From IMG/VR virus record IMGVR_UViG_2778261223_000007, positions 12,132 to 76,131 of that record: a stretch of DNA of 64,000 bases; one strand, written 5' to 3'. The position numbers and the translations under genes were made by a program. Positions 1-64,000 of the stretch are shown piece by piece; within the stretch, counting starts at the first letter, position 1; each line of letters opens with the position of its first letter. The notes under the pieces are model-generated. The model ran no database searches, had not been told where the DNA came from, and was given only the letters and a program-made list of their open reading frames with translations. This DNA is from a virus. Taxonomy: Duplodnaviria > Heunggongvirae > Uroviricota > Caudoviricetes.

Positions 1-1
1 T

Positions 2-1948
2 AAGGATACATTTTTATCCACTGACGAAAACACAAAACAAGTAAAAAAAGCTGTTGAAGACGGCACCAAAAAAACTGTCGATGCGATTCATTCTTTAGGT
101 GAGCAGCTACAAGGCGGGCGTGATGGTGAAGATGGTGTTGGTGAGCACGGGTATACTTCCCCGGCTGAATTTAATGCCCCTACCAGCAACACCATTGCAG
201 CGGATCTGAATATTGGTGGCAGCAACGCCAAAAACCGCAATTACCGGAATAATAATCTCGGCAACCTTGTTTTCGCTAATCAGGAAGGGGCGACGCTGGA
301 AGCACCAAATGCAAAAGGTGAACAACGTTTTGCGCGATTTAACACGCCTGAAGAAGGGATCAGGGCGCTGGCAAACCAGGTGTCAAGCTATTACAACGGC
401 ACCAGCGCCGCTGCTGGGTATCAGAAGCTACAGACGGTATCCAGTATTATTTCCAAATGGGCACCCCCAAAGGAGAACAATACTAATCAATATATTGATA
501 ACGTCAGCAAATATCTTGGCGTCTCGCCTAATGAAAAAATAGACGTCAGCAACCCAGAGGTTATGACGCAATTAGTTCGTGCAATAGCGACGAAAGAAGG
601 TGGAAACCCGGCGGTTAACAATGAGTTCATAAAGAATGCTCTTGGGGCATTTAACACAAATACTGGTCGATGGGAGGGACAATTCTCTGACGAAACATTG
701 GCGCGGATTAATAAAATTCAGAAAGAAAATGGTGGTCAGCTAATTGCCCGCGATTCGCAATATAGTGTTGGTCGCAAGATAAAATATGTTAATGGAAAAT
801 CTCCAGCTCAACCAGTTTTGAATGCCGTTCCGACAGCAACACAACAGCCAATTGAGGTTGCACAACATGCCCAGGCAGTCAAAAAGCCACAAAAAACAGG
901 CAATCAATCGCAACCGATTAATCCAGAGAACGTTGATGTTAATACTGGCTCTCCATCAAGTCTGCTTGAGAGATTAATCGCTATAAATGACAGCGGGGTA
1001 GGTAATTTATTTGGAGGTGCGGCTACCAGCCTTGCTGGTACAAGCCTTGGCCTGATTAAGGATTTTGCGTCGGCGACTTCGTTTGGTTCTATATCTTCGC
1101 TTTCCGAAAAAGCGAAAGGAATGGATCAGGCTCTTACTGAAAAGATATCCAGCTTAACCGGTAAATCTTTTGGATTTCAAAAAGCAAGCCAGGTAACTGA
1201 TATAAGAGACGCTTTACAAAAAAGACCAAAAGCTGAACGCGATATGCCTTCAGTGGATCTTCTTTCCGGTGTTTCTTCGGCAAGTGAGAGTGAAAAAATC
1301 CCTGTAAACTCAAGGGGGATTCCAGTTTATGACAATGGATACAAGGTAATTGATGGTGAAGATAAGGGGGTGCTTGGCTCTTTGTTTGACTCGTCATTAA
1401 CAGGTCTGAAACGTATTAGCTCTGCTGTGTTACCTGCAATTGGCGATAACGTTTCACGACTTATTGGTGGGGTAGATGGCACTGGCATTGTTAATGATTT
1501 GGTTTATCAGGCTACTGGGCAGAACTCAACAATTGCTAGGGCTATTAGCCCGCTTACCAGGAGCGCCGGTAGTTGGCTGAATAATGGTATTCAACAAACC
1601 GCAGATAGCATTAGAGGTATATCAAACGAAGCCAATAATGCCATATTTGGCTCTGCGTCAGCCGTGCAAGAACCTTTTCTTGCTATGCCACCACAGCTTC
1701 CTACTGTAACAGATCTCGCACGAAGCGGAATAAGACAACCATTAACTACTGACACTATAAATAACGATCCTGCTATGTTGAAGGCGCTGGATAACATCTG
1801 CTCTATCCTGAACGATCTTCTGAATGTGAACAAGAACAATACAAAAGGCGATCCGGATAAGGTTGTCAAAACATCGCAGCCGCAACCGCGACCACGTGCT
1901 AGCACAACTATTAATGACCCGTCGCTGGATGCTCTGCTTGAGGATTAA
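2..1948 (+). CDS. 5'-truncated large tail protein, C-terminal part of a Sit/tape-measure-like injection protein. The reading frame is open from base 2.
   Basis: Frame 2 is open from the window start and continuous with the listed 380..1948 ORF. The product is long and Gly/Ser/Thr-rich and lies immediately upstream of the baseplate and tail-fibre genes, as sit does in P1. Confidence 0.5.
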   Translation, partial: KDTFLSTDENTKQVKKAVEDGTKKTVDAIHSLGEQLQGGRDGEDGVGEHGYTSPAEFNAPTSNTIAADLNIGGSNAKNRNYRNNNLGNLVFANQEGATLEAPNAKGEQRFARFNTPEEGIRALANQVSSYYNGTSAAAGYQKLQTVSSIISKWAPPKENNTNQYIDNVSKYLGVSPNEKIDVSNPEVMTQLVRAIATKEGGNPAVNNEFIKNALGAFNTNTGRWEGQFSDETLARINKIQKENGGQLIARDSQYSVGRKIKYVNGKSPAQPVLNAVPTATQQPIEVAQHAQAVKKPQKTGNQSQPINPENVDVNTGSPSSLLERLIAINDSGVGNLFGGAATSLAGTSLGLIKDFASATSFGSISSLSEKAKGMDQALTEKISSLTGKSFGFQKASQVTDIRDALQKRPKAERDMPSVDLLSGVSSASESEKIPVNSRGIPVYDNGYKVIDGEDKGVLGSLFDSSLTGLKRISSAVLPAIGDNVSRLIGGVDGTGIVNDLVYQATGQNSTIARAISPLTRSAGSWLNNGIQQTADSIRGISNEANNAIFGSASAVQEPFLAMPPQLPTVTDLARSGIRQPLTTDTINNDPAMLKALDNICSILNDLLNVNKNNTKGDPDKVVKTSQPQPRPRASTTINDPSLDALLED

Positions 1949-1953
1949 TAAAG

Positions 1954-2328
1954 ATGCTTTATGAAATAGACGCAAGACTTCAAACGAATGAGAGCGGTGT
2001 CATTATTGCAGAAGGAAGTTCCGCAGCATGGATGGCCCGACTTGACGAGTGGCTACGAACCCCTGAAGGGAGTGTTTATGGTTTACCCTCTTGGGGGAAT
2101 CCAATGGAAGAATTTAAGCATGAACCATTCGGCTCTGAAACTTCGCACATAGTTGAAGTGGCTATTGAAGGGAGAATGATGAAAAAACTACGACAAGACT
2201 TGCCAGGTTTGGATGTGCAGGGGATTCGTTGCACATCAATTTCTGAAGATTCTTTATTAATTAGTTTTTATGCGAAAGGTGGGAGCATGGATATTGTTAT
2301 GCAGAAATCAAGTGGGGTGGGCGCGTGA
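1954..2328 (+). CDS. small baseplate assembly protein (gp25/W-like position)
   Basis: 124-aa ORF packed tightly between the tape-measure-like gene and the J-like baseplate gene. The call rests on synteny only. Confidence 0.4.
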   Translation: MLYEIDARLQTNESGVIIAEGSSAAWMARLDEWLRTPEGSVYGLPSWGNPMEEFKHEPFGSETSHIVEVAIEGRMMKKLRQDLPGLDVQGIRCTSISEDSLLISFYAKGGSMDIVMQKSSGVGA

Positions 2329-3755
2329 CGATTACAGAATTACTGGACAAATTTAACGCCAAGTTAAATGAAAACACATGGTGGTCACGATTTGTAAATA
2401 GTCAGTTTGTGCAGATGCACGCTATATTCGGATCACAGCTTATTTATATTGCCCGTACATTTGCAAGCCGCGGCCTCACTGAGGGACTTATTTCAACGGC
2501 TACGCGCCGCTCAAGTATTTTAGCGGTTGCTGAAGACCGTAGCTACGTAGGGCGATTTGTTAGTGCTTCATACGGAACAACGTCTATAACCAATAAAACT
2601 GATCGGGATATTACGTTACCAGCCGGGGCTGAATTGCTTGCCAATGACCAAACACCTTTGGCAATTATTAACAGTGTTGTAATTCCTGCTGGAGGAACTG
2701 TTTCTGGCGTAGAAACTAAACAGCATGAAGCTGTTAGCGTTACATTTGATATTGAGAAGGAAACTTTATTTCTGACATTGTTGCTTTCCAGAGAATTAAC
2801 AAAAGAAGTCTCTAGCCTGGATGTTTATGTTATTACAGATGGCGTAGAAGAAAAATGGACATATAACCCATTATTTAGAATGTCCAGAGACAAGAGTAAG
2901 CACTATTCATTGGCATATAAACCTACAGAACAACTTGGAGTCAAGTTTGGTGATGGTTCTATGGGTATGATGCCTCCAGCAGGCTGTCAGGTTCGAATCG
3001 ATGTTATGGCTAGCCTTGGCGACTATACTTTGGCTGAAGGACAAAAGTTAGAACCGGCTGGAAATATCGCTCAATATGTGGAGTCACTAGAGTTTAAAAC
3101 TGATTCGATCATTACCGGTGGTAGTGGTATGGAAACTACAGAAGAAACTCGAAATCGTGCTCAGTATTATGTTGCATACGATGAACAAGTGGTATGGGGC
3201 GGTGATTATCGCCAATTCATTCAGAATGTTGTTCATGGAACTTCATGGTTGAACGTTTGGGGCGAAGCGTTGCAAGAGAAAATAACTGGGTTTGACGTTC
3301 GAAACATCAACAAGATTTTCTTTTGCGGACATAAGCCAGGTGTAAGCCAGGCTCAGCTAAAATCAGAAATACTGAAAGCTCTAGAGAATGTTCCAAATGA
3401 GTTGAACAAGCGGTTTGAGTATGTAGATACAAATGAACAACCATTTACTATAATATTTACAGGTATTGCACGTAAAAATGTTCTGATAGACGACGCTCAA
3501 AATGCTATTAAAGCAGCGTTGGAAGAAAATTTTGGTCGTGATTCGTCATCATTCAGTTTATTACTACAGAGTGATGATGATTCTCAGCAATGTTATGCAC
3601 AGGTAAAAGTTAAAGATATTTGGCGAGTAATAGAGTCGCTGGATATGTTTCTCTCTTATGACATAACAATACAAAATATGAAAGATGCAGTTTACTTTAA
3701 TGACTTCATTTATCTTGACGTGAAATCTTCAACGTTCAGCATTTCTTACCCGTAA
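2325..3755 (+). CDS. baseplate J-like protein
   Basis: 476-aa ORF overlapping the upstream stop by 4 nt. Its size and position are typical of baseplate wedge J-family proteins. Confidence 0.45.
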   Translation: MTITELLDKFNAKLNENTWWSRFVNSQFVQMHAIFGSQLIYIARTFASRGLTEGLISTATRRSSILAVAEDRSYVGRFVSASYGTTSITNKTDRDITLPAGAELLANDQTPLAIINSVVIPAGGTVSGVETKQHEAVSVTFDIEKETLFLTLLLSRELTKEVSSLDVYVITDGVEEKWTYNPLFRMSRDKSKHYSLAYKPTEQLGVKFGDGSMGMMPPAGCQVRIDVMASLGDYTLAEGQKLEPAGNIAQYVESLEFKTDSIITGGSGMETTEETRNRAQYYVAYDEQVVWGGDYRQFIQNVVHGTSWLNVWGEALQEKITGFDVRNINKIFFCGHKPGVSQAQLKSEILKALENVPNELNKRFEYVDTNEQPFTIIFTGIARKNVLIDDAQNAIKAALEENFGRDSSSFSLLLQSDDDSQQCYAQVKVKDIWRVIESLDMFLSYDITIQNMKDAVYFNDFIYLDVKSSTFSISYP

Positions 3756-3765
3756 TGAGGTTAGC

Positions 3766-4611
3766 ATGAAAGATAATTGGCTTAAGGAACGATTAACTAA
3801 AGTAAAACAGGATTCACATCTCTGGAGTGCATTTATAGACGCTTTACAGGATGTCTGGAATGAGGCAGTAGAACCAATATTAACAAGAATAAGTAACAGA
3901 AAATCCTTCTTCACTATGGACAGTGAGGACATGGATGCCCGCATTGCTGAATACGGGCGTTTTTTCGTTATCACTGAAAAAGATAAGGCTCGTAGGCCAA
4001 TGCTGCTGGCACAACGTTTAGATGAAGTGCACTTTAAAGGCACTATCTTGCCAATTGAGCAGACATTCTGGCGTGAATTCGGTTGTATTCCTGTTAGTTG
4101 GGAACCGCTGTATGCACCTGTAAATATAGAAAAACACCCCTATGGTTCATATTTTGCGACCGAAATAGAAATACCTACGGCACAGGCTCAATTCGGTGAG
4201 TTCTTCCTGACATCAAGGGGGCTGGTCGTTGTTGATCAGAACAAGCTATATCGCTCATATGGAGAGCAGGATAAAGAAGCCGCTGTACAGAAATTGTTAT
4301 CTGACTTCGAAACAGTAATAGCCCCTTTATTGCCATTGCATATTGTTTTTGATGGCGTCTCGTTTCGGCTTAGTGCTGTATTCCCTGAAGTGGCAGAAAT
4401 ACTAAATTGCTTGTCTACGGATGTTTCGGTAATTGAAGGTGTTTATGTTACTGAGAGTATGGCTGATATGCTATCCCGTAGTGATACCTCCTGCCAGGTA
4501 GACAATATTTCTCTTAACGCCATACCGAACCGAACGGCAGAAAAGCAATTACATCTTGATGTAACCCCACTCGATGCGTGGCCTTTGGATTACCACCTTC
4601 AACCTGTTTAA
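3766..4611 (+). CDS. tail/baseplate protein
   Basis: 281-aa ORF lying in the tail operon. Confidence 0.4.
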   Translation: MKDNWLKERLTKVKQDSHLWSAFIDALQDVWNEAVEPILTRISNRKSFFTMDSEDMDARIAEYGRFFVITEKDKARRPMLLAQRLDEVHFKGTILPIEQTFWREFGCIPVSWEPLYAPVNIEKHPYGSYFATEIEIPTAQAQFGEFFLTSRGLVVVDQNKLYRSYGEQDKEAAVQKLLSDFETVIAPLLPLHIVFDGVSFRLSAVFPEVAEILNCLSTDVSVIEGVYVTESMADMLSRSDTSCQVDNISLNAIPNRTAEKQLHLDVTPLDAWPLDYHLQPV

Positions 4612-4705
4612 TAATTCCTCCCCCGCATTTGGGGGAAGAACAACGGAAATCACAAACTGAGCATACTCTCCTTTGGTTCATTGCTTATGAAGGAGCTATG
4701 TTCGT

Positions 4706-5152
4706 ATGGCTGAAAATTTAAAGGCAAGAGATGGTAACCGCCTGTATAAGGCACAATTGCTTTCCTACTATTATTCACGCCGCGCTGAGTCGGCGATCGG
4801 CAAAGGTGCGCGTTTTGTTATCTCTAAGGCGTATTGGTGCAAATCTAGTCTGGTAACTGCTAATGGTGCAGGAGGCTGGAATATAGCGGACATTCCACTC
4901 GATTTTAAATTGAGTGACGCTCAACAGTTTGCTGTGTCCGATCTGATATTGTCCAGCGTGGATGGGATTATCACTATCAATGCAGCCTTCCCACAAGAAA
5001 GAATGCCGGATAACACGCCTTACGATTTTAACACGCTTGTGCTTGTTGATGCTGAGGAACGGGCTTTTGGTGTGCTTTGCACCCAGCAAGATACCCTCTA
5101 TAAAGGTAAACGTTACAGTATTCTCATGACAATCGAGCAAGTTGAGGGTTGA
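4706..5152 (+). CDS. tail-fibre-associated protein (P1 R position)
   Basis: 148-aa ORF with a good SD (aggag). Its stop overlaps the start of the tail-fibre gene. Confidence 0.45.
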   Translation: MAENLKARDGNRLYKAQLLSYYYSRRAESAIGKGARFVISKAYWCKSSLVTANGAGGWNIADIPLDFKLSDAQQFAVSDLILSSVDGIITINAAFPQERMPDNTPYDFNTLVLVDAEERAFGVLCTQQDTLYKGKRYSILMTIEQVEG

Positions 5153-8100
5153 TTATGGGGGCTGATAAAACGAACAACATAATGACACTATCCTCTGGTG
5201 TCTCACAGCCTTTGCTTGCTGATGTTCAATATTTCGAACTCTATAGTAGTTCGGCTCTTAACAGAAAACTTAAAAATATTGTTTTGCCTGGCTTTTACTG
5301 TGGATTTGAACCAGTTCCCGGCACAGGGTTGAGTGTTCGTATAACTTCTGAAAACTCAGAAGGTAAAGGGGCTGCTTCAGTAGATGTAAATAATGTTCAG
5401 ATATCCGTTCAGCAAATAGAAGATGTGACTGTCTCGGTAAAGGCTGGGGCTACCAACATTATTGTGCTGGAAGCCAATTTTGAACATGGTGTAAAAACGA
5501 CACAGGTAGATAGCGCATCTTCTGTCAGTGCTGCAAGAATTTACGCGCGTACGGACAATACTATTGGGCAGAATCAAATTGAATTATGTCGAGTTATCGT
5601 GCCTAACGGCGCAACGGCTGTGACTAAAGAAATGATTGTGCTTAAATACCGGGTTAACCGTGCTGTTGGTGTCGAATTCTCTAATGAAATAAGCAGTACA
5701 GAAGAAAGAAAAGCGGCTACACCTCTGGCTGTCAAAACTCTCCATGATTTGGTTGATACAAAAGCTCCGCTCGATAGTCCGCATCTGTCAGGTACGCCGA
5801 CTTCGCCGACACCTGAACCCGGTACAAACAACACACAGATCGCAAATGCGGCCTTTGTCTATGCTGCTATAAATGCGCTTATCAATGGTGCTCCGGGAAC
5901 GATGGACACGCTGAAAGAAATAGCGGCTGCGATCAATAACGACCCGAATTTCAGCACAACTATCAACAATGCCCTGGCTCTTAAAGCTCCTTTGGCAAGC
6001 CCGGCGTTCACAGGTACGCCGACAGCACCTACGGCCTCACAAGGCACAAATAGCACGCAGATTGCAAATACAGCCTTTGTTAAGGCAGCTATAACGGCAC
6101 TTATCAACGGTGCGCCTGGCACACTGGATACGCTGAAAGAAATAGCGGCTGCGATCAATAACGACCCGAATTTCAGCACAACTATCAACAATGCCCTGGC
6201 TCTCAAAGCGCCTTTGGCAAGCCCTGCATTAACGGGTGTCCCTACTGCGCCGACCGCCGCACAGGGCACAAATAATACGCAGATTGCTACGACCGCTTAT
6301 GTAAGAGCTGCCATATCCGCATTGGTTGGTTCATCACCAGAAGCTCTTGATACCCTGAATGAGCTTGCCGCAGCACTTGGCAATGACCCGAACTTTGCGA
6401 CAACAATGACAAATGCGCTGGCAGGCAAACAGCCTCTGGATGCAACTTTAACCGCGCTCGCTGGCCTTGCGACTGGTGCAAACAAACTGCCTTATTTCAC
6501 CGGTAAGGATACGGTAGCGCAGACTGATTTAACGTCAGTCGGTCGCGATATTCTGGCTAAAACAAGCACACTGGCCGTTATCCAATACCTTGGTTTAAGA
6601 GAACTCGGTACCAGTGGTGAAAAGATCCCCCTGTTGAGTACGGCTAACACATGGAGTGCGCGCCAGACTTTCAATGGCGGGATCACCGGGGCGCTGACAG
6701 GGAACGCCGACACCGCGACGAAATTGAAAACAGCCATAAACATTAATGGCGTCAGGTTCGATGGTTCGGCTGACATTAATATCAATACTCTGGTATCGCG
6801 TGGTCGCGTAACGGCTCTGGGGGCGAATGCACAGGGGACATCCGGGATTCAGCTGTATGAGGCATACAACAATGGCTATCCTTCCCCCTATGGCAATGTG
6901 CTTCACCTTAAAGGTGCCACCGCTGCTGGCGAAGGTGAATTATTCATTGGCTGGAGTGGCTCGAGCGGTGACCATGCGCCCGTACATATCCGTTCGCGGC
7001 GTGATACTGATTCTGCCAACTGGTCTGAATGGGCACAGGTCTATACGTCAAAAGATTCAGTTCCCGGCGTTAATGCCAAAGGGAATCAGGATACCTCTGG
7101 TAATGCGGCTACAGCGACCAAATTGCAGACGGCGTGTACTATCAACGGTGTCTCGTTTGATGGTTCTAAAAACATTGAGCTAACGGCGGAAGATTTAAAT
7201 CTTGAGCAAACCGTAGAATTAGCCGCAGGAGCATTGCAGAAAAACCAGAACGGTGCAGATATTCCGAATAAAGATAAATTCATACAAAACACAGGGGCCT
7301 GTCGTGCATTTAGCGGTCAGACTGATATCGATGGTTCACAAGGTGAATGGTCGACAGTTGCATTTATCTCGTGGCTGGAGAATAACGGAGCTTTCCGACA
7401 TCCATACTGGATGTGTAAAGGGTCATGGTCCTATGCCAGAAACAGGGTTATTACGGATACCGGTTGTGGAAATATCTGCCTTGCCGGAGCCGTGATTGAG
7501 GTTATGGGAACCCGCGGCGCAATGACCATACGCGTTACCACGCCGAGCACGTCCAGCGGTGGCGGAATCACTAACGCTCAATTCACTTATATTAATCATG
7601 GTGATGCTTACGCTCCTGGCTGGCGACGAGACTACAACACGAAAAACCAGCAGCCTGCATTTGCTTTAGGGCAAACAGGACGCAGGGTCGCAAATGATAA
7701 AGCTGTTGGCTGGAACTGGAATAGCGGCGTTTATGATGCAGATATCAGTGGCGCATCGACATTAATCCTCCACTTTAATATGAATGCGGGGAGTTGCCCT
7801 GCTGTACAGTTCCGCGTGAATTACAGAAATGGCGGTATCTTTTATCGTTCAGCGCGTGATGGTTATGGCTTTGAAGCTAACTGGTCAGAGTTTTACACCA
7901 CAACACGCAAACCCTCTGCGGGAGATGTTGGTGCATATACGCAGGCAGAATGTAACTCAAGGTTTATTACAGGTATTCGCCTTGGCGGTCTGTCATCTGT
8001 TAAGACATGGAATGGTCCTGGCTGGTCTGACAGGTCAGGTTATGTCGTTACTGGTTCAGTTAACGGAAACCGTGATGAATTAATTGATACAACTCAGGCA

Positions 8101-8154
8101 AGGCCAATTCAGTATTGCATTAATGGAACGTGGTATAACGCGGGGAGTATTTAA
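5149..8154 (+). CDS. S: tail fibre protein (S-like). The constant part is followed by a variable distal part encoded inside the invertible segment (current orientation Sv).
   Basis: 1001 aa. It has N-terminal collar repeats (INGAPGT-DTLKEIAAAINNDPNFSTTINNALALKAPL, three copies) and an ALDTLNELAAALGNDPNFATTMTNALAGKQP motif typical of lambdoid/P1/Mu side tail fibres. The ORF crosses the cix-like site at 6578. Confidence 0.9.
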   Translation: MIMGADKTNNIMTLSSGVSQPLLADVQYFELYSSSALNRKLKNIVLPGFYCGFEPVPGTGLSVRITSENSEGKGAASVDVNNVQISVQQIEDVTVSVKAGATNIIVLEANFEHGVKTTQVDSASSVSAARIYARTDNTIGQNQIELCRVIVPNGATAVTKEMIVLKYRVNRAVGVEFSNEISSTEERKAATPLAVKTLHDLVDTKAPLDSPHLSGTPTSPTPEPGTNNTQIANAAFVYAAINALINGAPGTMDTLKEIAAAINNDPNFSTTINNALALKAPLASPAFTGTPTAPTASQGTNSTQIANTAFVKAAITALINGAPGTLDTLKEIAAAINNDPNFSTTINNALALKAPLASPALTGVPTAPTAAQGTNNTQIATTAYVRAAISALVGSSPEALDTLNELAAALGNDPNFATTMTNALAGKQPLDATLTALAGLATGANKLPYFTGKDTVAQTDLTSVGRDILAKTSTLAVIQYLGLRELGTSGEKIPLLSTANTWSARQTFNGGITGALTGNADTATKLKTAININGVRFDGSADININTLVSRGRVTALGANAQGTSGIQLYEAYNNGYPSPYGNVLHLKGATAAGEGELFIGWSGSSGDHAPVHIRSRRDTDSANWSEWAQVYTSKDSVPGVNAKGNQDTSGNAATATKLQTACTINGVSFDGSKNIELTAEDLNLEQTVELAAGALQKNQNGADIPNKDKFIQNTGACRAFSGQTDIDGSQGEWSTVAFISWLENNGAFRHPYWMCKGSWSYARNRVITDTGCGNICLAGAVIEVMGTRGAMTIRVTTPSTSSGGGITNAQFTYINHGDAYAPGWRRDYNTKNQQPAFALGQTGRRVANDKAVGWNWNSGVYDADISGASTLILHFNMNAGSCPAVQFRVNYRNGGIFYRSARDGYGFEANWSEFYTTTRKPSAGDVGAYTQAECNSRFITGIRLGGLSSVKTWNGPGWSDRSGYVVTGSVNGNRDELIDTTQARPIQYCINGTWYNAGSI
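5760..6440 (+). repeat. tandem ~240-bp coding repeats (about 2.6 copies) encoding the tail-fibre collar motif
   Basis: Near-identical nucleotide blocks at 5853-5990 and 6093-6230, with a third, diverged copy. The repeats lie in frame inside the S-like ORF. Confidence 0.85.
6578..6603. promoter_or_regulatory. crossover site for the DNA invertase (cix-like, left)
   Basis: 26-bp TTATCCAATACCTTGGTTTAAGAGAA with the ACC(T/A)(T/A)GGTTT core shared by hix/gix/cix sites. The reverse complement of the right-hand site shares its 19-bp right half exactly. Confidence 0.75.
6604..7200. repeat. left inverted repeat of the invertible segment (~0.6 kb, ~90% identical to its partner at ~10240-10842)
   Basis: The reverse complement of 10680-10842 aligns base for base with 6604-6770. 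Beyond that the two arms diverge gradually. Confidence 0.8.
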
Positions 8155-8156
8155 TT

Positions 8157-8690
8157 ATGATGCACTTAAAAAATATTACTGCTGGCAACCCTAAAACAAA
8201 AGAGCAATACCAGCTAACAAAGCAATTTAACATCAAATGGCTTTATTCAGATGATGGAAAAAACTGGTATGAGGAACAAAAGAATTTCCAGCCAGACACT
8301 TTGAAAATGGTCTATGACCATAACGGCGTTATTATTTGTATTGAAAAGGATGTTTCAGCAATTAATCCGGAAGGCGCAAGCGTCGTTGAATTACCTGATA
8401 TTACAGCAAATCGCCGGGCTGATATTTCGGGTAAATGGATGTTCAAAGATGGCGTAGTGATAAAGCGAACTTATACCGAGGAGGAACAGAGGCAGCAGGC
8501 AGAGAATGAAAAGCAAAGCCTGTTGCAACTTGTCAGGGATAAAACCCAGCTATGGGACTCACAGCTACGGCTGGGTATCATTTCCGACGAGAATAAACAA
8601 AAATTAACCGAGTGGATGCTCTATGCGCAGAAGGTCGAATCCACAGACACCTCCAGCCTGCCAGTAACGTTTCCAGAACAACCAGAATGA
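8157..8690 (+). CDS. U: tail fibre assembly protein (U-like)
   Basis: 177 aa. It begins 3 nt after the S stop and is 60% identical to the oppositely oriented U' paralog ([22 protein letters not shown]...[17 protein letters not shown]). Confidence 0.85.
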   Translation: MMHLKNITAGNPKTKEQYQLTKQFNIKWLYSDDGKNWYEEQKNFQPDTLKMVYDHNGVIICIEKDVSAINPEGASVVELPDITANRRADISGKWMFKDGVVIKRTYTEEEQRQQAENEKQSLLQLVRDKTQLWDSQLRLGIISDENKQKLTEWMLYAQKVESTDTSSLPVTFPEQPE

Positions 8691-8718
8691 AACAAGGCCC
8701 GCTATCGGGCCTTAATTT

Positions 8719-9249
8719 TTATTCAGGCTTTTGTGGCCATTCAGGATTTGCCGTATCCACACGGCTGACCAGAACACTATAGCGTTCCCATGACTCCAGT
8801 CGTGCGCGTTCCTCATCCGTCGCCATATTCAGCCTGACAGCGCGTTCCAGTGGCTGAATAACGTTTTCTGCTTCGGAAAGTAACGCGGCCTTTTGTGATT
8901 CGGCCTGTTGTTGTTGCTCGTCTGCCGTATAAATCCGTTTAACCACAGCTCCGTCCTTAAACATCCACTTCCCTGAATCATCGGCACGACGATTGGCTGT
9001 TATATCTGGAATCTCAACGACGCTAAAGCCTTCGGGATTAAGCGTTGAGGCATCTTTGGTTATGGCAACAATAATATTATTTTCGTCGTATACAATCTTT
9101 ATGGTGTCGTCCTGAAAGTTATTTACTTCTTCATACCAGTTTTTACCGTCTTCGGACCATAACCAGATAACATCAAAATTCTTTGTTAGCTGATATTGTT
9201 CTTTCGTTTTAGGATTTCCAGACTTAATATTTTTTAAATGCTGCATCAT
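8719..9249 (-). CDS. tail fibre assembly protein (U'-like, for the alternative orientation)
   Basis: 176 aa and a paralog of U. It sits directly downstream of Sv' on the minus strand. Confidence 0.85.
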
Positions 9250-10842
9250 TTACACCTGTGCGACGTTATACCATGTGCCATTGATGTATTTTTGTATTGG
9301 CCTGAAGATGGCTTCATCATCGCCATCTACTTCACCAATGATTCTTAATCCGGTAATTGCGTGTCCGGCTTTTTCATAACGACCACCACGCGCCATCAAT
9401 TGAACAACACGTGTGCCAAGTCGGACATCTCTCACATAGCGTGAGTCAAAATTGCCATAATTGCCGGGAATAACTTGCGCACCACAAAGCCAGTTACCGT
9501 TATTATCCATGTACGCCTGACCATCGGTGCCATTGGCTGTCCTTGAGTTATTAATCATGTAGATGCCAAATTGCTTGTTCCCCAGTCCACCTATCATGAA
9601 CTTTCGGTCGGCGTGATTCTGGCGAAGTAACGCCTGAGCGCTATCAGTGTTAACTATATTTTTCCCAAAGATAGCGTTGTTATCGCGCATCTGAATCCAC
9701 ATACCATTACTGCTGTTAATAGCAAAACGGTCTGAAAGTGTCTCCCCTGAAACATTAAGACCACGTCCCATCGAAACAGCGCCAGTAGCGTTATTAATCC
9801 ATAATGGCCTTAATCCGTTATAAGTCCCCATGTTGTCACCGGAGTTTGTCAACATGAAGTATGTATTTGAACCATCATTACGAATAAAGAATCCGTAATT
9901 ACCATAAGCAATACGTAGGCCGTTTGCTGATTTTGATATGACTTCGCCATTTACAATGGCATTGACAAGAACATACAAAGCATCCCATTTAAGATTCATC
10001 AGGTCTTTTGTTGTGGTACTTTGTTTGCTTCTCCATTTGAAATATTCATTGCCGTTGTCGCCTGTCTCAAACCACATGTATGAATCAGTATCGCTGTCGG
10101 CATCATTTTTAAAACCAATCTTCGCCCAGTCAGTATTCCGAATCCAGGCAAGGATTGAGTCGTTTTCAAAAGTAAGTCCACCGGACAAGGTATCGCCTGT
10201 CTTTTGAACCGCGTTATCAGCCTTGTTTACCGTTTCCTGTAGATTTAAATCTTCCGCCGTTAGCTCAATATTTTTAGAACCGTCAAACGAGACGCCGTTG
10301 ATAGTACATGCTATCTGCAATTTGGTCGCTGTAGCCGCATTACCAGAGGTGTCCTGATTCCCTTTAGCATTGACGCCGGGAACTGAATCTTTTGACGTAT
10401 AGATCTGTGCCCACTCGGACCATGCCGCAGCAGTGCTATCTCTTTTGGATCGAATGAAAGCAGGTGCATGAGCGCCATTTGTGCCACTCCAGCCAATGAA
10501 TAACTCACCTTCGCCAGCAGCGGTGGCACCTTTAAGGTGAAGCACATTGCCATAGGGGGAAGGGTAGCCATTGTTGTATGCCTCATACATCTGCAATCCA
10601 GTAGCAGCACCTTGCGTTGTACCGGTAAGCGCAGTAACGCGTCCTCTAGACGTAATTGTTGGTATCGAAATGTTCGTAGAACCATCGAACCTGACGCCAT
10701 TAATGTTTATGGCTGTTTTTAATTTCGTCGCGGTATCGGCGTTCCCTGTCAGCGCCCCGGTGATCCCGCCGTTGAAAGTCTGGCGTGCACTCCACGTGTT
10801 AGCCGTGCTCAACAGGGGGATCTTTTCACCGCTGGTACCGAG
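9250..10842 (-). CDS. alternative distal tail-fibre segment Sv'. It is promoterless and becomes fused in frame to the constant S part after inversion.
   Basis: The minus-strand frame is open from the right crossover site. Its first ~200 codons (ELGTSGEKIPLLSTANTWSARQTFNGG...) parallel the plus-strand S sequence after 6604, and the C-terminus is unrelated. The listed ORF 9250..10812 starts at an internal Met. Confidence 0.8.
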   Translation of the reverse strand, partial: LGTSGEKIPLLSTANTWSARQTFNGGITGALTGNADTATKLKTAININGVRFDGSTNISIPTITSRGRVTALTGTTQGAATGLQMYEAYNNGYPSPYGNVLHLKGATAAGEGELFIGWSGTNGAHAPAFIRSKRDSTAAAWSEWAQIYTSKDSVPGVNAKGNQDTSGNAATATKLQIACTINGVSFDGSKNIELTAEDLNLQETVNKADNAVQKTGDTLSGGLTFENDSILAWIRNTDWAKIGFKNDADSDTDSYMWFETGDNGNEYFKWRSKQSTTTKDLMNLKWDALYVLVNAIVNGEVISKSANGLRIAYGNYGFFIRNDGSNTYFMLTNSGDNMGTYNGLRPLWINNATGAVSMGRGLNVSGETLSDRFAINSSNGMWIQMRDNNAIFGKNIVNTDSAQALLRQNHADRKFMIGGLGNKQFGIYMINNSRTANGTDGQAYMDNNGNWLCGAQVIPGNYGNFDSRYVRDVRLGTRVVQLMARGGRYEKAGHAITGLRIIGEVDGDDEAIFRPIQKYINGTWYNVAQV

Positions 10843-10868
10843 TTCTCTTAAACCAAGGTTTAGGATTG
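10843..10868. promoter_or_regulatory. crossover site for the DNA invertase (cix-like, right)
   Basis: TTCTCTTAAACCAAGGTTTAGGATTG, an inverted copy of the left site core. It overlaps the 3' end of cin. Confidence 0.75.
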
Positions 10869-11420
10869 AAATGATGATGCCGGAAACTTCTTATAAAGCG
10901 TGGAAACAGCCACATCATAGATGATTGCAACCTGCTTACGAGGGATGCCCTTCTCCAGCAATCGCCGCATTTGCTGCCATGTTTCTTCTTGGTATTTAGG
11001 CCGACGCCCACCTATACGACCTTCTGCGCGAGCTGCATCAAGTCCAGCGCGTGTACGTTCAATGATAAGCTCACGTTCCATTTCTGCCAGCGCACCCATT
11101 ACGTGAAAGAAAAAGCGCCCCATTGGTGTACTGGTGTCGATGGAGTCAGTGAGACTCCGGAAGTTAATGCCTCTGTCACGCAGCTCTTCCACCAGCACAA
11201 CCAAGTGACGCATGCTGCGCCCAAGGCGATCTAACTTCCATACGACCAGGGTGTCACCTCTGGAAAGAATACGCAGAACCTTTTTTAACCCTGGGCGTTC
11301 AGCCTTTTTGCCGCTCGCCTTATCCTCAAAAATTAGCTCACATCCTGCGCTTTCAAGGGCGTTTCGTTGTAAAGCGGTGTTTTGGTCATTAGTTGATACG
11401 CGAATGTATCCAATAAGCAT
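10860..11420 (-). CDS. cin: serine DNA invertase (Cin/Gin/Hin/Pin family)
   Basis: 186 aa. It carries the N-terminal catalytic motif MLIGYIRVSTNDQ...LDRLGRS and a C-terminal HTH. It is adjacent to the invertible segment and transcribed toward it. Confidence 0.92.
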   Translation of the reverse strand: MLIGYIRVSTNDQNTALQRNALESAGCELIFEDKASGKKAERPGLKKVLRILSRGDTLVVWKLDRLGRSMRHLVVLVEELRDRGINFRSLTDSIDTSTPMGRFFFHVMGALAEMERELIIERTRAGLDAARAEGRIGGRRPKYQEETWQQMRRLLEKGIPRKQVAIIYDVAVSTLYKKFPASSFQS

Positions 11421-11525
11421 ATGTCCCCCCTTGTATGTTAAGGGGGGAGATTCTAGAAGATGTCCTGTAAGGAAATAACAAACTGACTAAGTTAGTGGCG
11501 CATTAGATGTTATTTCTGGAGGGGT

Positions 11526-11852
11526 ATGTTTGCAGATTATGAAAATCTGGCTGTAGTAGTCATAACATCCCTACTAAGTGGAACCGGCGTATTCCTTCTC
11601 GGAGTTAGAGACGGGCGCATTTCTGCGTCCCTGCTCAATCTTGCGAGTGAATTGTTTACTGCGGTAACAGCCGGGCTTGCGGGGTATGGGGTGGCGGTTA
11701 GCCAAGAATGGCCTGAAGGTATCATTTTCTGCGTTGTTCTGATTGCCAGTAACAACGGTAGTGAAATTTTACAGGGCTTGAAGTCCAGAGCTAGTAACGT
11801 CTTGAATCTCTTAAGCGTAATAGCGAATGGGGGAAAAGGTGGAGAGAAATAA
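11526..11852 (+). CDS. holin-like membrane protein (LydA position)
   Basis: 108 aa with three hydrophobic segments. It is the first gene of the operon containing the darA-like gene, as in P1. Confidence 0.5.
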   Translation: MFADYENLAVVVITSLLSGTGVFLLGVRDGRISASLLNLASELFTAVTAGLAGYGVAVSQEWPEGIIFCVVLIASNNGSEILQGLKSRASNVLNLLSVIANGGKGGEK

Positions 11853-12298
11853 TGGGTAACTTTGGAAATTATTTCATTTTTATCATGGCATTTGTTGCCA
11901 TCATTGACCGTTTCATTTTTCGTCGCAAGAGTGTTGAGATTTTGAGTATTGGTGACGCTGTAGTGAAAGAATCCGCTATAGCATTTCCTGTTTCGCTACG
12001 TGTTAAGCGAAGCTGGGTGAGCAATGCTCAAATCGAATATTGGTTGCAAGACCTGAAAAATCCATCTGTGGTTATTTCAGGGAAAACGCGACCAGTTGAC
12101 GCCTCAAAACGCGGTGAGAGAGAAGAGTATTTGCTCATCGATACGAAATATCTTGAGCCAACGAAGTGGGATCTGAAAGTCACATTGACTAACGGTAACT
12201 GCCGACTGAATCCGCTTTATCGCATTTTCCCTATCAATGACTGCATAGAGCGCCAATTTACGATCGAAAAGCGTGAAGGAGACTGGGATGTCAAATAA
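11852..12298 (+). CDS. antiholin-like protein (LydB position)
   Basis: 148 aa with an N-terminal hydrophobic anchor. Its start overlaps the preceding stop. Confidence 0.4.
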   Translation: MGNFGNYFIFIMAFVAIIDRFIFRRKSVEILSIGDAVVKESAIAFPVSLRVKRSWVSNAQIEYWLQDLKNPSVVISGKTRPVDASKRGEREEYLLIDTKYLEPTKWDLKVTLTNGNCRLNPLYRIFPINDCIERQFTIEKREGDWDVK

Positions 12299-12908
12299 AA
12301 ATAATTATGTTCTTCTTAATTATGATGAGTTAAACGAAAAGGGGCTGTCAAAACTCGTCAAAGAAATCAGCAAAGGTGGTTACAAGATAGCGAGGGTGAT
12401 CCCTGCAAGTAATGGCAGGAAGAAAGATGGGATCATGACGCGCACGTTTACCCTTATTGGTATTGATGAACAGACAATGGAAGTTCAGGTTAACGATACC
12501 GGTGATATATCTGGGATCAAACTGAATGGTAAAACAGTACCGTTCAAGCCAGTAAAAACAATGTCGGCTTTGGGGCAATCTCTTGCGGCTTTATTTAATC
12601 GTGGAGCAACTTCTTTCCAGAAGTCACTAGCTCGAAAACTTGCTCGTGCAGCAAAAAATATTGATGACGGAAATAAGAAGCGGCAGGGAGTTAAATCTAA
12701 CGCTCAGAAATTAGCTGAAGCGAAAGAATCACGTGATGCACTCCGTGAAGATATCGCTAATGCTAACGACAAACTGTCTAAACTCCAGAGCAAGTCAGAC
12801 AAAGTAATGCAAGATACGGGTAATGTTAAAGCTGCCTTGTCTCAGGAAGTAGCTAAGACACGTGCTCTTAAAGAAGAAATCGCGCGCCTGGAGGATGAGC
12901 ATGATTAA
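12273..12908 (+). CDS. Hdf-like head/antirestriction accessory protein
   Basis: 211-aa basic protein with a coiled-coil C-terminus, lying upstream of the darA-like gene. The call rests on synteny. Confidence 0.35.
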   Translation: MKETGMSNKNNYVLLNYDELNEKGLSKLVKEISKGGYKIARVIPASNGRKKDGIMTRTFTLIGIDEQTMEVQVNDTGDISGIKLNGKTVPFKPVKTMSALGQSLAALFNRGATSFQKSLARKLARAAKNIDDGNKKRQGVKSNAQKLAEAKESRDALREDIANANDKLSKLQSKSDKVMQDTGNVKAALSQEVAKTRALKEEIARLEDEHD

Positions 12909-14838
12909 CAATCCTTTACGAATTAATATTCAGTCTACTTTTGCTGATACGATCCCCGGCTATATGCCAAGTCGCTGGTCTTCAGAAGAATTAAGCGAAG
13001 ATGACCTGATTTTTGAGGCGGCGACCTTAGAAGATATTGAGCTTGCCTATATGGGCAATGAAATTCTGGTTGTGTCTGACGAAGCTATGTTTGAGTCCAT
13101 AACTACAACCAGAATTCGGTTAGCTCAAACAATGCGAGCTTTCGTCCGTGCGCTGAATCGTGGCCTGAATGGTACGAATATTATGGCAGGGACTGATGAA
13201 GCTGGGACCGATGAAAATGGACGTAATTGTATTGGTGGTGCGATTATCGGTCGTGTACGTCGGGTAGCTAATATCCCCGTTTTGACCGCGCAGATACCGC
13301 TTACTGACGGGCAGAGTACAAGCATAATTTTCCACTCTCCAACAGCTGACGGGGCAAAAATAAAGAGTAACGACGAGCTTGTTGCATTTCAGTTTTTACT
13401 TAATAAGCGTAACGTAACTCACGTTGTCGCCCCGATTGGTGGGAGAGATGTTTCTTTAAACCAGGTATGCCAGGCGCTATCTAATTTGATTGAGCGTAAC
13501 AGCGAAAAATTTAAGAAAGCAAAAGAGCGCCAGGACAAAATGAAGGCAGATATTGAGAGTTATCTCAATGAAGCAGATAAACTGGCAGAAGAACGGTCAA
13601 TAATGATTGATCAGGTGGAAGTTGCGCAACGAGGGCTGACTGAAAAGCGTGCTGCTCTTACGGAGATGCAAAAAAAACTTGATTCCCAGAAAGCCATCAA
13701 CGAGGAATTACAAGCAAAACGCGATAAATTGTTGTCTGCTAAAGGTGAAAAAACGAAAGAACGAGCGTTTAGTGACCAGCTGCGACATGTAAAACATAAT
13801 CTTGCCATTGACGGAAAAACAGTGCTGGATAATGGCGCTGAAGTTAATTATGTCACGTCCGGCAGTGATAATTTCGTTACGATAGTAGCACCTGAAGGTA
13901 AATTCAGTATTGATGCCAGTGCTGTCAAAGGAGGCAGTTTGGCAGATGCTGCAACCAAATTACTTAAAGCCTACCGAGAGCATAACGCAGATAAATATAA
14001 AGTTGATGTGTTACCAGGCCAGCAGGAAGACCCCGAACCACCACAGACAGACCCCGAGACGAACCCAGTATCACAACCAGAGAGCCAGGATGTAGGTAAA
14101 TACCACTATGCACTTCAATCTCGCCCGGCTGGTGTTGGTGCTGTGCCGGATGGAAATAAAGCCGTGCTTGATCGTCCTGACCAGGCTGATCAGTATTACG
14201 AATATGCTCGTCACGGTATCATTACGTATGACCGTAAACTGACAGATGAAGAAGTCAGCCAGTACGAGTTGCTCTATCTTCCTGATGAAGATGAGCTGAA
14301 AGATTTTGCAGGCCAATTGGTTGTGTCCAGCATGTCGAAACATATTGATGGCTATGTAGACCTGTTTGGCAGTGACCTGAAAACATTCAAGGCGCAAGTG
14401 AAAATTCTTTTCCGCAAAGCGTTTCCAAACGTGGCGTATCCACTTGGTGATGGGGAGAACCTTTTCATTATGGACGTATATAACGCCCTTCAAAATCATT
14501 CAAACGAAGTAACGCCAGAGCCTGAATTAGCACCTGTAGTTGAGCCAGAATCACACCCACAAACAGCACCAGAGCAACAGCCAACGCCGGAAGACGCTGA
14601 AGAAGCGGCAACTGAAGCTGATCAGGAAGCAGATAAAGCGTTGGAGTACCTTAAATCCGTCCCGGTGCAGTTTACATCTCGCGATCTGACGGTAATCAGT
14701 GCCGAACTTGACCATGTGCAGGAAGCTGCAAACGCTCTTATCAGTGCTGGTCGATACGACGAGAACGAATCAACGGTTGGCGCAGCAGTTGACTACCTGA
14801 TCAACATTCTGGCTGAAATTCAGCAGGGAGGTGCTTAA
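12901..14838 (+). CDS. DarA-like internal head / antirestriction protein
   Basis: 645 aa counted from the ATG at 12901, which has a GGAGG 6 nt upstream. The track ORF starts earlier, at 12862. The size matches P1 DarA (639 aa) and the gene lies in a lyd-hdf-darA-ddrA-ddrB arrangement. Confidence 0.5.
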   Translation: MINNPLRINIQSTFADTIPGYMPSRWSSEELSEDDLIFEAATLEDIELAYMGNEILVVSDEAMFESITTTRIRLAQTMRAFVRALNRGLNGTNIMAGTDEAGTDENGRNCIGGAIIGRVRRVANIPVLTAQIPLTDGQSTSIIFHSPTADGAKIKSNDELVAFQFLLNKRNVTHVVAPIGGRDVSLNQVCQALSNLIERNSEKFKKAKERQDKMKADIESYLNEADKLAEERSIMIDQVEVAQRGLTEKRAALTEMQKKLDSQKAINEELQAKRDKLLSAKGEKTKERAFSDQLRHVKHNLAIDGKTVLDNGAEVNYVTSGSDNFVTIVAPEGKFSIDASAVKGGSLADAATKLLKAYREHNADKYKVDVLPGQQEDPEPPQTDPETNPVSQPESQDVGKYHYALQSRPAGVGAVPDGNKAVLDRPDQADQYYEYARHGIITYDRKLTDEEVSQYELLYLPDEDELKDFAGQLVVSSMSKHIDGYVDLFGSDLKTFKAQVKILFRKAFPNVAYPLGDGENLFIMDVYNALQNHSNEVTPEPELAPVVEPESHPQTAPEQQPTPEDAEEAATEADQEADKALEYLKSVPVQFTSRDLTVISAELDHVQEAANALISAGRYDENESTVGAAVDYLINILAEIQQGGA

Positions 14839-15212
14839 TGACTATCTCTGTTTTAGACCGTCTGAAATTGGGTAAAGAGCTATCAGATTTAATGCAGGCG
14901 CAGAAAACCGCGCCAGTATTACAACGCGTCGCCATTGGTAAGCAGATTGTCGATCTGATGCTTAAACTGGGGTTGGGTACTGCCGCTCAACCGATGTCGG
15001 AACCGCAACCACAACCACAGTCTGATCCTGTTGCAGATGAAGTTCCTAAGATAGTGACTGACTTCCTGGGCGGCGTGTTCACAAAGTCCACACAAATGGA
15101 ATTTATTGATGCGCTGCGTGGGATCTCAAACTATGTTGGTGAGTTCCTTACGTTGGAGCAGGCTAAAGAGCAGACCATAAGCTGGGTGAAAGCCAACGGT
15201 TATGCCGGGTAA
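14838..15212 (+). CDS. DdrA-like protein
   Basis: 124 aa. It is translationally coupled to the preceding gene (ATGA overlap). Confidence 0.4.
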   Translation: MTISVLDRLKLGKELSDLMQAQKTAPVLQRVAIGKQIVDLMLKLGLGTAAQPMSEPQPQPQSDPVADEVPKIVTDFLGGVFTKSTQMEFIDALRGISNYVGEFLTLEQAKEQTISWVKANGYAG

Positions 15213-15215
15213 TCA

Positions 15216-15250
15216 AAAGGGGGTGAAATGCCCCTTTCACTTCTCTGTTC
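15216..15250 (+). terminator. hairpin plus U-rich tract after the ddrA-like gene (possible attenuator or terminator)
   Basis: AAAGGGG / CCCCTTT 7-bp stem with an 8-nt loop, followed by a T-rich stretch. Confidence 0.35.
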
Positions 15251-15306
15251 TCACATAAATCACACTCTTTTTACACTCACAGCTTTCTCTATAGTTGGAG
15301 TGTATT

Positions 15307-16671
15307 TTGAACAAATCAGTTACTTCTGCGCTTTCCGAGGCCGCAGATATTAACAGCGTCATTGCTCTGGTTTCTTCATTAGAGAGGAAAGAAACACGCC
15401 TGGGGCGAAGTAGCTACGTAGTCACCAGCAAAGGTGCAGAGGTAAAGACGGCTTTTAAGGTCGTTGATGCCAGCAGTCTGATCATTTCGAACAACCTTGA
15501 CGGTACGATTAACCCGGCCTTCCCGGAAGAACTCCAACCACGAGATCGTACCCGGCTATCCAGCAAACTCCAGGTTAACCGTATTGCCTCCGATTTACGC
15601 CCGGCACAATTAACGGATTCCGGTATGAGCAGCCACGGAGCGCCGATAGTTGGTCCGGACAACGTTGTTGAATCCGGCAACGGAAGGAGTATGGGTATCT
15701 GGCGTGCCTATGAGCAAGGACAGGCGGATGAGTATCGCCAGTACCTGATCGACCATGCGAAAGAGTTTGGTCTGAATCCTGACGAAATTTCGCAAATGTC
15801 TATGCCCGTACTGGTGCGAGAAAGACTCACAGATGTAGACCGCGCTCAATTTGCCCGCGATTCAAACATTAGCGATCTGCAAGAGATGGCAGCAAGTGAA
15901 AAAGCGTATGCGGATGCGCAATTTCTCACTGAGAGCGTCATGGCGCTATTTAATCCTTCAGATGATGGAAATCTGCTGGCGCGGTCCAATGATGCGTTTA
16001 TTCGTGCGTTTTTGCGCGAAATTGGCGATACAGCGACGGCAGGCTTGCTTACTGCCGATGGGCGTCCCACGAAACAGCTTATCGATCGCATCCAGAATGC
16101 AATTTTTGCCAAAGCGTACAAGGATGAAAGGCTTGTTCGGCTGGTGTCGGAAGAGCCAGATCCGGAAATGCGTAATATCCTGATCGCATTAAATACGGCA
16201 GCCAGCGATTTTGCGCAAATGCAGTCGCTGTCTGGCGATGTTCACCATGACACGGTAACCGGACTGGTAGACGGTATAGAGCAATTGAATGGTCTGGATA
16301 AACAGGCTATTGCAGCGCTACAGGAAGCAATTAACCTTGTTCGTGAAGCAAAAGATAACGGTCAGGCAGTAGAAGAGGTGATCGCACAGCGTGGATTGTT
16401 TGGAGATAGCACTCCGGAAGCAGAAGCGCTTGCTCTGTTTATTGTTGCCAACAACCGAAGCGCTAAGCGAATGGGGGCCGCTTTCAAGAAACTGGCGCAA
16501 AAAATTAACGATGAACTTATTCACCAACAACAAGCGTTAGGCGATATGTTCGGCGGCGGAGATGTCGATCTGCGTAGCATTTTATCTGCCGTTTCTGATG
16601 AAATTGAGACTGAGTTTGGCGAAGGTAAAGGGTTAATTTTTTCTATGTTTGAGCCAACCTCTGTTGGGTAA
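15307..16671 (+). CDS. DdrB-like protein (possibly only the N-terminal part of a larger ancestral gene)
   Basis: 454 aa from the TTG at 15307, which has a GGAG SD. The track starts at the TTG at 15295. An AT-rich island begins right after its stop. Confidence 0.4.
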   Translation: MNKSVTSALSEAADINSVIALVSSLERKETRLGRSSYVVTSKGAEVKTAFKVVDASSLIISNNLDGTINPAFPEELQPRDRTRLSSKLQVNRIASDLRPAQLTDSGMSSHGAPIVGPDNVVESGNGRSMGIWRAYEQGQADEYRQYLIDHAKEFGLNPDEISQMSMPVLVRERLTDVDRAQFARDSNISDLQEMAASEKAYADAQFLTESVMALFNPSDDGNLLARSNDAFIRAFLREIGDTATAGLLTADGRPTKQLIDRIQNAIFAKAYKDERLVRLVSEEPDPEMRNILIALNTAASDFAQMQSLSGDVHHDTVTGLVDGIEQLNGLDKQAIAALQEAINLVREAKDNGQAVEEVIAQRGLFGDSTPEAEALALFIVANNRSAKRMGAAFKKLAQKINDELIHQQQALGDMFGGGDVDLRSILSAVSDEIETEFGEGKGLIFSMFEPTSVG

Positions 16672-16796
16672 CATCAATGTAACTTAATGCTCTTTCTGTG
16701 CGTTCATCACATATCTGAAGATGGGCGCATAATTCATTTTTGTTCCTGTTTAATAATATGTAAACTAGCTGAAAATATAATGAATGAGGATAACCG

Positions 16797-17354
16797 ATGT
16801 CATCATTTACAGATTTGGTTTCAGCTCTTGCATGGCCATTGGTGTTTGTGTGGTTTGTTAATAAGTATGGGGTTGATATTAAGGAGTTAATAGTACGTCT
16901 GAGTAGATTCAAGATTGGAGTAGCTGAAGCTGAGTTTAATGCGGGACTAACCGCAGCAGAAGTATTAGCAACAGATGCATCAGTTGGGAATAGAAATATT
17001 AACAATGGTAATAATAACTCTGAATATATAAATAAAATCGCACAATTAGAGAGAATTGCTGATTTTTCACCTAGAGCTGCTATTATGGAGTCATGGTTGA
17101 TGGTAGAGGAGGCTGCCGGGCGCTCTGGTTTTATACAGGGAGGGTTAAAGCCGAAACGGAATCCAGAACTATTCATTGACTGGTTGATTCAAGAAGGAAA
17201 ACTTGAAGATTCCGCTGCTTTGCTGTTAAAACGGCTTCGCTCGCTAAGAAATGAAGCCGCGCACTTTCTGGATTTTGAAATCACCAGAAATGAAGCTGAA
17301 CGCTATATAAGACTTGCAGCGAAGGTTTCACAACTTATTGTTGATCCAGATTAG
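16797..17354 (+). CDS. membrane-anchored HEPN-like (Rx4H, DUF4145-like) protein
   Basis: 185 aa. It has an N-terminal TM helix (LVSALAWPLVFVWFV) and a C-terminal LRSLRNEAAHFLDFEITRNEAERYIRLAAKV with an R-x4-H motif. Local GC is low and there is a strong SD (gagga). Confidence 0.55.
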   Translation: MSSFTDLVSALAWPLVFVWFVNKYGVDIKELIVRLSRFKIGVAEAEFNAGLTAAEVLATDASVGNRNINNGNNNSEYINKIAQLERIADFSPRAAIMESWLMVEEAAGRSGFIQGGLKPKRNPELFIDWLIQEGKLEDSAALLLKRLRSLRNEAAHFLDFEITRNEAERYIRLAAKVSQLIVDPD

Positions 17355-17398
17355 TTTTACTTACTTAGCTTTGATAATTTATAACATGGAGTATAGTT

Positions 17399-17731
17399 AT
17401 GAGAAATATAATCCTGGTTTGTGCTTTATTAGCTTCTGCATCAGTTTGTGCTGCGCCCTATAAGATAAAAATCCCTTCTGATCCAAAAGCTACTTATACA
17501 GTGCTGGATATTGGTCGTGAAGGTGAATATAAAACTATCATTACAAAAAGGGAAGGCCCATCTGGGACAGCATATTCGAAGAGAATATATAATTGCATGA
17601 CAAATGAAGTGAAGTATCTTGGTTCTGGGGAGACGCTTGAACAGATGAAAAATTCAAAACCTGATCCCAAAATGGGGGGGATTGTAAGTGGTTCCATCGC
17701 TGACTATGTGGGCAGGGAAGCGTGTAAGTAA
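17399..17731 (+). CDS. small secreted/periplasmic protein
   Basis: 110 aa with a cleavable signal peptide (MRNIILVCALLASASVCAAP) and two Cys. It shares the AT-rich island with the previous gene. Confidence 0.6.
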   Translation: MRNIILVCALLASASVCAAPYKIKIPSDPKATYTVLDIGREGEYKTIITKREGPSGTAYSKRIYNCMTNEVKYLGSGETLEQMKNSKPDPKMGGIVSGSIADYVGREACK

Positions 17732-17815
17732 TCATTAACAGCACCAATAAAACTCTCCTATCAAATCACATACTGATTATGCTGCCGCAAAACTGGAAAC
17801 AATTTGCGGTGATTC

Positions 17816-19498
17816 ATGGCAACGAAAGACAAAAACAAAGGCTTTCTGTCAGCATTGAAGAAAGCCTTCAACGGTGGTGATGTTACGCCCGCCGATCCGG
17901 TCGTTTTTACGAGCGGGCATAGTGTCGTTGCTCGTTCCGGCCTGTCTGCTTTACGTCCAGGTATACTGGGGAGCAACAGCGATGGCATGACGAGTGCAGC
18001 AGATTCAATTTCTTTATCCGCTGAACTGCCCGGCGAGCGCCTGCAAAAGTACAACATCCTGGAAACGATGGCTAAAAGCCCGACTATCTCGACGGCTTTA
18101 AACATTCACATTGCACATGCGCTTGCGCCTTCAAAAAAAACCGGACAAGCATTCATCCTTTCGCCAAAGGATGGTTCCGATGCTGAGGCAGTAAGTAGAT
18201 GTGAAGAGTTAACCGCTGATTTGGGGGCGATGATTAATGACGGACTTCCTTCATGGGCCATGATTATGGCTATCTTTGGGGTGTCTTATGTCCGACCTTA
18301 TGCTGAACAGGGCAGGGGGATAACAGGCATTGAGTCCAGTTATTACACTCTGCCACACTTCGTCCAGGAGTTTTATCGTGGTAGCCAGCTGGTAGGTTTC
18401 AGTGGTGATTACATTCTGGATACGCATAGTTTGCGCAGAGTAATAACCGAACCGTGGAATCTGGTTTCCATGAAAAATCCCTATTGGACGCCACAGCATA
18501 AAGTTATTCCGGTTAGCTACGGCACAAAAGGGTACTCACTGTTAAGTGATCAGGCTGATAAGCCGTTAATGGAGACGCAGAATTACGGAACTTCATTCCT
18601 GGAATACAGCTATGAACCTTACCTTAATTTATGTGCTTCGCTCGCCGCGCTGAAATCAACGCGAAATAATGCAGCCAAAATTGACCGCCTGATTGCTCTT
18701 ACGACGAACACACTGGACCCGGTTAATGCGGCGAACTATACGCGTGGCGTCAGCCAGGCATTGAAGCGTCATAGTGACCTGGTGGCGCAAAGGTCGATTA
18801 ATGCCAACGCTATTCCGACTGTGCTTAACCATCTGATACCTGTTATGGGAGACGGGAAGAACGGCATCACCATTGATACGCAATCCATACCCGCAGATAT
18901 CAGTGGTATCGAAGACGTTATGTTTCACCTCCGGCAGCTTGCTGCAAGCCTCGGCATTGACGCAACAATGCTTGGCTGGGCTGATCAGATGAGCGGAGGG
19001 CTTGGAGAAGGCGGCTGGCAGCAAACTGCTATCCAGGCTGCATTGCGTGCGAACTGGATCAGACAGGCCGCCCAGCGAACTATTTATCGGCTTCTGGACA
19101 TTCACCTCGCTTATAAATACGGCAAGGTTTACACCGAAACAAACCGCCCTTATGACGTGCAATTCAACTCAATGAACACTGCTATCCAGGAAGAGGAAAA
19201 CCGAGAACTGGATGCACGCGCCAACTTTGTTGCTGTCATCTCCCAAATTATGGACCAGATCCAGAACAACCCGAAACTGGCTGGTAGCGACGCGTTTATG
19301 CGTTATCTGTTCACTGAGCAGTTGCACATCGACGATGACACTCTCAACACCATGATCAAAGAGTTTAAGGCGAATGAATCAGAGCAAAACAACGAGCATG
19401 GTATGTACGAATCCGCGCCGTTGTCGTCCGGTGACGATCCGGAAAACTGGACGCCAGAACAGTTAATAAACTTTGCAAAATTTGTGATGAGCAATTAA
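17816..19498 (+). CDS. portal protein (Prt-like)
   Basis: 560-aa acidic protein. Its position relative to the protease-like gene matches the P1 prt-pro arrangement. Confidence 0.5.
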   Translation: MATKDKNKGFLSALKKAFNGGDVTPADPVVFTSGHSVVARSGLSALRPGILGSNSDGMTSAADSISLSAELPGERLQKYNILETMAKSPTISTALNIHIAHALAPSKKTGQAFILSPKDGSDAEAVSRCEELTADLGAMINDGLPSWAMIMAIFGVSYVRPYAEQGRGITGIESSYYTLPHFVQEFYRGSQLVGFSGDYILDTHSLRRVITEPWNLVSMKNPYWTPQHKVIPVSYGTKGYSLLSDQADKPLMETQNYGTSFLEYSYEPYLNLCASLAALKSTRNNAAKIDRLIALTTNTLDPVNAANYTRGVSQALKRHSDLVAQRSINANAIPTVLNHLIPVMGDGKNGITIDTQSIPADISGIEDVMFHLRQLAASLGIDATMLGWADQMSGGLGEGGWQQTAIQAALRANWIRQAAQRTIYRLLDIHLAYKYGKVYTETNRPYDVQFNSMNTAIQEEENRELDARANFVAVISQIMDQIQNNPKLAGSDAFMRYLFTEQLHIDDDTLNTMIKEFKANESEQNNEHGMYESAPLSSGDDPENWTPEQLINFAKFVMSN

Positions 19499-19511
19499 CC
19501 GGAGGGAAATA

Positions 19512-20510
19512 ATGCAATCACTGAATACTGTTACGGATCGCTTCTCCCTGGTAGAGAAAATCCGCAAACACACACCGCAGAACAACCGAAATTACGTCAT
19601 TCAGTCGGTACGAGACACATTCAACTCGCCAGAAACAAAAGAGCGTATCGCGCTGGGTGAGATGTATGGTTATTACGGTCATGGTCGCCGGGCGATGCAC
19701 TATAACAAAACGAAAAGCCTGAACTTGCCGGAAGTCTCTGTTGTGATGGTAGATGGGAAGCCTGTTGTATTGGAGAACGTGCCGTCAAACAGGACTATCG
19801 ACATTTCGATTGACGACAACGGCATTGTTACGCATACGCAGGAAATACTGGATACAGACACCGGGCGTATTGTTCAGGGCATGATTAATTCTGGTGCTGG
19901 TGGTTGGTCGTGGGCTACATCTGGTCCAGATTCATCGGTATCCCTGGTAAAGTCTTTCCACGGCTTTGATTACGTAACTGTGCCTAACTATATCAGCCTC
20001 GACAAGAAAAGCCTGATGCTTGAATCAGCAGAAGAGCGCGATGCGGCTATTCATGCAGCACTTATCGAACAAGGTTTTACCGATAACGCTGCTACGGATC
20101 TGGTTCACCACTTTTCAGCAATGAAAAATCAGCAAGCCATGCTCGAATCTGCACATCGTGAAGCCCTGGAATCAGAATTGATGCTCCTTGAAGTGGAAAA
20201 CATACAGCTTCGAGATAAGCTGCGCGCTCAAACAGCGATGATGGAAAGCCAGGGGGAAAATGCAAAGCAATGCCGCCGGATTTTGCGTGACGCTATCCAG
20301 GAAATGCCTGTTTTTATCAGCGCAGAACAGCGCCGGGCGCTTTGCCGTATGCAGTCTGAAGATGATGCCCGCATAGTGGCTGCGATGCTTGAATCTCTTG
20401 GGGCAAATGCTACTTATGGCTTACCGGTATCAGGCAAGAAAGAACCAGAGTTATCACCGAAGGAGAACAAAAACACCACCCCGTTACTCTTCGTTTCTAG
20501 AAGGGGGTGA
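19512..20510 (+). CDS. head processing protease / scaffold (Pro-like)
   Basis: 332 aa, immediately after the portal-like gene. Confidence 0.4.
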   Translation: MQSLNTVTDRFSLVEKIRKHTPQNNRNYVIQSVRDTFNSPETKERIALGEMYGYYGHGRRAMHYNKTKSLNLPEVSVVMVDGKPVVLENVPSNRTIDISIDDNGIVTHTQEILDTDTGRIVQGMINSGAGGWSWATSGPDSSVSLVKSFHGFDYVTVPNYISLDKKSLMLESAEERDAAIHAALIEQGFTDNAATDLVHHFSAMKNQQAMLESAHREALESELMLLEVENIQLRDKLRAQTAMMESQGENAKQCRRILRDAIQEMPVFISAEQRRALCRMQSEDDARIVAAMLESLGANATYGLPVSGKKEPELSPKENKNTTPLLFVSRRG

Positions 20511-20522
20511 TTGCCTTGTTAA

Positions 20523-20540
20523 GTTAAATTTCTAACATAG
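20523..20540 (-). promoter_or_regulatory. C1-type operator-like motif
   Basis: The reverse complement is CTATGTTAGAAATTTAAC, matching the recurrent RTGTTAGAAAAYTAAWTT motif. Confidence 0.4.
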
Positions 20541-20623
20541 TGTATTTATATACACTGTTGATCCTGGTGGATGGGATCGAGTAGGATCGCGGTCACTGCT
20601 CCGGTAGCGACTGCCAAAAAAGC

Positions 20624-20650
20624 AAAAGCCGCTGAGAAGCGGCTTTTTGG
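20624..20650 (+). terminator. rho-independent terminator
   Basis: AGCCGC-TGAGAA-GCGGCT stem-loop followed by TTTTT. Confidence 0.7.
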
Positions 20651-20710
20651 GTGTATAAATCCACTGCCATAGATTTATACGGTAGATAGATTTTTTCACG
20701 GAACTATCTG

Positions 20711-21673
20711 GTGAGTATTTTAAATTCAGTTTCAGTAACTTTCAACACTTCTGAGTATAAAAACAACACTGAATACCACAAAAAAATCAAAGGTCATCAG
20801 TTGAGTTTTTTTGCTCGTCATAGCGGTCTTCTTTCCCCTTCACATAGCGCCATTATTGCCGAGTTCGCCAACCTGGCAGGGTCTACCGATGAATACATGA
20901 TCCGTCGCTCATATGCTGATATGTCCGAGATTACAGGACGCAGTATTTCTACTGTGCGCCGGGCATTTGCTGAAGCGACGAAGTGCGGAATGCTTGTTAA
21001 GCAACATCAGGTAGCGAATAACAATGCCCAGGTGTGTAACGTATATCGGTTTACGACACAATTTCTCCACTTCATTCATGTAGCAATGGAGATAGGGGGT
21101 AAGCAGGGCATCAAATTTGCCAACGCCACAAAACTGGTTAAGCAGTTGATTTCAAAGGTTCGTTATTTTTTTGAAACTGGGAACCCCCTGTTCAAATTGA
21201 ACAAGTCCCCCCATGTTCAAAATGAACAGCCAATAGAAAATAAGAGTCACTCTATAGCCAAAAGAAGAGAAAGATCATACGCGGTTCAGCCAAAGGCTTC
21301 ACCAGCAGATAGTTCTCAAACGGATAACGGTGTACTGGATAAAAAACCAGTAATCAGGGAAGAACATACCAACCACTGCCTGGCGGCGGCAAAAGCGAGA
21401 GCTGCAAAGCGTCGTTCAGACGAGGGGCACGCAAAACGGCAGGCTCTGTATCGTACCGCTGAAAAGCTGGCAAAAAAATTTGCATGGATACGTAGTGCCG
21501 CTACCGCAGTGAATAAGCCTAAACAATCCAATGCCCTGGATTTCTCAATGGATTATTCTGGCTCCCAGGGGTGTGCAACCATTGGTGAAGCCTTTGACCT
21601 GATGAAACAGCGTGGCTATCGGTCTGAATTTGACCGGGAGGATTGGTCAATCCCTGCGGGATTTAGGGGATGA
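20711..21673 (+). CDS. HTH DNA-binding protein, possibly a replication initiator or regulator
   Basis: 320 aa with a GTG start. It has an HTH (MSEITGRSISTVRRAFAEATKCGMLV) and a basic K/R-rich tail. Confidence 0.45.
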   Translation: MSILNSVSVTFNTSEYKNNTEYHKKIKGHQLSFFARHSGLLSPSHSAIIAEFANLAGSTDEYMIRRSYADMSEITGRSISTVRRAFAEATKCGMLVKQHQVANNNAQVCNVYRFTTQFLHFIHVAMEIGGKQGIKFANATKLVKQLISKVRYFFETGNPLFKLNKSPHVQNEQPIENKSHSIAKRRERSYAVQPKASPADSSQTDNGVLDKKPVIREEHTNHCLAAAKARAAKRRSDEGHAKRQALYRTAEKLAKKFAWIRSAATAVNKPKQSNALDFSMDYSGSQGCATIGEAFDLMKQRGYRSEFDREDWSIPAGFRG

Positions 21674-21726
21674 CCTGTGTGTCTACAAAGCATCCCAATG
21701 ATCGGAAAATGCCCGCTCGATGATTT

Positions 21727-21744
21727 ATGTTAGAAAATTAATTT
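21727..21744 (+). promoter_or_regulatory. C1-type operator-like motif upstream of immI-like module A
   Basis: ATGTTAGAAAATTAATTT. A partial inverted half, TTTCTAAAT, follows it. Confidence 0.45.
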
Positions 21745-22086
21745 GCTGTTTCTAAATCGGAATGTATGATCTGCATCATCGACTGAAGTCATCCATTGCT
21801 GAAATTTTTAGTTGATCTTCCATGTTTTCAGGCTTATATTCATGCCGTCGTAGCAAATTCTGCGACCAGGTTTGACAGCCTGAATGTTAGTGCGGACAAC
21901 CGCAGATTTCCGATATTGCGGTATTTTTGTGTCCGTAAACCGCGTTACGCCCGAATTATGGTGGGGCGTGATGGGGAGGCTTCGGCCTGCTGGTTTCACT
22001 AACGCCAGTCTGTCAACCCTGTCACGTCCTGCCACCTGTTTGACAGCGGGTAGCAGGTTGTTAAACCTGTTAGTGAGGCCGTAACT

Positions 22087-22311
22087 ATGGTTAATGCCAA
22101 TCCTTGCTCACGTCCAGAATTCATCTGGCGTTTCCACTCCCTGCAAAAACACTGCGATCACTTCGCAATTGCCGCAACCGAAAAAGAAGCCCGTTCTCTG
22201 ATCCCTGATCAGCATGGTGTTCTTACTGGTCGTTTCTCTACTTCCCCACAACCAAACACTAATCCCTGGTATCGCAATATTACCAATCCCGGCATTGCGG
22301 AGGCACACTGA
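22087..22311 (+). CDS. Icd-like small protein (module A)
   Basis: 74 aa. Its stop overlaps the Rha-like start (TGATG). It is a paralog of 58280..58495 (EFIWRF.S.QKH...AATE.EARS motif). Confidence 0.5.
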   Translation: MVNANPCSRPEFIWRFHSLQKHCDHFAIAATEKEARSLIPDQHGVLTGRFSTSPQPNTNPWYRNITNPGIAEAH

Positions 22312-23018
22312 TGGATATCTGCATTCTTGAAAAGCCATCAATGACCAGCATTGAGATCGCGGAGCTGGTGGGAAAACGTCATGACAATGTGAAGCGTACC
22401 ATTGAAACATTAGCCGAATCCGGCGTTATTGTTCGTCCTCAAATTGAGGATGAACCAAAAATAGATGTAATGGGGCGTTCTCGATTAATTCAGGTGTTCC
22501 GATTTAGCGACGAGCAAGGCAAACGAGACAGCATCATTGTAGTCGCACAGCTTTGTCCTGAGTTTACTGCCCGGCTGGTGGACCGCTGGCGCGAACTGGA
22601 AGAACAAGTACGCCAGCCGTTGACCGAAATAGAGATGATCGCCGCAATGGCTGCAAATGCAGTTCAGCAGCAAAAGCGGCTTCATGCTGTTGAGTCAAAG
22701 GTTAGCCAGGTCGCTGAAACCGTCGAGCAAATCAAGAAGGGCAATATGCCAGATGGCTACATTGGCTACCGCCAGCTGGCGGCGAAATGTGGCCTGACCG
22801 AAGCCAAATGCCGTAACCTGGTTAACGCTTACCGGATTCCCACCGATACACATGAGTTTTTAACTCCAGAGGGGGTATTGTCGCGTCGTTCCATCGTGGC
22901 CTTATCTCCCTTCATGAATGCTTTTAACCGGATGATGTCGGAGGCTGAACACCGAGGAAAACGCTGGTATCACCCCAAAATGGGGCAATTCCAGGTGATC
23001 GGTTGGGGAGGTGAGTGA
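22311..23018 (+). CDS. Rha-family phage regulatory / antirepressor-like protein (module A)
   Basis: 235 aa. The N-terminal motif SIEIAELVGKRHDNVKRTIE is typical of the Rha family. Its C-terminal half is ~90% identical to 58495..59421. Confidence 0.7.
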   Translation: MDICILEKPSMTSIEIAELVGKRHDNVKRTIETLAESGVIVRPQIEDEPKIDVMGRSRLIQVFRFSDEQGKRDSIIVVAQLCPEFTARLVDRWRELEEQVRQPLTEIEMIAAMAANAVQQQKRLHAVESKVSQVAETVEQIKKGNMPDGYIGYRQLAAKCGLTEAKCRNLVNAYRIPTDTHEFLTPEGVLSRRSIVALSPFMNAFNRMMSEAEHRGKRWYHPKMGQFQVIGWGGE

Positions 23019-23215
23019 TGGACATCATGCAGGCGGTAAAAAAAATCAGGGAAGGACAGGCTGAAGTGTGCCGCCGTAAAGCATGGAGTGTTGGTGTATG
23101 GGCCTGGCCTGATAATTACTCTACTACCGGATGGTTTTGTATTAATGGACTCCAGATCCGGGAAGTTGATTTATCGACGGCTGATATAGTCGGTAATGAT
23201 TGGATCGTGACTTGA
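23018..23215 (+). CDS. DUF2829 (Tad2-like) small protein
   Basis: 65 aa from an ATG overlapping the Rha stop. Motifs VCRRKAWS...GVWAWP...DLSTADIVGNDWIV match the DUF2829 pattern. In module B the same domain is fused to the Rha C-terminus. Confidence 0.5.
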   Translation: MDIMQAVKKIREGQAEVCRRKAWSVGVWAWPDNYSTTGWFCINGLQIREVDLSTADIVGNDWIVT

Positions 23216-23223
23216 AGCGTGAT

Positions 23224-23248
23224 GCCCCGGCCTGGCCGGGGCTTTTTT
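23224..23248. terminator. bidirectional rho-independent terminator
   Basis: GCCCCGG-CCTGG-CCGGGGC followed by TTTTTT. It lies between convergent genes. Confidence 0.75.
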
Positions 23249-23733
23249 CATGCCTCATTAGTTGAGGTTGCTGCGTCTCCGACTGGTAACAGAGCGGTAT
23301 TGCGTGGTTCGCCAGCAGGCCAGCGATAGCCAGACACTCTTGATGTTGGGAATGCGCGAATATTAACCGCATCCCCCTGGTTCCCACCCAGGACAAGCAG
23401 ATCGCCATTGGCGCGGCGTCCGACAACGAAGCCTACGTGCCCACCGCCTACACGGGTAAATACAACGATACATCCGTATGCCGGTGTATCTAATTTCTCG
23501 CCCCAATCCAGATAGGATTTTGCCGACTCAAATCTTGTTGAGCGGATGCCTACACGTTCCAGCATTGCACCGACAAATGCTGCGCACCACGGCGTTTCAT
23601 CGTCTTTAATTCCGCCGCGCTTGATGTCGCGCCAGAACTGAACGATTTCAGGGTTGTGTTTAGCGCCTTTTATTTCAGTCAGGCCAATGTGCTTACGGGC
23701 TTCAATTAGCCAGCGAGGTTCAATGTTTGCCAT
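23248..23733 (-). CDS. TIGR02594-family putative peptidoglycan hydrolase
   Basis: 161 aa. Motifs KHNPEIVQFW...TPWCAAFV...GGHVGFVVG are typical of the phage-associated TIGR02594/CHAP-like family. Confidence 0.55.
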   Translation of the reverse strand: MANIEPRWLIEARKHIGLTEIKGAKHNPEIVQFWRDIKRGGIKDDETPWCAAFVGAMLERVGIRSTRFESAKSYLDWGEKLDTPAYGCIVVFTRVGGGHVGFVVGRRANGDLLVLGGNQGDAVNIRAFPTSRVSGYRWPAGEPRNTALLPVGDAATSTNEA

Positions 23734-23884
23734 ATTTTTCTCCCGGTCATGGGTTAATAAGTAGGCAAACTATGGGGAGTATGTGATTTTGACGGTAGTA
23801 TCGTCCCCCTGAAAATAACATTCTCCATACCCTCTCAACCGTACCGCATAGCGGAATTTTTTACGGTTTAGAGGGGGAAATCCT

Positions 23885-26800
23885 TTGGACAAACTACTTC
23901 ATTCAATCAGTGAAGCCTCCAGCTTAGGCGAACTGATTGAAATTGTTAGTCGGTTGCATAAATTACGTGCTGTTGCGACCTTTGGCGTCAGGAAAGCCGA
24001 TGGCGTCAGTATTCAGAAAACACGCCGGGCAGCAAATAATGCCGCAGTAAATCTTCTTAATTCCCTTCCGCCCGGCTTCGATGGGGCGAAATTAACTGAC
24101 GAACAACGTCAGATTCTTGCCGGGTATACCGGTGAAGGCGGCCTGACAGATGGTGAGGGCAGCCAATACGAATACTACACGCCACAGTTTATGGCTGAAG
24201 GTATATGGGATCTGTTTGCTGACTACGGTATTGATGGCGGGCACGTACTGGAACCATCAGCGGGCACAGGTATTTTCCAGGAGACAAAACGGCAGGGCAT
24301 GATAATGACCAGCGCGGAACTGTCTCCGATTTCTGGTCGAATAAACCAGCTTTTGCACCCGGAAGACGATGTGAATATCGGGGCGTTTGAGGCGCTGGCG
24401 GCGAAAGATGCAATGTATGACCACGCTGTTGGTAACGTACCGTTTGGTGAAGGGCGTTCCGGCGTTGCCGGGCTTGATCCGGCATATGCAAACGAGAAGA
24501 ACGTTGGCAATTACTTTGTGCTGCGCACGATCGACAAGGTTAAGCCTGGTGGGCTTATCGTATTGGTGGTGCCAAATGGCATGACCGATGGTACGAAATA
24601 TAAAAAATTGCGCGATAAAGTCAGCCGTAAAGCGGAATTTTTGGGCGCACATCGTATGCCTTCCGGTACGTTCAGCGAATCCGGTACAGATACCGTGGTG
24701 GACGTATGGGTATTGCGTAAACACCCGGAAACCTTCCTGGAGATGATCCCCGACACGGATGATTCAACACTCAAATCGGCAAACGTCCTTTGGGATACCT
24801 TCCTCAAAGGAAAATGGTTTACAACCGAAGGGAAGCGATTTGTTTACGGCGACATGGAACGTGCCAGCTTCCGCAATACCCTGGTGGTGAAAAAAGACGG
24901 TCGTGTATCCAATGAGTCGATGAAAACCGCGCTATCTCGTCGCTTTGATAGTCGCATCAATTGGGATTTGCTCGGCGTAACTACTCAGGCATGGCAGGGC
25001 GCGAAAGTGGGCGATAAACGCCTTGTAGGCGGTATCTGGCATGAGTTTGATGGTCTGAAATGGGTTAAGGACACGACAACCAAATCCTCCGCGCTTGATG
25101 TAAGTCGATATGGTGTTTCGACGTTTGGCGATCTGCAGATCGCGTTCCAGTCAACAAACGGGATTCTGGCTTTGTCATGGGACCAGATATCGGCGATCGC
25201 GTCCGACTATCCATCGGTTGTCAGTGATGAAGTGGCAGCAATGATTCGCTTTGCTGGCAAGCAGCGAGAAAAAGATAGAGAGCGCGTTATGCGCGGTGCG
25301 CTGATAGGGCAGTTGATCAACAAGGCACTTGATTTGCGTAACCTGGGGGTGAACGTTGATGACAAACTGGCAGATGCATCCCGCCTGGCGGCAGCAGAAG
25401 TTGCGAAGTATGGACCACCACACGCCATTAAGCTGAATGGGCTTGCTGAAGCTGGCGCTAAAAACTGGATGACGTTCACTGGCAATGTGAAACAGGATGG
25501 TTCCACTTCTGACCTTCTGGCAGGGCGACTTGATGTAACGGATGGTGCTGCCGGTATTGACTTTACACGTCCTGAACAAGTGATAGCACATCTTTTCAGT
25601 GATGTAGCCCTTAATCCTATAACGCTGGGAGACTTTCGTGAGGCGTTTGCTGGTGAACTGCCAGAGGACGACGACGCGGCCCTTGAATACCTGGCGAAAT
25701 TTGATGATATCGCTATTGATGGGTATGGCTGTCTGCTGCCGATGGACCGCGCCACCAGCGGCGATGTTGCAACCAAAACAGCACTGCTGGTGGGCTGGCG
25801 TGATGCGTCAACAGGTGAGCAGAAAGCGAACTTTGAGCGTCAGTTGGCGAAAATCGAAGAGAAACGCATTTTCACGCCACTAAATAAAGTCACCGTTAAT
25901 CTGAATGCCCGCTGGCTGGATCGCCGCTTGATAAAAGAGTTCTTGGCAGAGCAGGGCTATGACGAGTTTAAGTACACTGAACCTGATCTGAAGGTCGTCG
26001 ATGGCATTCTGGTATCTCCGGACGATTACGAAGGTAAGGACGGGGTATTTACCGGCTATCAGCTACGAACCGTAAACGGCAAAAACGGGAATGAGTTCAA
26101 GAAGGCCAACAATAAAGACGGCTTCCTGAACCAGTTAGAAAACTACCTGAACGGTGTTAAACCGCGTGGGCAGAACGCTAACGAGTACCTGGATAAAATT
26201 GCTCAACTGGAAGTTAGCTTTAACGACTGGTTACGCACCCACCCGCAGGCGGATCAGATAGCCCGTGACTATAACGACGCATTCAATGGTTTCATTCCGT
26301 TCACACATTCTGACGCACCGCTTGGCCTGGAAGGGATTAGTGGAAAGCGCATTCCTCTGACTTATCAGAATGAAGAAGTTCGGCGCTTGTCAGAAGATGG
26401 GCGTGGCATCATGGGATTTGGTACCGGGCTGGGTAAAACCACGACCGCGCTTGCGCTTGAGGCGTATAACTTCGAAACAGGTCGCACTAAACGCACGTGT
26501 ATTGTTGTTCCGAAGGCGGTTTATCAGAACTGGTATCACGAGGCACAGAGTTTCTACAGTGCTGATGCCTTCGCCAATATGATGTTTATCGGTTTGGATG
26601 AAGTTCGTGATGACAGCGGAAATATTCTGACCGCGCCGGTGCTTGATGAAAATGGCGAACCACGCCTCGACAGTAACGGGCAGCCTCTTACCAGAAATGT
26701 TGTGAAAGAGTCCTCCAGCGCCGTTATCGTTCAGCGTATGAACATGATCCCGTCGTCAAATTGGCGAACGGTCATCATGACAAAAGAACAATTCGCGTCT

Positions 26801-29800
26801 ATCCCGCTACGAGAAAAAACCATCGAGGAGAACTCACAGCAAGCTGTCTTTAATGCTGTGGAAATGGGGCGTCTTGACCTGGCGTCCGGTAAACACCGTG
26901 ATGCGCAGAAGAAGAACAAGATTAAGGATCAGGCCGCGAATACCGGTACAACGAAGAAGCAAAATATCCCGTACTTTGAGGATATGAACTTCGATAGCGT
27001 GATTGCCGACGAGGGGCATAACTACCGCAACTCCTTTAATGCCGGGCGTGAAGCGGGACAACTGGCATATTTGCCTAACCCGGCAGTATCCAAGATGGCC
27101 CGCGACATGGCTGTAAAAGCTGCGTACATGATGAAACGCAACAACGGGCGTGGTGTAGTCATGCTGACGGCAACACCGCTGGTGAACAGTCCGATTGATG
27201 CCTTCAACATGCTGTCTACTGTCATTCCGCAGGAAGAGTGGATGCGTATGGGCATCATTACGCCTGATGATTTCGTTCGTGTGTTTGGCAAAACAGCCAC
27301 AGTTCAGGTCCAGAAAATTTCCGGGGAAGTGGAAGAGAAGCAGGGGCTGGTGGGCTTCCAGAACCTTGACGGCCTGCGTGGTATTTTCCATCGTTGGGCC
27401 ACTCTGAAGACTGCTGCAGATGTCGGAGCGACGGTTAAAATTCCCGACATCATCGAGAACACCTTGCAGATCCCGATGACAGGGGAGCAGGAGACTGCTT
27501 ATGAAGAGCTTCGTAAGCGTGCTCAGGAGTTAAGTCGCAATGATGAGCTGACAGTCGATGAAAACGGGCATATCACTAACGACAAACCGGATGATTTCAT
27601 CTTCTCCATCATCCGTGACATGGATAAGGTTGCTATAGACCCGGATCTGTATGCCAGTGCGATTACATTCCAGTTCCCCGTTGAGCTTGCAGACCAGGTA
27701 AAAGCTATTGCTGATGCCTTGCCAAAAGTAGCTGGCGGTAAAGTGGCAGATGATGTTGATGAGGCCGAGGAAGACGGCGCTGGCGGGCTGGTCAGTACGC
27801 GTACCAGCAAGGTAGTGAAGACCGCTTTTAGTGAACATCCGACGCATGTTGAAATACGTGCCAGCATTGAACTGGAAGCTGAAATACTGAAGGCCATTGC
27901 GGCTGCCGGCATTGATATGCAGCAGGTATCGCACCCCATCCCGCCGAAGTATGCCGCGCTGATCGAAAATCTTCGTGAAGGTCTGAAGAACGGTAAGCAG
28001 ATCGTCTTTATTGATGAAAAAGCCCAGCACCAGAAGCTGCGCCGTATTATCGCCAGTGCACTGCAAATGCCGGAGCAGGAGATTGGCATTATCAATGCGA
28101 CGACAGTTAGCCAGGCTGGTGGCATCAAACTGAAGAAGGTGAATAAGCCGACCGAACCTACTCCAAACAAAAACGGTGAATACAAAGAAGGGGCATGGGA
28201 AACCTACTACAGCAAACTTGCCCAATATGAGGATTATCTCTCCGCTAAAAATGATGCTGGCCTTGAGGGCATGGAAGGTATTGCCGCCGACTATAACGAA
28301 GGTCGCACGCGCATCATAATCTGTAACAAGAAGGCTGAAGTAGGTATTAACCTGCACATCGGGACAACCGATATCCACCACCTGACACTACCCTGGACAC
28401 CAGCCAGTATCGACCAACGAAATGGGCGCGGTGCGCGCGTAGGTTCACCGCAAGAAAAGGTCAATGTTCACTACTATTGTGGCAAAGGCACATTCGATGA
28501 CTTCCGTCTGGATACGCTTAAACGTAAGAAAGACTGGATCAAGATGGTGATGACCTCCGACATGTCAGAGATCGCCAATGGTGATGCGGATGATGCTGAT
28601 GAACGCGCCATTATGCTGGCGGCAAACCCGGAAGAACGCCGCGCAATCATGGCTCGCCAGGCGCAAGAGCGTGAAGAACGTCTGAAACTGAAAGCACAGC
28701 GCGAGGCCAACAATGCTCTCGATATCTACCTGAAAGCGGCAAACGCCGCCGGAAAAGATATCGGCATGATGGAGACAGAACTGAAAAGCGCGATGGAACA
28801 GATAGAGTATTACCAGCGAAATCTTGACGACCTGATAAAAGCGGGTACGAACAGGAATGGGCAAAAATACGCGCTTGAGCAGTTGAGTAGCTACAGAAAA
28901 CGTGCGCGGGTGCTGCGGTTTGCGATCACCAGGGCAAAAGACGCGGATACCATAATGAAACGCTCTCGTGGTGATGTGGAGCGCGCTATTAAGTCTGGTG
29001 TGCTGGATATCAGTATCGATGTTATTCAGAACCCACAGGAATATATGCGCACTGACAAGAATATCCTGTTGCATAAAGGTAGTTATTACCGTGCAGTCAT
29101 TGATGATCGCGAAACAACAGCGATTGTCCGGGTGGAAAAAATTGACGGTGAAAAAGCACAATACCTCTGCCGTATCGCCTGGCTGGATAGAGCAAGTCGT
29201 TACGCTCGAGCACCGGGGTCAATCGTTACATTGCCGTTTGACTCTGTGATTGAAGCGGTAACTTTTGAAGAGGGGGTAGCTGAATCGCGCGCAACGGCTG
29301 CGCGAGGTGTTCAGTGCCACCAGCTATCAACAATACTTACTCGCGATCAGTTCTATGATGCTATTCGCAATGGGGTAATGAATGTTATTGCTGGTAAACC
29401 TGGTAATGCATGGGGCGGTGGGTCAGCTATTAAATACTGGGCATATCGCACAGATGATGGTCAGATCGCGCTGTCATCGGCCTATGATGGCGTGATAGGC
29501 CAAAAAATCGGGCGAGCATCGGATATAGCACCTGAGCGATGGATATATCCTGATGGCAACGACGAGGCGCTGAAGCGTGAAGTGGCAAAAATACAAGCCA
29601 GTGATAACCCGCTGAATATCGTGGACGGCGAGGGATTCCTCCAGGCATTGTATGGGTATGATTACATCCAGGGAATGCAGGCATGGGGCGCACAGGCAAC
29701 GATGGATGATGTTGCCCAGGAGTTCGAAAACTGGATGGCTGGGCGTGGTCTGTCAGGTCGTTCGCTTAATAAAGTCACTTCTGAAGATATTCTTAGCTTG

Positions 29801-30721
29801 TTCCGCAAACCGTCCGGAGAAGGTCTGGAATCATTCTGGAGGACCGTGCTGGCATACCGTTTATTCCAGGGCAGGATGAAAGCCTTTAGCAATATCGATG
29901 ATATTGAACGGATGTTTAATCAGGTCAAGATCGCGAAAATTAAGGCGAAGATCGAAAAAACACGTTCTGCGCTGGTGGCCTGGCGCGATGCATTGTTTGA
30001 GCAATATAAATCACTCAGTGATGCAGATGGATGGGCGGCATTGGAACAGCTGGCGAATAATGGGGTAGATGGAGCGAAACTCGCCATTGTTCAGGCTGAT
30101 AACCCCCTGGAATCACCGGCAGCACAGTGGATTAAGGTGGGGGCTGTCATCAATGCATTTGATGAAAAACACATTAGTAAGGACGATTTTGCTGATGCTG
30201 TTTCTGTTAATCGCCTGGTAGAAATGGCTACCCGCCGCGCCCGTGAGTTGAAAGACGGCGACTATGTGAATGAGTTGCCGGATACGCTCAAATCGGCAAC
30301 GTGGCAGGACTATGTATCGCTGAAAAACGGCGGGGCCACTGAATCAGAGATCGCGGAAAGGCTTGAGCAGGCTGAAAGCAAAAGAGAAGAGCAGGCGGCA
30401 GTGGCTGAAGCCAGAGCTGATGAAGCGGCGAATGATGACTATATCATTGTGGTTAATGATAAGCCGATTCGCGCTAAGGCGCGTGTTCGCGGGCGCTGGT
30501 GGAGCGTCAGCGAGGACGTTGGCGCGGTTTATCTCATTGCCGACCAACCAGGTTCCTCGACAATACGGAACGCCAAAGACGCGATTAAGAAGATTGGCGG
30601 GCGTTTCTGGAATTTTGAAGCAAACCCGGTTGCTGATGTGAACTTTGACCGTCCTGCATGGATGGTATCTACGCGTTACTCGGTAGATGAACTGCGTAAA
30701 ATAATCGCCGATGCGGCCTAA
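23885..30721 (+). CDS. darB: DarB-like antirestriction protein: N-terminal N6-adenine methyltransferase domain fused to an SNF2/DEAD-like helicase
   Basis: 2278 aa, starting at TTG with a strong SD (GAGGGGGAAA). It has an MTase region (GNVPFG), Walker A (GFGTGLGKTT), a DEGH box (VIADEGHNY) and helicase motif VI (QRNGRGARVGS). P1 DarB is 2255 aa. Confidence 0.85.
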   Translation: MDKLLHSISEASSLGELIEIVSRLHKLRAVATFGVRKADGVSIQKTRRAANNAAVNLLNSLPPGFDGAKLTDEQRQILAGYTGEGGLTDGEGSQYEYYTPQFMAEGIWDLFADYGIDGGHVLEPSAGTGIFQETKRQGMIMTSAELSPISGRINQLLHPEDDVNIGAFEALAAKDAMYDHAVGNVPFGEGRSGVAGLDPAYANEKNVGNYFVLRTIDKVKPGGLIVLVVPNGMTDGTKYKKLRDKVSRKAEFLGAHRMPSGTFSESGTDTVVDVWVLRKHPETFLEMIPDTDDSTLKSANVLWDTFLKGKWFTTEGKRFVYGDMERASFRNTLVVKKDGRVSNESMKTALSRRFDSRINWDLLGVTTQAWQGAKVGDKRLVGGIWHEFDGLKWVKDTTTKSSALDVSRYGVSTFGDLQIAFQSTNGILALSWDQISAIASDYPSVVSDEVAAMIRFAGKQREKDRERVMRGALIGQLINKALDLRNLGVNVDDKLADASRLAAAEVAKYGPPHAIKLNGLAEAGAKNWMTFTGNVKQDGSTSDLLAGRLDVTDGAAGIDFTRPEQVIAHLFSDVALNPITLGDFREAFAGELPEDDDAALEYLAKFDDIAIDGYGCLLPMDRATSGDVATKTALLVGWRDASTGEQKANFERQLAKIEEKRIFTPLNKVTVNLNARWLDRRLIKEFLAEQGYDEFKYTEPDLKVVDGILVSPDDYEGKDGVFTGYQLRTVNGKNGNEFKKANNKDGFLNQLENYLNGVKPRGQNANEYLDKIAQLEVSFNDWLRTHPQADQIARDYNDAFNGFIPFTHSDAPLGLEGISGKRIPLTYQNEEVRRLSEDGRGIMGFGTGLGKTTTALALEAYNFETGRTKRTCIVVPKAVYQNWYHEAQSFYSADAFANMMFIGLDEVRDDSGNILTAPVLDENGEPRLDSNGQPLTRNVVKESSSAVIVQRMNMIPSSNWRTVIMTKEQFASIPLREKTIEENSQQAVFNAVEMGRLDLASGKHRDAQKKNKIKDQAANTGTTKKQNIPYFEDMNFDSVIADEGHNYRNSFNAGREAGQLAYLPNPAVSKMARDMAVKAAYMMKRNNGRGVVMLTATPLVNSPIDAFNMLSTVIPQEEWMRMGIITPDDFVRVFGKTATVQVQKISGEVEEKQGLVGFQNLDGLRGIFHRWATLKTAADVGATVKIPDIIENTLQIPMTGEQETAYEELRKRAQELSRNDELTVDENGHITNDKPDDFIFSIIRDMDKVAIDPDLYASAITFQFPVELADQVKAIADALPKVAGGKVADDVDEAEEDGAGGLVSTRTSKVVKTAFSEHPTHVEIRASIELEAEILKAIAAAGIDMQQVSHPIPPKYAALIENLREGLKNGKQIVFIDEKAQHQKLRRIIASALQMPEQEIGIINATTVSQAGGIKLKKVNKPTEPTPNKNGEYKEGAWETYYSKLAQYEDYLSAKNDAGLEGMEGIAADYNEGRTRIIICNKKAEVGINLHIGTTDIHHLTLPWTPASIDQRNGRGARVGSPQEKVNVHYYCGKGTFDDFRLDTLKRKKDWIKMVMTSDMSEIANGDADDADERAIMLAANPEERRAIMARQAQEREERLKLKAQREANNALDIYLKAANAAGKDIGMMETELKSAMEQIEYYQRNLDDLIKAGTNRNGQKYALEQLSSYRKRARVLRFAITRAKDADTIMKRSRGDVERAIKSGVLDISIDVIQNPQEYMRTDKNILLHKGSYYRAVIDDRETTAIVRVEKIDGEKAQYLCRIAWLDRASRYARAPGSIVTLPFDSVIEAVTFEEGVAESRATAARGVQCHQLSTILTRDQFYDAIRNGVMNVIAGKPGNAWGGGSAIKYWAYRTDDGQIALSSAYDGVIGQKIGRASDIAPERWIYPDGNDEALKREVAKIQASDNPLNIVDGEGFLQALYGYDYIQGMQAWGAQATMDDVAQEFENWMAGRGLSGRSLNKVTSEDILSLFRKPSGEGLESFWRTVLAYRLFQGRMKAFSNIDDIERMFNQVKIAKIKAKIEKTRSALVAWRDALFEQYKSLSDADGWAALEQLANNGVDGAKLAIVQADNPLESPAAQWIKVGAVINAFDEKHISKDDFADAVSVNRLVEMATRRARELKDGDYVNELPDTLKSATWQDYVSLKNGGATESEIAERLEQAESKREEQAAVAEARADEAANDDYIIVVNDKPIRAKARVRGRWWSVSEDVGAVYLIADQPGSSTIRNAKDAIKKIGGRFWNFEANPVADVNFDRPAWMVSTRYSVDELRKIIADAA

Positions 30722-30757
30722 CAGATAAGGAGCGGCCCCAACTGGGGCCGAATTTGA

Positions 30758-31192
30758 ATGACGACATTAATTGACACTGTAAAACCGACGGAATCCTACC
30801 TTGAGGACATTTTGCCGCAGGCGCTCAATGGCAGGAGTGAAGAGGCGTTTCTGGATGCATATCTGAATGGCATGGTGGAAAGGCTGAAACGAGATCCACA
30901 GCTTTATCACCTTTATGGGCCGTGGTGGCCTGCGCTTAAAACGTTATTGCTGGAGCGCGGCGACATATCATTTGGACAAGTGGTAGATAGTGATGTGGCA
31001 GAGATCTACAAAATGAGTCGCCCGGCGCTTACGGTTTTGGCTGGGCATCTGTATTCGAGCGATCGCCTGGAAAATGACGCGGTATACAATCCTGTTCATG
31101 CTCTGGAAGTCGCACCTTATGCCGATGATACAGAGCCATACGTGTACACAAGTTACGACGAGTCTATAGAGAAATATCGAATTATGGGGTAG
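30758..31192 (+). CDS. hypothetical protein
   Basis: 144-aa ORF in the same direction as darB. Confidence 0.5.
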   Translation: MTTLIDTVKPTESYLEDILPQALNGRSEEAFLDAYLNGMVERLKRDPQLYHLYGPWWPALKTLLLERGDISFGQVVDSDVAEIYKMSRPALTVLAGHLYSSDRLENDAVYNPVHALEVAPYADDTEPYVYTSYDESIEKYRIMG

Positions 31193-31194
31193 CC

Positions 31195-31455
31195 ATGCGA
31201 AAGAATCGTAGGTTTACGGTCGAAGACCTAAAGGAATATTCCATATCGAAGGGGTATATCCTTGAGTTCCACCGATACAAGAAGGTTTTTACGCTGCGAA
31301 AAGCAGAAAACCCTGCGAACTGGAGCTGGATATACTTTCCTCACACCGATGATAAGTTGGTAGAACTTGTTGATGATTTAACCTATGAAGGTTGGTTGAT
31401 CGCAATCGACAAGACAATCAAAGAATTATCCGAACAGGATAAAATAACCCTTTAA
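31195..31455 (+). CDS. hypothetical protein
   Basis: 86-aa ORF whose start overlaps the previous stop. Confidence 0.45.
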   Translation: MRKNRRFTVEDLKEYSISKGYILEFHRYKKVFTLRKAENPANWSWIYFPHTDDKLVELVDDLTYEGWLIAIDKTIKELSEQDKITL

Positions 31456-31591
31456 AAATAACAGGTTGGGTAAATGCCATGCGATTTACCCTCCTTGTTG
31501 ATTAAGGTCGCTCTTTACTCTAAAAGCAAATCCGACCTGTTGCATATAGACCATCCTTGAGTAGTATCTCTCTTGTTTTACAAATCTAACG

Positions 31592-32086
31592 TTGTTGTTA
31601 TTATTTCGCATATTTACTATCAATTGGTGTGTTAGAAAAATAGCGCGAAAGAGAAGGCGTCGCAGTGAATATTCTGAAACATCCCCACATGCCGCAGCTC
31701 TTAGAGAACTGGAGAAAAACCCAGATCTAATCAAAAGGAACCATGAGCATTACGAGCAGGTTCGCGTCCTGGACTGGATGTATCGCAATATGCGTTATGT
31801 GTATGAGCATACTCACGCCACTCCAAACGGTGGCCTGCGAGGCATAAGGACGGCAATAAAAATGGTGGCAGAGGGCCAAAAGAAGGGATATCCCGATCTT
31901 TCTATAGACCTTGCTTGTGGGGGATACCACGGAATGCGCATTGAGATGAAACATGGGAGAAATCGCCTGACTCCCGAACAACTCGTCTGGATGACTCGCC
32001 TCACAGAAGCCGGTTACTACTGCTTTGAGGCGCGCAGTGCCGCTGAAGCCATAAAAGCTATCACGGAGTATGTTTGTCTTGATTAA
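31592..32086 (+). CDS. VRR-NUC domain nuclease-like protein. The true start is probably internal: TTG starts, with the ATGs at 31778 and 31790 as alternatives.
   Basis: C-terminal motif GIRTAIKMVAEGQKKGYPDLSIDLACGGYHGMRIEMKHGRNRLTPEQLVW matches VRR-NUC (G.KG.PDL...IE.K...S..Q..W). Confidence 0.6.
   Translation: MLLLFRIFTINWCVRKIARKRRRRSEYSETSPHAAALRELEKNPDLIKRNHEHYEQVRVLDWMYRNMRYVYEHTHATPNGGLRGIRTAIKMVAEGQKKGYPDLSIDLACGGYHGMRIEMKHGRNRLTPEQLVWMTRLTEAGYYCFEARSAAEAIKAITEYVCLD
31629..31646 (+). promoter_or_regulatory. partial C1-type operator-like motif
   Basis: GTGTTAGAAAAATAGCGC. The first 11 nt match the consensus. Confidence 0.3.
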
Positions 32087-32100
32087 ACGGAGAAATCGTT

Positions 32101-32301
32101 TTGCGTTTACATAACGTGGCAGAACTTATCCCTGCAGGAACTAATGCTATCGCTCGTCGTCGCTCATGGCAGCAGGCTCTATGTATTGAGATCTCGAAAC
32201 GTATCAATGGAAGTTTTGAAGCTCGCAATATTGTTACTGGCGATAAGGTTCACATAACCCCGGAAAGTGCAAGCGCTGATGATTGGGAGTTTGTACATTG
32301 A
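32101..32301 (+). CDS. small DUF2829-like protein
   Basis: 66 aa with a TTG start (alternative GTG at 32116). It has ARRRSWQQ and the C-terminal motif ITPESASADDWEFV. Confidence 0.4.
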   Translation: MRLHNVAELIPAGTNAIARRRSWQQALCIEISKRINGSFEARNIVTGDKVHITPESASADDWEFVH

Positions 32302-32597
32302 GCAAAAAATATTATGTGAGTCTGGCGTTCGCTGACGATGCGGGGAGGACGCGGAGTATCACGTTGAGCACACCGGTTCAGGCTGTGACAGCGCCGTTAA
32401 TCCGTGAAGCTCTCAGAGAGCTGGAATTGGGTGAAAACTCGGCACTGTTGTCGGTTAGTTGGTTAGGGAAAATGTCAGAGAAACAATACGTGGATGGAGT
32501 TACCCCAATAACAGTAATGAGGCTACTTTCATTGCTGCAATGGGCCATCGTACCTGTATTTATCGCGTATCTTATTTATCAGGCTGCAACACAGTAA
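32298..32597 (+). CDS. small C-terminally membrane-anchored protein
   Basis: The track ORF is 32283..32597. A TTG at 32298 overlaps the upstream stop. The C-terminus has a TM segment (AIVPVFIAYLIY). Confidence 0.4.
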   Translation: MSKKYYVSLAFADDAGRTRSITLSTPVQAVTAPLIREALRELELGENSALLSVSWLGKMSEKQYVDGVTPITVMRLLSLLQWAIVPVFIAYLIYQAATQ

Positions 32598-32604
32598 TTG
32601 CATA

Positions 32605-32634
32605 AAAACCCGCCAATTAGCGGGTTTTTTGTTT
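32605..32634 (+). terminator. rho-independent terminator
   Basis: AACCCGC-CAATTA-GCGGGTT followed by TTTTT. Confidence 0.8.
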
Positions 32635-32671
32635 ATTGCATCTTCCGATACCGTCATCAAACTAATAAAAT

Positions 32672-32689
32672 ATGTTAGAAAACTAATTT
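32672..32689 (+). promoter_or_regulatory. C1-type operator-like motif
   Basis: ATGTTAGAAAACTAATTT, lying 22 nt upstream of the next gene. Confidence 0.45.
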
Positions 32690-32710
32690 AACAAAGTGAC
32701 GGGAACAGCA

Positions 32711-33919
32711 ATGAGTCAACACACTGATACTTCTAATCTGGAAATTATCTCGACAGCAATTGAAACGCTGCGCACACAAATCGCTCTTATACAGAAACGG
32801 AATCCTGGTGATGACCTGTCAAAGCGACTGCACGAGAGTGTCATTGCCACTACAGATAACCTGGTGGCGGAAATCAACAAGCTGCTTGATGATGGGGCAG
32901 TTGATTACAATAAGCTGGTGGATCAGTTTGAGGAATACCAACAAGCCGTTAATGATGGCTTGATCCGTTTTTCACAAGTCACAGGCGTATCAGCGACAGT
33001 TGAAAGCCTGGGTGATGCAGTTAATCAATTTGCCACGAATATGCGTAATGAGATCGGCAATCTGGAAGCGCGTCTTGAACAGGCAAATACACTGCGTAAA
33101 TCTGCTGAAGCCGATTTGAACCGTTACAAAAAAGACTATCCGCCCACCCTGACAAAGCGGCTGGATGTTGCGGAGAAGGATAACCGCACGCTGAAAAGAG
33201 AGCGCCGGGAACTAAAAGAGCGTTTAACCAAGCTCAATCAGCAATGCATTGATTATCAAGGCGAAGGCGTCACACTGCGTAAAAAGTTGGCTACAGCGCA
33301 GAGCATTATCGAAACATTAAAGCGAGAGTGCTCACAGCTTGGTCACGATCTGAACCGTGCTTGTGGCATGGGACAAAGACCAGAGACATTTCCACTTATG
33401 TATGACGGAAGGGATGCCATTGCCTACATCCATGAGTATCCGCACGGCCTGGTTGCGGAAACTGGGCAGCGTGGCGAAGCACTGCTGACGGCTAATTACC
33501 ATCAACAAATCAGAACCAATCGCCTGTTAACGATGGATGTGATCCCATCGGTATGGGGAACGCCGCTTTACTATCGCCTGCCGGGCTTCGAAAAGGACTG
33601 GAATACCGACATAGACGAATGTCTCGCAGATAAAATTATGGCGTACCTGGAGACGGATTTTCCGCGCTTATATCGCCGGATTATGGACTCAAAGGATGCG
33701 CCAATCGATGAATTAAAAATGCGTCCGGAGACGCTGGAGGCAATCAAGCAGACGGAGTTTGATACTGTATTCAGTGTGGCCTGCATTCCAAGCTGTTTCC
33801 ATGAAAGCATTCCGTTCATGCAAGGAGATCGTCGTCAGGAAATCATTGACGCTTGCCGGGTATGGGCGAACGAATGGGATAAGAAGAATGGGGGTGTAGA
33901 AGATCTTTACGGGAAGTAA
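32711..33919 (+). CDS. coiled-coil protein with a C-terminal globular domain of unknown function (early, repressor-controlled)
   Basis: 402 aa from the ATG at 32711 (the track ORF starts at the GTG at 32696). The N-terminal 200 aa are heptad-rich, and an operator-like motif lies upstream. Confidence 0.55.
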   Translation: MSQHTDTSNLEIISTAIETLRTQIALIQKRNPGDDLSKRLHESVIATTDNLVAEINKLLDDGAVDYNKLVDQFEEYQQAVNDGLIRFSQVTGVSATVESLGDAVNQFATNMRNEIGNLEARLEQANTLRKSAEADLNRYKKDYPPTLTKRLDVAEKDNRTLKRERRELKERLTKLNQQCIDYQGEGVTLRKKLATAQSIIETLKRECSQLGHDLNRACGMGQRPETFPLMYDGRDAIAYIHEYPHGLVAETGQRGEALLTANYHQQIRTNRLLTMDVIPSVWGTPLYYRLPGFEKDWNTDIDECLADKIMAYLETDFPRLYRRIMDSKDAPIDELKMRPETLEAIKQTEFDTVFSVACIPSCFHESIPFMQGDRRQEIIDACRVWANEWDKKNGGVEDLYGK

Positions 33920-33920
33920 T

Positions 33921-33938
33921 GTGTTAGAAATCTAAAAT
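33921..33938 (+). promoter_or_regulatory. C1-type operator-like motif
   Basis: GTGTTAGAAATCTAAAAT. Confidence 0.4.
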
Positions 33939-34571
33939 CACAATTCGAATGTGTTGATTGTGAAGGTAACTTAACATAGAATTTTCCTTGCTGGTGGGCG
34001 GTACCCACGTTTCGCTTGCTGGGCTTGATAGTCACTTATTGGTTATTGTTCGCCCACCAGCATTTAACAAATTAAAGCGTTAGAAAAGTATAGTAACGCA
34101 AGAGCACGCTTTGGCACTGTGCAGGCAAAAGTTCAGCAGGTTTAGTGCGGAAAGTGGTTTCAGAGAGAGCACTTTGCGGAGTAAACGACAATACATGTTG
34201 AGCCACGGAAGGTCTTTTTAAGGTGTTCATTGATGATGGTCCGGCAGAGAGTAACGGTACATGCTGCATCTAATCATCAATGCACATCTTCAACATTAAG
34301 GAGGCATAGGGATTTTTGTGGCGGTTACCTTTTGCCCTGAGTCTCCTTAATGTTGCAGTAATGCACCTATGCGGATGTGGCCTTGCATTGTGTCTTGAAA
34401 GAATGGGGTAAGGCCGGGGATATCCCCAGGGGGAGGCACTCCCGCTGCAACGAACAGCCACAGACGGCAGTCGAGTGATGGGAACGTGAAAAGACTTTAA
34501 ACCTCGTTATGGCTGGCGTGGCAAACGCGACAACCGAGACAGAGCGGTGACGGGCGGAGAGAGTGCCGCAT

Positions 34572-34693
34572 CAAGAAAGAAGCCGACTTGTGATCCCTTT
34601 CAGCGGGCATTTGAAAGTGAATCCAACTCAGGCAGTCGGCTTCTTTCTTGTGTGAGATGTAGCGTATTTGCCCATCTTCGGGTGGGCTTTTTT
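34572..34693 (+). ncRNA. candidate small structured RNA: a 17-bp perfect-stem hairpin followed by an intrinsic terminator
   Basis: CAAGAAAGAAGCCGACT (34572-34588) pairs with AGTCGGCTTCTTTCTTG (34634-34650). GCCCATC-TTCG-GGTGGGC plus TTTTTT follows at 34670-34693. Confidence 0.4.
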
Positions 34694-35153
34694 AGGGTTT
34701 TCGTCATGGTTAGCGACTTTGCGGCGGTTTAGAAACCGACCATTAAAGTAAATGCAAACGATGATCTGATGATGGTAGCGGCCTAAGAAGCCAGACGCCA
34801 CGGGGTATGAGTCGTCCCCCGTCAAAAAATCGACCGCAGAGTGTCCCCGTCTGTGTATTAGGGAACGGGGAGGCATAACAGGCAAGGGCGCTGGTGTGAT
34901 TAACCAGATGAATGAGAAGGGTCAGGTCTTTCTGGTCAGCGCCCTTACCTGTTACGTCCCTCCCGCGTAACAGCCATTGCTTAATGGCATCCTGGGGGAA
35001 TTTCTTGTAACGGGTATATCCCGTCATGCTGAAGGCGCTAATCACGCTGGAAGCCAGGGTTGTGCATCCCCTGTTACCGAATTGCAGCCAGGGCGCGGTG
35101 CGCCGAAAAGCATACGGAGGTGGAAGCCCTCGCCGGAGACGTACCCGGCAAGT

Positions 35154-35229
35154 GATGGTGTAGCTCAGCGGTTAGAGCGGTTGACTGTTAATCAACGGGT
35201 CGATGGTTCAAATCCATCCACCATCGCCA
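35154..35229 (+). tRNA. tRNA-Asn (GTT)
   Basis: Canonical cloverleaf with a 7-bp acceptor GATGGTG/CACCATC, a TTCAAAT T-loop, an encoded CCA, and the anticodon loop CTGTTAA. Confidence 0.9.
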
Positions 35230-35231
35230 AT

Positions 35232-35307
35232 GCCGGTTTAGCTCAGTTGGTAGAGCGCCTGCCTTGTAAGCAGGATGTCAGCGGTTCGAGTCCGTTAATC
35301 GGCACCA
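35232..35307 (+). tRNA. tRNA-Thr (TGT)
   Basis: Acceptor GCCGGTT/AATCGGC, T-loop TTCGAGT, encoded CCA, and anticodon loop CTTGTAA. It starts 2 nt after tRNA-Asn. Confidence 0.9.
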
Positions 35308-35315
35308 GCACAACA

Positions 35316-35389
35316 GGTAAGGGTATTTTGCGACGTCGGAGATCGCCGAGCTTGGCAGAGGGTTCGAATCCCTACGAAGTACCCTTACC
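35316..35389 (+). other. tRNA-like structured element: a 10-bp perfect stem enclosing a T-arm-like GAGGGTTCGAATCCCTA. The cloverleaf is not canonical.
   Basis: GGTAAGGGTA ... TACCCTTACC with an internal TTCGAAT T-loop consensus. There is no clean D or anticodon arm. Confidence 0.3.
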
Positions 35390-35535
35390 GTTGTGATGAA
35401 GTGCAGCTCTTTGAAGCAACCAGAAGATAAGCATCTGGCTTCACAACATAAACCGCAGGAACGACCAATAAACGGTAGTCCGTACGGAGAACACCCCGTT
35501 GAGGAAGAGGCCTGGCCGGAACCGTAACCGGCACT

Positions 35536-35627
35536 ACAACGTTGAGAACACTGGCGTAACGGGGTCATATCCCAATCTACGAATAAATGTTGCGTTGCAG
35601 CGTGACAACCAGTGTTCTCAACGTTGT
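35536..35627. repeat. 19-bp perfect inverted repeat separated by 54 nt
   Basis: ACAACGTTGAGAACACTGG at 35536-35554 and CCAGTGTTCTCAACGTTGT at 35609-35627. Confidence 0.6.
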
Positions 35628-35772
35628 GGTGGATTCGCAGGCTGATGCGATAGCTTTCTTGGATGTTAGGGAAATGCGGCCGCAAATCTTCCCTTTCGCG
35701 AGCGGTGATCGTCCGTAGTCCTAATTGGCTGCACCGTATGCCGGAGATTCAGTACCGGCCACCACAACGGCC

Positions 35773-35859
35773 GGAGAGTAGGGCGCATGGTGCTCAAGCG
35801 GTCTTGAAAACCGTCCCATTGCGCAAGCGATGATGGTTCGATTCCATTACTCTCCGCCA
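35773..35859 (+). tRNA. degenerate type-II tRNA-like gene, tRNA-Ser(TGA)-like and possibly a pseudo-tRNA
   Basis: Acceptor GGAGAGT/ACTCTCC with CCA; anticodon stem-loop GCGGT-CTTGAAA-ACCGT; long variable arm; T-arm GATGG-TTCGATT-CCATT. The D-arm is irregular. Confidence 0.35.
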
Positions 35860-36126
35860 GCGCAACGTTAAGAGTATTTGGCTAATTAAGCGAATGCCGG
35901 AAGCAGAACCGGATCACCAAATGCGTACAGGCGTCATCGCCGCCCAGCCAGCCAAGTGCTCTTACCATTGCGGTGAATGCGGCTAAGCGCACGCGGAACA
36001 GTTAAAACAATCCTCCTTAGTGGTTAAGTCAAAAATCCCGGCGTTAATTGTTAACTGGTTAACGTCACCTGGAGGCACCAGGCACCGCAACCTAATAAAT
36101 ACGTCATGTTTATTGAGGGATAACCA

Positions 36127-36561
36127 ATGTTCGGTAAATTTTTCGGTAAGAAAGTCGCTTCAGCAAAAGTAGAGCTGAAAAGGGTTGAGAATCGCGATCT
36201 GATGGAGGCCATTATCGGTGGCTGTTTGTTGGTGTCTGCCGCAGATGGTGAAATCGAAAAGGAAGAAACAGCGAAACTTGATCAGCTTGTCCGCTCTAAT
36301 CCTCGCTTAAGTCATTTTGGCAACGAAATTACCGCAACAATCACCCGTTTTACTGAGCAACTGGAAGCTGGTTTCCGTGTTGGTCGCATGAATATCCTTC
36401 GCGAAATTGAAGATATCAAAAATGATCCAAAAGAAGCGGAAGAAGTATTCGTTAACATGCTGACGATTGCAGAAGCGGACGGTGAAATCGAGCCAGCAGA
36501 ACACAAAGTACTGGAAGAAGTAGGCCGTCGTTTGGGCCTTCGTGTGGAAGATTATCTGTAA
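36127..36561 (+). CDS. tciA: TerB-like protein (TciA-like, tellurite/phage-exclusion family)
   Basis: 144 aa with duplicated acidic motifs LLVSAADGEIEKEE and LTIAEADGEIEPAEHKVLEEVGRRLGL typical of TerB. Confidence 0.7.
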   Translation: MFGKFFGKKVASAKVELKRVENRDLMEAIIGGCLLVSAADGEIEKEETAKLDQLVRSNPRLSHFGNEITATITRFTEQLEAGFRVGRMNILREIEDIKNDPKEAEEVFVNMLTIAEADGEIEPAEHKVLEEVGRRLGLRVEDYL

Positions 36562-36725
36562 TGATTGGCAAGGCGCGTATTGCGTGCGCCATTGGTTTTC
36601 TCGTTTTGTCCGTGCTGGTGGATTTCACCAGCAAAGTGATGTCGGTGTTGGCTGATGGGGCACTGGTTTCAGTAGCTGTGGTATTGCTATTGCCGATTAT
36701 TAAAGCTGCGTTCAGGAACTCATGA
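36561..36725 (+). CDS. small membrane peptide (TciB position)
   Basis: 54-aa ORF not in the track (MIGKARIACAIGFLVLSVLVDF...). It has two hydrophobic segments and is coupled to the tciA stop (TAATG). Confidence 0.45.
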   Translation: MIGKARIACAIGFLVLSVLVDFTSKVMSVLADGALVSVAVVLLLPIIKAAFRNS

Positions 36726-36835
36726 TGGATTTTTGGACGTATATTGATAAGAACCCTGGATGGTCTTTGCTATTTCTGCTTGTGATCGTATACGGAGTAG
36801 AACAAGTAGCGAAGAATCTCAGGCGTCGAAAATAA
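36722..36835 (+). CDS. small membrane peptide (TciC position)
   Basis: 37-aa ORF (MMDFWTYIDKNPGWSLLFLLVIVYGVEQVAKNLRRRK) overlapping the previous stop. Confidence 0.4.
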   Translation: MMDFWTYIDKNPGWSLLFLLVIVYGVEQVAKNLRRRK

Positions 36836-36844
36836 AAACTAATT

Positions 36845-36920
36845 GGCCCCTTAGCTCAGTGGTTAGAGCTGGCGACTCATAATCGCACGGTCACCGGTTC
36901 AAGTCCGGTAGGGGCCACCA
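36845..36920 (+). tRNA. tRNA with CAT anticodon (Met or lysidine-modified Ile2 type)
   Basis: Perfect 7-bp acceptor GGCCCCT/AGGGGCC, D-arm GCTC-AGTGGTTA-GAGC, anticodon loop CTCATAA, T-loop TTCAAGT, encoded CCA. Confidence 0.85.
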
Positions 36921-37374
36921 TATTTGGTTGTAACACGGCGTCTGGCACATGCGTCGTTAGCGGTCTGGTGACGTTAAAGGGGTTACCTTTTCCCCTAGCT
37001 CAGGCAACAAACCAGGTAGCCGGAATGTGCAAGCCCCGTTCATATCGTCGGACCGAGGATTCACCATCCTGGCGATTCGGTGTGACAGCCGGAAGAGCAC
37101 GGCGCACAACAGGAAAAGGCGTTTAATTAGCGTGAGCGCCGTTTCCGTTGTGGTAATTGCGGCTATGCGCTCGTGACGAAGCCATTTTCATTCACTACGT
37201 TCTGATAAGTGACGTCGCCAGGAGTGGCTAACCTGGCAGGTGGAGGCACCACCGCCACAACTCCTTTCAATTCATCATATAGCCGCTCAGGCTGTACCCC
37301 TTAATTAATACGAAGTTACGACATCACTACCGGCACTTCCGGGGGATAGTCGCGCGTGTAAAAAAGGAGACGTT

Positions 37375-37950
37375 ATGTTAATGGCGAACGATAACGCATA
37401 TGCAGAAGAAGATCTCATTTTGAGTGACTTCATAGGGAAGCGTGAACGCTGGACCCAAAAGCGAGAGGAACTTTACGCCTCATTAGTTCGCAAAGGCGTC
37501 AATATCGAAACCGCACAGAGCGGCGATATGACAGTGGTAAGCGTTGGATTGCACGGTGTAAGCGTGTCAGCAATCAATCATGAGCCATACGTTGCGTTAT
37601 CCGAGTCAATGGTAAGGTTAGTTAAGTTCCTGAAGTACACAGAAGCGAATAATGTAATCATTGGCAAAAAGAATATCCCTTTTTCCTCGGCTTTTTACTG
37701 GATGATGAAAGGGCTTGATGCCCGGCGGACATCATGGCCTAAAGGGAGCTATATATCGATGTTCCGTGGCAGCATTGGCAGCAAAGAAAAGCTCTTCGAA
37801 TTCTTGCCGGAAGAGGCATTCGATATTGTGGAAGGGTGCGATGTGATGGTGATGCCTCGCCTGGTAATGATGAATGGTGATTTACAGGCGCAGACAGACT
37901 GGTTTGCAACTGGTGTGGATATTATCGCGACTGACTGGGAGGCTTTCTGA
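37375..37950 (+). CDS. hypothetical protein with a C-terminal DUF2829-like domain
   Basis: 191 aa. The C-terminal half carries KGLDARRTSWPKG ... GDLQAQTDWFATGVDIIATDWEAF, which resembles the DUF2829 pattern. Confidence 0.45.
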   Translation: MLMANDNAYAEEDLILSDFIGKRERWTQKREELYASLVRKGVNIETAQSGDMTVVSVGLHGVSVSAINHEPYVALSESMVRLVKFLKYTEANNVIIGKKNIPFSSAFYWMMKGLDARRTSWPKGSYISMFRGSIGSKEKLFEFLPEEAFDIVEGCDVMVMPRLVMMNGDLQAQTDWFATGVDIIATDWEAF

Positions 37951-38342
37951 TGTACGGGACTACCAAATTAAGCACTCAACAGGCCACCAATATTGAGTGG
38001 TCTATCGCTAACTGTAAGATCGTGTCATGCAATGCCACGCGTACTGATGTGGGCCATAAAAGCACTATAACAGGCTATCTAGTAATGACCACCAGGGGGA
38101 TGAGGGTTAGATTTCGTTGGAAAGCAGAGCAAGTAACGCCATTCAGAGAGCCATCAATGCCGCTGCAGGTTGAGCAGGATTATCTATGTTTACCAGAAAT
38201 AGATGGCGGAATGCTGGTGGAGTCTGATGGTAGTAAGGCTGATTTTGAAGCCAATTTGAAGCTGGCACAGGCCGTAATCAATAGTTATCGCGGACAGTGG
38301 ATCGCAAAAGTGAAACATGTTGTTCGTTTGTCTCGCTGGTAG
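37950..38342 (+). CDS. hypothetical protein
   Basis: 130-aa ORF coupled to the previous gene (ATGA overlap). Confidence 0.5.
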   Translation: MYGTTKLSTQQATNIEWSIANCKIVSCNATRTDVGHKSTITGYLVMTTRGMRVRFRWKAEQVTPFREPSMPLQVEQDYLCLPEIDGGMLVESDGSKADFEANLKLAQAVINSYRGQWIAKVKHVVRLSRW

Positions 38343-38354
38343 TATTAGATATTT

Positions 38355-38372
38355 GGTATTAATTTTCTAATA
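38355..38372 (-). promoter_or_regulatory. C1-type operator-like motif (partial), embedded in an 8-bp palindrome GTATTAGA..TCTAATAC
   Basis: The reverse complement is GTATTAGAAAATTAATAC. It lies upstream of the lpa-position gene. Confidence 0.35.
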
Positions 38373-38450
38373 CAATCATCTTTTTGCCAGTCTATACAGT
38401 TTTAACATTCTCATTATCATCCCCTCGGTCATTTCCTGCCCGGGGGATTA

Positions 38451-38843
38451 ATGGAACAAATCAGCAGCGCAGAAATTGCGGATATCATGATCAGGGCTGA
38501 CTGCTATCTGACAGTCACTGAAATTACCACTCTCGCCAAAGAAAAATACCCTCATCTCCATGTTTCACGAGTAAGTGTAACTAACATCATTCGTCATTTT
38601 GTTCGTTCAAGCAGGGCAATCTGTGAGCTTGATGATCGTGTGTATCCACGAAAATACTGGTTGCATGGCCTGAACGGATATCAGTTCAAGGTGCGTGGGC
38701 GAACCCCGGAATACGGCAGTTTACTGGTTAAAAACTGTAGCAGGAAATCAGTCGAACAGGCGCGAAAAGAGCAACGAGAGCTGGTGGACATGGCGAATAA
38801 GCTGTGGAATGCCGCCGTTAAAAAGCGTGGTGTTGCTTTATGA
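38451..38843 (+). CDS. late-gene activator candidate (Lpa position, immediately upstream of pacA)
   Basis: 130 aa. Its stop overlaps the pacA start. The call rests on position only. Confidence 0.3.
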   Translation: MEQISSAEIADIMIRADCYLTVTEITTLAKEKYPHLHVSRVSVTNIIRHFVRSSRAICELDDRVYPRKYWLHGLNGYQFKVRGRTPEYGSLLVKNCSRKSVEQARKEQRELVDMANKLWNAAVKKRGVAL

Positions 38844-40204
38844 GTCTGGTTAATTGGGAGGAGCACCGCGCCCGCTTTATGGCGTTGCGTGAAGAAAAAG
38901 GGATCACTGTAAAGGAATACTGTGAGGAGCATGGCCTTAGCTTCAATACAGCCAGAAAGCATCTCAATATGAAAAAAAATGAGGTGCGGTCGCAGGTAAA
39001 GACAACAAAAAAAAGCACCAAATCACCTGAAAAAAAACGGGCGGGAAGAGCAACAAAAAAGCTGGAAGAGGGTGCAGAAAAAACAAAATTTACAGAAATT
39101 GACAATTCGCAGGGCGCAGGTTCTTTCCGAAGTATGCCGAGAAAGAAAACTTCGGATCATGAAAATAATTCAAATAATAACAATGAGATAAAAGAATCCG
39201 TCAGGAGATCATTGCGCGAAAAAATGGCGAAAATGATCCCCGAAGAAGATAAAAGCGCCCCAAAAATTGAGGGATCTTCTGCAATGATCCCTGACGGTGC
39301 TGTGCAGCGTGCCACATTGCCAACTACGAATGTGGCTCGCGATATGATGAAGAACGGCGCAGAAGAACACCTGCGGTTAGCAATTCAAATGGCGCAAGAG
39401 CGCGCACTTCAGTATCAAAGCATTGTTGATCAGGAGGCCGAACGTCTACAGGCGGAAATAGACGCCTTGGGCGATAAAGAGCCAGAAGGAATGCACCCTG
39501 GGCAGCGCCTTCTCGGTCTAATCAGTGACGCGGCCTACTACATGAATGATTTTATCAGTAGGTTGGCAGCTATATATCAGTCCGAACAAAAGCTGCGACA
39601 GGGGGATGAAAAGCTTCGTCAGAGCGCTCGCCAGCAAGCATTCAAAGAGGCTGAGGCCAGAGAAAAACTCGAATTAGCACGCCTACAGGCCGAACAGCGT
39701 GGCAAAGAGATTGAATATCGCATTGGCGCTGACGCACGCGCAGCCAGAGTTATCGCCGCCGCTATACGTATGCGTGAGCGCGAGGAACTGGATGATATCG
39801 GTGTTGCTGAATACATCGAGCGCCAGGGTGTCAGCGTCCCGGCTATCCTCGCGGCGCGCGCGGCGAAAGCTATCACTCTTCTCGAACCACCTGTTTCTGA
39901 CGTCAATGATGTTGATGATGAACAGCTGGACAAAGAGGCAAGGGAGTTTGCAACGCTTCAGGCTAACCATCCGCAATGGCTGGCAGAGCGCCGGGCGGAT
40001 GTGGCAACCATTGTTGAAGAATTGGGGTGCGGAGATTACGACCGCAATGGCGAGCGTAAAGCAGGAGAATTCGAGGCCAACGACGAAGAGCTGGATATTG
40101 ACCCTTCGGCAACGGCTGAAATTTACGGTGATTATGATGCATCTGATGCAGGGTATGACGCCGGAGATGATGATATCGCGATAGAACCGCCGGAGGATGA
40201 TTAA
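38840..40204 (+). CDS. pacA: terminase small subunit (PacA-like)
   Basis: 454 aa with an N-terminal HTH (ITVKEYCEEHGLSFNTARKHL), a K-rich linker and an acidic C-terminus. It is coupled to the large subunit. Confidence 0.65.
   Translation: MSLVNWEEHRARFMALREEKGITVKEYCEEHGLSFNTARKHLNMKKNEVRSQVKTTKKSTKSPEKKRAGRATKKLEEGAEKTKFTEIDNSQGAGSFRSMPRKKTSDHENNSNNNNEIKESVRRSLREKMAKMIPEEDKSAPKIEGSSAMIPDGAVQRATLPTTNVARDMMKNGAEEHLRLAIQMAQERALQYQSIVDQEAERLQAEIDALGDKEPEGMHPGQRLLGLISDAAYYMNDFISRLAAIYQSEQKLRQGDEKLRQSARQQAFKEAEAREKLELARLQAEQRGKEIEYRIGADARAARVIAAAIRMREREELDDIGVAEYIERQGVSVPAILAARAAKAITLLEPPVSDVNDVDDEQLDKEAREFATLQANHPQWLAERRADVATIVEELGCGDYDRNGERKAGEFEANDEELDIDPSATAEIYGDYDASDAGYDAGDDDIAIEPPEDD
39147..39293. 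other. candidate pac region: a cluster of four (T/G)GATC(A/C) hexamers inside pacA
   Basis: GATC at ~39149, 39234, 39272 and 39290. P1 pac is a Dam-methylated hexamer cluster within pacA. Confidence 0.25.
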
Positions 40205-41712
40205 TGGCTGGAGGGCGCAAGATTAAATGCGTCACCAGCGATCCACGCTGGCGCGATATGGTAATCAAATACCGCTACAACTTTACCCAAGCTGTTGTCG
40301 ATATTTTTGGGATGTTCCCCTCCCACCAGCAGCAGCAGATCATTCAGTCCGTGCAGGAAACGGGGAGTAGGACGACCGTCACGTCCGGACACGGAACGGG
40401 GAAGTCGTCCCTTACCGCGATGTTGCTGTTGATTTTCATGATCCTGTTCCCCGATGCCCGTGTCATCATTGTTGCTAACAAGATAGGCCAGGTAAAAACA
40501 GGCGTATTCAAATACGTTAAACAGTATTGGGCGAATGCAGTTAAGCGTCATGGGTGGTTGCAGACCTATTTTGTCCTCTCTGACACCATGTTTTATGAGC
40601 GCTCCCGTAAGGGGATTTGGGAAGTTCTCTGCAAAGGTTATCGACTCGGCAACGAAGAAGCGCTGGCGGGGGAACACGCGGCACATTTGCTTCTAATTCT
40701 GGATGAAGCATCTGGTATATCTGATAAGGCGATCGGCGTAATGACCGGTGCTCTTACTGAAGAAGATAACCGGATGTTGATGCTATCCCAGCCAACAAGG
40801 CCAAGTGGTTATTTCTACGATTCGCACCATTCTCAAGCAAAAACCCCAGACAACCCGAAAGGGATCTGGACAGCAATTGTTCTTAACTCGGAAGAATCAC
40901 CGTTCGTCACACCACAATTCATCAAGCAGAAGCTTCTGGAATATGGCGGGCGCGATTCTATTGAGTACATGGTCAAGGTGCTTGGTCAGTTCCCACGAGA
41001 AATTAACGGCTATTTGCTTGGTCGTGATGAATGCGATCGCGCTGCTCGCCGCAAGGTGTTGTTGGAGAAAAACTGGGGATGGGTGGCAACGGCTGACGTT
41101 GGTAATGGGCGAGATAAGTCGGTCCTCAACATCTGCAAGGTATCAGGTCACAGGGATAAGCGGCGCGTTGTTAACTTTAAGGTAATGGAGATGCCTGGCA
41201 CTATGGACCCATTGGCCTTTGCTGACTTCATATATAACGAATGTACGCCGGAAAAATACCCGAATATAACAATCGCGGTTGATGCTGATGGTTTTGGTTC
41301 TGATACGTGTGCGCAGTTGGTGCGTCGTGGTGCGAACCCGGTACGTATTCGGTGGGGAAAACCCATGTTTGCGAACAAAGACAGGGAGCGATTTGTTAAT
41401 CAGCGTGCCTACGCAAATATTATGGCGCGTGATGCCATAAAGTCAGGGCGTATGCGGATAGACAGTGACCCTAAAACGGCAGAGCAAGCGTCAAAAATCC
41501 CCTTTTTACTGAATGAAGAAGGGAAAATGGCGATGATGCGCAAAGAGCACATGCGGCAAAAGCTAAACATCAAATCGCCTGACCGATGGGATACCTACTG
41601 CTTCACTATGCTGGTGGACTATGTGCCTGCTAATGAAGATATTGGTGCCGAAATGGCAACTTTCCGAGATCAGGTTCTGGCGGATATCGAAATGCCGGAT
41701 CTGGATATATAA
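40204..41712 (+). CDS. pacB: terminase large subunit (PacB-like)
   Basis: 502 aa with Walker A (VTSGHGTGKSS), Walker B (LLLILDEASGI) and a C-terminal nuclease-like region. Confidence 0.85.
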   Translation: MAGGRKIKCVTSDPRWRDMVIKYRYNFTQAVVDIFGMFPSHQQQQIIQSVQETGSRTTVTSGHGTGKSSLTAMLLLIFMILFPDARVIIVANKIGQVKTGVFKYVKQYWANAVKRHGWLQTYFVLSDTMFYERSRKGIWEVLCKGYRLGNEEALAGEHAAHLLLILDEASGISDKAIGVMTGALTEEDNRMLMLSQPTRPSGYFYDSHHSQAKTPDNPKGIWTAIVLNSEESPFVTPQFIKQKLLEYGGRDSIEYMVKVLGQFPREINGYLLGRDECDRAARRKVLLEKNWGWVATADVGNGRDKSVLNICKVSGHRDKRRVVNFKVMEMPGTMDPLAFADFIYNECTPEKYPNITIAVDADGFGSDTCAQLVRRGANPVRIRWGKPMFANKDRERFVNQRAYANIMARDAIKSGRMRIDSDPKTAEQASKIPFLLNEEGKMAMMRKEHMRQKLNIKSPDRWDTYCFTMLVDYVPANEDIGAEMATFRDQVLADIEMPDLDI

Positions 41713-41713
41713 A

Positions 41714-41730
41714 GCCCCGCGATGCGGGGC
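41714..41730. terminator. GC-rich hairpin between convergent genes (weak terminator)
   Basis: GCCCCGC-GAT-GCGGGGC. No strong T-run follows it. Confidence 0.3.
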
Positions 41731-41739
41731 CGGTTGTGA

Positions 41740-42777
41740 TTACCAGAGCTTCGCGGCGTACTGCGTTTGGGGGAATGTGTATCCGTAACGTTCTTCGATT
41801 GCTTTGCCGTATTTTTTACGAGCTTCATTCAGTTTAATGCCGGTCAGGTCGTCTCCAGAGGCCATCATTACGTCTAACAATTCCAGATCCATTTTATCCA
41901 GCCTTGCCATTGCTTCACGTGATGTACGTATCTTACGCTCAATGATATGGCGAATAGCCGGATCGGCATCCTCCAGCATCTTAGCGGATTTCTGCTTAAG
42001 GCTTTCATTGCGAATATCGATGTTCCTTAAGATGTACGACTTCGCAACGTAGCTTGGCTGGTGTTTTTCCAGGTCACGAACACGATATAAGTTAAAATCG
42101 CCGAGAAGGCTGCAAGGTACCGATTCGACGCCAGAATAAATTGTAATGCTCCGGCGTTCACCAACATTATTGACAACGGGGATCGTTGTCTTCGGTTGTC
42201 TTGCGAAAACCAATGCGCCATGTGCGCCAACTCTAAAGCGAGAAAGGGCATTGCTGCCTTCGATGTTTGTTGTCAGCACAACATCTGTATATGCCTCTTT
42301 ACGCGCCCGGTAGATCTCGCCTTCAGGCTCAGCTTCAAAGAAGCGCTGTTCTTCTTCAAGAGCACCTACGATTTGAGAAAAAACCCTATTTTTCAGGCTT
42401 TTCTTTATGATTTTGTCGTATTTTTTTAGCAATTGTTCACGTGTAAATGTACGTGTTGTTGTAGCGCTTTGCACAACGACATGCGTGCTTTGATTGGTGT
42501 CCTCAATGATGAATGGGATCGGAGAATATACAGACTCAACAATGTTCGACGCTTTGCCGTCGGCATCGCGGCACATGTCAACGAAGGCTTTCCATTCAGC
42601 AAGACATTTTTCAGCTTCTTCTAATATGTTTTGGTCATGCGTTAATGCAACATGGCGGAATTCCTCGCCAGCATAACTGGTATCATGGAAAACAGAGTTT
42701 GCGACCACCAGCTCTTTCCACCGTTCAGCGGTTTGCAGGAACCGTTTGTACTCTTTCTCGATCGACTTCTTACTCAT
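41740..42777 (-). CDS. hypothetical 345-aa protein. Position and operator-like repeats in its promoter make it a candidate C1-type immunity repressor, though this is unverified.
   Basis: Long minus-strand ORF between pacB and rox. Two operator-like motifs lie just upstream of its start. No similarity was recognised from the sequence itself. Confidence 0.5.
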   Translation of the reverse strand: MSKKSIEKEYKRFLQTAERWKELVVANSVFHDTSYAGEEFRHVALTHDQNILEEAEKCLAEWKAFVDMCRDADGKASNIVESVYSPIPFIIEDTNQSTHVVVQSATTTRTFTREQLLKKYDKIIKKSLKNRVFSQIVGALEEEQRFFEAEPEGEIYRARKEAYTDVVLTTNIEGSNALSRFRVGAHGALVFARQPKTTIPVVNNVGERRSITIYSGVESVPCSLLGDFNLYRVRDLEKHQPSYVAKSYILRNIDIRNESLKQKSAKMLEDADPAIRHIIERKIRTSREAMARLDKMDLELLDVMMASGDDLTGIKLNEARKKYGKAIEERYGYTFPQTQYAAKLW

Positions 42778-42788
42778 TATTCCTACTC

Positions 42789-42806
42789 GATTTAGTTTTC
42801 TAACAT
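42789..42806 (-). promoter_or_regulatory. C1-type operator-like motif
   Basis: The reverse complement is ATGTTAGAAAACTAAATC. It lies 12 nt upstream of the 345-aa gene start. Confidence 0.45.
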
Positions 42807-42877
42807 AAAATTACTATGACAAATTTATGTCGAATAACAGAGTGAGTAAAGGATCGAACTGTGATTTTTTGTCATCA

Positions 42878-42893
42878 ATTTTAGAAAACCAAC
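42878..42893 (+). promoter_or_regulatory. partial operator-like motif
   Basis: TTTTAGAAAACCAACC. Confidence 0.25.
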
Positions 42894-42986
42894 CGTAGAA
42901 ACCACACTTCGCTAATTAAAGACCATGAAGGCAACGTGTTACTGGTCATCATCAATCTATGATGGATTAAAAAAAATCGGCATTTT

Positions 42987-43020
42987 ATAACTTTAAATAA
43001 TTGGCATTATTTAAAGTTAG
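42987..43020. other. rox: rox-type recombination target site (14-4-14 palindrome), the Dre recombinase substrate
   Basis: ATAACTTTAAATA-ATTGGCAT-TATTTAAAGTTAG. The 32-bp core TAACTTTAAATAATTGGCATTATTTAAAGTTA is the reverse complement of the published rox site. It lies 150 bp upstream of the Cre homologue. Confidence 0.9.
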
Positions 43021-43171
43021 GCTATAATCATGTGTAGATGAACAGTATTGACATCACTGAAAATACGTGCATCCAATCAAAGGCTTGTATTTTGAAAATT
43101 AACTTATAGCTACCCTGTCATTTTTATATTTTTCGCGTAGCTTCATCTGTATATAGAGGTGAAATGGTTTC

Positions 43172-44200
43172 ATGAGTGAATTAATTATCTCTGGCAGTTC
43201 CGGTGGTTTTCTGCGCAACATTGGCAAAGAGTACCAGGAAGCCGCAGAAAACTTTATGCGGTTCATGAATGATCAGGGTGCTTATGCGCCGAATACTCTG
43301 CGCGACCTCCGGTTGGTGTTTCATTCCTGGGCGCGCTGGTGTCACGCTCGCCAGCTTGCCTGGTTTCCGATCTCACCAGAAATGGCCCGCGAGTATTTTC
43401 TTCAGTTGCATGATGCCGATCTGGCTTCGACCACCATTGATAAGCACTACGCCATGCTTAACATGCTGCTTTCTCATTGTGGCCTTCCGCCACTTTCGGA
43501 TGATAAAAGTGTTTCTCTGGCTATGCGGCGTATCCGGCGCGAAGCGGCAACGGAAAAAGGCGAACGAACAGGCCAGGCTATACCGCTGCGATGGGACGAC
43601 CTGAAACTGCTCGACGTCCTGTTGTCCAGGTCAGAACGGCTGGTGGACCTGCGCAACCGGGCTTTTCTCTTTGTTGCATACAATACGCTGATGCGTATGT
43701 CGGAAATCTCGCGTATTCGTGTAGGAGATCTGGACCAAACAGGTGACACTGTCACGCTACATATTTCACACACGAAGACAATAACGACCGCCGCCGGGCT
43801 TGATAAGGTGCTTTCCCGTCGCACTACTGCTGTGCTGAATGACTGGCTGGATGTTTCCGGGCTTCGTGAACATCCTGACGCGGTGCTGTTCCCGCCGATA
43901 CACCGTAGCAATAAGGCCAGGATTACGACAACGCCCCTTACTGCACCTGCAATGGAGAAAATATTCAGCGACGCCTGGGTGTTGCTGAATAAAAGGGATG
44001 CCACGCCAAACAAAGGGAGATACCGGACGTGGACCGGGCATAGTGCTCGTGTCGGGGCCGCTATCGATATGGCTGAAAAGCAGGTGTCTATGGTGGAGAT
44101 TATGCAGGAAGGAACCTGGAAGAAACCGGAAACACTTATGCGGTATCTGCGCCGTGGCGGTGTGTCTGTGGGGGCTAATAGCCGCTTGATGGATTCATAA
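43172..44200 (+). CDS. dre: Dre tyrosine recombinase (Cre homologue)
   Basis: 342 aa. It aligns along its whole length with Cre (WFP..PE..R.Y...L...GL...TI..H...LNML...GLP.PSD...VSL.MRRIR...GER..QA....DL....A.NTL.R..EI.RIRV.D...GHSARVGAA.DMA). Confidence 0.92.
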   Translation: MSELIISGSSGGFLRNIGKEYQEAAENFMRFMNDQGAYAPNTLRDLRLVFHSWARWCHARQLAWFPISPEMAREYFLQLHDADLASTTIDKHYAMLNMLLSHCGLPPLSDDKSVSLAMRRIRREAATEKGERTGQAIPLRWDDLKLLDVLLSRSERLVDLRNRAFLFVAYNTLMRMSEISRIRVGDLDQTGDTVTLHISHTKTITTAAGLDKVLSRRTTAVLNDWLDVSGLREHPDAVLFPPIHRSNKARITTTPLTAPAMEKIFSDAWVLLNKRDATPNKGRYRTWTGHSARVGAAIDMAEKQVSMVEIMQEGTWKKPETLMRYLRRGGVSVGANSRLMDS

Positions 44201-44216
44201 ATTAAATTTCTAACAC
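44199..44216 (-). promoter_or_regulatory. C1-type operator-like motif
   Basis: The reverse complement is GTGTTAGAAATTTAATTT. Confidence 0.4.
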
Positions 44217-44261
44217 ATCTTTTTAGATTGATATCTTTGCTGTAAAGTACCCTCGCCTATT

Positions 44262-44618
44262 TTGGAGGGTGCTTTGCAGAGTCAAATCACGGAATCAAGA
44301 CGCTTCACGGTGGATGGTTACACCGTAACCTTCGCCGCTGGTGTTAAGAACAGTCATGCTGTCGTTGTATTCGGCATCATGACCGGGCTTGAGGCCGTCC
44401 CTGTGTTTACCCTCGAAAAAAACTGGCGAAATCTGGAGGAAGCAGAAAGCTACGTCCGGAAAGTAACCATCATTGCCGCCGAAAAACTCCTGGCCCACTA
44501 TCAGGAAAATTATCGCACTATGGTCGAGAAGATTAATCTCGCTTTCACTCGCCCCACTACCGGCTTTATTGCACCGGATACTAATGCAGGTCGATATCCG
44601 GCAAGGGGGCGTCGGTGA
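44262..44618 (+). CDS. hypothetical protein (start uncertain, TTG)
   Basis: 118-aa ORF. Confidence 0.35.
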   Translation: MEGALQSQITESRRFTVDGYTVTFAAGVKNSHAVVVFGIMTGLEAVPVFTLEKNWRNLEEAESYVRKVTIIAAEKLLAHYQENYRTMVEKINLAFTRPTTGFIAPDTNAGRYPARGRR

Positions 44619-45091
44619 AAACTTATTACCCATCTCTGAATTGTTACCCGTCTTCCTATCCAGGATTGTCCGGGAAGCTGTTAGCTCTATTAGCTAAAGC
44701 ACCTACGGAATGGTTTAAGCCAGTCGTTATCAATCCACACTTCCTGGATTACGGATCTGTTCGCACTCGTAACGAACTCAAAAACCTACTGGCGCATGGA
44801 TTCATTCGACACCGTGCCGGTAAAGGCTATCAGTTATCGATTGCGCCAGAAGAGGCCGTGCGGCTATTCGCATATCGTGACAGCCAGACAAAAGCTCGGG
44901 TAATAGCTCAAATACTTCATAACGGCAGCACCTATGCCCGCCAGTTTGGCGGCGACACGTCGCAGTTCTTGCGGGCGGTGCGATCGCTGGAGGAGCAAGG
45001 AGTTATTGAAAGTTCCTGTCTTCCTGTTCCAACCGTTCCACATATCAAACGTCGGGTTTACACCTTCACGCAGAGAGCTAAAAAACAATGA
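44615..45091 (+). CDS. hypothetical protein
   Basis: 158 aa. Its GTG start overlaps the upstream stop. Confidence 0.45.
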   Translation: MKTYYPSLNCYPSSYPGLSGKLLALLAKAPTEWFKPVVINPHFLDYGSVRTRNELKNLLAHGFIRHRAGKGYQLSIAPEEAVRLFAYRDSQTKARVIAQILHNGSTYARQFGGDTSQFLRAVRSLEEQGVIESSCLPVPTVPHIKRRVYTFTQRAKKQ

Positions 45092-45582
45092 TTTACGTAA
45101 AAGTGAAACGCCTACATCCGGCAGCAAAACTTCCAGCTTATGCCACCTCCGGATCGGCGGCGATGGATTTTGAGGCTGTTGAAATAAAACCATGTGTCGA
45201 TAGCAATGGTGCAATTTCCTCAAGCTGGTGGGTGTACACCGGATTGGCTATGGAGATCCCGCCCGGCTGGTGTCTGAAACTCTATCCGCGATCCGGATTG
45301 GGCTGCAAAAAACATACTCGCCTGGCTAACTGCGTAGGAATTATCGACTCCGATTATCGCGGCGAAATCATGGCAAAACTGATTACTGATCCCGGCGGGG
45401 AAGGCGTTTGTCTCAAGCCTGGAATGGCTGTCATGCAAGGAATTTTTGAGCGTGTTGAACAAGTCTCACTAGTCGAGGTTGAGGAACTCAACGAAACGGA
45501 ACGTGGTGATGGTGGCTTTGGTAGCACATCGGAAGGCCACTTTGAAATTAAGCGTTCACCGCTTCAGTACGAAAAGTTATAA
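45088..45582 (+). CDS. dut: dUTP diphosphatase
   Basis: 164 aa with the trimeric-dUTPase motifs AMDFEAV, PRSGLG and GIIDSDYRGEI. Confidence 0.8.
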   Translation: MIYVKVKRLHPAAKLPAYATSGSAAMDFEAVEIKPCVDSNGAISSSWWVYTGLAMEIPPGWCLKLYPRSGLGCKKHTRLANCVGIIDSDYRGEIMAKLITDPGGEGVCLKPGMAVMQGIFERVEQVSLVEVEELNETERGDGGFGSTSEGHFEIKRSPLQYEKL

Positions 45583-45596
45583 GCAGAGAAAAGACT

Positions 45597-46037
45597 ATGA
45601 ATAACATGGCAACGAAAGAGCTTTTTAAGTTCCTTCCAAAATACAAAGCTCACAAAAAAAATGGAACCACGGTCATCATTACGGATGACAACGGCGTGAT
45701 GATTAATCTTACCGGGAGCGTAACTATTTCTGCTGGTGGCATCACCACCCAGCAAGAAGAAATCGACCTTGAAGCAGCCGACTTTTCTGACGCGCTGATG
45801 TGGCTGAAGGATGGCAAGAAAGTTGCTCGACGCGGGTGGAACGGCGAAAACCAATTCTGCTGGCTGGTTCCTGAAGGACAGTACCCGGCACGAATGGAAG
45901 CCATTAAGGGATATTTCCCCGGCGACCTCGTTCCGTATGGTGCTTATTTCGCCTTAAAAAATGCACAAGGTGTAGTTGTTCCGTGGGTTCCTTCTGTAGG
46001 CGACTTACTGGCATGTGACTGGTTTGTGGTGGAGTGA
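45597..46037 (+). CDS. DUF2829 / Tad2-like protein with an extra N-terminal domain
   Basis: 146 aa. Its C-terminus (ALMWLKDGKKVARRGWNGENQFCWLVPEG...VVVPWVPSVGDLLACDWFVVE) is a near-canonical DUF2829. Confidence 0.65.
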   Translation: MNNMATKELFKFLPKYKAHKKNGTTVIITDDNGVMINLTGSVTISAGGITTQQEEIDLEAADFSDALMWLKDGKKVARRGWNGENQFCWLVPEGQYPARMEAIKGYFPGDLVPYGAYFALKNAQGVVVPWVPSVGDLLACDWFVVE

Positions 46038-46043
46038 TTTAAC

Positions 46044-46820
46044 GTGGAAAATACTAAAGCAATTCAATACCGCTTGCGTAATGGCCTGCTGGTGGCTGTT
46101 AACGCCGACATGTCACTGCCGTTTGACACGATTGAACGCACTATCATGACATATCTCGGCTTTAATGAAGAACTGAATGAAGAGCATGGCGTAGCTATAT
46201 GGAGCGATGCAGAAAGCGGCGTTCATCGTTACATCACCGCCAGGGGCAAAGACTACTCTCTGGAAGAACTGTTTACCCTTGCACAGTCTTTCGAATGTGT
46301 AGCATTAGACATGTTTAATGATCCTGCTATAGCGCAACGACTTATACGCGAGCTTGGGCTATCCGTTACACCAATTATCTTTAAGAATGGCAGCCTGACT
46401 GGCACATGGCGCGTAGAACGCATCTCAAACTACCTTCCATATAACCGACAGTTAAATGGAGTAATCTCCGGCGTTAATCAGCCCGTAGCGTGTGAAAATG
46501 TAAACCTGGTTGTCGCTGTTTTGGCAACCGCATGTCGTGTTATCGGTTTGGCTAAACAGGCATTTATTCATTTCCCAAATGGTGCAGAAGGTAGCGCAGA
46601 GATTATCGCGTGTGATTTCGAATTTACCTGGATGCTACGCGAATATCTGGACCAAACAGTATTCCGTGCCGAAGAACTGGATATGTATATCACGTCAACG
46701 ATTCCAGACGATGTGCGAGCAGAAGCAATCGCTACAGCCAGGGCGAAATGCCGTGCGGCGATTGCAGAACGGGCCAAAGAAGAACAGTCCAATGATACAG
46801 CGGCAGAAGAGGTGGAATAA
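46044..46820 (+). CDS. hypothetical protein
   Basis: 258-aa ORF followed by a terminator. Confidence 0.55.
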   Translation: MENTKAIQYRLRNGLLVAVNADMSLPFDTIERTIMTYLGFNEELNEEHGVAIWSDAESGVHRYITARGKDYSLEELFTLAQSFECVALDMFNDPAIAQRLIRELGLSVTPIIFKNGSLTGTWRVERISNYLPYNRQLNGVISGVNQPVACENVNLVVAVLATACRVIGLAKQAFIHFPNGAEGSAEIIACDFEFTWMLREYLDQTVFRAEELDMYITSTIPDDVRAEAIATARAKCRAAIAERAKEEQSNDTAAEEVE

Positions 46821-46824
46821 CAAA

Positions 46825-46853
46825 AAGCCCGCTTGGTATGGCGGGCTTCTTTT
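46825..46853 (+). terminator. rho-independent terminator
   Basis: AAGCCCGC-TTGGTATG-GCGGGCTT followed by CTTTTC. Confidence 0.65.
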
Positions 46854-47071
46854 CAAATACTGGAAGCACTTTGTCTGCTACCAAGCATTCTCTGTTTAAG
46901 CACAACCATTTCCTGACGGCATAACACAGCAATAGCGGTCCTGGCACCAATTTGCTTACCAACCAGGTATTGCTTTACCTCGCGGCGACTCACGCCATCA
47001 AGAAGCATCTTTAACGCTTCACGGGACAACTTGTTGTATTTACGTGCCATTAATCTACTCCGCAGAACCAT
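46853..47071 (-). CDS. small HTH-like ORF overlapping the doc 3' end (questionable)
   Basis: 72 aa ([40 protein letters not shown]). It resembles a transposase/regulator N-terminal HTH and overlaps doc by 17 nt. Confidence 0.25.
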
Positions 47072-47435
47072 ACAATCTACGTAACGTGTCGGCGACAGAA
47101 GATACAGATATCTCGCCAGTCGCAGCGCCTACAGTAAGGTCTGCCAGTTCAGGTGAATCAAATACCTGAACCCCGTTACGGCGTAGAAATAGCAGCGCAC
47201 TGTTTAGCGCGGTACGCTTATTGGCATCATTGAATATATGCCCTCTCGCTGTAGCCACCAGGTAGGTGGCGGAGACTTCGAAAAGGTCGCTGATCTCTTC
47301 GTAGGCAACTCTGGCCTGAACTCTCCCGATAATGGCCTCTGCCCTACCCGGATCTGACATTCCCGGCAGGCCACCGTAGCGGCTTATATTCGCATCATGA
47401 AGCGCAATAAGTTCTTCCGGTGATATATGCCTCAT
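47055..47435 (-). CDS. doc: Doc toxin (Fic-family kinase of the phd-doc addiction module)
   Basis: 126 aa. [47 protein letters not shown]... is essentially identical to P1 Doc. Confidence 0.95.
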
Positions 47436-47656
47436 TATCGGTTAACCAGTTCCTTGTTGGTGGAGTCCAGGGTGTCAAACAGGGATGCAAATTCGGCATC
47501 CAGCGCCGCTTTTTTGTAGGCTTCAAAAGTAGCCTTGCTAACAATTACTGCTGGCTCACGGCCTCTGCGGGTGATTTCAACCTCTTCCCCGGCTTCAACA
47601 TTGTTGAGCACTTCAGAAAGGTTGCCGCGCGCGGTACGGAAGTTAATGGATTGCAT
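47435..47656 (-). CDS. phd: Phd antitoxin
   Basis: 73 aa from Met3 of the listed ORF ([32 protein letters not shown]...). It is coupled to doc. Confidence 0.9.
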
Positions 47657-47764
47657 AAACACCTCGTGTGCTCGTTATGTGTACGCAATTATAGGTTTTA
47701 ATGATGCTGAATACCACTTCTTGGTGCCTTAAATCCTCGAGATGCAGTCTTGCAATTGCTGGGA

Positions 47765-48187
47765 TTAAGCAGAATAAGTGGTTGGAATTCTGAGCAGTAA
47801 TCCAATCTTGGCTATGTGCTCATATGGCAGCTCTCCGGTTTTACCGTCATGTATCGAGGCTATCAGATTCAATTCTTGCGCCGCTTTACGAATTTCAGTT
47901 TCTGATGGAACAAGGCGAAAACCGATGTGTAACATTTTGATATAGAAAGGTAATAGTTCGTACTTCACCCGTAACTGTGCTGCCGCATCTTTCAAATCAT
48001 GGATGATTTCTTGTTTTAAGTCAGAGCGGGGATTCGATAGCTTTGCTTGGTTAGACAATAACAGATGCGATATTTCCCCCAACTGTTCCTTGAATGAAAT
48101 GTAAGACTCAACCCCCTTGATGATGAGTCGACCTAGGACAAAAACGCTTACTCCAGTGACAACAGTGACAAAAGCAGACGAACTCAT
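47765..48187 (-). CDS. membrane-anchored hypothetical protein inserted between humD and phd
   Basis: 140 aa with an N-terminal TM helix (FVTVVTGVSVFVLGRLII). The coding DNA is moderately AT-rich. Confidence 0.5.
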   Translation of the reverse strand: MSSSAFVTVVTGVSVFVLGRLIIKGVESYISFKEQLGEISHLLLSNQAKLSNPRSDLKQEIIHDLKDAAAQLRVKYELLPFYIKMLHIGFRLVPSETEIRKAAQELNLIASIHDGKTGELPYEHIAKIGLLLRIPTTYSA

Positions 48188-48321
48188 TCGCGTACCTAAA
48201 AAGAGAATTATAACCTCATCTTATCTTCAAGTGAGTAACCGCGTCTAATGGGAGGAATCATTTAAATGGCCAGGGCGATATAGATCCAGTCATGCCTCTC
48301 TATGGTTTCTCTGAAAACAAA

Positions 48322-48711
48322 TCATATAGCAGGACTATCATCAAATTCACCGCCCCTGGCGTCATTGATAATGTGGGTGATCACACCAAAAACAGCATTA
48401 CTACCCGTGTAACCATCGTCATCTACTGGTAACGCCTCTTTCTTCCCGGTGCTTAAATCCTCCAGGTGCTGGCGCGGATACTTCCGGTATCTTTTTACGC
48501 GATATTCCCCCTCCATAGCGCATATAAGCAGTGAGCCATCAACCGGAGTAAGTGAGGAATCAACCACCAGCAAAGCACCCTGCAATATTCCCTCACGGTG
48601 ATGGCTATCAGCTGCCCGCATGAAGTAGGTTGCTGATGGATGTCTAATTAGTTGCTGATCAAGAGAAATTCGGCTTTCAACATAATCCGCCGCAGGAGAA
48701 GGGAAGCCCAT
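48322..48711 (-). CDS. humD: HumD (UmuD'-like translesion synthesis accessory protein)
   Basis: 129 aa resembling the UmuD peptidase S24 fold. An SOS box lies in its promoter. Confidence 0.8.
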   Translation of the reverse strand: MGFPSPAADYVESRISLDQQLIRHPSATYFMRAADSHHREGILQGALLVVDSSLTPVDGSLLICAMEGEYRVKRYRKYPRQHLEDLSTGKKEALPVDDDGYTGSNAVFGVITHIINDARGGEFDDSPAI

Positions 48712-48729
48712 AGCGTTTTACCTCAATGA

Positions 48730-48749
48730 TACTGTTTATTCATACAGTA
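48730..48749. promoter_or_regulatory. LexA (SOS) box
   Basis: TACTGTTTATTCATACAGTA fits CTGT-N8-ACAG perfectly. It lies 19-38 bp upstream of the humD start. Confidence 0.8.
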
Positions 48750-48901
48750 TACATTGAAAAGGCATAGTTTGTGAAAGCGGGGTTTGTAAGCAACGCCGCT
48801 GGCGGCAAGGTCTACGTTCACCTTGTCTCGCTCTTCCTGGCTTTTAGCTGCTATATTTCGATCTGACACAAGAAACCTCCAGGAGTTAGTGGATCAGGCA
48901 C

Positions 48902-49252
48902 ATGCACAATAACGTTCTCAATGTTAGCCGTTCAATTCAGACAATCAGAGACTGCACCAGTGTGGTGGCATCAATCCCATTGCGAAACAGCATAGACGAA
49001 CTGCAAATTCGTGTATTGAATCTGAATCAGGCTAATAAGCAATTGCGCTTTATTTTGACGCTGAAAAGTGAAACAGAGGGGATAAAGCACAGCGTAAAAG
49101 TGTTTTCTGAGGCCATTCTGCTTAATGGGAAGCTCCGGCATCTAGTAAGGCCAGAACGTCAATATCCTGACGTCCTGGCGCGTGAAAAAGACCTTCTTTC
49201 TGAAGTTCAGGATAGGGTGATCGATTTCGTCAAATGCTATCCCCTGCATTGA
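48902..49252 (+). CDS. hypothetical protein
   Basis: 116-aa ORF. It is the only plus-strand gene in this region. Confidence 0.35.
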   Translation: MHNNVLNVSRSIQTIRDCTSVVASIPLRNSIDELQIRVLNLNQANKQLRFILTLKSETEGIKHSVKVFSEAILLNGKLRHLVRPERQYPDVLAREKDLLSEVQDRVIDFVKCYPLH

Positions 49253-49494
49253 GGGCAGGTGTTCCCTTCCGCAAAGTAGGGAAAACTGCTATCAAGTTCA
49301 TCACACCATCTGCGATGGTCGTAGCACCAAAACGCCTCCCACGGTGCACGGAAATACTTCATCCACCAGGACACTCGATCAGGTATATCTGCTGGTGGCA
49401 GTTCTTCTGGCAATAATTTGCCTGATAATCCCGCGACAGCATTTTTTTGAGGCTCGCGTTCTCTTTTTCAAGCTCATCTACGCGCACCTGTAAT

Positions 49495-50577
49495 TCAGCT
49501 TTCGTTGGCATGGTCCGCCTCATGCTTTTCAGCCACCAGCGGCAATAAAGCCCTGGCCATCTTATGAACCAATAGTGCATCAATAATGCCAAGCGTATGC
49601 CCCGGCTTAATGTTTAATGCCGCCTCAAGGTGACACCTTTCCAAGCCACTTTTCTCGGCTTGTTTATGATGATCTGGTGTAATAACGTCGCCCAAAACAC
49701 GGCTAATTCTTTCTCGTAATTGCTGGGTGCCCGCACTCTTGATCGCTGTATCGTGGAGACGGTTAACCAGTTCGCGATAAACATGCGGCTTAATTCGGAT
49801 ACGTTCACCGGTGACGCCCTTTCCTGGCGCTGGCACCGAACTATCCGGAATATCCGGATAGTTGCCAGCCAGTCTACGCAAAACGGCCTTAACAGCCTCA
49901 ATACGGTCATCATCGCAATTTTCCAGCGTATCTATGCGATCGAGCATGATGATGGCGTTATCAATATCAGGATTGCCGGTCCACTCATTACCGCGATTGG
50001 ATTCGGCAGCCTGGTTGCCGCGTACTGGTTGATTATCGGCTTTACCCAGTCTGTCGTTGCTGCATGAATGCCCTTCCAGCCAGGCCAATGCTTGTCGCAT
50101 GAAATACGCAATATGTTTGCCGTGGTAATCGTCTTCATCGATGTGAAAAGCGATACTGCGGATGTATTCAATTGCGTTTTCAATGGCCTCCGGCGTTATC
50201 GGCGCTGACATATTTTGATTTTGGAGTGCCAAGACGCGGCTGGCATCCTCAACACCTTTAACGGCATCTGCGCAGTAGTTATAGCGATTGCATTCCACTA
50301 ACTTCTGCTTGAGATTTTCAATTGCTTGCGCGACATCAGCCTGCAATTCCCGAACTGGCGGAGTAGCATATAACGGCACCCACTTTGGTGCTTTATCCCC
50401 GACCGAACGCTGATACCAGTCACCCGGTTTGTATTCATAAAACTCACCAACAGGCTCTGCTTCCAGCGATGCCAGCGCAATTTCATAAGCACGGCGCTCA
50501 ATATTGTCTCGAACGTCCAGACTGCCTATGCGCTCTTTGATTTCTTTAATCAGTTCTTTGTCGGTTAAAACGGTCAT
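49495..50577 (-). CDS. hypothetical acidic protein (lambdoid ea-type)
   Basis: 360-aa ORF. Confidence 0.5.
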   Translation of the reverse strand: MTVLTDKELIKEIKERIGSLDVRDNIERRAYEIALASLEAEPVGEFYEYKPGDWYQRSVGDKAPKWVPLYATPPVRELQADVAQAIENLKQKLVECNRYNYCADAVKGVEDASRVLALQNQNMSAPITPEAIENAIEYIRSIAFHIDEDDYHGKHIAYFMRQALAWLEGHSCSNDRLGKADNQPVRGNQAAESNRGNEWTGNPDIDNAIIMLDRIDTLENCDDDRIEAVKAVLRRLAGNYPDIPDSSVPAPGKGVTGERIRIKPHVYRELVNRLHDTAIKSAGTQQLRERISRVLGDVITPDHHKQAEKSGLERCHLEAALNIKPGHTLGIIDALLVHKMARALLPLVAEKHEADHANES

Positions 50578-50587
50578 AATTTATGCC

Positions 50588-51043
50588 TCAGTTGTAGCCA
50601 ATCGGATTAACAGCAACAAGAACGCCGTCGGCGAATAAGTCTTTAATGAGGTGTTCGCTCGGCTTGCCTTTTTCGTACTCTTCAATAAGGTAAGTGTCGC
50701 CATTTTCATTGATATAAACAGGAAGGATGGAGCCGTTGATAAAGTAGGTTCCGTTATTGTCGAGGATTTTTGCCTCGGCGATTTGTTTTTTGGTAAAACT
50801 CTCTTCTTTTGTCAAAGTTGCCATATCAGTTTCCTTGTATGGGTTAATTTTATTGTGTAGTGCCCCGAATGGTTTACACACTATATCGATATACAGGTCA
50901 ACTAACGGTTCAAATGCTTTCCCCACTAGAACAGTCACTAATATTGAGGATATCGGTATCAGCAGCACGATAAACAGAATGAGAAACAAGAGTTCTATAG
51001 CCCTGCTTCTTCGCGGATATTCTTTTCTGAATAATGTCGGCAC
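50588..51043 (-). CDS. membrane-anchored hypothetical protein
   Basis: 151 aa with an N-terminal TM (ELLFLILFIVLLIPISSILVTVLVG). The DNA is AT-rich. Confidence 0.45.
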   Translation of the reverse strand: MPTLFRKEYPRRSRAIELLFLILFIVLLIPISSILVTVLVGKAFEPLVDLYIDIVCKPFGALHNKINPYKETDMATLTKEESFTKKQIAEAKILDNNGTYFINGSILPVYINENGDTYLIEEYEKGKPSEHLIKDLFADGVLVAVNPIGYN

Positions 51044-51044
51044 A

Positions 51045-51260
51045 TCACTCTCCTTTGTTGATCCTCAAAATTTTATGACCTGGCGCAAAAGCACGCGTTT
51101 TGTCGGCGCTTATTCGCCAGCCATCCTTACGCGCCTCTTTTGCACAGCCAGCCCATGACGTACCGATATACTCACCGAAGTCTGGCGTTTGATATTTACC
51201 ATTTGTACACTGGCGACAATCACAGTAGAGATGCATGGTGTAACTTGCGGCAATAGCCAT
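51045..51260 (-). CDS. small Cys-rich protein
   Basis: 71 aa from the internal Met, which has an AAGGAG SD (the track ORF is 107 aa). It has a CDC..C motif. Confidence 0.4.
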   Translation of the reverse strand: MAIAASYTMHLYCDCRQCTNGKYQTPDFGEYIGTSWAGCAKEARKDGWRISADKTRAFAPGHKILRINKGE

Positions 51261-51439
51261 ATCAGTCTCCTTTAGTGCGCAGGTGGTTTTTCCAGCGGTT
51301 TTGCGCCGCGCTGCCCTTATCTCGGACTCCCTCTCTGGCAATTCCAGAAAATGAAAACAACACCACACGACGATTGCTAACTCTCAACCACTGGCTGGGA
51401 TAGCAAAGTCTGTATACACGGGAGATAAGCATCTTAGCT

Positions 51440-52087
51440 TTACGGTTTTTCATCGTTTTGCTCTCCTGCGTCTCCTTTGATGCAAATGCCAGCGACGCGT
51501 GGCACATTAACTTCCACGATGCGCACTGTTGGTTTGTACATCTCAATCGCTGTCAGCCAGTCAGCGCCAGTCATGCGCTTTTCTGCATCGCCATTAGTCC
51601 ACTTAACCGGTACACCAATAGCCTTCATCGCGATTTCTATTTCCCCGGCGATGGCGCTTTTTCCGCAACCAGTAAAACCAGAAACAACGACAAGAACTTC
51701 ACCTTTGGCTGGTTTTATTTCCCGTGCTTCCAGTTCTGCTATGCGCTTTTCTGATGCTTCAAGTAACGCCTGCTTATCGCGTAGCGCTTCTTCCAGTTCA
51801 GCAACATGGCATTCACTATCAATAAGGTTGTTCTCTGCTGCTTCCAGCTCAACACGCAGCTTCCCTACCGTTAGCGCAATATCCTCGTTCTCCTGATCGC
51901 GGCTTTTGATGTATTGCAGGTTTCTTTCCCGTTCATCCAACAATGCCAGCGCGATATCTGGCGAAAAGTGCTTCATAAAATCGTTAAGCGCATTAATTCG
52001 CTGATCGAAAGGCATTACAGGTGCTTCACCAGCAATTTTTGTTTTTTCAGCGATTTCACGAAGCTTTTGATAATCAATCTTGCTCAC
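51440..52087 (-). CDS. Ea22-like coiled-coil protein
   Basis: 215 aa with a long heptad-rich middle region. Confidence 0.45.
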   Translation of the reverse strand: MSKIDYQKLREIAEKTKIAGEAPVMPFDQRINALNDFMKHFSPDIALALLDERERNLQYIKSRDQENEDIALTVGKLRVELEAAENNLIDSECHVAELEEALRDKQALLEASEKRIAELEAREIKPAKGEVLVVVSGFTGCGKSAIAGEIEIAMKAIGVPVKWTNGDAEKRMTGADWLTAIEMYKPTVRIVEVNVPRVAGICIKGDAGEQNDEKP

Positions 52088-52373
52088 TGGTTGCCTCCGC
52101 TTCCCACGTTTTCAGACTTTCACCACAGAATGGGCAAAATGAAACTCGAATAGGCGATTTAGAAAATTCACCAGACCGCAGCATGATCAGGTCCTGTGAA
52201 TGAATTAATTCATGGTTATAGACTTTGTATTTCAGCAGGCCTTTTCGCGTCGTGTATTCAGCATCCTGCTCCAGAGATTGTGCCAGCGCCGCGCACGGTT
52301 CTATTTTTCTGCCATTAATCAAACAAGTGGAGATTCTGCACTTTGCAGCTCCGTCACCGTTACCTTGACTCAT
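52074..52373 (-). CDS. small Zn-ribbon-like protein
   Basis: 99 aa with C..C ... CPFC. Confidence 0.35.
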   Translation of the reverse strand: MSQGNGDGAAKCRISTCLINGRKIEPCAALAQSLEQDAEYTTRKGLLKYKVYNHELIHSQDLIMLRSGEFSKSPIRVSFCPFCGESLKTWEAEATSEQD

Positions 52374-52386
52374 TGCGTTGTTCCCA

Positions 52387-53382
52387 TCAGTTATTAAACG
52401 TGATCACTCCGCGCTCGATGGCGAAGTCGAAAAGCTGGTTAGCGGCTACATAAAGTCGTATGCCATGTGCTTTTTCCCATGCCCGGACATCGTTTTCTGC
52501 GCTTCTGGCGCAGTCATCGCAAAGAGGAACAGCCCAGCGGTCGTGTTCGTTTAACGAGCGGACGCGGTACATGAACGGGTGGTTAACTTTGCCACCGCAT
52601 CCGATGCACGGACGAGAAACCACAAACCGGAGATAAGCTGGGCTTTTACCGAGGACCACTTTTGGTCGGCGCATATAAAGCAGGCCGGAATCCTCATCTA
52701 CAGACAGGTTGACGATCTGCTCTGCGGTTATGTCCACCAGCTCGCGGGTACTGTGCTCCCAAGTGATATCTGATTCTTTCAGCGTACCGGTAGGGATTTC
52801 AGTTTTTGGCTGACAAAATGCAATGCGACCGGCTTCATCTGGCAGCTCATCTTTCAGATTCCGGCGAATGGCCCAAAAAGTGAGTTCAACCATGCTCAGA
52901 TCGCGTTCTGGCGGTAGTTTTAACTCGCTCGCAGCCCAGTTCATAACCCAGTTGGCGCGATTCAGGGATAACTGGTCGTCCAGCTTGCTGTACCCCTTCA
53001 TCATGTATTCCGCATCATGCTTCCAGCACAGGCGAACGGCAGAGCCGTTATAGAAATGAGTGGTTAGCTGGTGGCTACAATCGCGCTTATCGTGCGCCTG
53101 GCAATCGTGGATATTGGAACTTACCCAATGAACAAGCGAATCTTCACCGCCTAACGCGTTAAATACGCGCTCGCTTTGAAAAAACGGTTTCAGAGACTGG
53201 TTGGCAACCAGCGAATAATTCAGATCCACTACGCCATCTGGCGTGTTTTCAGCCTGTTCACGCGGAAGTGGGGAGATAATGAAACGGCGACCTGCGCCAA
53301 TGTAGTTACTGGTGGGCTTGTCTACCGGAAAGACAGCCACACCAGCTCCGTTTACGAAATGAGGTGTGATTATTGCACTCAT
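52387..53382 (-). CDS. hypothetical protein with a C-terminal Cys cluster (CIGCGG...CDDC)
   Basis: 331-aa ORF. Confidence 0.5.
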   Translation of the reverse strand: MSAIITPHFVNGAGVAVFPVDKPTSNYIGAGRRFIISPLPREQAENTPDGVVDLNYSLVANQSLKPFFQSERVFNALGGEDSLVHWVSSNIHDCQAHDKRDCSHQLTTHFYNGSAVRLCWKHDAEYMMKGYSKLDDQLSLNRANWVMNWAASELKLPPERDLSMVELTFWAIRRNLKDELPDEAGRIAFCQPKTEIPTGTLKESDITWEHSTRELVDITAEQIVNLSVDEDSGLLYMRRPKVVLGKSPAYLRFVVSRPCIGCGGKVNHPFMYRVRSLNEHDRWAVPLCDDCARSAENDVRAWEKAHGIRLYVAANQLFDFAIERGVITFNN

Positions 53383-53423
53383 AATGTATACCGACTCTGT
53401 TTTGTTCCGAGCGGTAAAATAAT

Positions 53424-53441
53424 GTGTTAGAAAACTAAAAT
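53424..53441 (+). promoter_or_regulatory. C1-type operator-like motif
   Basis: GTGTTAGAAAACTAAAAT. It is followed by the partial repeat ATGTTCTAAC. Confidence 0.4.
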
Positions 53442-53480
53442 CAATGTTCTAACGTAATTTTGAGTGCGTAAATGATTTGA

Positions 53481-54173
53481 TCAGACTTTAAGCTGCCCTC
53501 CCTTCACCTGCATTAGCGTCAGATTTCCGCAAAAAACCGCGCCCGTGTCTATGTAGTGCTGATTCCAGTATGCTTTTGGTCTTCGTACCGGTGTGTGCCC
53601 AAAGATAAAGCGATCTGCGCCTGTGATTTCTCCACCAATGCCATCTATCGAATCACCGACGCGACTGCGCGACCAGACAACATCAAAAAGCGACACATCC
53701 TTACCGAACTGGTACTCTCCACCTGGATAGTCGGCATGGGCTATAACGATAGTTTCATGCCCGGTGTTCAACTCAATGATATATGGCAGACGCTTTACCA
53801 GCTCCACCAGCGCCCAGGCTAATATTTCCTGATCAGTGTCCAGCATGAAGAACCATTGTCCGCCATTCATTAGCCAGTTATTCACGTTGCCATCAGGACT
53901 TAACGCATCAAGCATCAACCGCTCATGGTTCCCCATTACTGCCCTGAACCAGGGCATCTGCAATAGTTCCAGACATTCGACATTTTCAGTACCGCGATCG
54001 ATAAGGTCGCCAACAGATATCAGTAAATCCTGCGCCGGGTCAAAATCCACACGATGGAGTTCGGACATCAGTCTGGTGTAGCAACCATGCAGATCACCAA
54101 CAACCCATATGTTTCTGTAGCCAGAACCATCAATACGGCTATATAAATTCACTTCATGCATAGTCTGGATCAT
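53481..54173 (-). CDS. Ser/Thr protein phosphatase (lambda PPase-like metallophosphoesterase)
   Basis: 230 aa from the ATG coupled to the upstream stop (ATGA). It carries the GDLHG, GDLIDRG and GNHE motifs. Confidence 0.8.
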
Positions 54174-54481
54174 GCGGCAACCTTCTCCCGCAGCCAGATA
54201 CAAACTGGACCATCTTCAGTGTCATGAATAGAGCCAACAAACCAGCCTTCACCCTCTGGTCGCTCCGGTTCCCAGGCGGCAATATCGGGACCAGCTGCGT
54301 CCAGATCAAAATCATCTTCATCCATACTGCGAATAGTCCACTGAAGATTATTTTCCTTCATCCAGGCGTCAAATTCCTCAGTGGAAATATATTCACGACC
54401 TGCGCAAAACTTCTCATACTCCGGATGTGTCCAGCAGCCATATTCATCACGTTCTACCGGCATTTCTTTAATGATGCTCAC
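54170..54481 (-). CDS. hypothetical acidic protein
   Basis: 103 aa. Confidence 0.45.
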
Positions 54482-54702
54482 TCTTCATCCTCCAAGTCGG
54501 CAACGGCCTCCATCACATCAGAACCGCGAATAACCGCAAAAGCACGGCAGGCCATTTCAAACACCTGTTGTTCTTGCGGATGCGGTGACTCCCAATACTT
54601 AAAACCAGGTCGATGCTCGTAACCCATCATGGAATAAAAATCGCCAGCAAGTTCAATCGCGGCATCAACAAGTTCGCGATTTGTCATCGTCTGTTCTGTC
54701 AT
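54478..54702 (-). CDS. hypothetical protein
   Basis: 74 aa with overlapping stop/start. Confidence 0.4.
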   Translation of the reverse strand: MTEQTMTNRELVDAAIELAGDFYSMMGYEHRPGFKYWESPHPQEQQVFEMACRAFAVIRGSDVMEAVADLEDEE

Positions 54703-54973
54703 TTGGTTTCTCCTGTCTGAACATCACTATCATCAGGTCGCCTTTTATCGCTATTCTGGCTGTTGTGCCTGGTTCAATGCGGCTAAGTTCAAATGCGTCA
54801 TAGAACGCTTCTAATGCCTTCTGGCGTAGTTCCTGTTTGCGCCGTTTTTTCCACTCTTTTAGGAAAATGGAACCCAGCCATCGCCAGGTACGGGACATGA
54901 TGTAAAGCCAACCGAGAAGTGCCAGACCGGTATTTAGGGCCGTATCGATCGTTATCGTGGTGTCGATATTCAC
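54665..54973 (-). CDS. small membrane protein
   Basis: 102 aa with a hydrophobic N-terminus. Confidence 0.4.
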   Translation of the reverse strand: MNIDTTITIDTALNTGLALLGWLYIMSRTWRWLGSIFLKEWKKRRKQELRQKALEAFYDAFELSRIEPGTTARIAIKGDLMIVMFRQEKPNDRTDDDKSRTC

Positions 54974-55251
54974 TGTGGTGGCTCCTGCTTTTCTGCCTTT
55001 AATACCATGCGAGAACCATCATCCAGCTCCCAATTAATTTCACCGCCTTCAGCCATGACTAGATGCCAAACGAGTTGTGCGGCCTCGTTGGTTACATCAC
55101 GACCGCGATCATTGCCGACACGACGTTTTGTTCCATCCCCTAAGTCACGCATTTTTGCCAACACGATGGTTTTTGATAGCGGTGAAAAACCAAGCTGTAG
55201 TCGTGCGGTATTACTCACTGTTTGCCTCCTTTGCGAAGCTGTTCCGCCCAT
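54970..55251 (-). CDS. hypothetical protein
   Basis: 93 aa. Confidence 0.35.
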   Translation of the reverse strand: MGGTASQRRQTVSNTARLQLGFSPLSKTIVLAKMRDLGDGTKRRVGNDRGRDVTNEAAQLVWHLVMAEGGEINWELDDGSRMVLKAEKQEPPQ

Positions 55252-55703
55252 TCTTCAAGGGATTTCTCCGCATATTCACCGGACAGGCCATCAATCGGGT
55301 GCGGTTCATTAGCCAACTCTTCTTTCGCTGACAGAATCATGCGCGTAACGTCGAAAACTTCACGTAAAGACTTATTGATAAATCCGTGGTTGAAAGCAGC
55401 AGCAAGACGGCTTGCGGTATAGTTAATCCCCTCGTTGCGAGCCGCCGCACGAATTTCAGCCAGAAAAGCATCGGTGGCTGGAGTTTCGCTGTGGTGCAGG
55501 GCATCGTTGATAATCATTGCAGCAACTCCGGCCTGACCTGCATCCGTGACCGACACATGCTCAAGAGTTACAGCCATTGCATGTTTCAGCCCAGCATTCT
55601 CCGCCGCCAGCGCAGCACACGCTTTCTCAAGTCGGGAAATTTCCGTTACATACTCAGCGTTACGCTCTGCCAGTTGTGCGGGCGTTAAACCTTCAGACTT
55701 CAT
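55215..55703 (-). CDS. ead/Ea22-like protein
   Basis: 162 aa. Confidence 0.4.
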   Translation of the reverse strand: MKSEGLTPAQLAERNAEYVTEISRLEKACAALAAENAGLKHAMAVTLEHVSVTDAGQAGVAAMIINDALHHSETPATDAFLAEIRAAARNEGINYTASRLAAAFNHGFINKSLREVFDVTRMILSAKEELANEPHPIDGLSGEYAEKSLEEWAEQLRKGGKQ

Positions 55704-56010
55704 ACACTCTCCTTTCGAAATAAACGTACTGATTAATCATGCCTAGGGGCATTTCGAGTTTTTCCGCGATCTCACGGCGGGGAACACCACACCGATGAAG
55801 CTGCCGTGCCAGTTCTATATCGCCCTGCCGGTATTTGGCTGACGGGTGAAAGTCTCCTTTCAGAATCATGCAGATCCGCAGTTGCCGCGCTTTGGTTCTG
55901 ACAGCACTACCGGTACGCCCGATCAGCCTCCCAATACTCTCGACTGTCATAGTCCCGGCGCACTGGCGGAGTATCATGATTTCTGCCCTTCCCCATCCCC
56001 GCCAGCTCAC
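55693..56010 (-). CDS. HTH protein
   Basis: 105 aa with a C-terminal HTH (RREIAEKLEMPLGMINQYV). Confidence 0.4.
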   Translation of the reverse strand: MSWRGWGRAEIMILRQCAGTMTVESIGRLIGRTGSAVRTKARQLRICMILKGDFHPSAKYRQGDIELARQLHRCGVPRREIAEKLEMPLGMINQYVYFERRVYEV

Positions 56011-56618
56011 GCAGAACTCCTTCTAACCAAAAGCACGCCATCTTCAGAAACAACGTTGCAGGACTTCAGGTAATTCATTGCCTCTTTCGGTAATGGATTC
56101 TTTGGATCGGCGTTTGCCAGGGATTTCGATAACCTCATGATAAATTTGATCATTACCTTCTGGCGGAGCTTGTGCTCATGAGATAAAGACAGGTAATAGG
56201 AAATGGTATGGGCTAAACGCTCACGAAGCTGTTCTGTGCCGTGATATACAGCAGCGATATCACACAGTGCATTGACCAGTTCCCGGTAAATATGCGGAGC
56301 AACCTGGCATTCAATGTTGGTTGGTGACTCATAAATTACAGTCAGCCCCAGCTTTTCAGCCAGCGCGTGCTCTGCACGAGCACCAATCGATTCCTCCCAT
56401 CGATTGAGCAAGTAGATCGCATCAGCAGAACGCACCATTGCCAGGCAAATATCCATGTATTCACTCTGACAAAGGCCACCAGGTAACACAGCTGGATTCA
56501 GAACGATATGCCCTTCAGCCATCAGCTCGCTCGCTTTCGCATTAAACGCAGCACGGTTGTAATCTGGATAACCAGTCATCGGCCCCGCGATGTAAATTTT
56601 CAAAACACGTTTCACCAT
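56007..56618 (-). CDS. DUF4406-like (nucleoside 2-deoxyribosyltransferase-fold) protein
   Basis: 203 aa from the Met coupled to the upstream micro-ORF. Motif KIYIAGPMTGYPDYN. Confidence 0.5.
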   Translation of the reverse strand: MVKRVLKIYIAGPMTGYPDYNRAAFNAKASELMAEGHIVLNPAVLPGGLCQSEYMDICLAMVRSADAIYLLNRWEESIGARAEHALAEKLGLTVIYESPTNIECQVAPHIYRELVNALCDIAAVYHGTEQLRERLAHTISYYLSLSHEHKLRQKVMIKFIMRLSKSLANADPKNPLPKEAMNYLKSCNVVSEDGVLLVRRSSA

Positions 56619-56773
56619 CAAAATTTCCCCAAAATCGTGACGCAAAACATAAGCACTGCGAAAAGCTCAATACCAAGCTCAAGTAGCGCCAACGCCCCGA
56701 AAAACAACACATAGAACAGGCCAATCTCATTCACAGATGGCTGGTGGATCGCACTTAAAGCTATAAGCATCAT
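56618..56773 (-). CDS. 51-aa hydrophobic micro-protein translationally coupled (TGATG) to the DUF4406-like gene
   Basis: MMLIALSAIHQPSVNEIGLFYVLFFGALALLELGIELFAVLMFCVTILGKF. It is not in the ORF track. Confidence 0.35.
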   Translation of the reverse strand: MMLIALSAIHQPSVNEIGLFYVLFFGALALLELGIELFAVLMFCVTILGKF

Positions 56774-56811
56774 GTCCTCCAAACAGTTATCAGGAATGAT
56801 ATTAATGTTTT

Positions 56812-56829
56812 GTGTTAGAAAATCAATTT
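56812..56829 (+). promoter_or_regulatory. C1-type operator-like motif in the divergent ref / ea-operon promoter region
   Basis: GTGTTAGAAAATCAATTT. P1 ref is known to be C1-controlled. Confidence 0.5.
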
Positions 56830-56890
56830 TGAATATCTAATCATTTTGATCAATCATAGAAAAATCGCTGAAAAGTAAGAGGCAGCCATC

Positions 56891-57469
56891 ATGCAGAAAC
56901 AGAGCTATTGGGAGAAACAGAGACAAAAAGCCATGCAAAAATTGGCTGACCCAGCCTGGCGAGAGGAACAAAGGGCAAAGTGCCTTCAACAAGCTCAACG
57001 CCAGCAGCAGCGAGCGAGAGAAAAAGCCGCATCGCCTGAATATCGGCAAAAGAAAATTGAAAAAGCAAAGCAATATGAACAGCGGAGAAAAGATAAAGCT
57101 GTATCCGCTCCGTCCAAAAAAACACGCACGTCACGCGGCCTGAAAGGCAGATCACTCACAGCCGATGAACGCCGGATACAGACCGCTATCGGTGCTCTCC
57201 CCTGCATTGCCTGCCATATTCACGGGCAACATAGCCCAGTGGTATCCCTGCACCATATCTTCGGGAGAACGGCAGAGAACGCGCATAAATATGTCCTCCC
57301 TTTGTGTAAATGGCACCACCAGTACGCAGCGCCAGCCGAGGTCCGAGAACAATATCCCTGGCTGGTCCCTGTTCATGCTGACGGAAAAATAGGCGGAAAA
57401 GCAGATTTCATGCGGCACAATGCCGATGAAATGACGTTGTATCAGATGGCGATTGAATTGATAAATTAG
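56891..57469 (+). CDS. ref: Ref (recombination enhancement function, HNH endonuclease)
   Basis: 192 aa. The C-terminal half matches P1 Ref (ALPCIAC...SLHHI.GRTA...LPLC.WHHQ.AAPAEVRE.YPWLVPVHADG). Confidence 0.85.
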   Translation: MQKQSYWEKQRQKAMQKLADPAWREEQRAKCLQQAQRQQQRAREKAASPEYRQKKIEKAKQYEQRRKDKAVSAPSKKTRTSRGLKGRSLTADERRIQTAIGALPCIACHIHGQHSPVVSLHHIFGRTAENAHKYVLPLCKWHHQYAAPAEVREQYPWLVPVHADGKIGGKADFMRHNADEMTLYQMAIELIN

Positions 57470-57480
57470 TTTTCTAACAT
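57463..57480 (-). promoter_or_regulatory. C1-type operator-like motif
   Basis: The reverse complement is ATGTTAGAAAACTAATTT. Confidence 0.4.
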
Positions 57481-57800
57481 TTTAAGTTGAATTGTAAATT
57501 TCTCCGATGTACATTCACTACCGATTGGCACACCGGTCAACTTTTTGAGACAAACTGTTTAGTTTTTCGTATTATTGCCGCCGCTATACCTATGGCGGTG
57601 CAATATAGGTGGCTGAAAAGCCCCCGTTGACTCACGGTGTTCCAGCCTTTATTGCGCCGCCACCAGACCGTGGAACAGTCGATGGCGGCTCCGAAAGCAA
57701 GGAGTCACTACACTATGAACAGCTACTGTCTTTTCCCATCACTCGTTGTCCGCCACTCACGCGATAATCTGCATTCTTTACTCGCGCTGGGGGTGTCAAA

Positions 57801-57968
57801 ATGACCGTTCGTTACCTCAACTTTCAAATCCAGAACATCACTGGCGGTTGCTATGACTGGTTTGTCACTCTCGGAAAAGAAGTGATCACCGGGAAGCTGG
57901 ATGAAGTGAAAACTAAAGCAATGGCCTACGCCTGCAAGCAAGCCCGGAAGAAATCCGCCAAAGCATAA
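57801..57968 (+). CDS. 55-aa ORF in the leader of immI-like module B (questionable)
   Basis: MTVRYLNFQIQNITGGCYDWFVTLGKEVITGKLDEVKTKAMAYACKQARKKSAKA. Confidence 0.25.
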   Translation: MTVRYLNFQIQNITGGCYDWFVTLGKEVITGKLDEVKTKAMAYACKQARKKSAKA

Positions 57969-58073
57969 AATACTGACTGTTGCGCCCTGGCATTATCGTG
58001 GGGTATATTTCTACGGCACCTTAGAAAAACGGGTGCCGGGATTGGAACCCCGGATAATGTCAAAGGCGACACA

Positions 58074-58094
58074 GACGCCGAAAGCGTCTTTTTT
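58074..58094 (+). terminator. rho-independent terminator
   Basis: GACGC-CGAAA-GCGTC followed by TTTTTT. Confidence 0.7.
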
Positions 58095-58109
58095 GTGTCA
58101 TGCCATCGC

Positions 58110-58270
58110 ACAGCCATACGTAGCGTTTAGCTCAGAGATCAATGGTAGTGCTGGCTGGGCTGCCGAAAGGCAGGCCGGTTCCCTTTGACGCCGGTAGTTC
58201 CAACCCAGTCAGTGCTACCGCCATTGAGATTGGAACCTCACGCGGTAGCTCCTTAACTTAGTCAAAGGAG
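58110..58270 (+). ncRNA. candidate c4-like regulatory RNA / structured leader upstream of the icd-like gene
   Basis: Contains the tRNA-like TAGCTCAGAGATCAATGGTAG and the hairpins CTGCC-GAAAG-GCAG and GGTTCC-CTTTGACGCCGGTAGTTCCAACC. It ends at the icd-like RBS. Confidence 0.25.
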
Positions 58271-58279
58271 GCTGCCAAT

Positions 58280-58495
58280 ATGGCTACTATCCCTACCCCA
58301 ACTCATTCTGAATTTATCTGGCGTTTCTATTCCTGCCAAAAACACCTGTATATCTGCGTCATGGCTGCTACCGAAGCAGAGGCGCGCTCATACCTTCCCG
58401 AAGAACCCTGCATTTTTGCTGCTCGCTTCACTCTTGATGCGATGGAGATCCTCAATTACTGGAATCTGCCGATGAACTGCGTGGAGGCGCACTGA
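58280..58495 (+). CDS. Icd-like small protein (module B)
   Basis: 71 aa, a paralog of 22087..22311. Its stop overlaps the Rha start. Confidence 0.5.
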   Translation: MATIPTPTHSEFIWRFYSCQKHLYICVMAATEAEARSYLPEEPCIFAARFTLDAMEILNYWNLPMNCVEAH

Positions 58496-59421
58496 TGAAT
58501 CTGTCCATCTCTCAAAAAGCGACAATGACCAGCATTGAGATCGCGGAACTGGTAGGTAAGCGCCCTGATAACGTTAAACGCACCATTGAACACCTGGCGG
58601 AACGGGGCGTAATATCTTTTCCTCAAATTGAGGAAAAGCCCACCGCAGGCCGCCCGGCGAGCTATTACGTCTTTGAAGGCGAACAAGGCAAGCGTGACAG
58701 TATCATTGTCGTCGCACAGCTTTCTCCCGAATTTACCGCCCGGCTGGTGGACCGCTGGCGCGAACTGGAGAATGCCCGGGTACAGTTAAAATCAAAAGCC
58801 GAAATCCTGGCTGAAATGGCGCAAATGCATCTTGAGCATGAACGCCGGATCAACGCCGTTAATGCCCAGGTAGCCGAAGTATCGGCACAAGTGTCCAAAG
58901 TCGCTGAAACCGTCGAGCAAATCAAGAAAGGCAATATTCCGGAAGGCTACATTGGCTACCGCCAGCTGGCGGCGAAATGTGGCCTGACTGAAGCCAAATG
59001 CCGAAACCTGGTTAACGCTTACCGGATTCCCACCGATACGCATGAGTTTTTAACTCCCGATGGTTTGCTTGCGCAACGCTCCATTGTGGCCCTGGCCCCC
59101 TTCCGGAAAGCCTTTAAGCAGGTGATGTCGGAGGCAGAACCACGCAATAAACGCTGGTATCATCCAAAGATGGGGATGTTTCAGGCAATCCACCATCCTG
59201 TGCCTGAAAGTCCAAAGGCAAACCTGTCGTTGCATACCGCCAGAGAGAGGATTAAAACAGGCTATGCAATCGTATGCCGTCGAGCATCCTGGCCTGAAGG
59301 TGTATGGGTGTGGCCCGAAGGTGGATCACGAAAGCACTGGCGCACTATCCGGGATGGGAAAATCCATGCGATTGATTTAGCTCCAGAGGATGTTGTTGCT
59401 ACGGACTGGATTGTTAGTTAA
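58495..59421 (+). CDS. Rha-family antirepressor-like protein fused to a C-terminal DUF2829-like domain (module B)
   Basis: 308 aa. The first ~240 aa are collinear with module A Rha. The C-terminal 60 aa (IVCRRASWPEGVWVWP...DLAPEDVVATDWIVS) are collinear with the separate 23018..23215 ORF. Confidence 0.7.
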   Translation: MNLSISQKATMTSIEIAELVGKRPDNVKRTIEHLAERGVISFPQIEEKPTAGRPASYYVFEGEQGKRDSIIVVAQLSPEFTARLVDRWRELENARVQLKSKAEILAEMAQMHLEHERRINAVNAQVAEVSAQVSKVAETVEQIKKGNIPEGYIGYRQLAAKCGLTEAKCRNLVNAYRIPTDTHEFLTPDGLLAQRSIVALAPFRKAFKQVMSEAEPRNKRWYHPKMGMFQAIHHPVPESPKANLSLHTARERIKTGYAIVCRRASWPEGVWVWPEGGSRKHWRTIRDGKIHAIDLAPEDVVATDWIVS

Positions 59422-59429
59422 TTACTGTT

Positions 59430-59451
59430 GCCCCGGCCTGTCCGGGGCTTT
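59430..59451 (+). terminator. terminator hairpin (same sequence family as 23224..23248)
   Basis: GCCCCGG-CCTGT-CCGGGGC followed by TTTAACT. Confidence 0.5.
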
Positions 59452-59480
59452 AACTACTAAATAACCGGATTCTCCGCACG

Positions 59481-59765
59481 ATGAAGAAAATAGATTTCAC
59501 TTACTCTGCTGCCACAATCCAGCGACGTTTCAGTCTCATAAGGGAAGTGGAACTATCAAAAAACTGCTATCAAATTCTACTGGATGAAGAGTTTTCACTG
59601 ATGGTTATAGCAGAAAAATTGGCTATGCCGAATGACCGGCACAAGGTCATAGCCAGCCTGGATCTGGTGACAAACAGATACTGGGAATACGAGGAACTAC
59701 TTGAAGTTGGCTTGATACGCGAGATGATAGAACAGGCTGTTCCCCTCCACTTACAGCAACCATAA
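59481..59765 (+). CDS. hypothetical protein
   Basis: 94 aa. Confidence 0.4.
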   Translation: MKKIDFTYSAATIQRRFSLIREVELSKNCYQILLDEEFSLMVIAEKLAMPNDRHKVIASLDLVTNRYWEYEELLEVGLIREMIEQAVPLHLQQP

Positions 59766-59901
59766 TTGAAAGATCTTAACGATAGTCTGCCACGAATAGT
59801 TACTTCCACTGCCTAAAGTTATTTAATTGCATTACAAAGTGTAAATTAGTAACATTAGAATCTCACACAGCACTATAACTATATGTTTTTTATGTAAAAG
59901 G

Positions 59902-60261
59902 ATGATAATCGTGGCTACTAAAATTAAACTTGAAAACCCTCAAACTGGCGAATCAATCACCGGTTTTTATGGTTTTTCCTGGACTACATTCTTGTTTGGT
60001 GCTTTTCCAGCTTTGTTCAGGAAAGACTTTATAACTTTTATTGGGGTATTTGTAGTGATGCTGATACTGGCATTCCTCACAGCCGGAATTGGCCCGTGGA
60101 TTGCCTCATTTATCTGGGCGTTCATGTATAATAAATATTTCACCGTAAATAAGATAAAACAAGGCTTCATTTTTGCTGGTTCTCACACAGAAAATGAGTT
60201 GGCTGCTAGCAAGCTAGGATTGTCATTAAATCAAAACAACTGCAAAACTATTACCGAGTAA
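59902..60261 (+). CDS. small inner-membrane protein (two TM segments)
   Basis: 119 aa (a GTG at 59911 with an AAAGGA SD is an alternative start). FSWTTFLFGAFPALF...IGVFVVMLILAFLTAGIGPWIASFIWAF. It lies in an AT-rich island. Confidence 0.55.
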   Translation: MIIVATKIKLENPQTGESITGFYGFSWTTFLFGAFPALFRKDFITFIGVFVVMLILAFLTAGIGPWIASFIWAFMYNKYFTVNKIKQGFIFAGSHTENELAASKLGLSLNQNNCKTITE

Positions 60262-60300
60262 AGCCAAAAAGCAGGCTTAATAGTAAGCCTGCTATGTCAA

Positions 60301-61134
60301 TCACGAATCTCTCTGACAATTCAGAAACATAAACGCCCGCTTGTCTGTTAAATCCGTAACATAATACTCTCTCATGCCTGTAGGTTTTATTCTACGAGCA
60401 TATACAAACTTATGAACTGGTTGTTTTTCCCCATAACTTACATCAGTCCTAAATTCATCAACCACGCTACCATCTTTTTCAGTTTCCTTTCTCACTAGCT
60501 GATTTTCTAATACAGGCTTTGATTCGTCCATGCCACTAAAAGCATCCTGACCTGTGCTGTTGCCTCGGTTTCCGCGTGGCAAATCCCATGAAAAATAAGT
60601 GCCATAGTCAGTAATCACACGATCCCATGTTCCGGAATCCCCCATATAGTTAGAACGCTCCCCCTTGTAAGTTACAGCCACCTTACAGGCATACGTTTCA
60701 CCATTATTTTTTTTATCATGTCCAGCCATGCTTGCAGGAGTTGCAGGGGAATTATGAATAGATGCGCTTACATCATCTTGCGTTAATTTCTCAACTGGAG
60801 CAAATTCATATATGGGTGTGCCGAGGCTATTTAAATATAACTTATATCTAACCCTAAGCGCACTTCCATCTGAGAATTCATACGTTCCCAGGCATTGGAG
60901 CTTATTGTTTTCTCTTATCTCATTGATCTGATTATAAGCATCAATTACAGAGATTGCTTCCTGCTCGTCCTTCAGCAGTTCATTATAATCATCGATTAAC
61001 ATCTGCCTAGTTTTAGGGGAATTGCAGTCAATTTTGCTAAAATCATAAGCAAAGGTGAGTGTGGGAACAAAAAGAGCAACAACAGTAGCTAGTATTGTTG
61101 AGGAAAATCTTTTTCCATTTTTTATAAAAAACAT
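60301..61134 (-). CDS. secreted/periplasmic protein of unknown function
   Basis: 277 aa from the internal Met (GGAG SD). Signal peptide MFFIKNGKRFSSTILATVVALFVPTLTFA. The island is AT-rich. Confidence 0.55.
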   Translation of the reverse strand: MFFIKNGKRFSSTILATVVALFVPTLTFAYDFSKIDCNSPKTRQMLIDDYNELLKDEQEAISVIDAYNQINEIRENNKLQCLGTYEFSDGSALRVRYKLYLNSLGTPIYEFAPVEKLTQDDVSASIHNSPATPASMAGHDKKNNGETYACKVAVTYKGERSNYMGDSGTWDRVITDYGTYFSWDLPRGNRGNSTGQDAFSGMDESKPVLENQLVRKETEKDGSVVDEFRTDVSYGEKQPVHKFVYARRIKPTGMREYYVTDLTDKRAFMFLNCQRDS

Positions 61135-61427
61135 TTCATTAACTCCATACCTTACCATCTTAGCCGCGAGCGCGGTCCCTAAAACCATTAACTTCACTGC
61201 ACCGTCCTTCATGCAATCAAAATGACTTTTATGTTATAAAAATAATCAGCCAAATCAACATGATTTAGGCCAAATTTCTGTCAAAAAATAAAATCCACAA
61301 AAAGTGGTTGACACTATTTTGGAAATCACAAACTGCACATAATCCATCGCGCTAACGGCTCCCGTTGAAGGTTCTTTTGACGATTAACTTTCAGCCGAAG
61401 CGCGGTAGGGAGTCATAACGCCAAAGC

Positions 61428-61452
61428 AGGCCGCCATGTGCGGCCTTTTTTT
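61428..61452 (+). terminator. rho-independent terminator
   Basis: AGGCCGC-CATGT-GCGGCCT followed by TTTTTTT. Confidence 0.7.
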
Positions 61453-61479
61453 GTATCCGTCATCCGTGGAGGAAGGACA

Positions 61480-62133
61480 ATGGAAAAGATCGCAATATTC
61501 AGCCTGACCACCAGCAAGCCTCAAATGCTCACTGCAATACTGAAAGACGGTGCTCTCATTATTAACGAAGTAAAACCCCTTCCCGCGTCAGCATTGGAGC
61601 AAAAGCAAAAAATTCCTCCAGCTATAGCAGCCCTGCGGAAAAGCAAATTTAAGGTACTGGTAGACGAAATTACGCCAACGATCTCCGCTGGCACCGGAGC
61701 AAGCCAGGTGACTCTCAAGACCCGTCATGCCGATGGCAGAGCAGCAATCATCGTCGGGATGGAAAGATACAGAGAGTTAAAACTCCAGAAGCTATTATCC
61801 CTGCCGCAAAATAACAAAGGTGCTTTCGAAATCCCTGACTCCATCGTTGACACCGAATACAACGGTAACGGAGAAGAAGTCTACCGGGTGAACTGGCAGG
61901 ATATCAGGCCGGAGCATATTTTGATGATCCTGTGTTGCTACGCGACCGTATACCACAATGTTGCCAGTGCGGATTACGTAGAGCAGATGACCGGTACAGT
62001 CGAGAAAGAGCAAAAAACAGGCATACTCGCTTCGTTCCTGTCCATTATTGGGCATGAAAAAGTTAAAGCAGGCACCTCCCAGCCAAAGTCACTGACTGGG
62101 AAAGAAGTTGATGAAGATACCGTGATACTTTGA
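61480..62133 (+). CDS. hypothetical protein
   Basis: 217 aa from the ATG preceded by GGAGG (the track ORF starts upstream, inside the terminator). Confidence 0.5.
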   Translation: MEKIAIFSLTTSKPQMLTAILKDGALIINEVKPLPASALEQKQKIPPAIAALRKSKFKVLVDEITPTISAGTGASQVTLKTRHADGRAAIIVGMERYRELKLQKLLSLPQNNKGAFEIPDSIVDTEYNGNGEEVYRVNWQDIRPEHILMILCCYATVYHNVASADYVEQMTGTVEKEQKTGILASFLSIIGHEKVKAGTSQPKSLTGKEVDEDTVIL

Positions 62134-62461
62134 TCACATTAGTAGCTTTGTTAACTCCCTCAATACCAGGTAGAAGAGTAACAAAAATATTGACGCCAGT
62201 ATTTGCGTGGTCAATGAAGCGTTCATAAACAGATCAATTAGCATTAATAATTCGAAGATAACATCCATGTCATTCACTCCGTTTAATTTTTAATCTAATG
62301 CCAGCAAATGAAGCTGGCCCCCGCATAAAGATTAATGAAAGTCACTTGTCACCAGTGAGGGGATTTATGAACCACATCCCCCTGAACTGGTGGCCTGTCT
62401 GTTTCTCGCATTTCACACCCTGCATACAGTTTCCCCCAGGTTATGACTGAGAGGCTTTGTT

Positions 62462-62791
62462 ATGGGCTATAGCAGACTCGACGATAGGTACATTGAAGAC
62501 GATATTTTTCGTGCGCTGTTTCACCAGGAAATGATTAAGCGGGTATCGGAGTATCACTCTGATAATTTCCAGTACACGATAAAGATTGATGAAGTATATC
62601 GTTCAGACCTTGCAGCCTACCGGGCGTATGGCAATGCAGATTTGCGCTGGGTATTCCGGGTGCTGGTGGGCCATGAGTCAGAAATGGAAGAAATGCCCGC
62701 CGGGACCACGTTAACTCTTCCTGATGTGGCATGGCTGAGGAACAAGATCCGTGATTACGCGAGCGCGGAACCGGAGATAGAAAATGCCTGA
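62462..62791 (+). CDS. hypothetical protein
   Basis: 109 aa with a GAGAGG SD. Confidence 0.5.
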   Translation: MGYSRLDDRYIEDDIFRALFHQEMIKRVSEYHSDNFQYTIKIDEVYRSDLAAYRAYGNADLRWVFRVLVGHESEMEEMPAGTTLTLPDVAWLRNKIRDYASAEPEIENA

Positions 62792-63926
62792 TTTCCTGAA
62801 AAACCAGGACGGGCGCTATATCACTGACGGCCTGTCCTCTAAGGACTTCACGCGTTTATTCGACCTTATCAGGAAAGAACAAACCCGTAAGCGCCGACAA
62901 GCTCACCGGACGCTGACGCCAGGTAGACTGAGGAACAAATCCGCCGAAGATATTCTCAAGTTAGGGAAGAAAAAAGGCGGCACGTTCTTCACGCGAGACG
63001 ACCTGAAAGGTTTCGAAAAGCTACGGAGTAAAACACGCGAAAAATATGACAGCAAGACGGCTGGCATCACATACGCCCAGCTGGTGGCATCCAGCCAGGC
63101 AATCGATATTAAGCGTGCAAATAACGCCGTGGATGACGGATCTGGTATCAAAAGAGCTACACCCGTATCTCTTCGCCACAACGTGATTAATATCCGCGTA
63201 GAAGCATCGAATATATCCGTCCACCAGCACCATATCGTCCGGATACGCTTTGAAGAATGGGATCAGATGGTCGATGACATCGCAGAAGACGATAAATCAG
63301 CTCTGAAAATCACTAAATCACTGTGCGCCGGGCGGGTGTCTTTCGATTGTGACTGTGGTCGTCATCAATACTGGTATCGTTACATCGCTACTGCGGGTAA
63401 CTTTGCCCTGGCCCCGCCAAAAGAATACGCCTATCCAAAAGTTCGTAACCCTAAGCTACAAGGCGTCGCCTGTAAACACGTGATCCACTCAATGACGCGG
63501 TTACAGTCCGCCAGTTGGCAAATGAGTATTGCTCGTGCGTTACAAAAGGCTGCAACGCAAATTGCATTTGGTGACGATCGCCGCCGTACAACCAAACACT
63601 TCTCAAAAGAAGACGAGAGGGAGTTTAATCGCAATCGCAACAGTAAAACAAACGTTGACGCTGCCAAGCGCGAATGGAGGCTCTATCAGAAGCGCCAGGC
63701 AGCTTTAAGTACAAAACTGGCAAAGGACAACGGCAAGATCGACAAGCTACGTGACCAATTGACCAGGGCCAGAAAGTTGTCAGACGCACAGAAAAAACGG
63801 GCGGCTGCAAAAGAAGCGGCCTTGCAACGAGAGAAACAGAAAAACAAGGAGCTTCAGCAACGCCTTGCCGATCAGTTCGCACTGAAGAAGCAGGCGTTCA
63901 TTGATGCGCTTGTCATGGCAGGATGA
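62784..63926 (+). CDS. SWIM zinc-finger protein with a basic coiled-coil C-terminus
   Basis: 380 aa. CAGRVSFDCDCGRHQYW...ACKHVIH fits the CxCxnCxH SWIM pattern. The C-terminal ~100 aa are K/R/Q/E-rich. Confidence 0.55.
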   Translation: MPDFLKNQDGRYITDGLSSKDFTRLFDLIRKEQTRKRRQAHRTLTPGRLRNKSAEDILKLGKKKGGTFFTRDDLKGFEKLRSKTREKYDSKTAGITYAQLVASSQAIDIKRANNAVDDGSGIKRATPVSLRHNVINIRVEASNISVHQHHIVRIRFEEWDQMVDDIAEDDKSALKITKSLCAGRVSFDCDCGRHQYWYRYIATAGNFALAPPKEYAYPKVRNPKLQGVACKHVIHSMTRLQSASWQMSIARALQKAATQIAFGDDRRRTTKHFSKEDEREFNRNRNSKTNVDAAKREWRLYQKRQAALSTKLAKDNGKIDKLRDQLTRARKLSDAQKKRAAAKEAALQREKQKNKELQQRLADQFALKKQAFIDALVMAG

Positions 63927-63977
63927 ACCGCCCCGGAAATCCTGGAGACTAAACTCCCTGAGAAAGAGGTAAACAGG

Positions 63978-64000
63978 ATGACTAAAAATACTCGTTTTTC
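63978..64000 (+). CDS. 3'-truncated ORF start (MTKNTRF...)
   Basis: An ATG preceded by AGAGG. It runs off the window. Confidence 0.3.

Follow-up and report, generated by a model that had tools for sequence, protein, structure and literature searches.

Five proteins encoded by the P1-like plasmid prophage Escherichia phage D6 (NC_050154) appear to belong to the Tad2-like (PF11195) superfamily and to fall into three functional grades, a reading that we hold to be moderately probable as a whole. The product of orf114 is the canonical form, that of orf6 is a divergent long form, and those of orf17 and orf11, together with the C-terminus of orf82, are minimal forms. One signal sponge is expected in D6, probably two, and the other three copies are probably a minimal domain tied to the antirepressor. 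The observations behind this reading are homology, fold topology, residue loss, a split/fused gene relation, operon position and conservation across ~120 plasmids. To our knowledge, no family of phage immune-signal sponges is more widespread or functionally more plastic than Tad2, and the published surveys of it that we know of have tested stand-alone proteins singly.

The DNA analysed here (64,000 nucleotides of D6, referred to as the window) was translated into 1151 six-frame ORFs, each of at least 30 aa. When these were searched with an HMM built from 18 experimentally studied Tad2 proteins, ranks 1-5 were taken by five ORFs with E-values of 1e-22, 2e-11, 0.017, 0.67 and 5. A sequence-only reading of the window had already named these five ORFs; their positions were confirmed, and a C-terminal RR-x-x-W ... 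D-W signature is present in each. The five ORFs and the domains delimited within them are as follows.

23018..23215, plus strand: orf17 (gp110), 65 aa, stand-alone minimal Tad2-like domain
32101..32301, plus strand: orf11 (gp116), 66 aa, stand-alone minimal Tad2-like domain
37375..37950, plus strand: orf6 (gp006), 191 aa, a ~95-aa N-terminal region followed by a divergent long-form Tad2-like domain
~37669-37947, plus strand: orf6 Tad2-like domain, residues ~99-190 (Pfam PF11195)
45597..46037, plus strand: orf114 (gp013), 146 aa, a 57-aa N-terminal extension followed by a canonical Tad2 domain
45768-46034, plus strand: orf114 Tad2 domain, residues 58-146 (Pfam PF11195)
58495..59421, plus strand: orf82 (gp045), 308 aa, Rha-type antirepressor with a C-terminal minimal Tad2-like domain
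59224-59418, plus strand: orf82 Tad2-like domain, residues 244-308 (phrog_7385, hhalign)

No sixth Tad2-like copy was found by profile searches of the window or of the remaining 48 kb of D6. The order alpha1-beta1-beta2-beta3-beta4-alpha3-beta5 is common to all five copies, as are the RxxW and DW signatures, and the residue equivalent to W25 is invariant in the alignment of all D6 copies. The predicted folds reproduce the Tad2 order of secondary structure, with a modelled N-terminal helix, a five-stranded antiparallel sheet and a short helix before the last strand. The curated gathering score of Pfam PF11195 (Tad2-like / DUF2829) is 25 bits. The matches of orf114 and orf6 exceed it; the orf17 and orf82 domains fell below the cut-off and orf11 gave no match. 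NCBIfam returned no useful matches. In tblastn searches of GenBank phages, the orf82 domain (and with it orf17), orf11 and orf6 were found only in D6. The existing annotation of D6 carries the DUF2829 label on orf114 only.

The near-canonical status claimed for 45597..46037 has held up well. The protein matches PF11195 with 81.3 bits (E=7.7e-23), above the gathering score. Across the full domain, it shows 68% identity with Tad2_68 and 45% with MoTad2. Its PDB matches are led by ModTad2 9eib and Tad2 8v3e (E ~2e-20) and also include HgmTad2/AcrIIA7 and SPO1 Tad2. Equivalents of all five SPO1 Tad2 pocket residues (W25, N26, W73, S76 and D79) are kept, and an insert of a length comparable to the beta2-beta3/alpha2 segment is present. 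Type II Thoeris is inhibited by the ModTad2 clade; for Tad2_68, inhibition of type II Thoeris was scored y/y/y and type I was validated (10.1101/2025.08.24.671296, Table S2). As part of the overall explanation that we favour, orf114 would be a sponge of the canonical Tad2 type and a member of the MoTad2/Tad2_68 clade. Its homology suggests a tetramer that sequesters TIR-made ADPR-derived signals (His-ADPR and/or 3'cADPR) and thereby disarms Thoeris, and a second pocket for cyclic nucleotides may be present.

The Tad2-like domain of orf6 is more divergent. It matches PF11195 with 39.1 bits (E=1.1e-9), exceeding the 25-bit cut-off, and is found by local Tad2 HMMs (E=2.7e-6 and 1.8e-11) and by a merged profile of orf11 and orf17/orf82 (E=9.5e-4 among 1151 ORFs). 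BLASTP matched it to Tad2_69 (E=2.7e-8) and Tad2_72 (E=3e-7), and a PDB sequence search gave only noise. Equivalents of W25, W73 and D79 are kept, N26 is replaced by P, and an insert comparable in length to the beta2-beta3/alpha2 segment is present. Tad2_72, with an RRKAWP motif, is recorded as an inhibitor of type I Thoeris, and Tad2_69, of the RRASWP type, was inactive on all seven systems assayed (10.1101/2025.08.24.671296). Judged by its sequence, orf6 carries a divergent long-form Tad2 domain and is probably a ligand binder too.

The three minimal copies are joined to the PF11195 family by profile-profile and rank tests. Against PF11195, orf17 scores 15.1 bits in a full-length alignment and the isolated orf82 domain 12.4 bits, both under the gathering score; orf11 gives no match, and its relatives P0132 and P0129 reach 13.1 bits (full length) and 11.4 bits. 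The orf17 product begins at the ATG at 23018, the start given in the earlier reading, and an in-frame GTG lies at 23015. By BLASTP, it is 40% identical to residues 244-308 of orf82 (E=1e-17), and orf82 residues 247-307 match phrog_7385, the orf17 family, with E=1e-13; orf11 is 28% identical to residues 244-305 of orf82 (E=3e-5). Among the 1151 ORFs, a profile of the orf11 family finds orf17 (7e-4) and orf82 (2e-3), and an orf17/orf82 profile finds orf11 (E=3e-4). The orf17/82 family aligns by hhalign with Tad2 (P=1e-5) and with the orf11 family (P=1.3e-5). When the orf11 family was forced into a global hhalign comparison with a narrow Tad2 alignment, the match was weak (P=0.039) and poorly aligned, and the relation of orf11 to Tad2 is carried by this transitive chain and by structure search. 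Word-indexed searches returned five close relatives of orf11 and three of orf17, and the best 120 matches of orf82 all showed at least 75% identity. An exhaustive search with the orf11-family profile added six further diverse 66-aa relatives (P0129-P0134) and found no bridge from this family to canonical Tad2. Matches to three repeat proteins (P0135-137) were judged spurious and dropped.

Two of the minimal copies lie at the ends of duplicated immunity operons. The immI layout, in which a C4 antisense RNA, icd and an antirepressor follow one another on one strand, occurs twice in D6, and both C4 RNAs exceed the Rfam gathering score. Besides orf17 and orf82, the two modules contain the following features.

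21834-21886: a1/b1 target element, module 1
21954..22039, plus strand: C4 antisense RNA, module 1 (Rfam RF01695, 68.8 bits; RF03163, 54.4 bits)
22087..22311, plus strand: icd-like gene, module 1, directly downstream of the C4 RNA (annotated as orf19, 'similar to P1 icd')
22311..23018, plus strand: orf18 (gp109), 235 aa, Rha-type antirepressor body without the fused domain (Pfam Phage_pRha)
23224..23250, plus strand: intrinsic terminator-like hairpin closing the c4-icd-ant-orf17 operon, a stem of 8 G-C pairs followed by TTTTTT
58016-58094: isrK-like element, module 2, upstream of the C4 RNA
58138..58225, plus strand: C4 antisense RNA, module 2 (Rfam RF01695, 77.1 bits; RF01394, 62.7 bits)
58280..58495, plus strand: icd-like gene, module 2 (orf83 in the D6 annotation, 'similar to P1 icd')

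The fusion of one copy to an antirepressor, noticed earlier, is real: orf82 has Pfam Phage_pRha and wHTH matches at its N-terminus, belongs to PHROG 63 (Ant) and ends in the minimal domain. Its residues 1-232 are 66% identical to orf18 (E=9e-111). On sequence grounds, orf18 and orf17 together make up a second copy of orf82 in split form, orf17 being the detached C-terminal module of the paralog orf18. At the orf18/orf17 junction, a Shine-Dalgarno sequence accompanies a TGATG overlap. This split is kept in 17 of 18 independent contigs and recurs in many plasmids, and a sequencing frameshift was therefore rejected as its origin. Homology of the five copies, as first proposed, is upheld; they are not, however, independent paralogs in different contexts, two of the five belonging to one duplicated c4-icd-ant module.

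The antirepressor-linked domain was found in 122 and 119 PLSDB plasmids. The pN/pS ratio is 0.18 for the fused orf82 domain; that for orf17 (0.63) is based on very little divergence. An IMG/VR locus search with the orf17/orf82 alignment found only the two D6-type groups, so no wider antirepressor-Tad2 family is apparent in IMG/VR, and no description of an antirepressor-Tad2 link was found in the literature. When P1 Ant1 was inspected by eye, no RRxxW...DW Tad2-like C-terminus was seen, and P1 nucleotides 1-51,500, which include immI and the isaA/IS1/isaB region, hold no Tad2-like equivalents. The immI operon of P1 is expressed at once upon infection, and in P1-type lysogens the translation of icd and ant is blocked by C4 RNA. 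The minimal class would be a terminal module of the Rha-type immI antirepressor, fused to it in one operon and, in the duplicated operon, made as a translationally coupled, separate polypeptide.

The third minimal copy, orf11, lies downstream of darB-ulx and is flanked by a pmgM-like VRR-NUC gene and a pmgR-like gene. Synteny at this position extends even to a distant Enterobacter phage-plasmid; it is not a variable slot. The five domains had been described as scattered through accessory slots, which does not apply to three of them, orf17 and orf82 being parts of immunity modules and orf11 being syntenic. We regard orf11 as a putative solo derivative of the minimal class beside the darB-ulx anti-restriction block.

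Residue loss sets the minimal copies apart. The alignment and the DSSP strings show that orf17, orf11 and the orf82 domain (~65 aa) are without the alpha2/beta2-beta3 insert, W73 and N26. Of the pocket residues, W25 alone is common to the three, with D79 also kept in orf17 and orf82; no minimal copy and no member of the orf11 family departs from W25. W73, N26 and the beta2-beta3/alpha2 insert build the two known Tad2 ligand pockets and the V-shaped dimer. The beta2-beta3 insert and alpha2 form this V-dimer and, in MoTad2/HgmTad2, the second pocket as well. The nearest tested relative of the minimal copies is Tad2_80 (73 aa), only ~26% identical to the orf82 domain, which inhibited none of seven signalling systems; for three of the seven assays this result is from plaque-assay validation alone, the 96-well transformation having failed (10.1101/2025.08.24.671296). 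This negative result carries over only weakly to the D6 minimal copies. Loss of canonical residues is not proof of lost sponge function, since Tad2 specificity is plastic and Tad2_72 is recorded as active without N26, and the invariant W25, a ligand-stacking residue, could mark a retained pocket.

The view that we favour, again at somewhat better than even confidence in the whole explanation, is that orf17, orf11 and the orf82 C-terminus form a D6-lineage clade of ~65-aa domains in which core alpha1, RR..W and DW are kept. The parts from which the known ligand pockets and the V-dimer are built are missing from this clade. Produced together with Ant at the very start of infection or induction, it would function as a small subunit in its own right, and would bind either a partner (Ant itself, the C1-type repressor, some host factor) or a ligand of a non-canonical kind. 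The C1 repressor gene of D6 lies at 41740-42777 on the minus strand. Such a role would differ from that of the canonical gcADPR/CDN sponge. The biochemical activities of all D6 Tad2-like proteins are, at this stage, inferred only.

Three other explanations were weighed. The three minimal copies could be unrelated small beta-rich proteins whose RRxxW and DW motifs arose by chance or convergence, which is very improbable. The homology of all five segments proposed at the outset is instead borne out by the placing of the five ORFs at ranks 1-5 of 1151 when the profile was made solely from published Tad2 proteins, by full-length colinear alignments, by reciprocal profile matches (E 3e-4 to 2e-3 among 1151 ORFs) and by the hhalign result (P=1e-5). 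The predicted order of secondary structure is also the same as in Tad2, and the three best named BFVD structure matches of orf17 are annotated as Tad2-like/DUF2829. Greater weight is due to a reading that is still unlikely: every one of the five copies would be a sponge for an immune nucleotide of its own, and the set would cover Thoeris, CBASS, Pycsar and type III CRISPR, with the Ant fusion merely securing very early expression. The Tad2 family does inhibit CBASS, Pycsar and Thoeris I, II and IV via two pockets, and P1 immI is established to be on immediately after infection, in keeping with the P1 annotation. W25 is retained throughout, orf11 adjoins the darB-ulx anti-restriction genes, and the domain is autonomous, since orf17 is a free polypeptide. 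However, the minimal copies are without W73, N26 and the beta2-beta3/alpha2 segment needed for both pockets and the V-dimer, and both Tad2_80, the closest tested minimal homolog, and Tad2_69 were inactive on all seven systems. A stable regulator fusion in ~120 plasmids, moreover, usually signifies a functional link beyond shared timing. The idea of a sponge family of differing specificities thus has support in the case of orf114 and is plausible for orf6, but it lacks support for orf17, orf11 and the orf82 domain, and a second use of the domain, also raised in the sequence-only reading, fits the evidence better than five sponges.

It is doubtful that the antirepressor-linked minimal domain is a ligand sensor, by which a host or immune small molecule would switch Ant and couple the lysis-lysogeny decision to cell state. 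In its favour, small-molecule binding is proven for this family, and in two paralogous immunity operons the domain is joined to Ant either covalently or by translational coupling. Identity between the modules is also lower for the domain (40%) than for the Ant body (66%), as expected with module-specific specificity. Yet the known pocket residues are missing, the split module would need a sensor acting in trans, the C4 RNA block in P1-type lysogens would make the sensor scarce when sensing matters most, and no precedent was found in the literature. Also a long shot is the proposal that the immI-Ant minimal module binds a host immune or stress nucleotide and ties the lysis-lysogeny switch, or the first minutes of infection, to signalling-based defences. 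The sponge fold would then have been recruited as an input or partner domain of the antirepressor, with orf11 as a third, free-standing derivative.

E. coli, Salmonella and Shigella commonly harbour D6-like phage-plasmids, of which PLSDB holds ~120 complete plasmids. With five Tad2-family members at once, these elements offer a natural system for studying how this fold is stripped down and re-used, and orf114 gives a widespread enterobacterial element a specific candidate for a Thoeris inhibitor. A domain can now be assigned to four D6 genes whose present labels are 'hypothetical' or plain 'Ant'. In the manner of a Rosetta stone, the pairing of split and fused forms with a Rha-type antirepressor links an anti-defence fold to an immunity switch. 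If the minimal domain binds a ligand or a repressor, a new input to lysogeny control would be at hand. If it is only structural, it would mark the limit of the sponge family and counsel caution in calling every DUF2829 match 'anti-Thoeris'.

Among known systems, the orf114 domain is of the same length class as Tad2_68 and MoTad2 (ModTad2; PDB 9eib, 8v3e) and has the same pocket residues; the 57-aa N-terminal extension has no counterpart in the proteins of that clade (87-89 aa). Compared with SPO1 Tad2 (Gp34.65, PDB 8sme), the founding gcADPR sponge, orf6 has P in place of N26 and an extra N-terminal region, and the minimal copies are without alpha2, the beta2-beta3 loop, W73 and N26. HgmTad2/AcrIIA7 (PDB 8kbi, 9kzr) has a cyclic-dinucleotide pocket built by a long beta2-beta3 insert, which is absent from the minimal copies. 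The best sequence and BFVD matches of the minimal copies are in the Tad2_80 class, for example A0A1L2CVD1 of Pectobacterium phage CBB. Tad2_80 and the 66-75-aa Tad2-like/DUF2829 phage proteins share with them the minimal length, an RRxxWP-type beta1 loop and the lack of W73. The proteins of this class are stand-alone, none with a known antirepressor link. The two D6 operons keep the order of P1 immI (c4-icd-ant1/ant2), with a C4 antisense RNA, an icd-like gene and an antirepressor in turn; unlike P1, D6 carries this module twice, and its antirepressors, as assigned by family matches, are of the Rha type (Pfam Phage_pRha, PHROG 63) rather than the P1 Ant1 type.

Window positions 36000-47000 are 99.5% identical (megablast) to Escherichia phage D6 (MF356679 / NC_050154), whose record gives the opposite strand to the window. 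D6 is a prophage that resembles P1 and exists as a circular plasmid of 91,159 bp. The D6 genome is already public. Five of its ORFs are considered here as Tad2-like (PF11195/DUF2829) candidates, and only one of the five, orf114, had been given a DUF2829 label. They are listed by window position with their D6 annotation and PF11195 score, for which the cut-off is 25 bits.

23018-23215: orf17/gp110, 'hypothetical'; 15.1 bits, aligned end to end, below the cut-off
32101-32301: orf11/gp116, 'hypothetical'; no match, its 66-aa relatives P0132 and P0129 scoring 13.1 and 11.4 bits
37375-37950: orf6/gp006, 'hypothetical'; 39 bits
45597-46037: orf114/gp013, 'DUF2829 domain-containing protein'; 81 bits
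58495-59421: orf82/gp045, 'anti-repressor Ant'; 12.4 bits for the isolated domain, below the cut-off

The signature proposed from sequence alone (a helix, (A/C)RRxxW and a C-terminal DW(I/E/F)(V/F)) is borne out in all five translations. The cleanest test of homology used an HMM built from the 18 Tad2 proteins of Table S2 (10.1101/2025.08.24.671296) and nothing else. Searched against all 1151 six-frame ORFs of at least 30 aa in the window, it placed the five ORFs at ranks 1 to 5. Over the same 1151 ORFs, a Tad2 profile matched orf6 (E=2.7e-6) with orf17 and orf82 ranking next, the orf11-family profile matched orf17 (7e-4), orf82 (2e-3) and then orf6, the orf17/82 profile matched orf11 (3e-4), and the two families merged matched orf6 (9.5e-4). 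Residues 244-308 of orf82 are 40% identical to orf17 (E=1e-17) and 28% identical to orf11 over its whole length (E=3e-5), with shuffle z-scores of 23 and 10, respectively; those of orf6 are 6.5 against orf114 and 4.7 against orf82. By hhalign, the orf17/82 family was linked to Tad2 (P=1e-5) and the orf11 family to orf17/82 (P=1.3e-5). By structure (BFVD), the top three named matches of orf17 carry the labels 'Thoeris anti-defense 2-like' or 'DUF2829', are 66-75 aa long and have probabilities of 0.98-1.0. Neither the window nor the other 48 kb of D6 gave a further scoring ORF; the Tad2-like copies of D6 number exactly five. Three long metagenomic tandem-repeat proteins (P0135, P0136 and P0137) were weakly matched by the orf11-family profile (E 1e-4 to 9e-4); the match involves only a short 'TG(D/E)xV' segment, and they were judged to be low-complexity or repeat artefacts.

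The copies were graded by alignment with SPO1 Tad2, MoTad2 and HgmTad2 and comparison with the pocket as published. The ligand of SPO1 Tad2 is sandwiched between W25 and W73 with polar contacts from N26, S76, T78 and D79; alpha2 and beta2 build the V-dimer, and the region after beta2 forms the second pocket of MoTad2 and HgmTad2. Read against this description, the five copies are of three grades and not five equivalents. The proposed family of five sponges is supported for orf114, where the pocket residues are kept, plausible for orf6, and unsupported for three minimal copies, which lack both known pockets.

The canonical copy, orf114, is ordinary. It keeps W25, N26, W73, S76 and D79 with a normal insert and matches PDB Tad2 entries at E of about 2e-20; identity is 68% with Tad2_68 and 45% with MoTad2. 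Its membership of the Tad2 family is a high-confidence assignment. Tad2_68 is recorded as an inhibitor of type II Thoeris (y/y/y), with validation against type I (Table S2, 10.1101/2025.08.24.671296); our reading of the table columns was correct for the control rows SPO1 Tad2, MoTad2, HgmTad2 and Tad2_71. Proteins of the ModTad2 clade, one of them from an enterobacterial prophage, bind His-ADPR and thereby inhibit type II Thoeris; MoTad2 also binds cUMP/cCMP. Because of these pocket residues, structural matches, identities and active relatives, orf114 is a strong candidate Thoeris sponge. With moderate confidence we infer its ligand to be TIR-derived ADPR signals, which an orf114 tetramer would soak up. 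The neighbourhood reads cre - orf117 - orf116 - dUTPase - orf114 - isaA-like; the dUTPase gene (45088-45582) lies directly upstream of orf114, and the two apparently share an operon that follows the cre-like recombinase.

In orf6, both tryptophans and D79 are kept and P replaces N26. Two of the tested proteins are closest to orf6: Tad2_69 (E=3e-8) had no activity against any of the seven systems, and Tad2_72 (E=3e-7), of the WP type like orf6, is listed as a type I Thoeris inhibitor (10.1101/2025.08.24.671296). Thus, orf6 is probably a ligand binder of open specificity and would act as a binder related to orf114. Its 95-aa N-terminal region gave no family match. Four tRNAs lie in this region:

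35154-35229 (+): tRNA
35232-35307 (+): tRNA
35773-35859 (+): tRNA
36845-36920 (+): tRNA, CAT anticodon (Met, or Ile2 if modified; ARAGORN, Rfam), absent from the three given for the region in NC_050154

All four are on the window plus strand, the minus strand of the record, whose feature table gives the three annotated ones as '+'.

The minimal copies are orf17, orf11 and orf82 residues 244-308. In the alignment they lack the beta2-beta3 insert, alpha2, W73 and N26; all that they retain is RR..W and DW, the signature of the fold. Invariant positions of the orf11 family (L3, G13, R19, W23, G47, A59, D61 and W62) belong mostly to this signature. The chief alternative for this class is a canonical sponge role, and W23, the equivalent of W25, might yet form part of a pocket; the absence of both known pockets stands against such a role, which we consider unlikely. 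Among tested proteins, the minimal copies come closest to Tad2_80 (73 aa; E=2.5e-4 to the orf82 domain), which was inactive against all seven systems (10.1101/2025.08.24.671296). A sensor role would be more novel and is less probable still. The reading we favour makes the minimal class an autonomous small subunit that would act via a partner or a non-canonical ligand.

Two of the minimal copies are linked to antirepressors, in modules that contain the following features.

21954-22039: C4 antisense RNA of module 1 (Rfam, above gathering score)
22311-23018: orf18, 66% identical to orf82 residues 1-232 (E=9e-111)
23224-23250: strong terminator-like hairpin after orf17
58138-58225: C4 antisense RNA of module 2 (Rfam, above gathering score)

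Since orf18 matches orf82 residues 1-232 and orf17 is the counterpart of residues 244-308, the pair duplicates orf82 in split form. At their junction, GGGGAGGTGAGTGATGG, there is a Shine-Dalgarno sequence, and the orf18 stop TGA shares one base with the orf17 start ATG; this arrangement implies translational coupling. An icd-like gene and an antirepressor follow closely after each C4 RNA, so D6 has two P1-style immI operons (c4-icd-ant), with the Tad2-like module as last coding element in both. In P1, translation of the immI operon takes place upon infection, ahead of C4 RNA accumulation. The minimal class could function as a separate polypeptide, co-translated stoichiometrically; it would always be produced with Ant from the immI operon and would act as infection or induction begins. 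A c4-a1b1 target element belongs to module 1, and an isrK-like element lies upstream of C4 in module 2. The D6 immI antirepressors are of the Rha type. Homologs of orf82 are mosaic: the first ~55 residues (winged-helix region, 58495-58680) occur in at least three unrelated variants and the rest is >85% identical (P0012-P0014, P0030, P0107, P0109 and P0112 aligned), which suggests exchangeable specificity heads.

Of 18 related IMG/VR contigs, 17 preserve the orf18/orf17 split, and module 2 retains the fused orf82 form. The fused domain is under purifying selection (pN/pS 0.18); the orf17 value of 0.63 has very little divergence behind it. In the D6-related contig IMGVR_UViG_2778261184_000002 (L092:2001-2204), a natural deletion takes almost the whole antirepressor body and leaves the C-terminal Tad2-like domain in frame, in a 91-codon stop-to-stop ORF. 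In PLSDB, orf17-type matches occur at 223 places in 122 plasmids, mostly two per plasmid, and orf11 in 119 plasmids; nearly all carriers are ~90-kb non-mobilizable elements of E. coli, Salmonella and Shigella. Among GenBank phages, the orf17, orf11 and orf82-domain gene types were found in D6 only.

The third minimal copy, orf11, lies between pmgM-like (VRR-NUC nuclease) and pmgR-like genes downstream of darB-ulx. An Enterobacter hormaechei phage-plasmid conserves this order (SNF2/darB - ulx(olxA) - small ORF - VRR-NUC - orf11 homolog, 38% identity - pmgR-like). The 'accessory slot' suggested for orf11 is a fixed position common to both elements, not a variable one. The proximity of orf11 to the Dar anti-restriction block is a hint, not proof. 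The pmgM-like gene (31592-32086), annotated just as 'pmgM-like, putative morphogenetic function', matches Pfam VRR-NUC above cut-off (E=5e-6), and its counterpart in the Enterobacter plasmid is annotated VRR-NUC.

Published work already covers the Tad2 family, including its plasticity and short members. In the literature searched, no description was found of four further family members in D6, of the three-grade split, of a domain fused to a Rha-type antirepressor in one immI operon and split from it in the duplicate, or of the conserved solo copy orf11. The antirepressor-linked minimal clade is the part deserving experiment. No Tad2-like ORF scored in P1 nt 1-51,500. Complete immI modules number two in D6 (21834-23250 and 58016-59421) and one in P1, and P1 Ant1, unlike D6 orf82, shows no Tad2-like C-terminus by eye.
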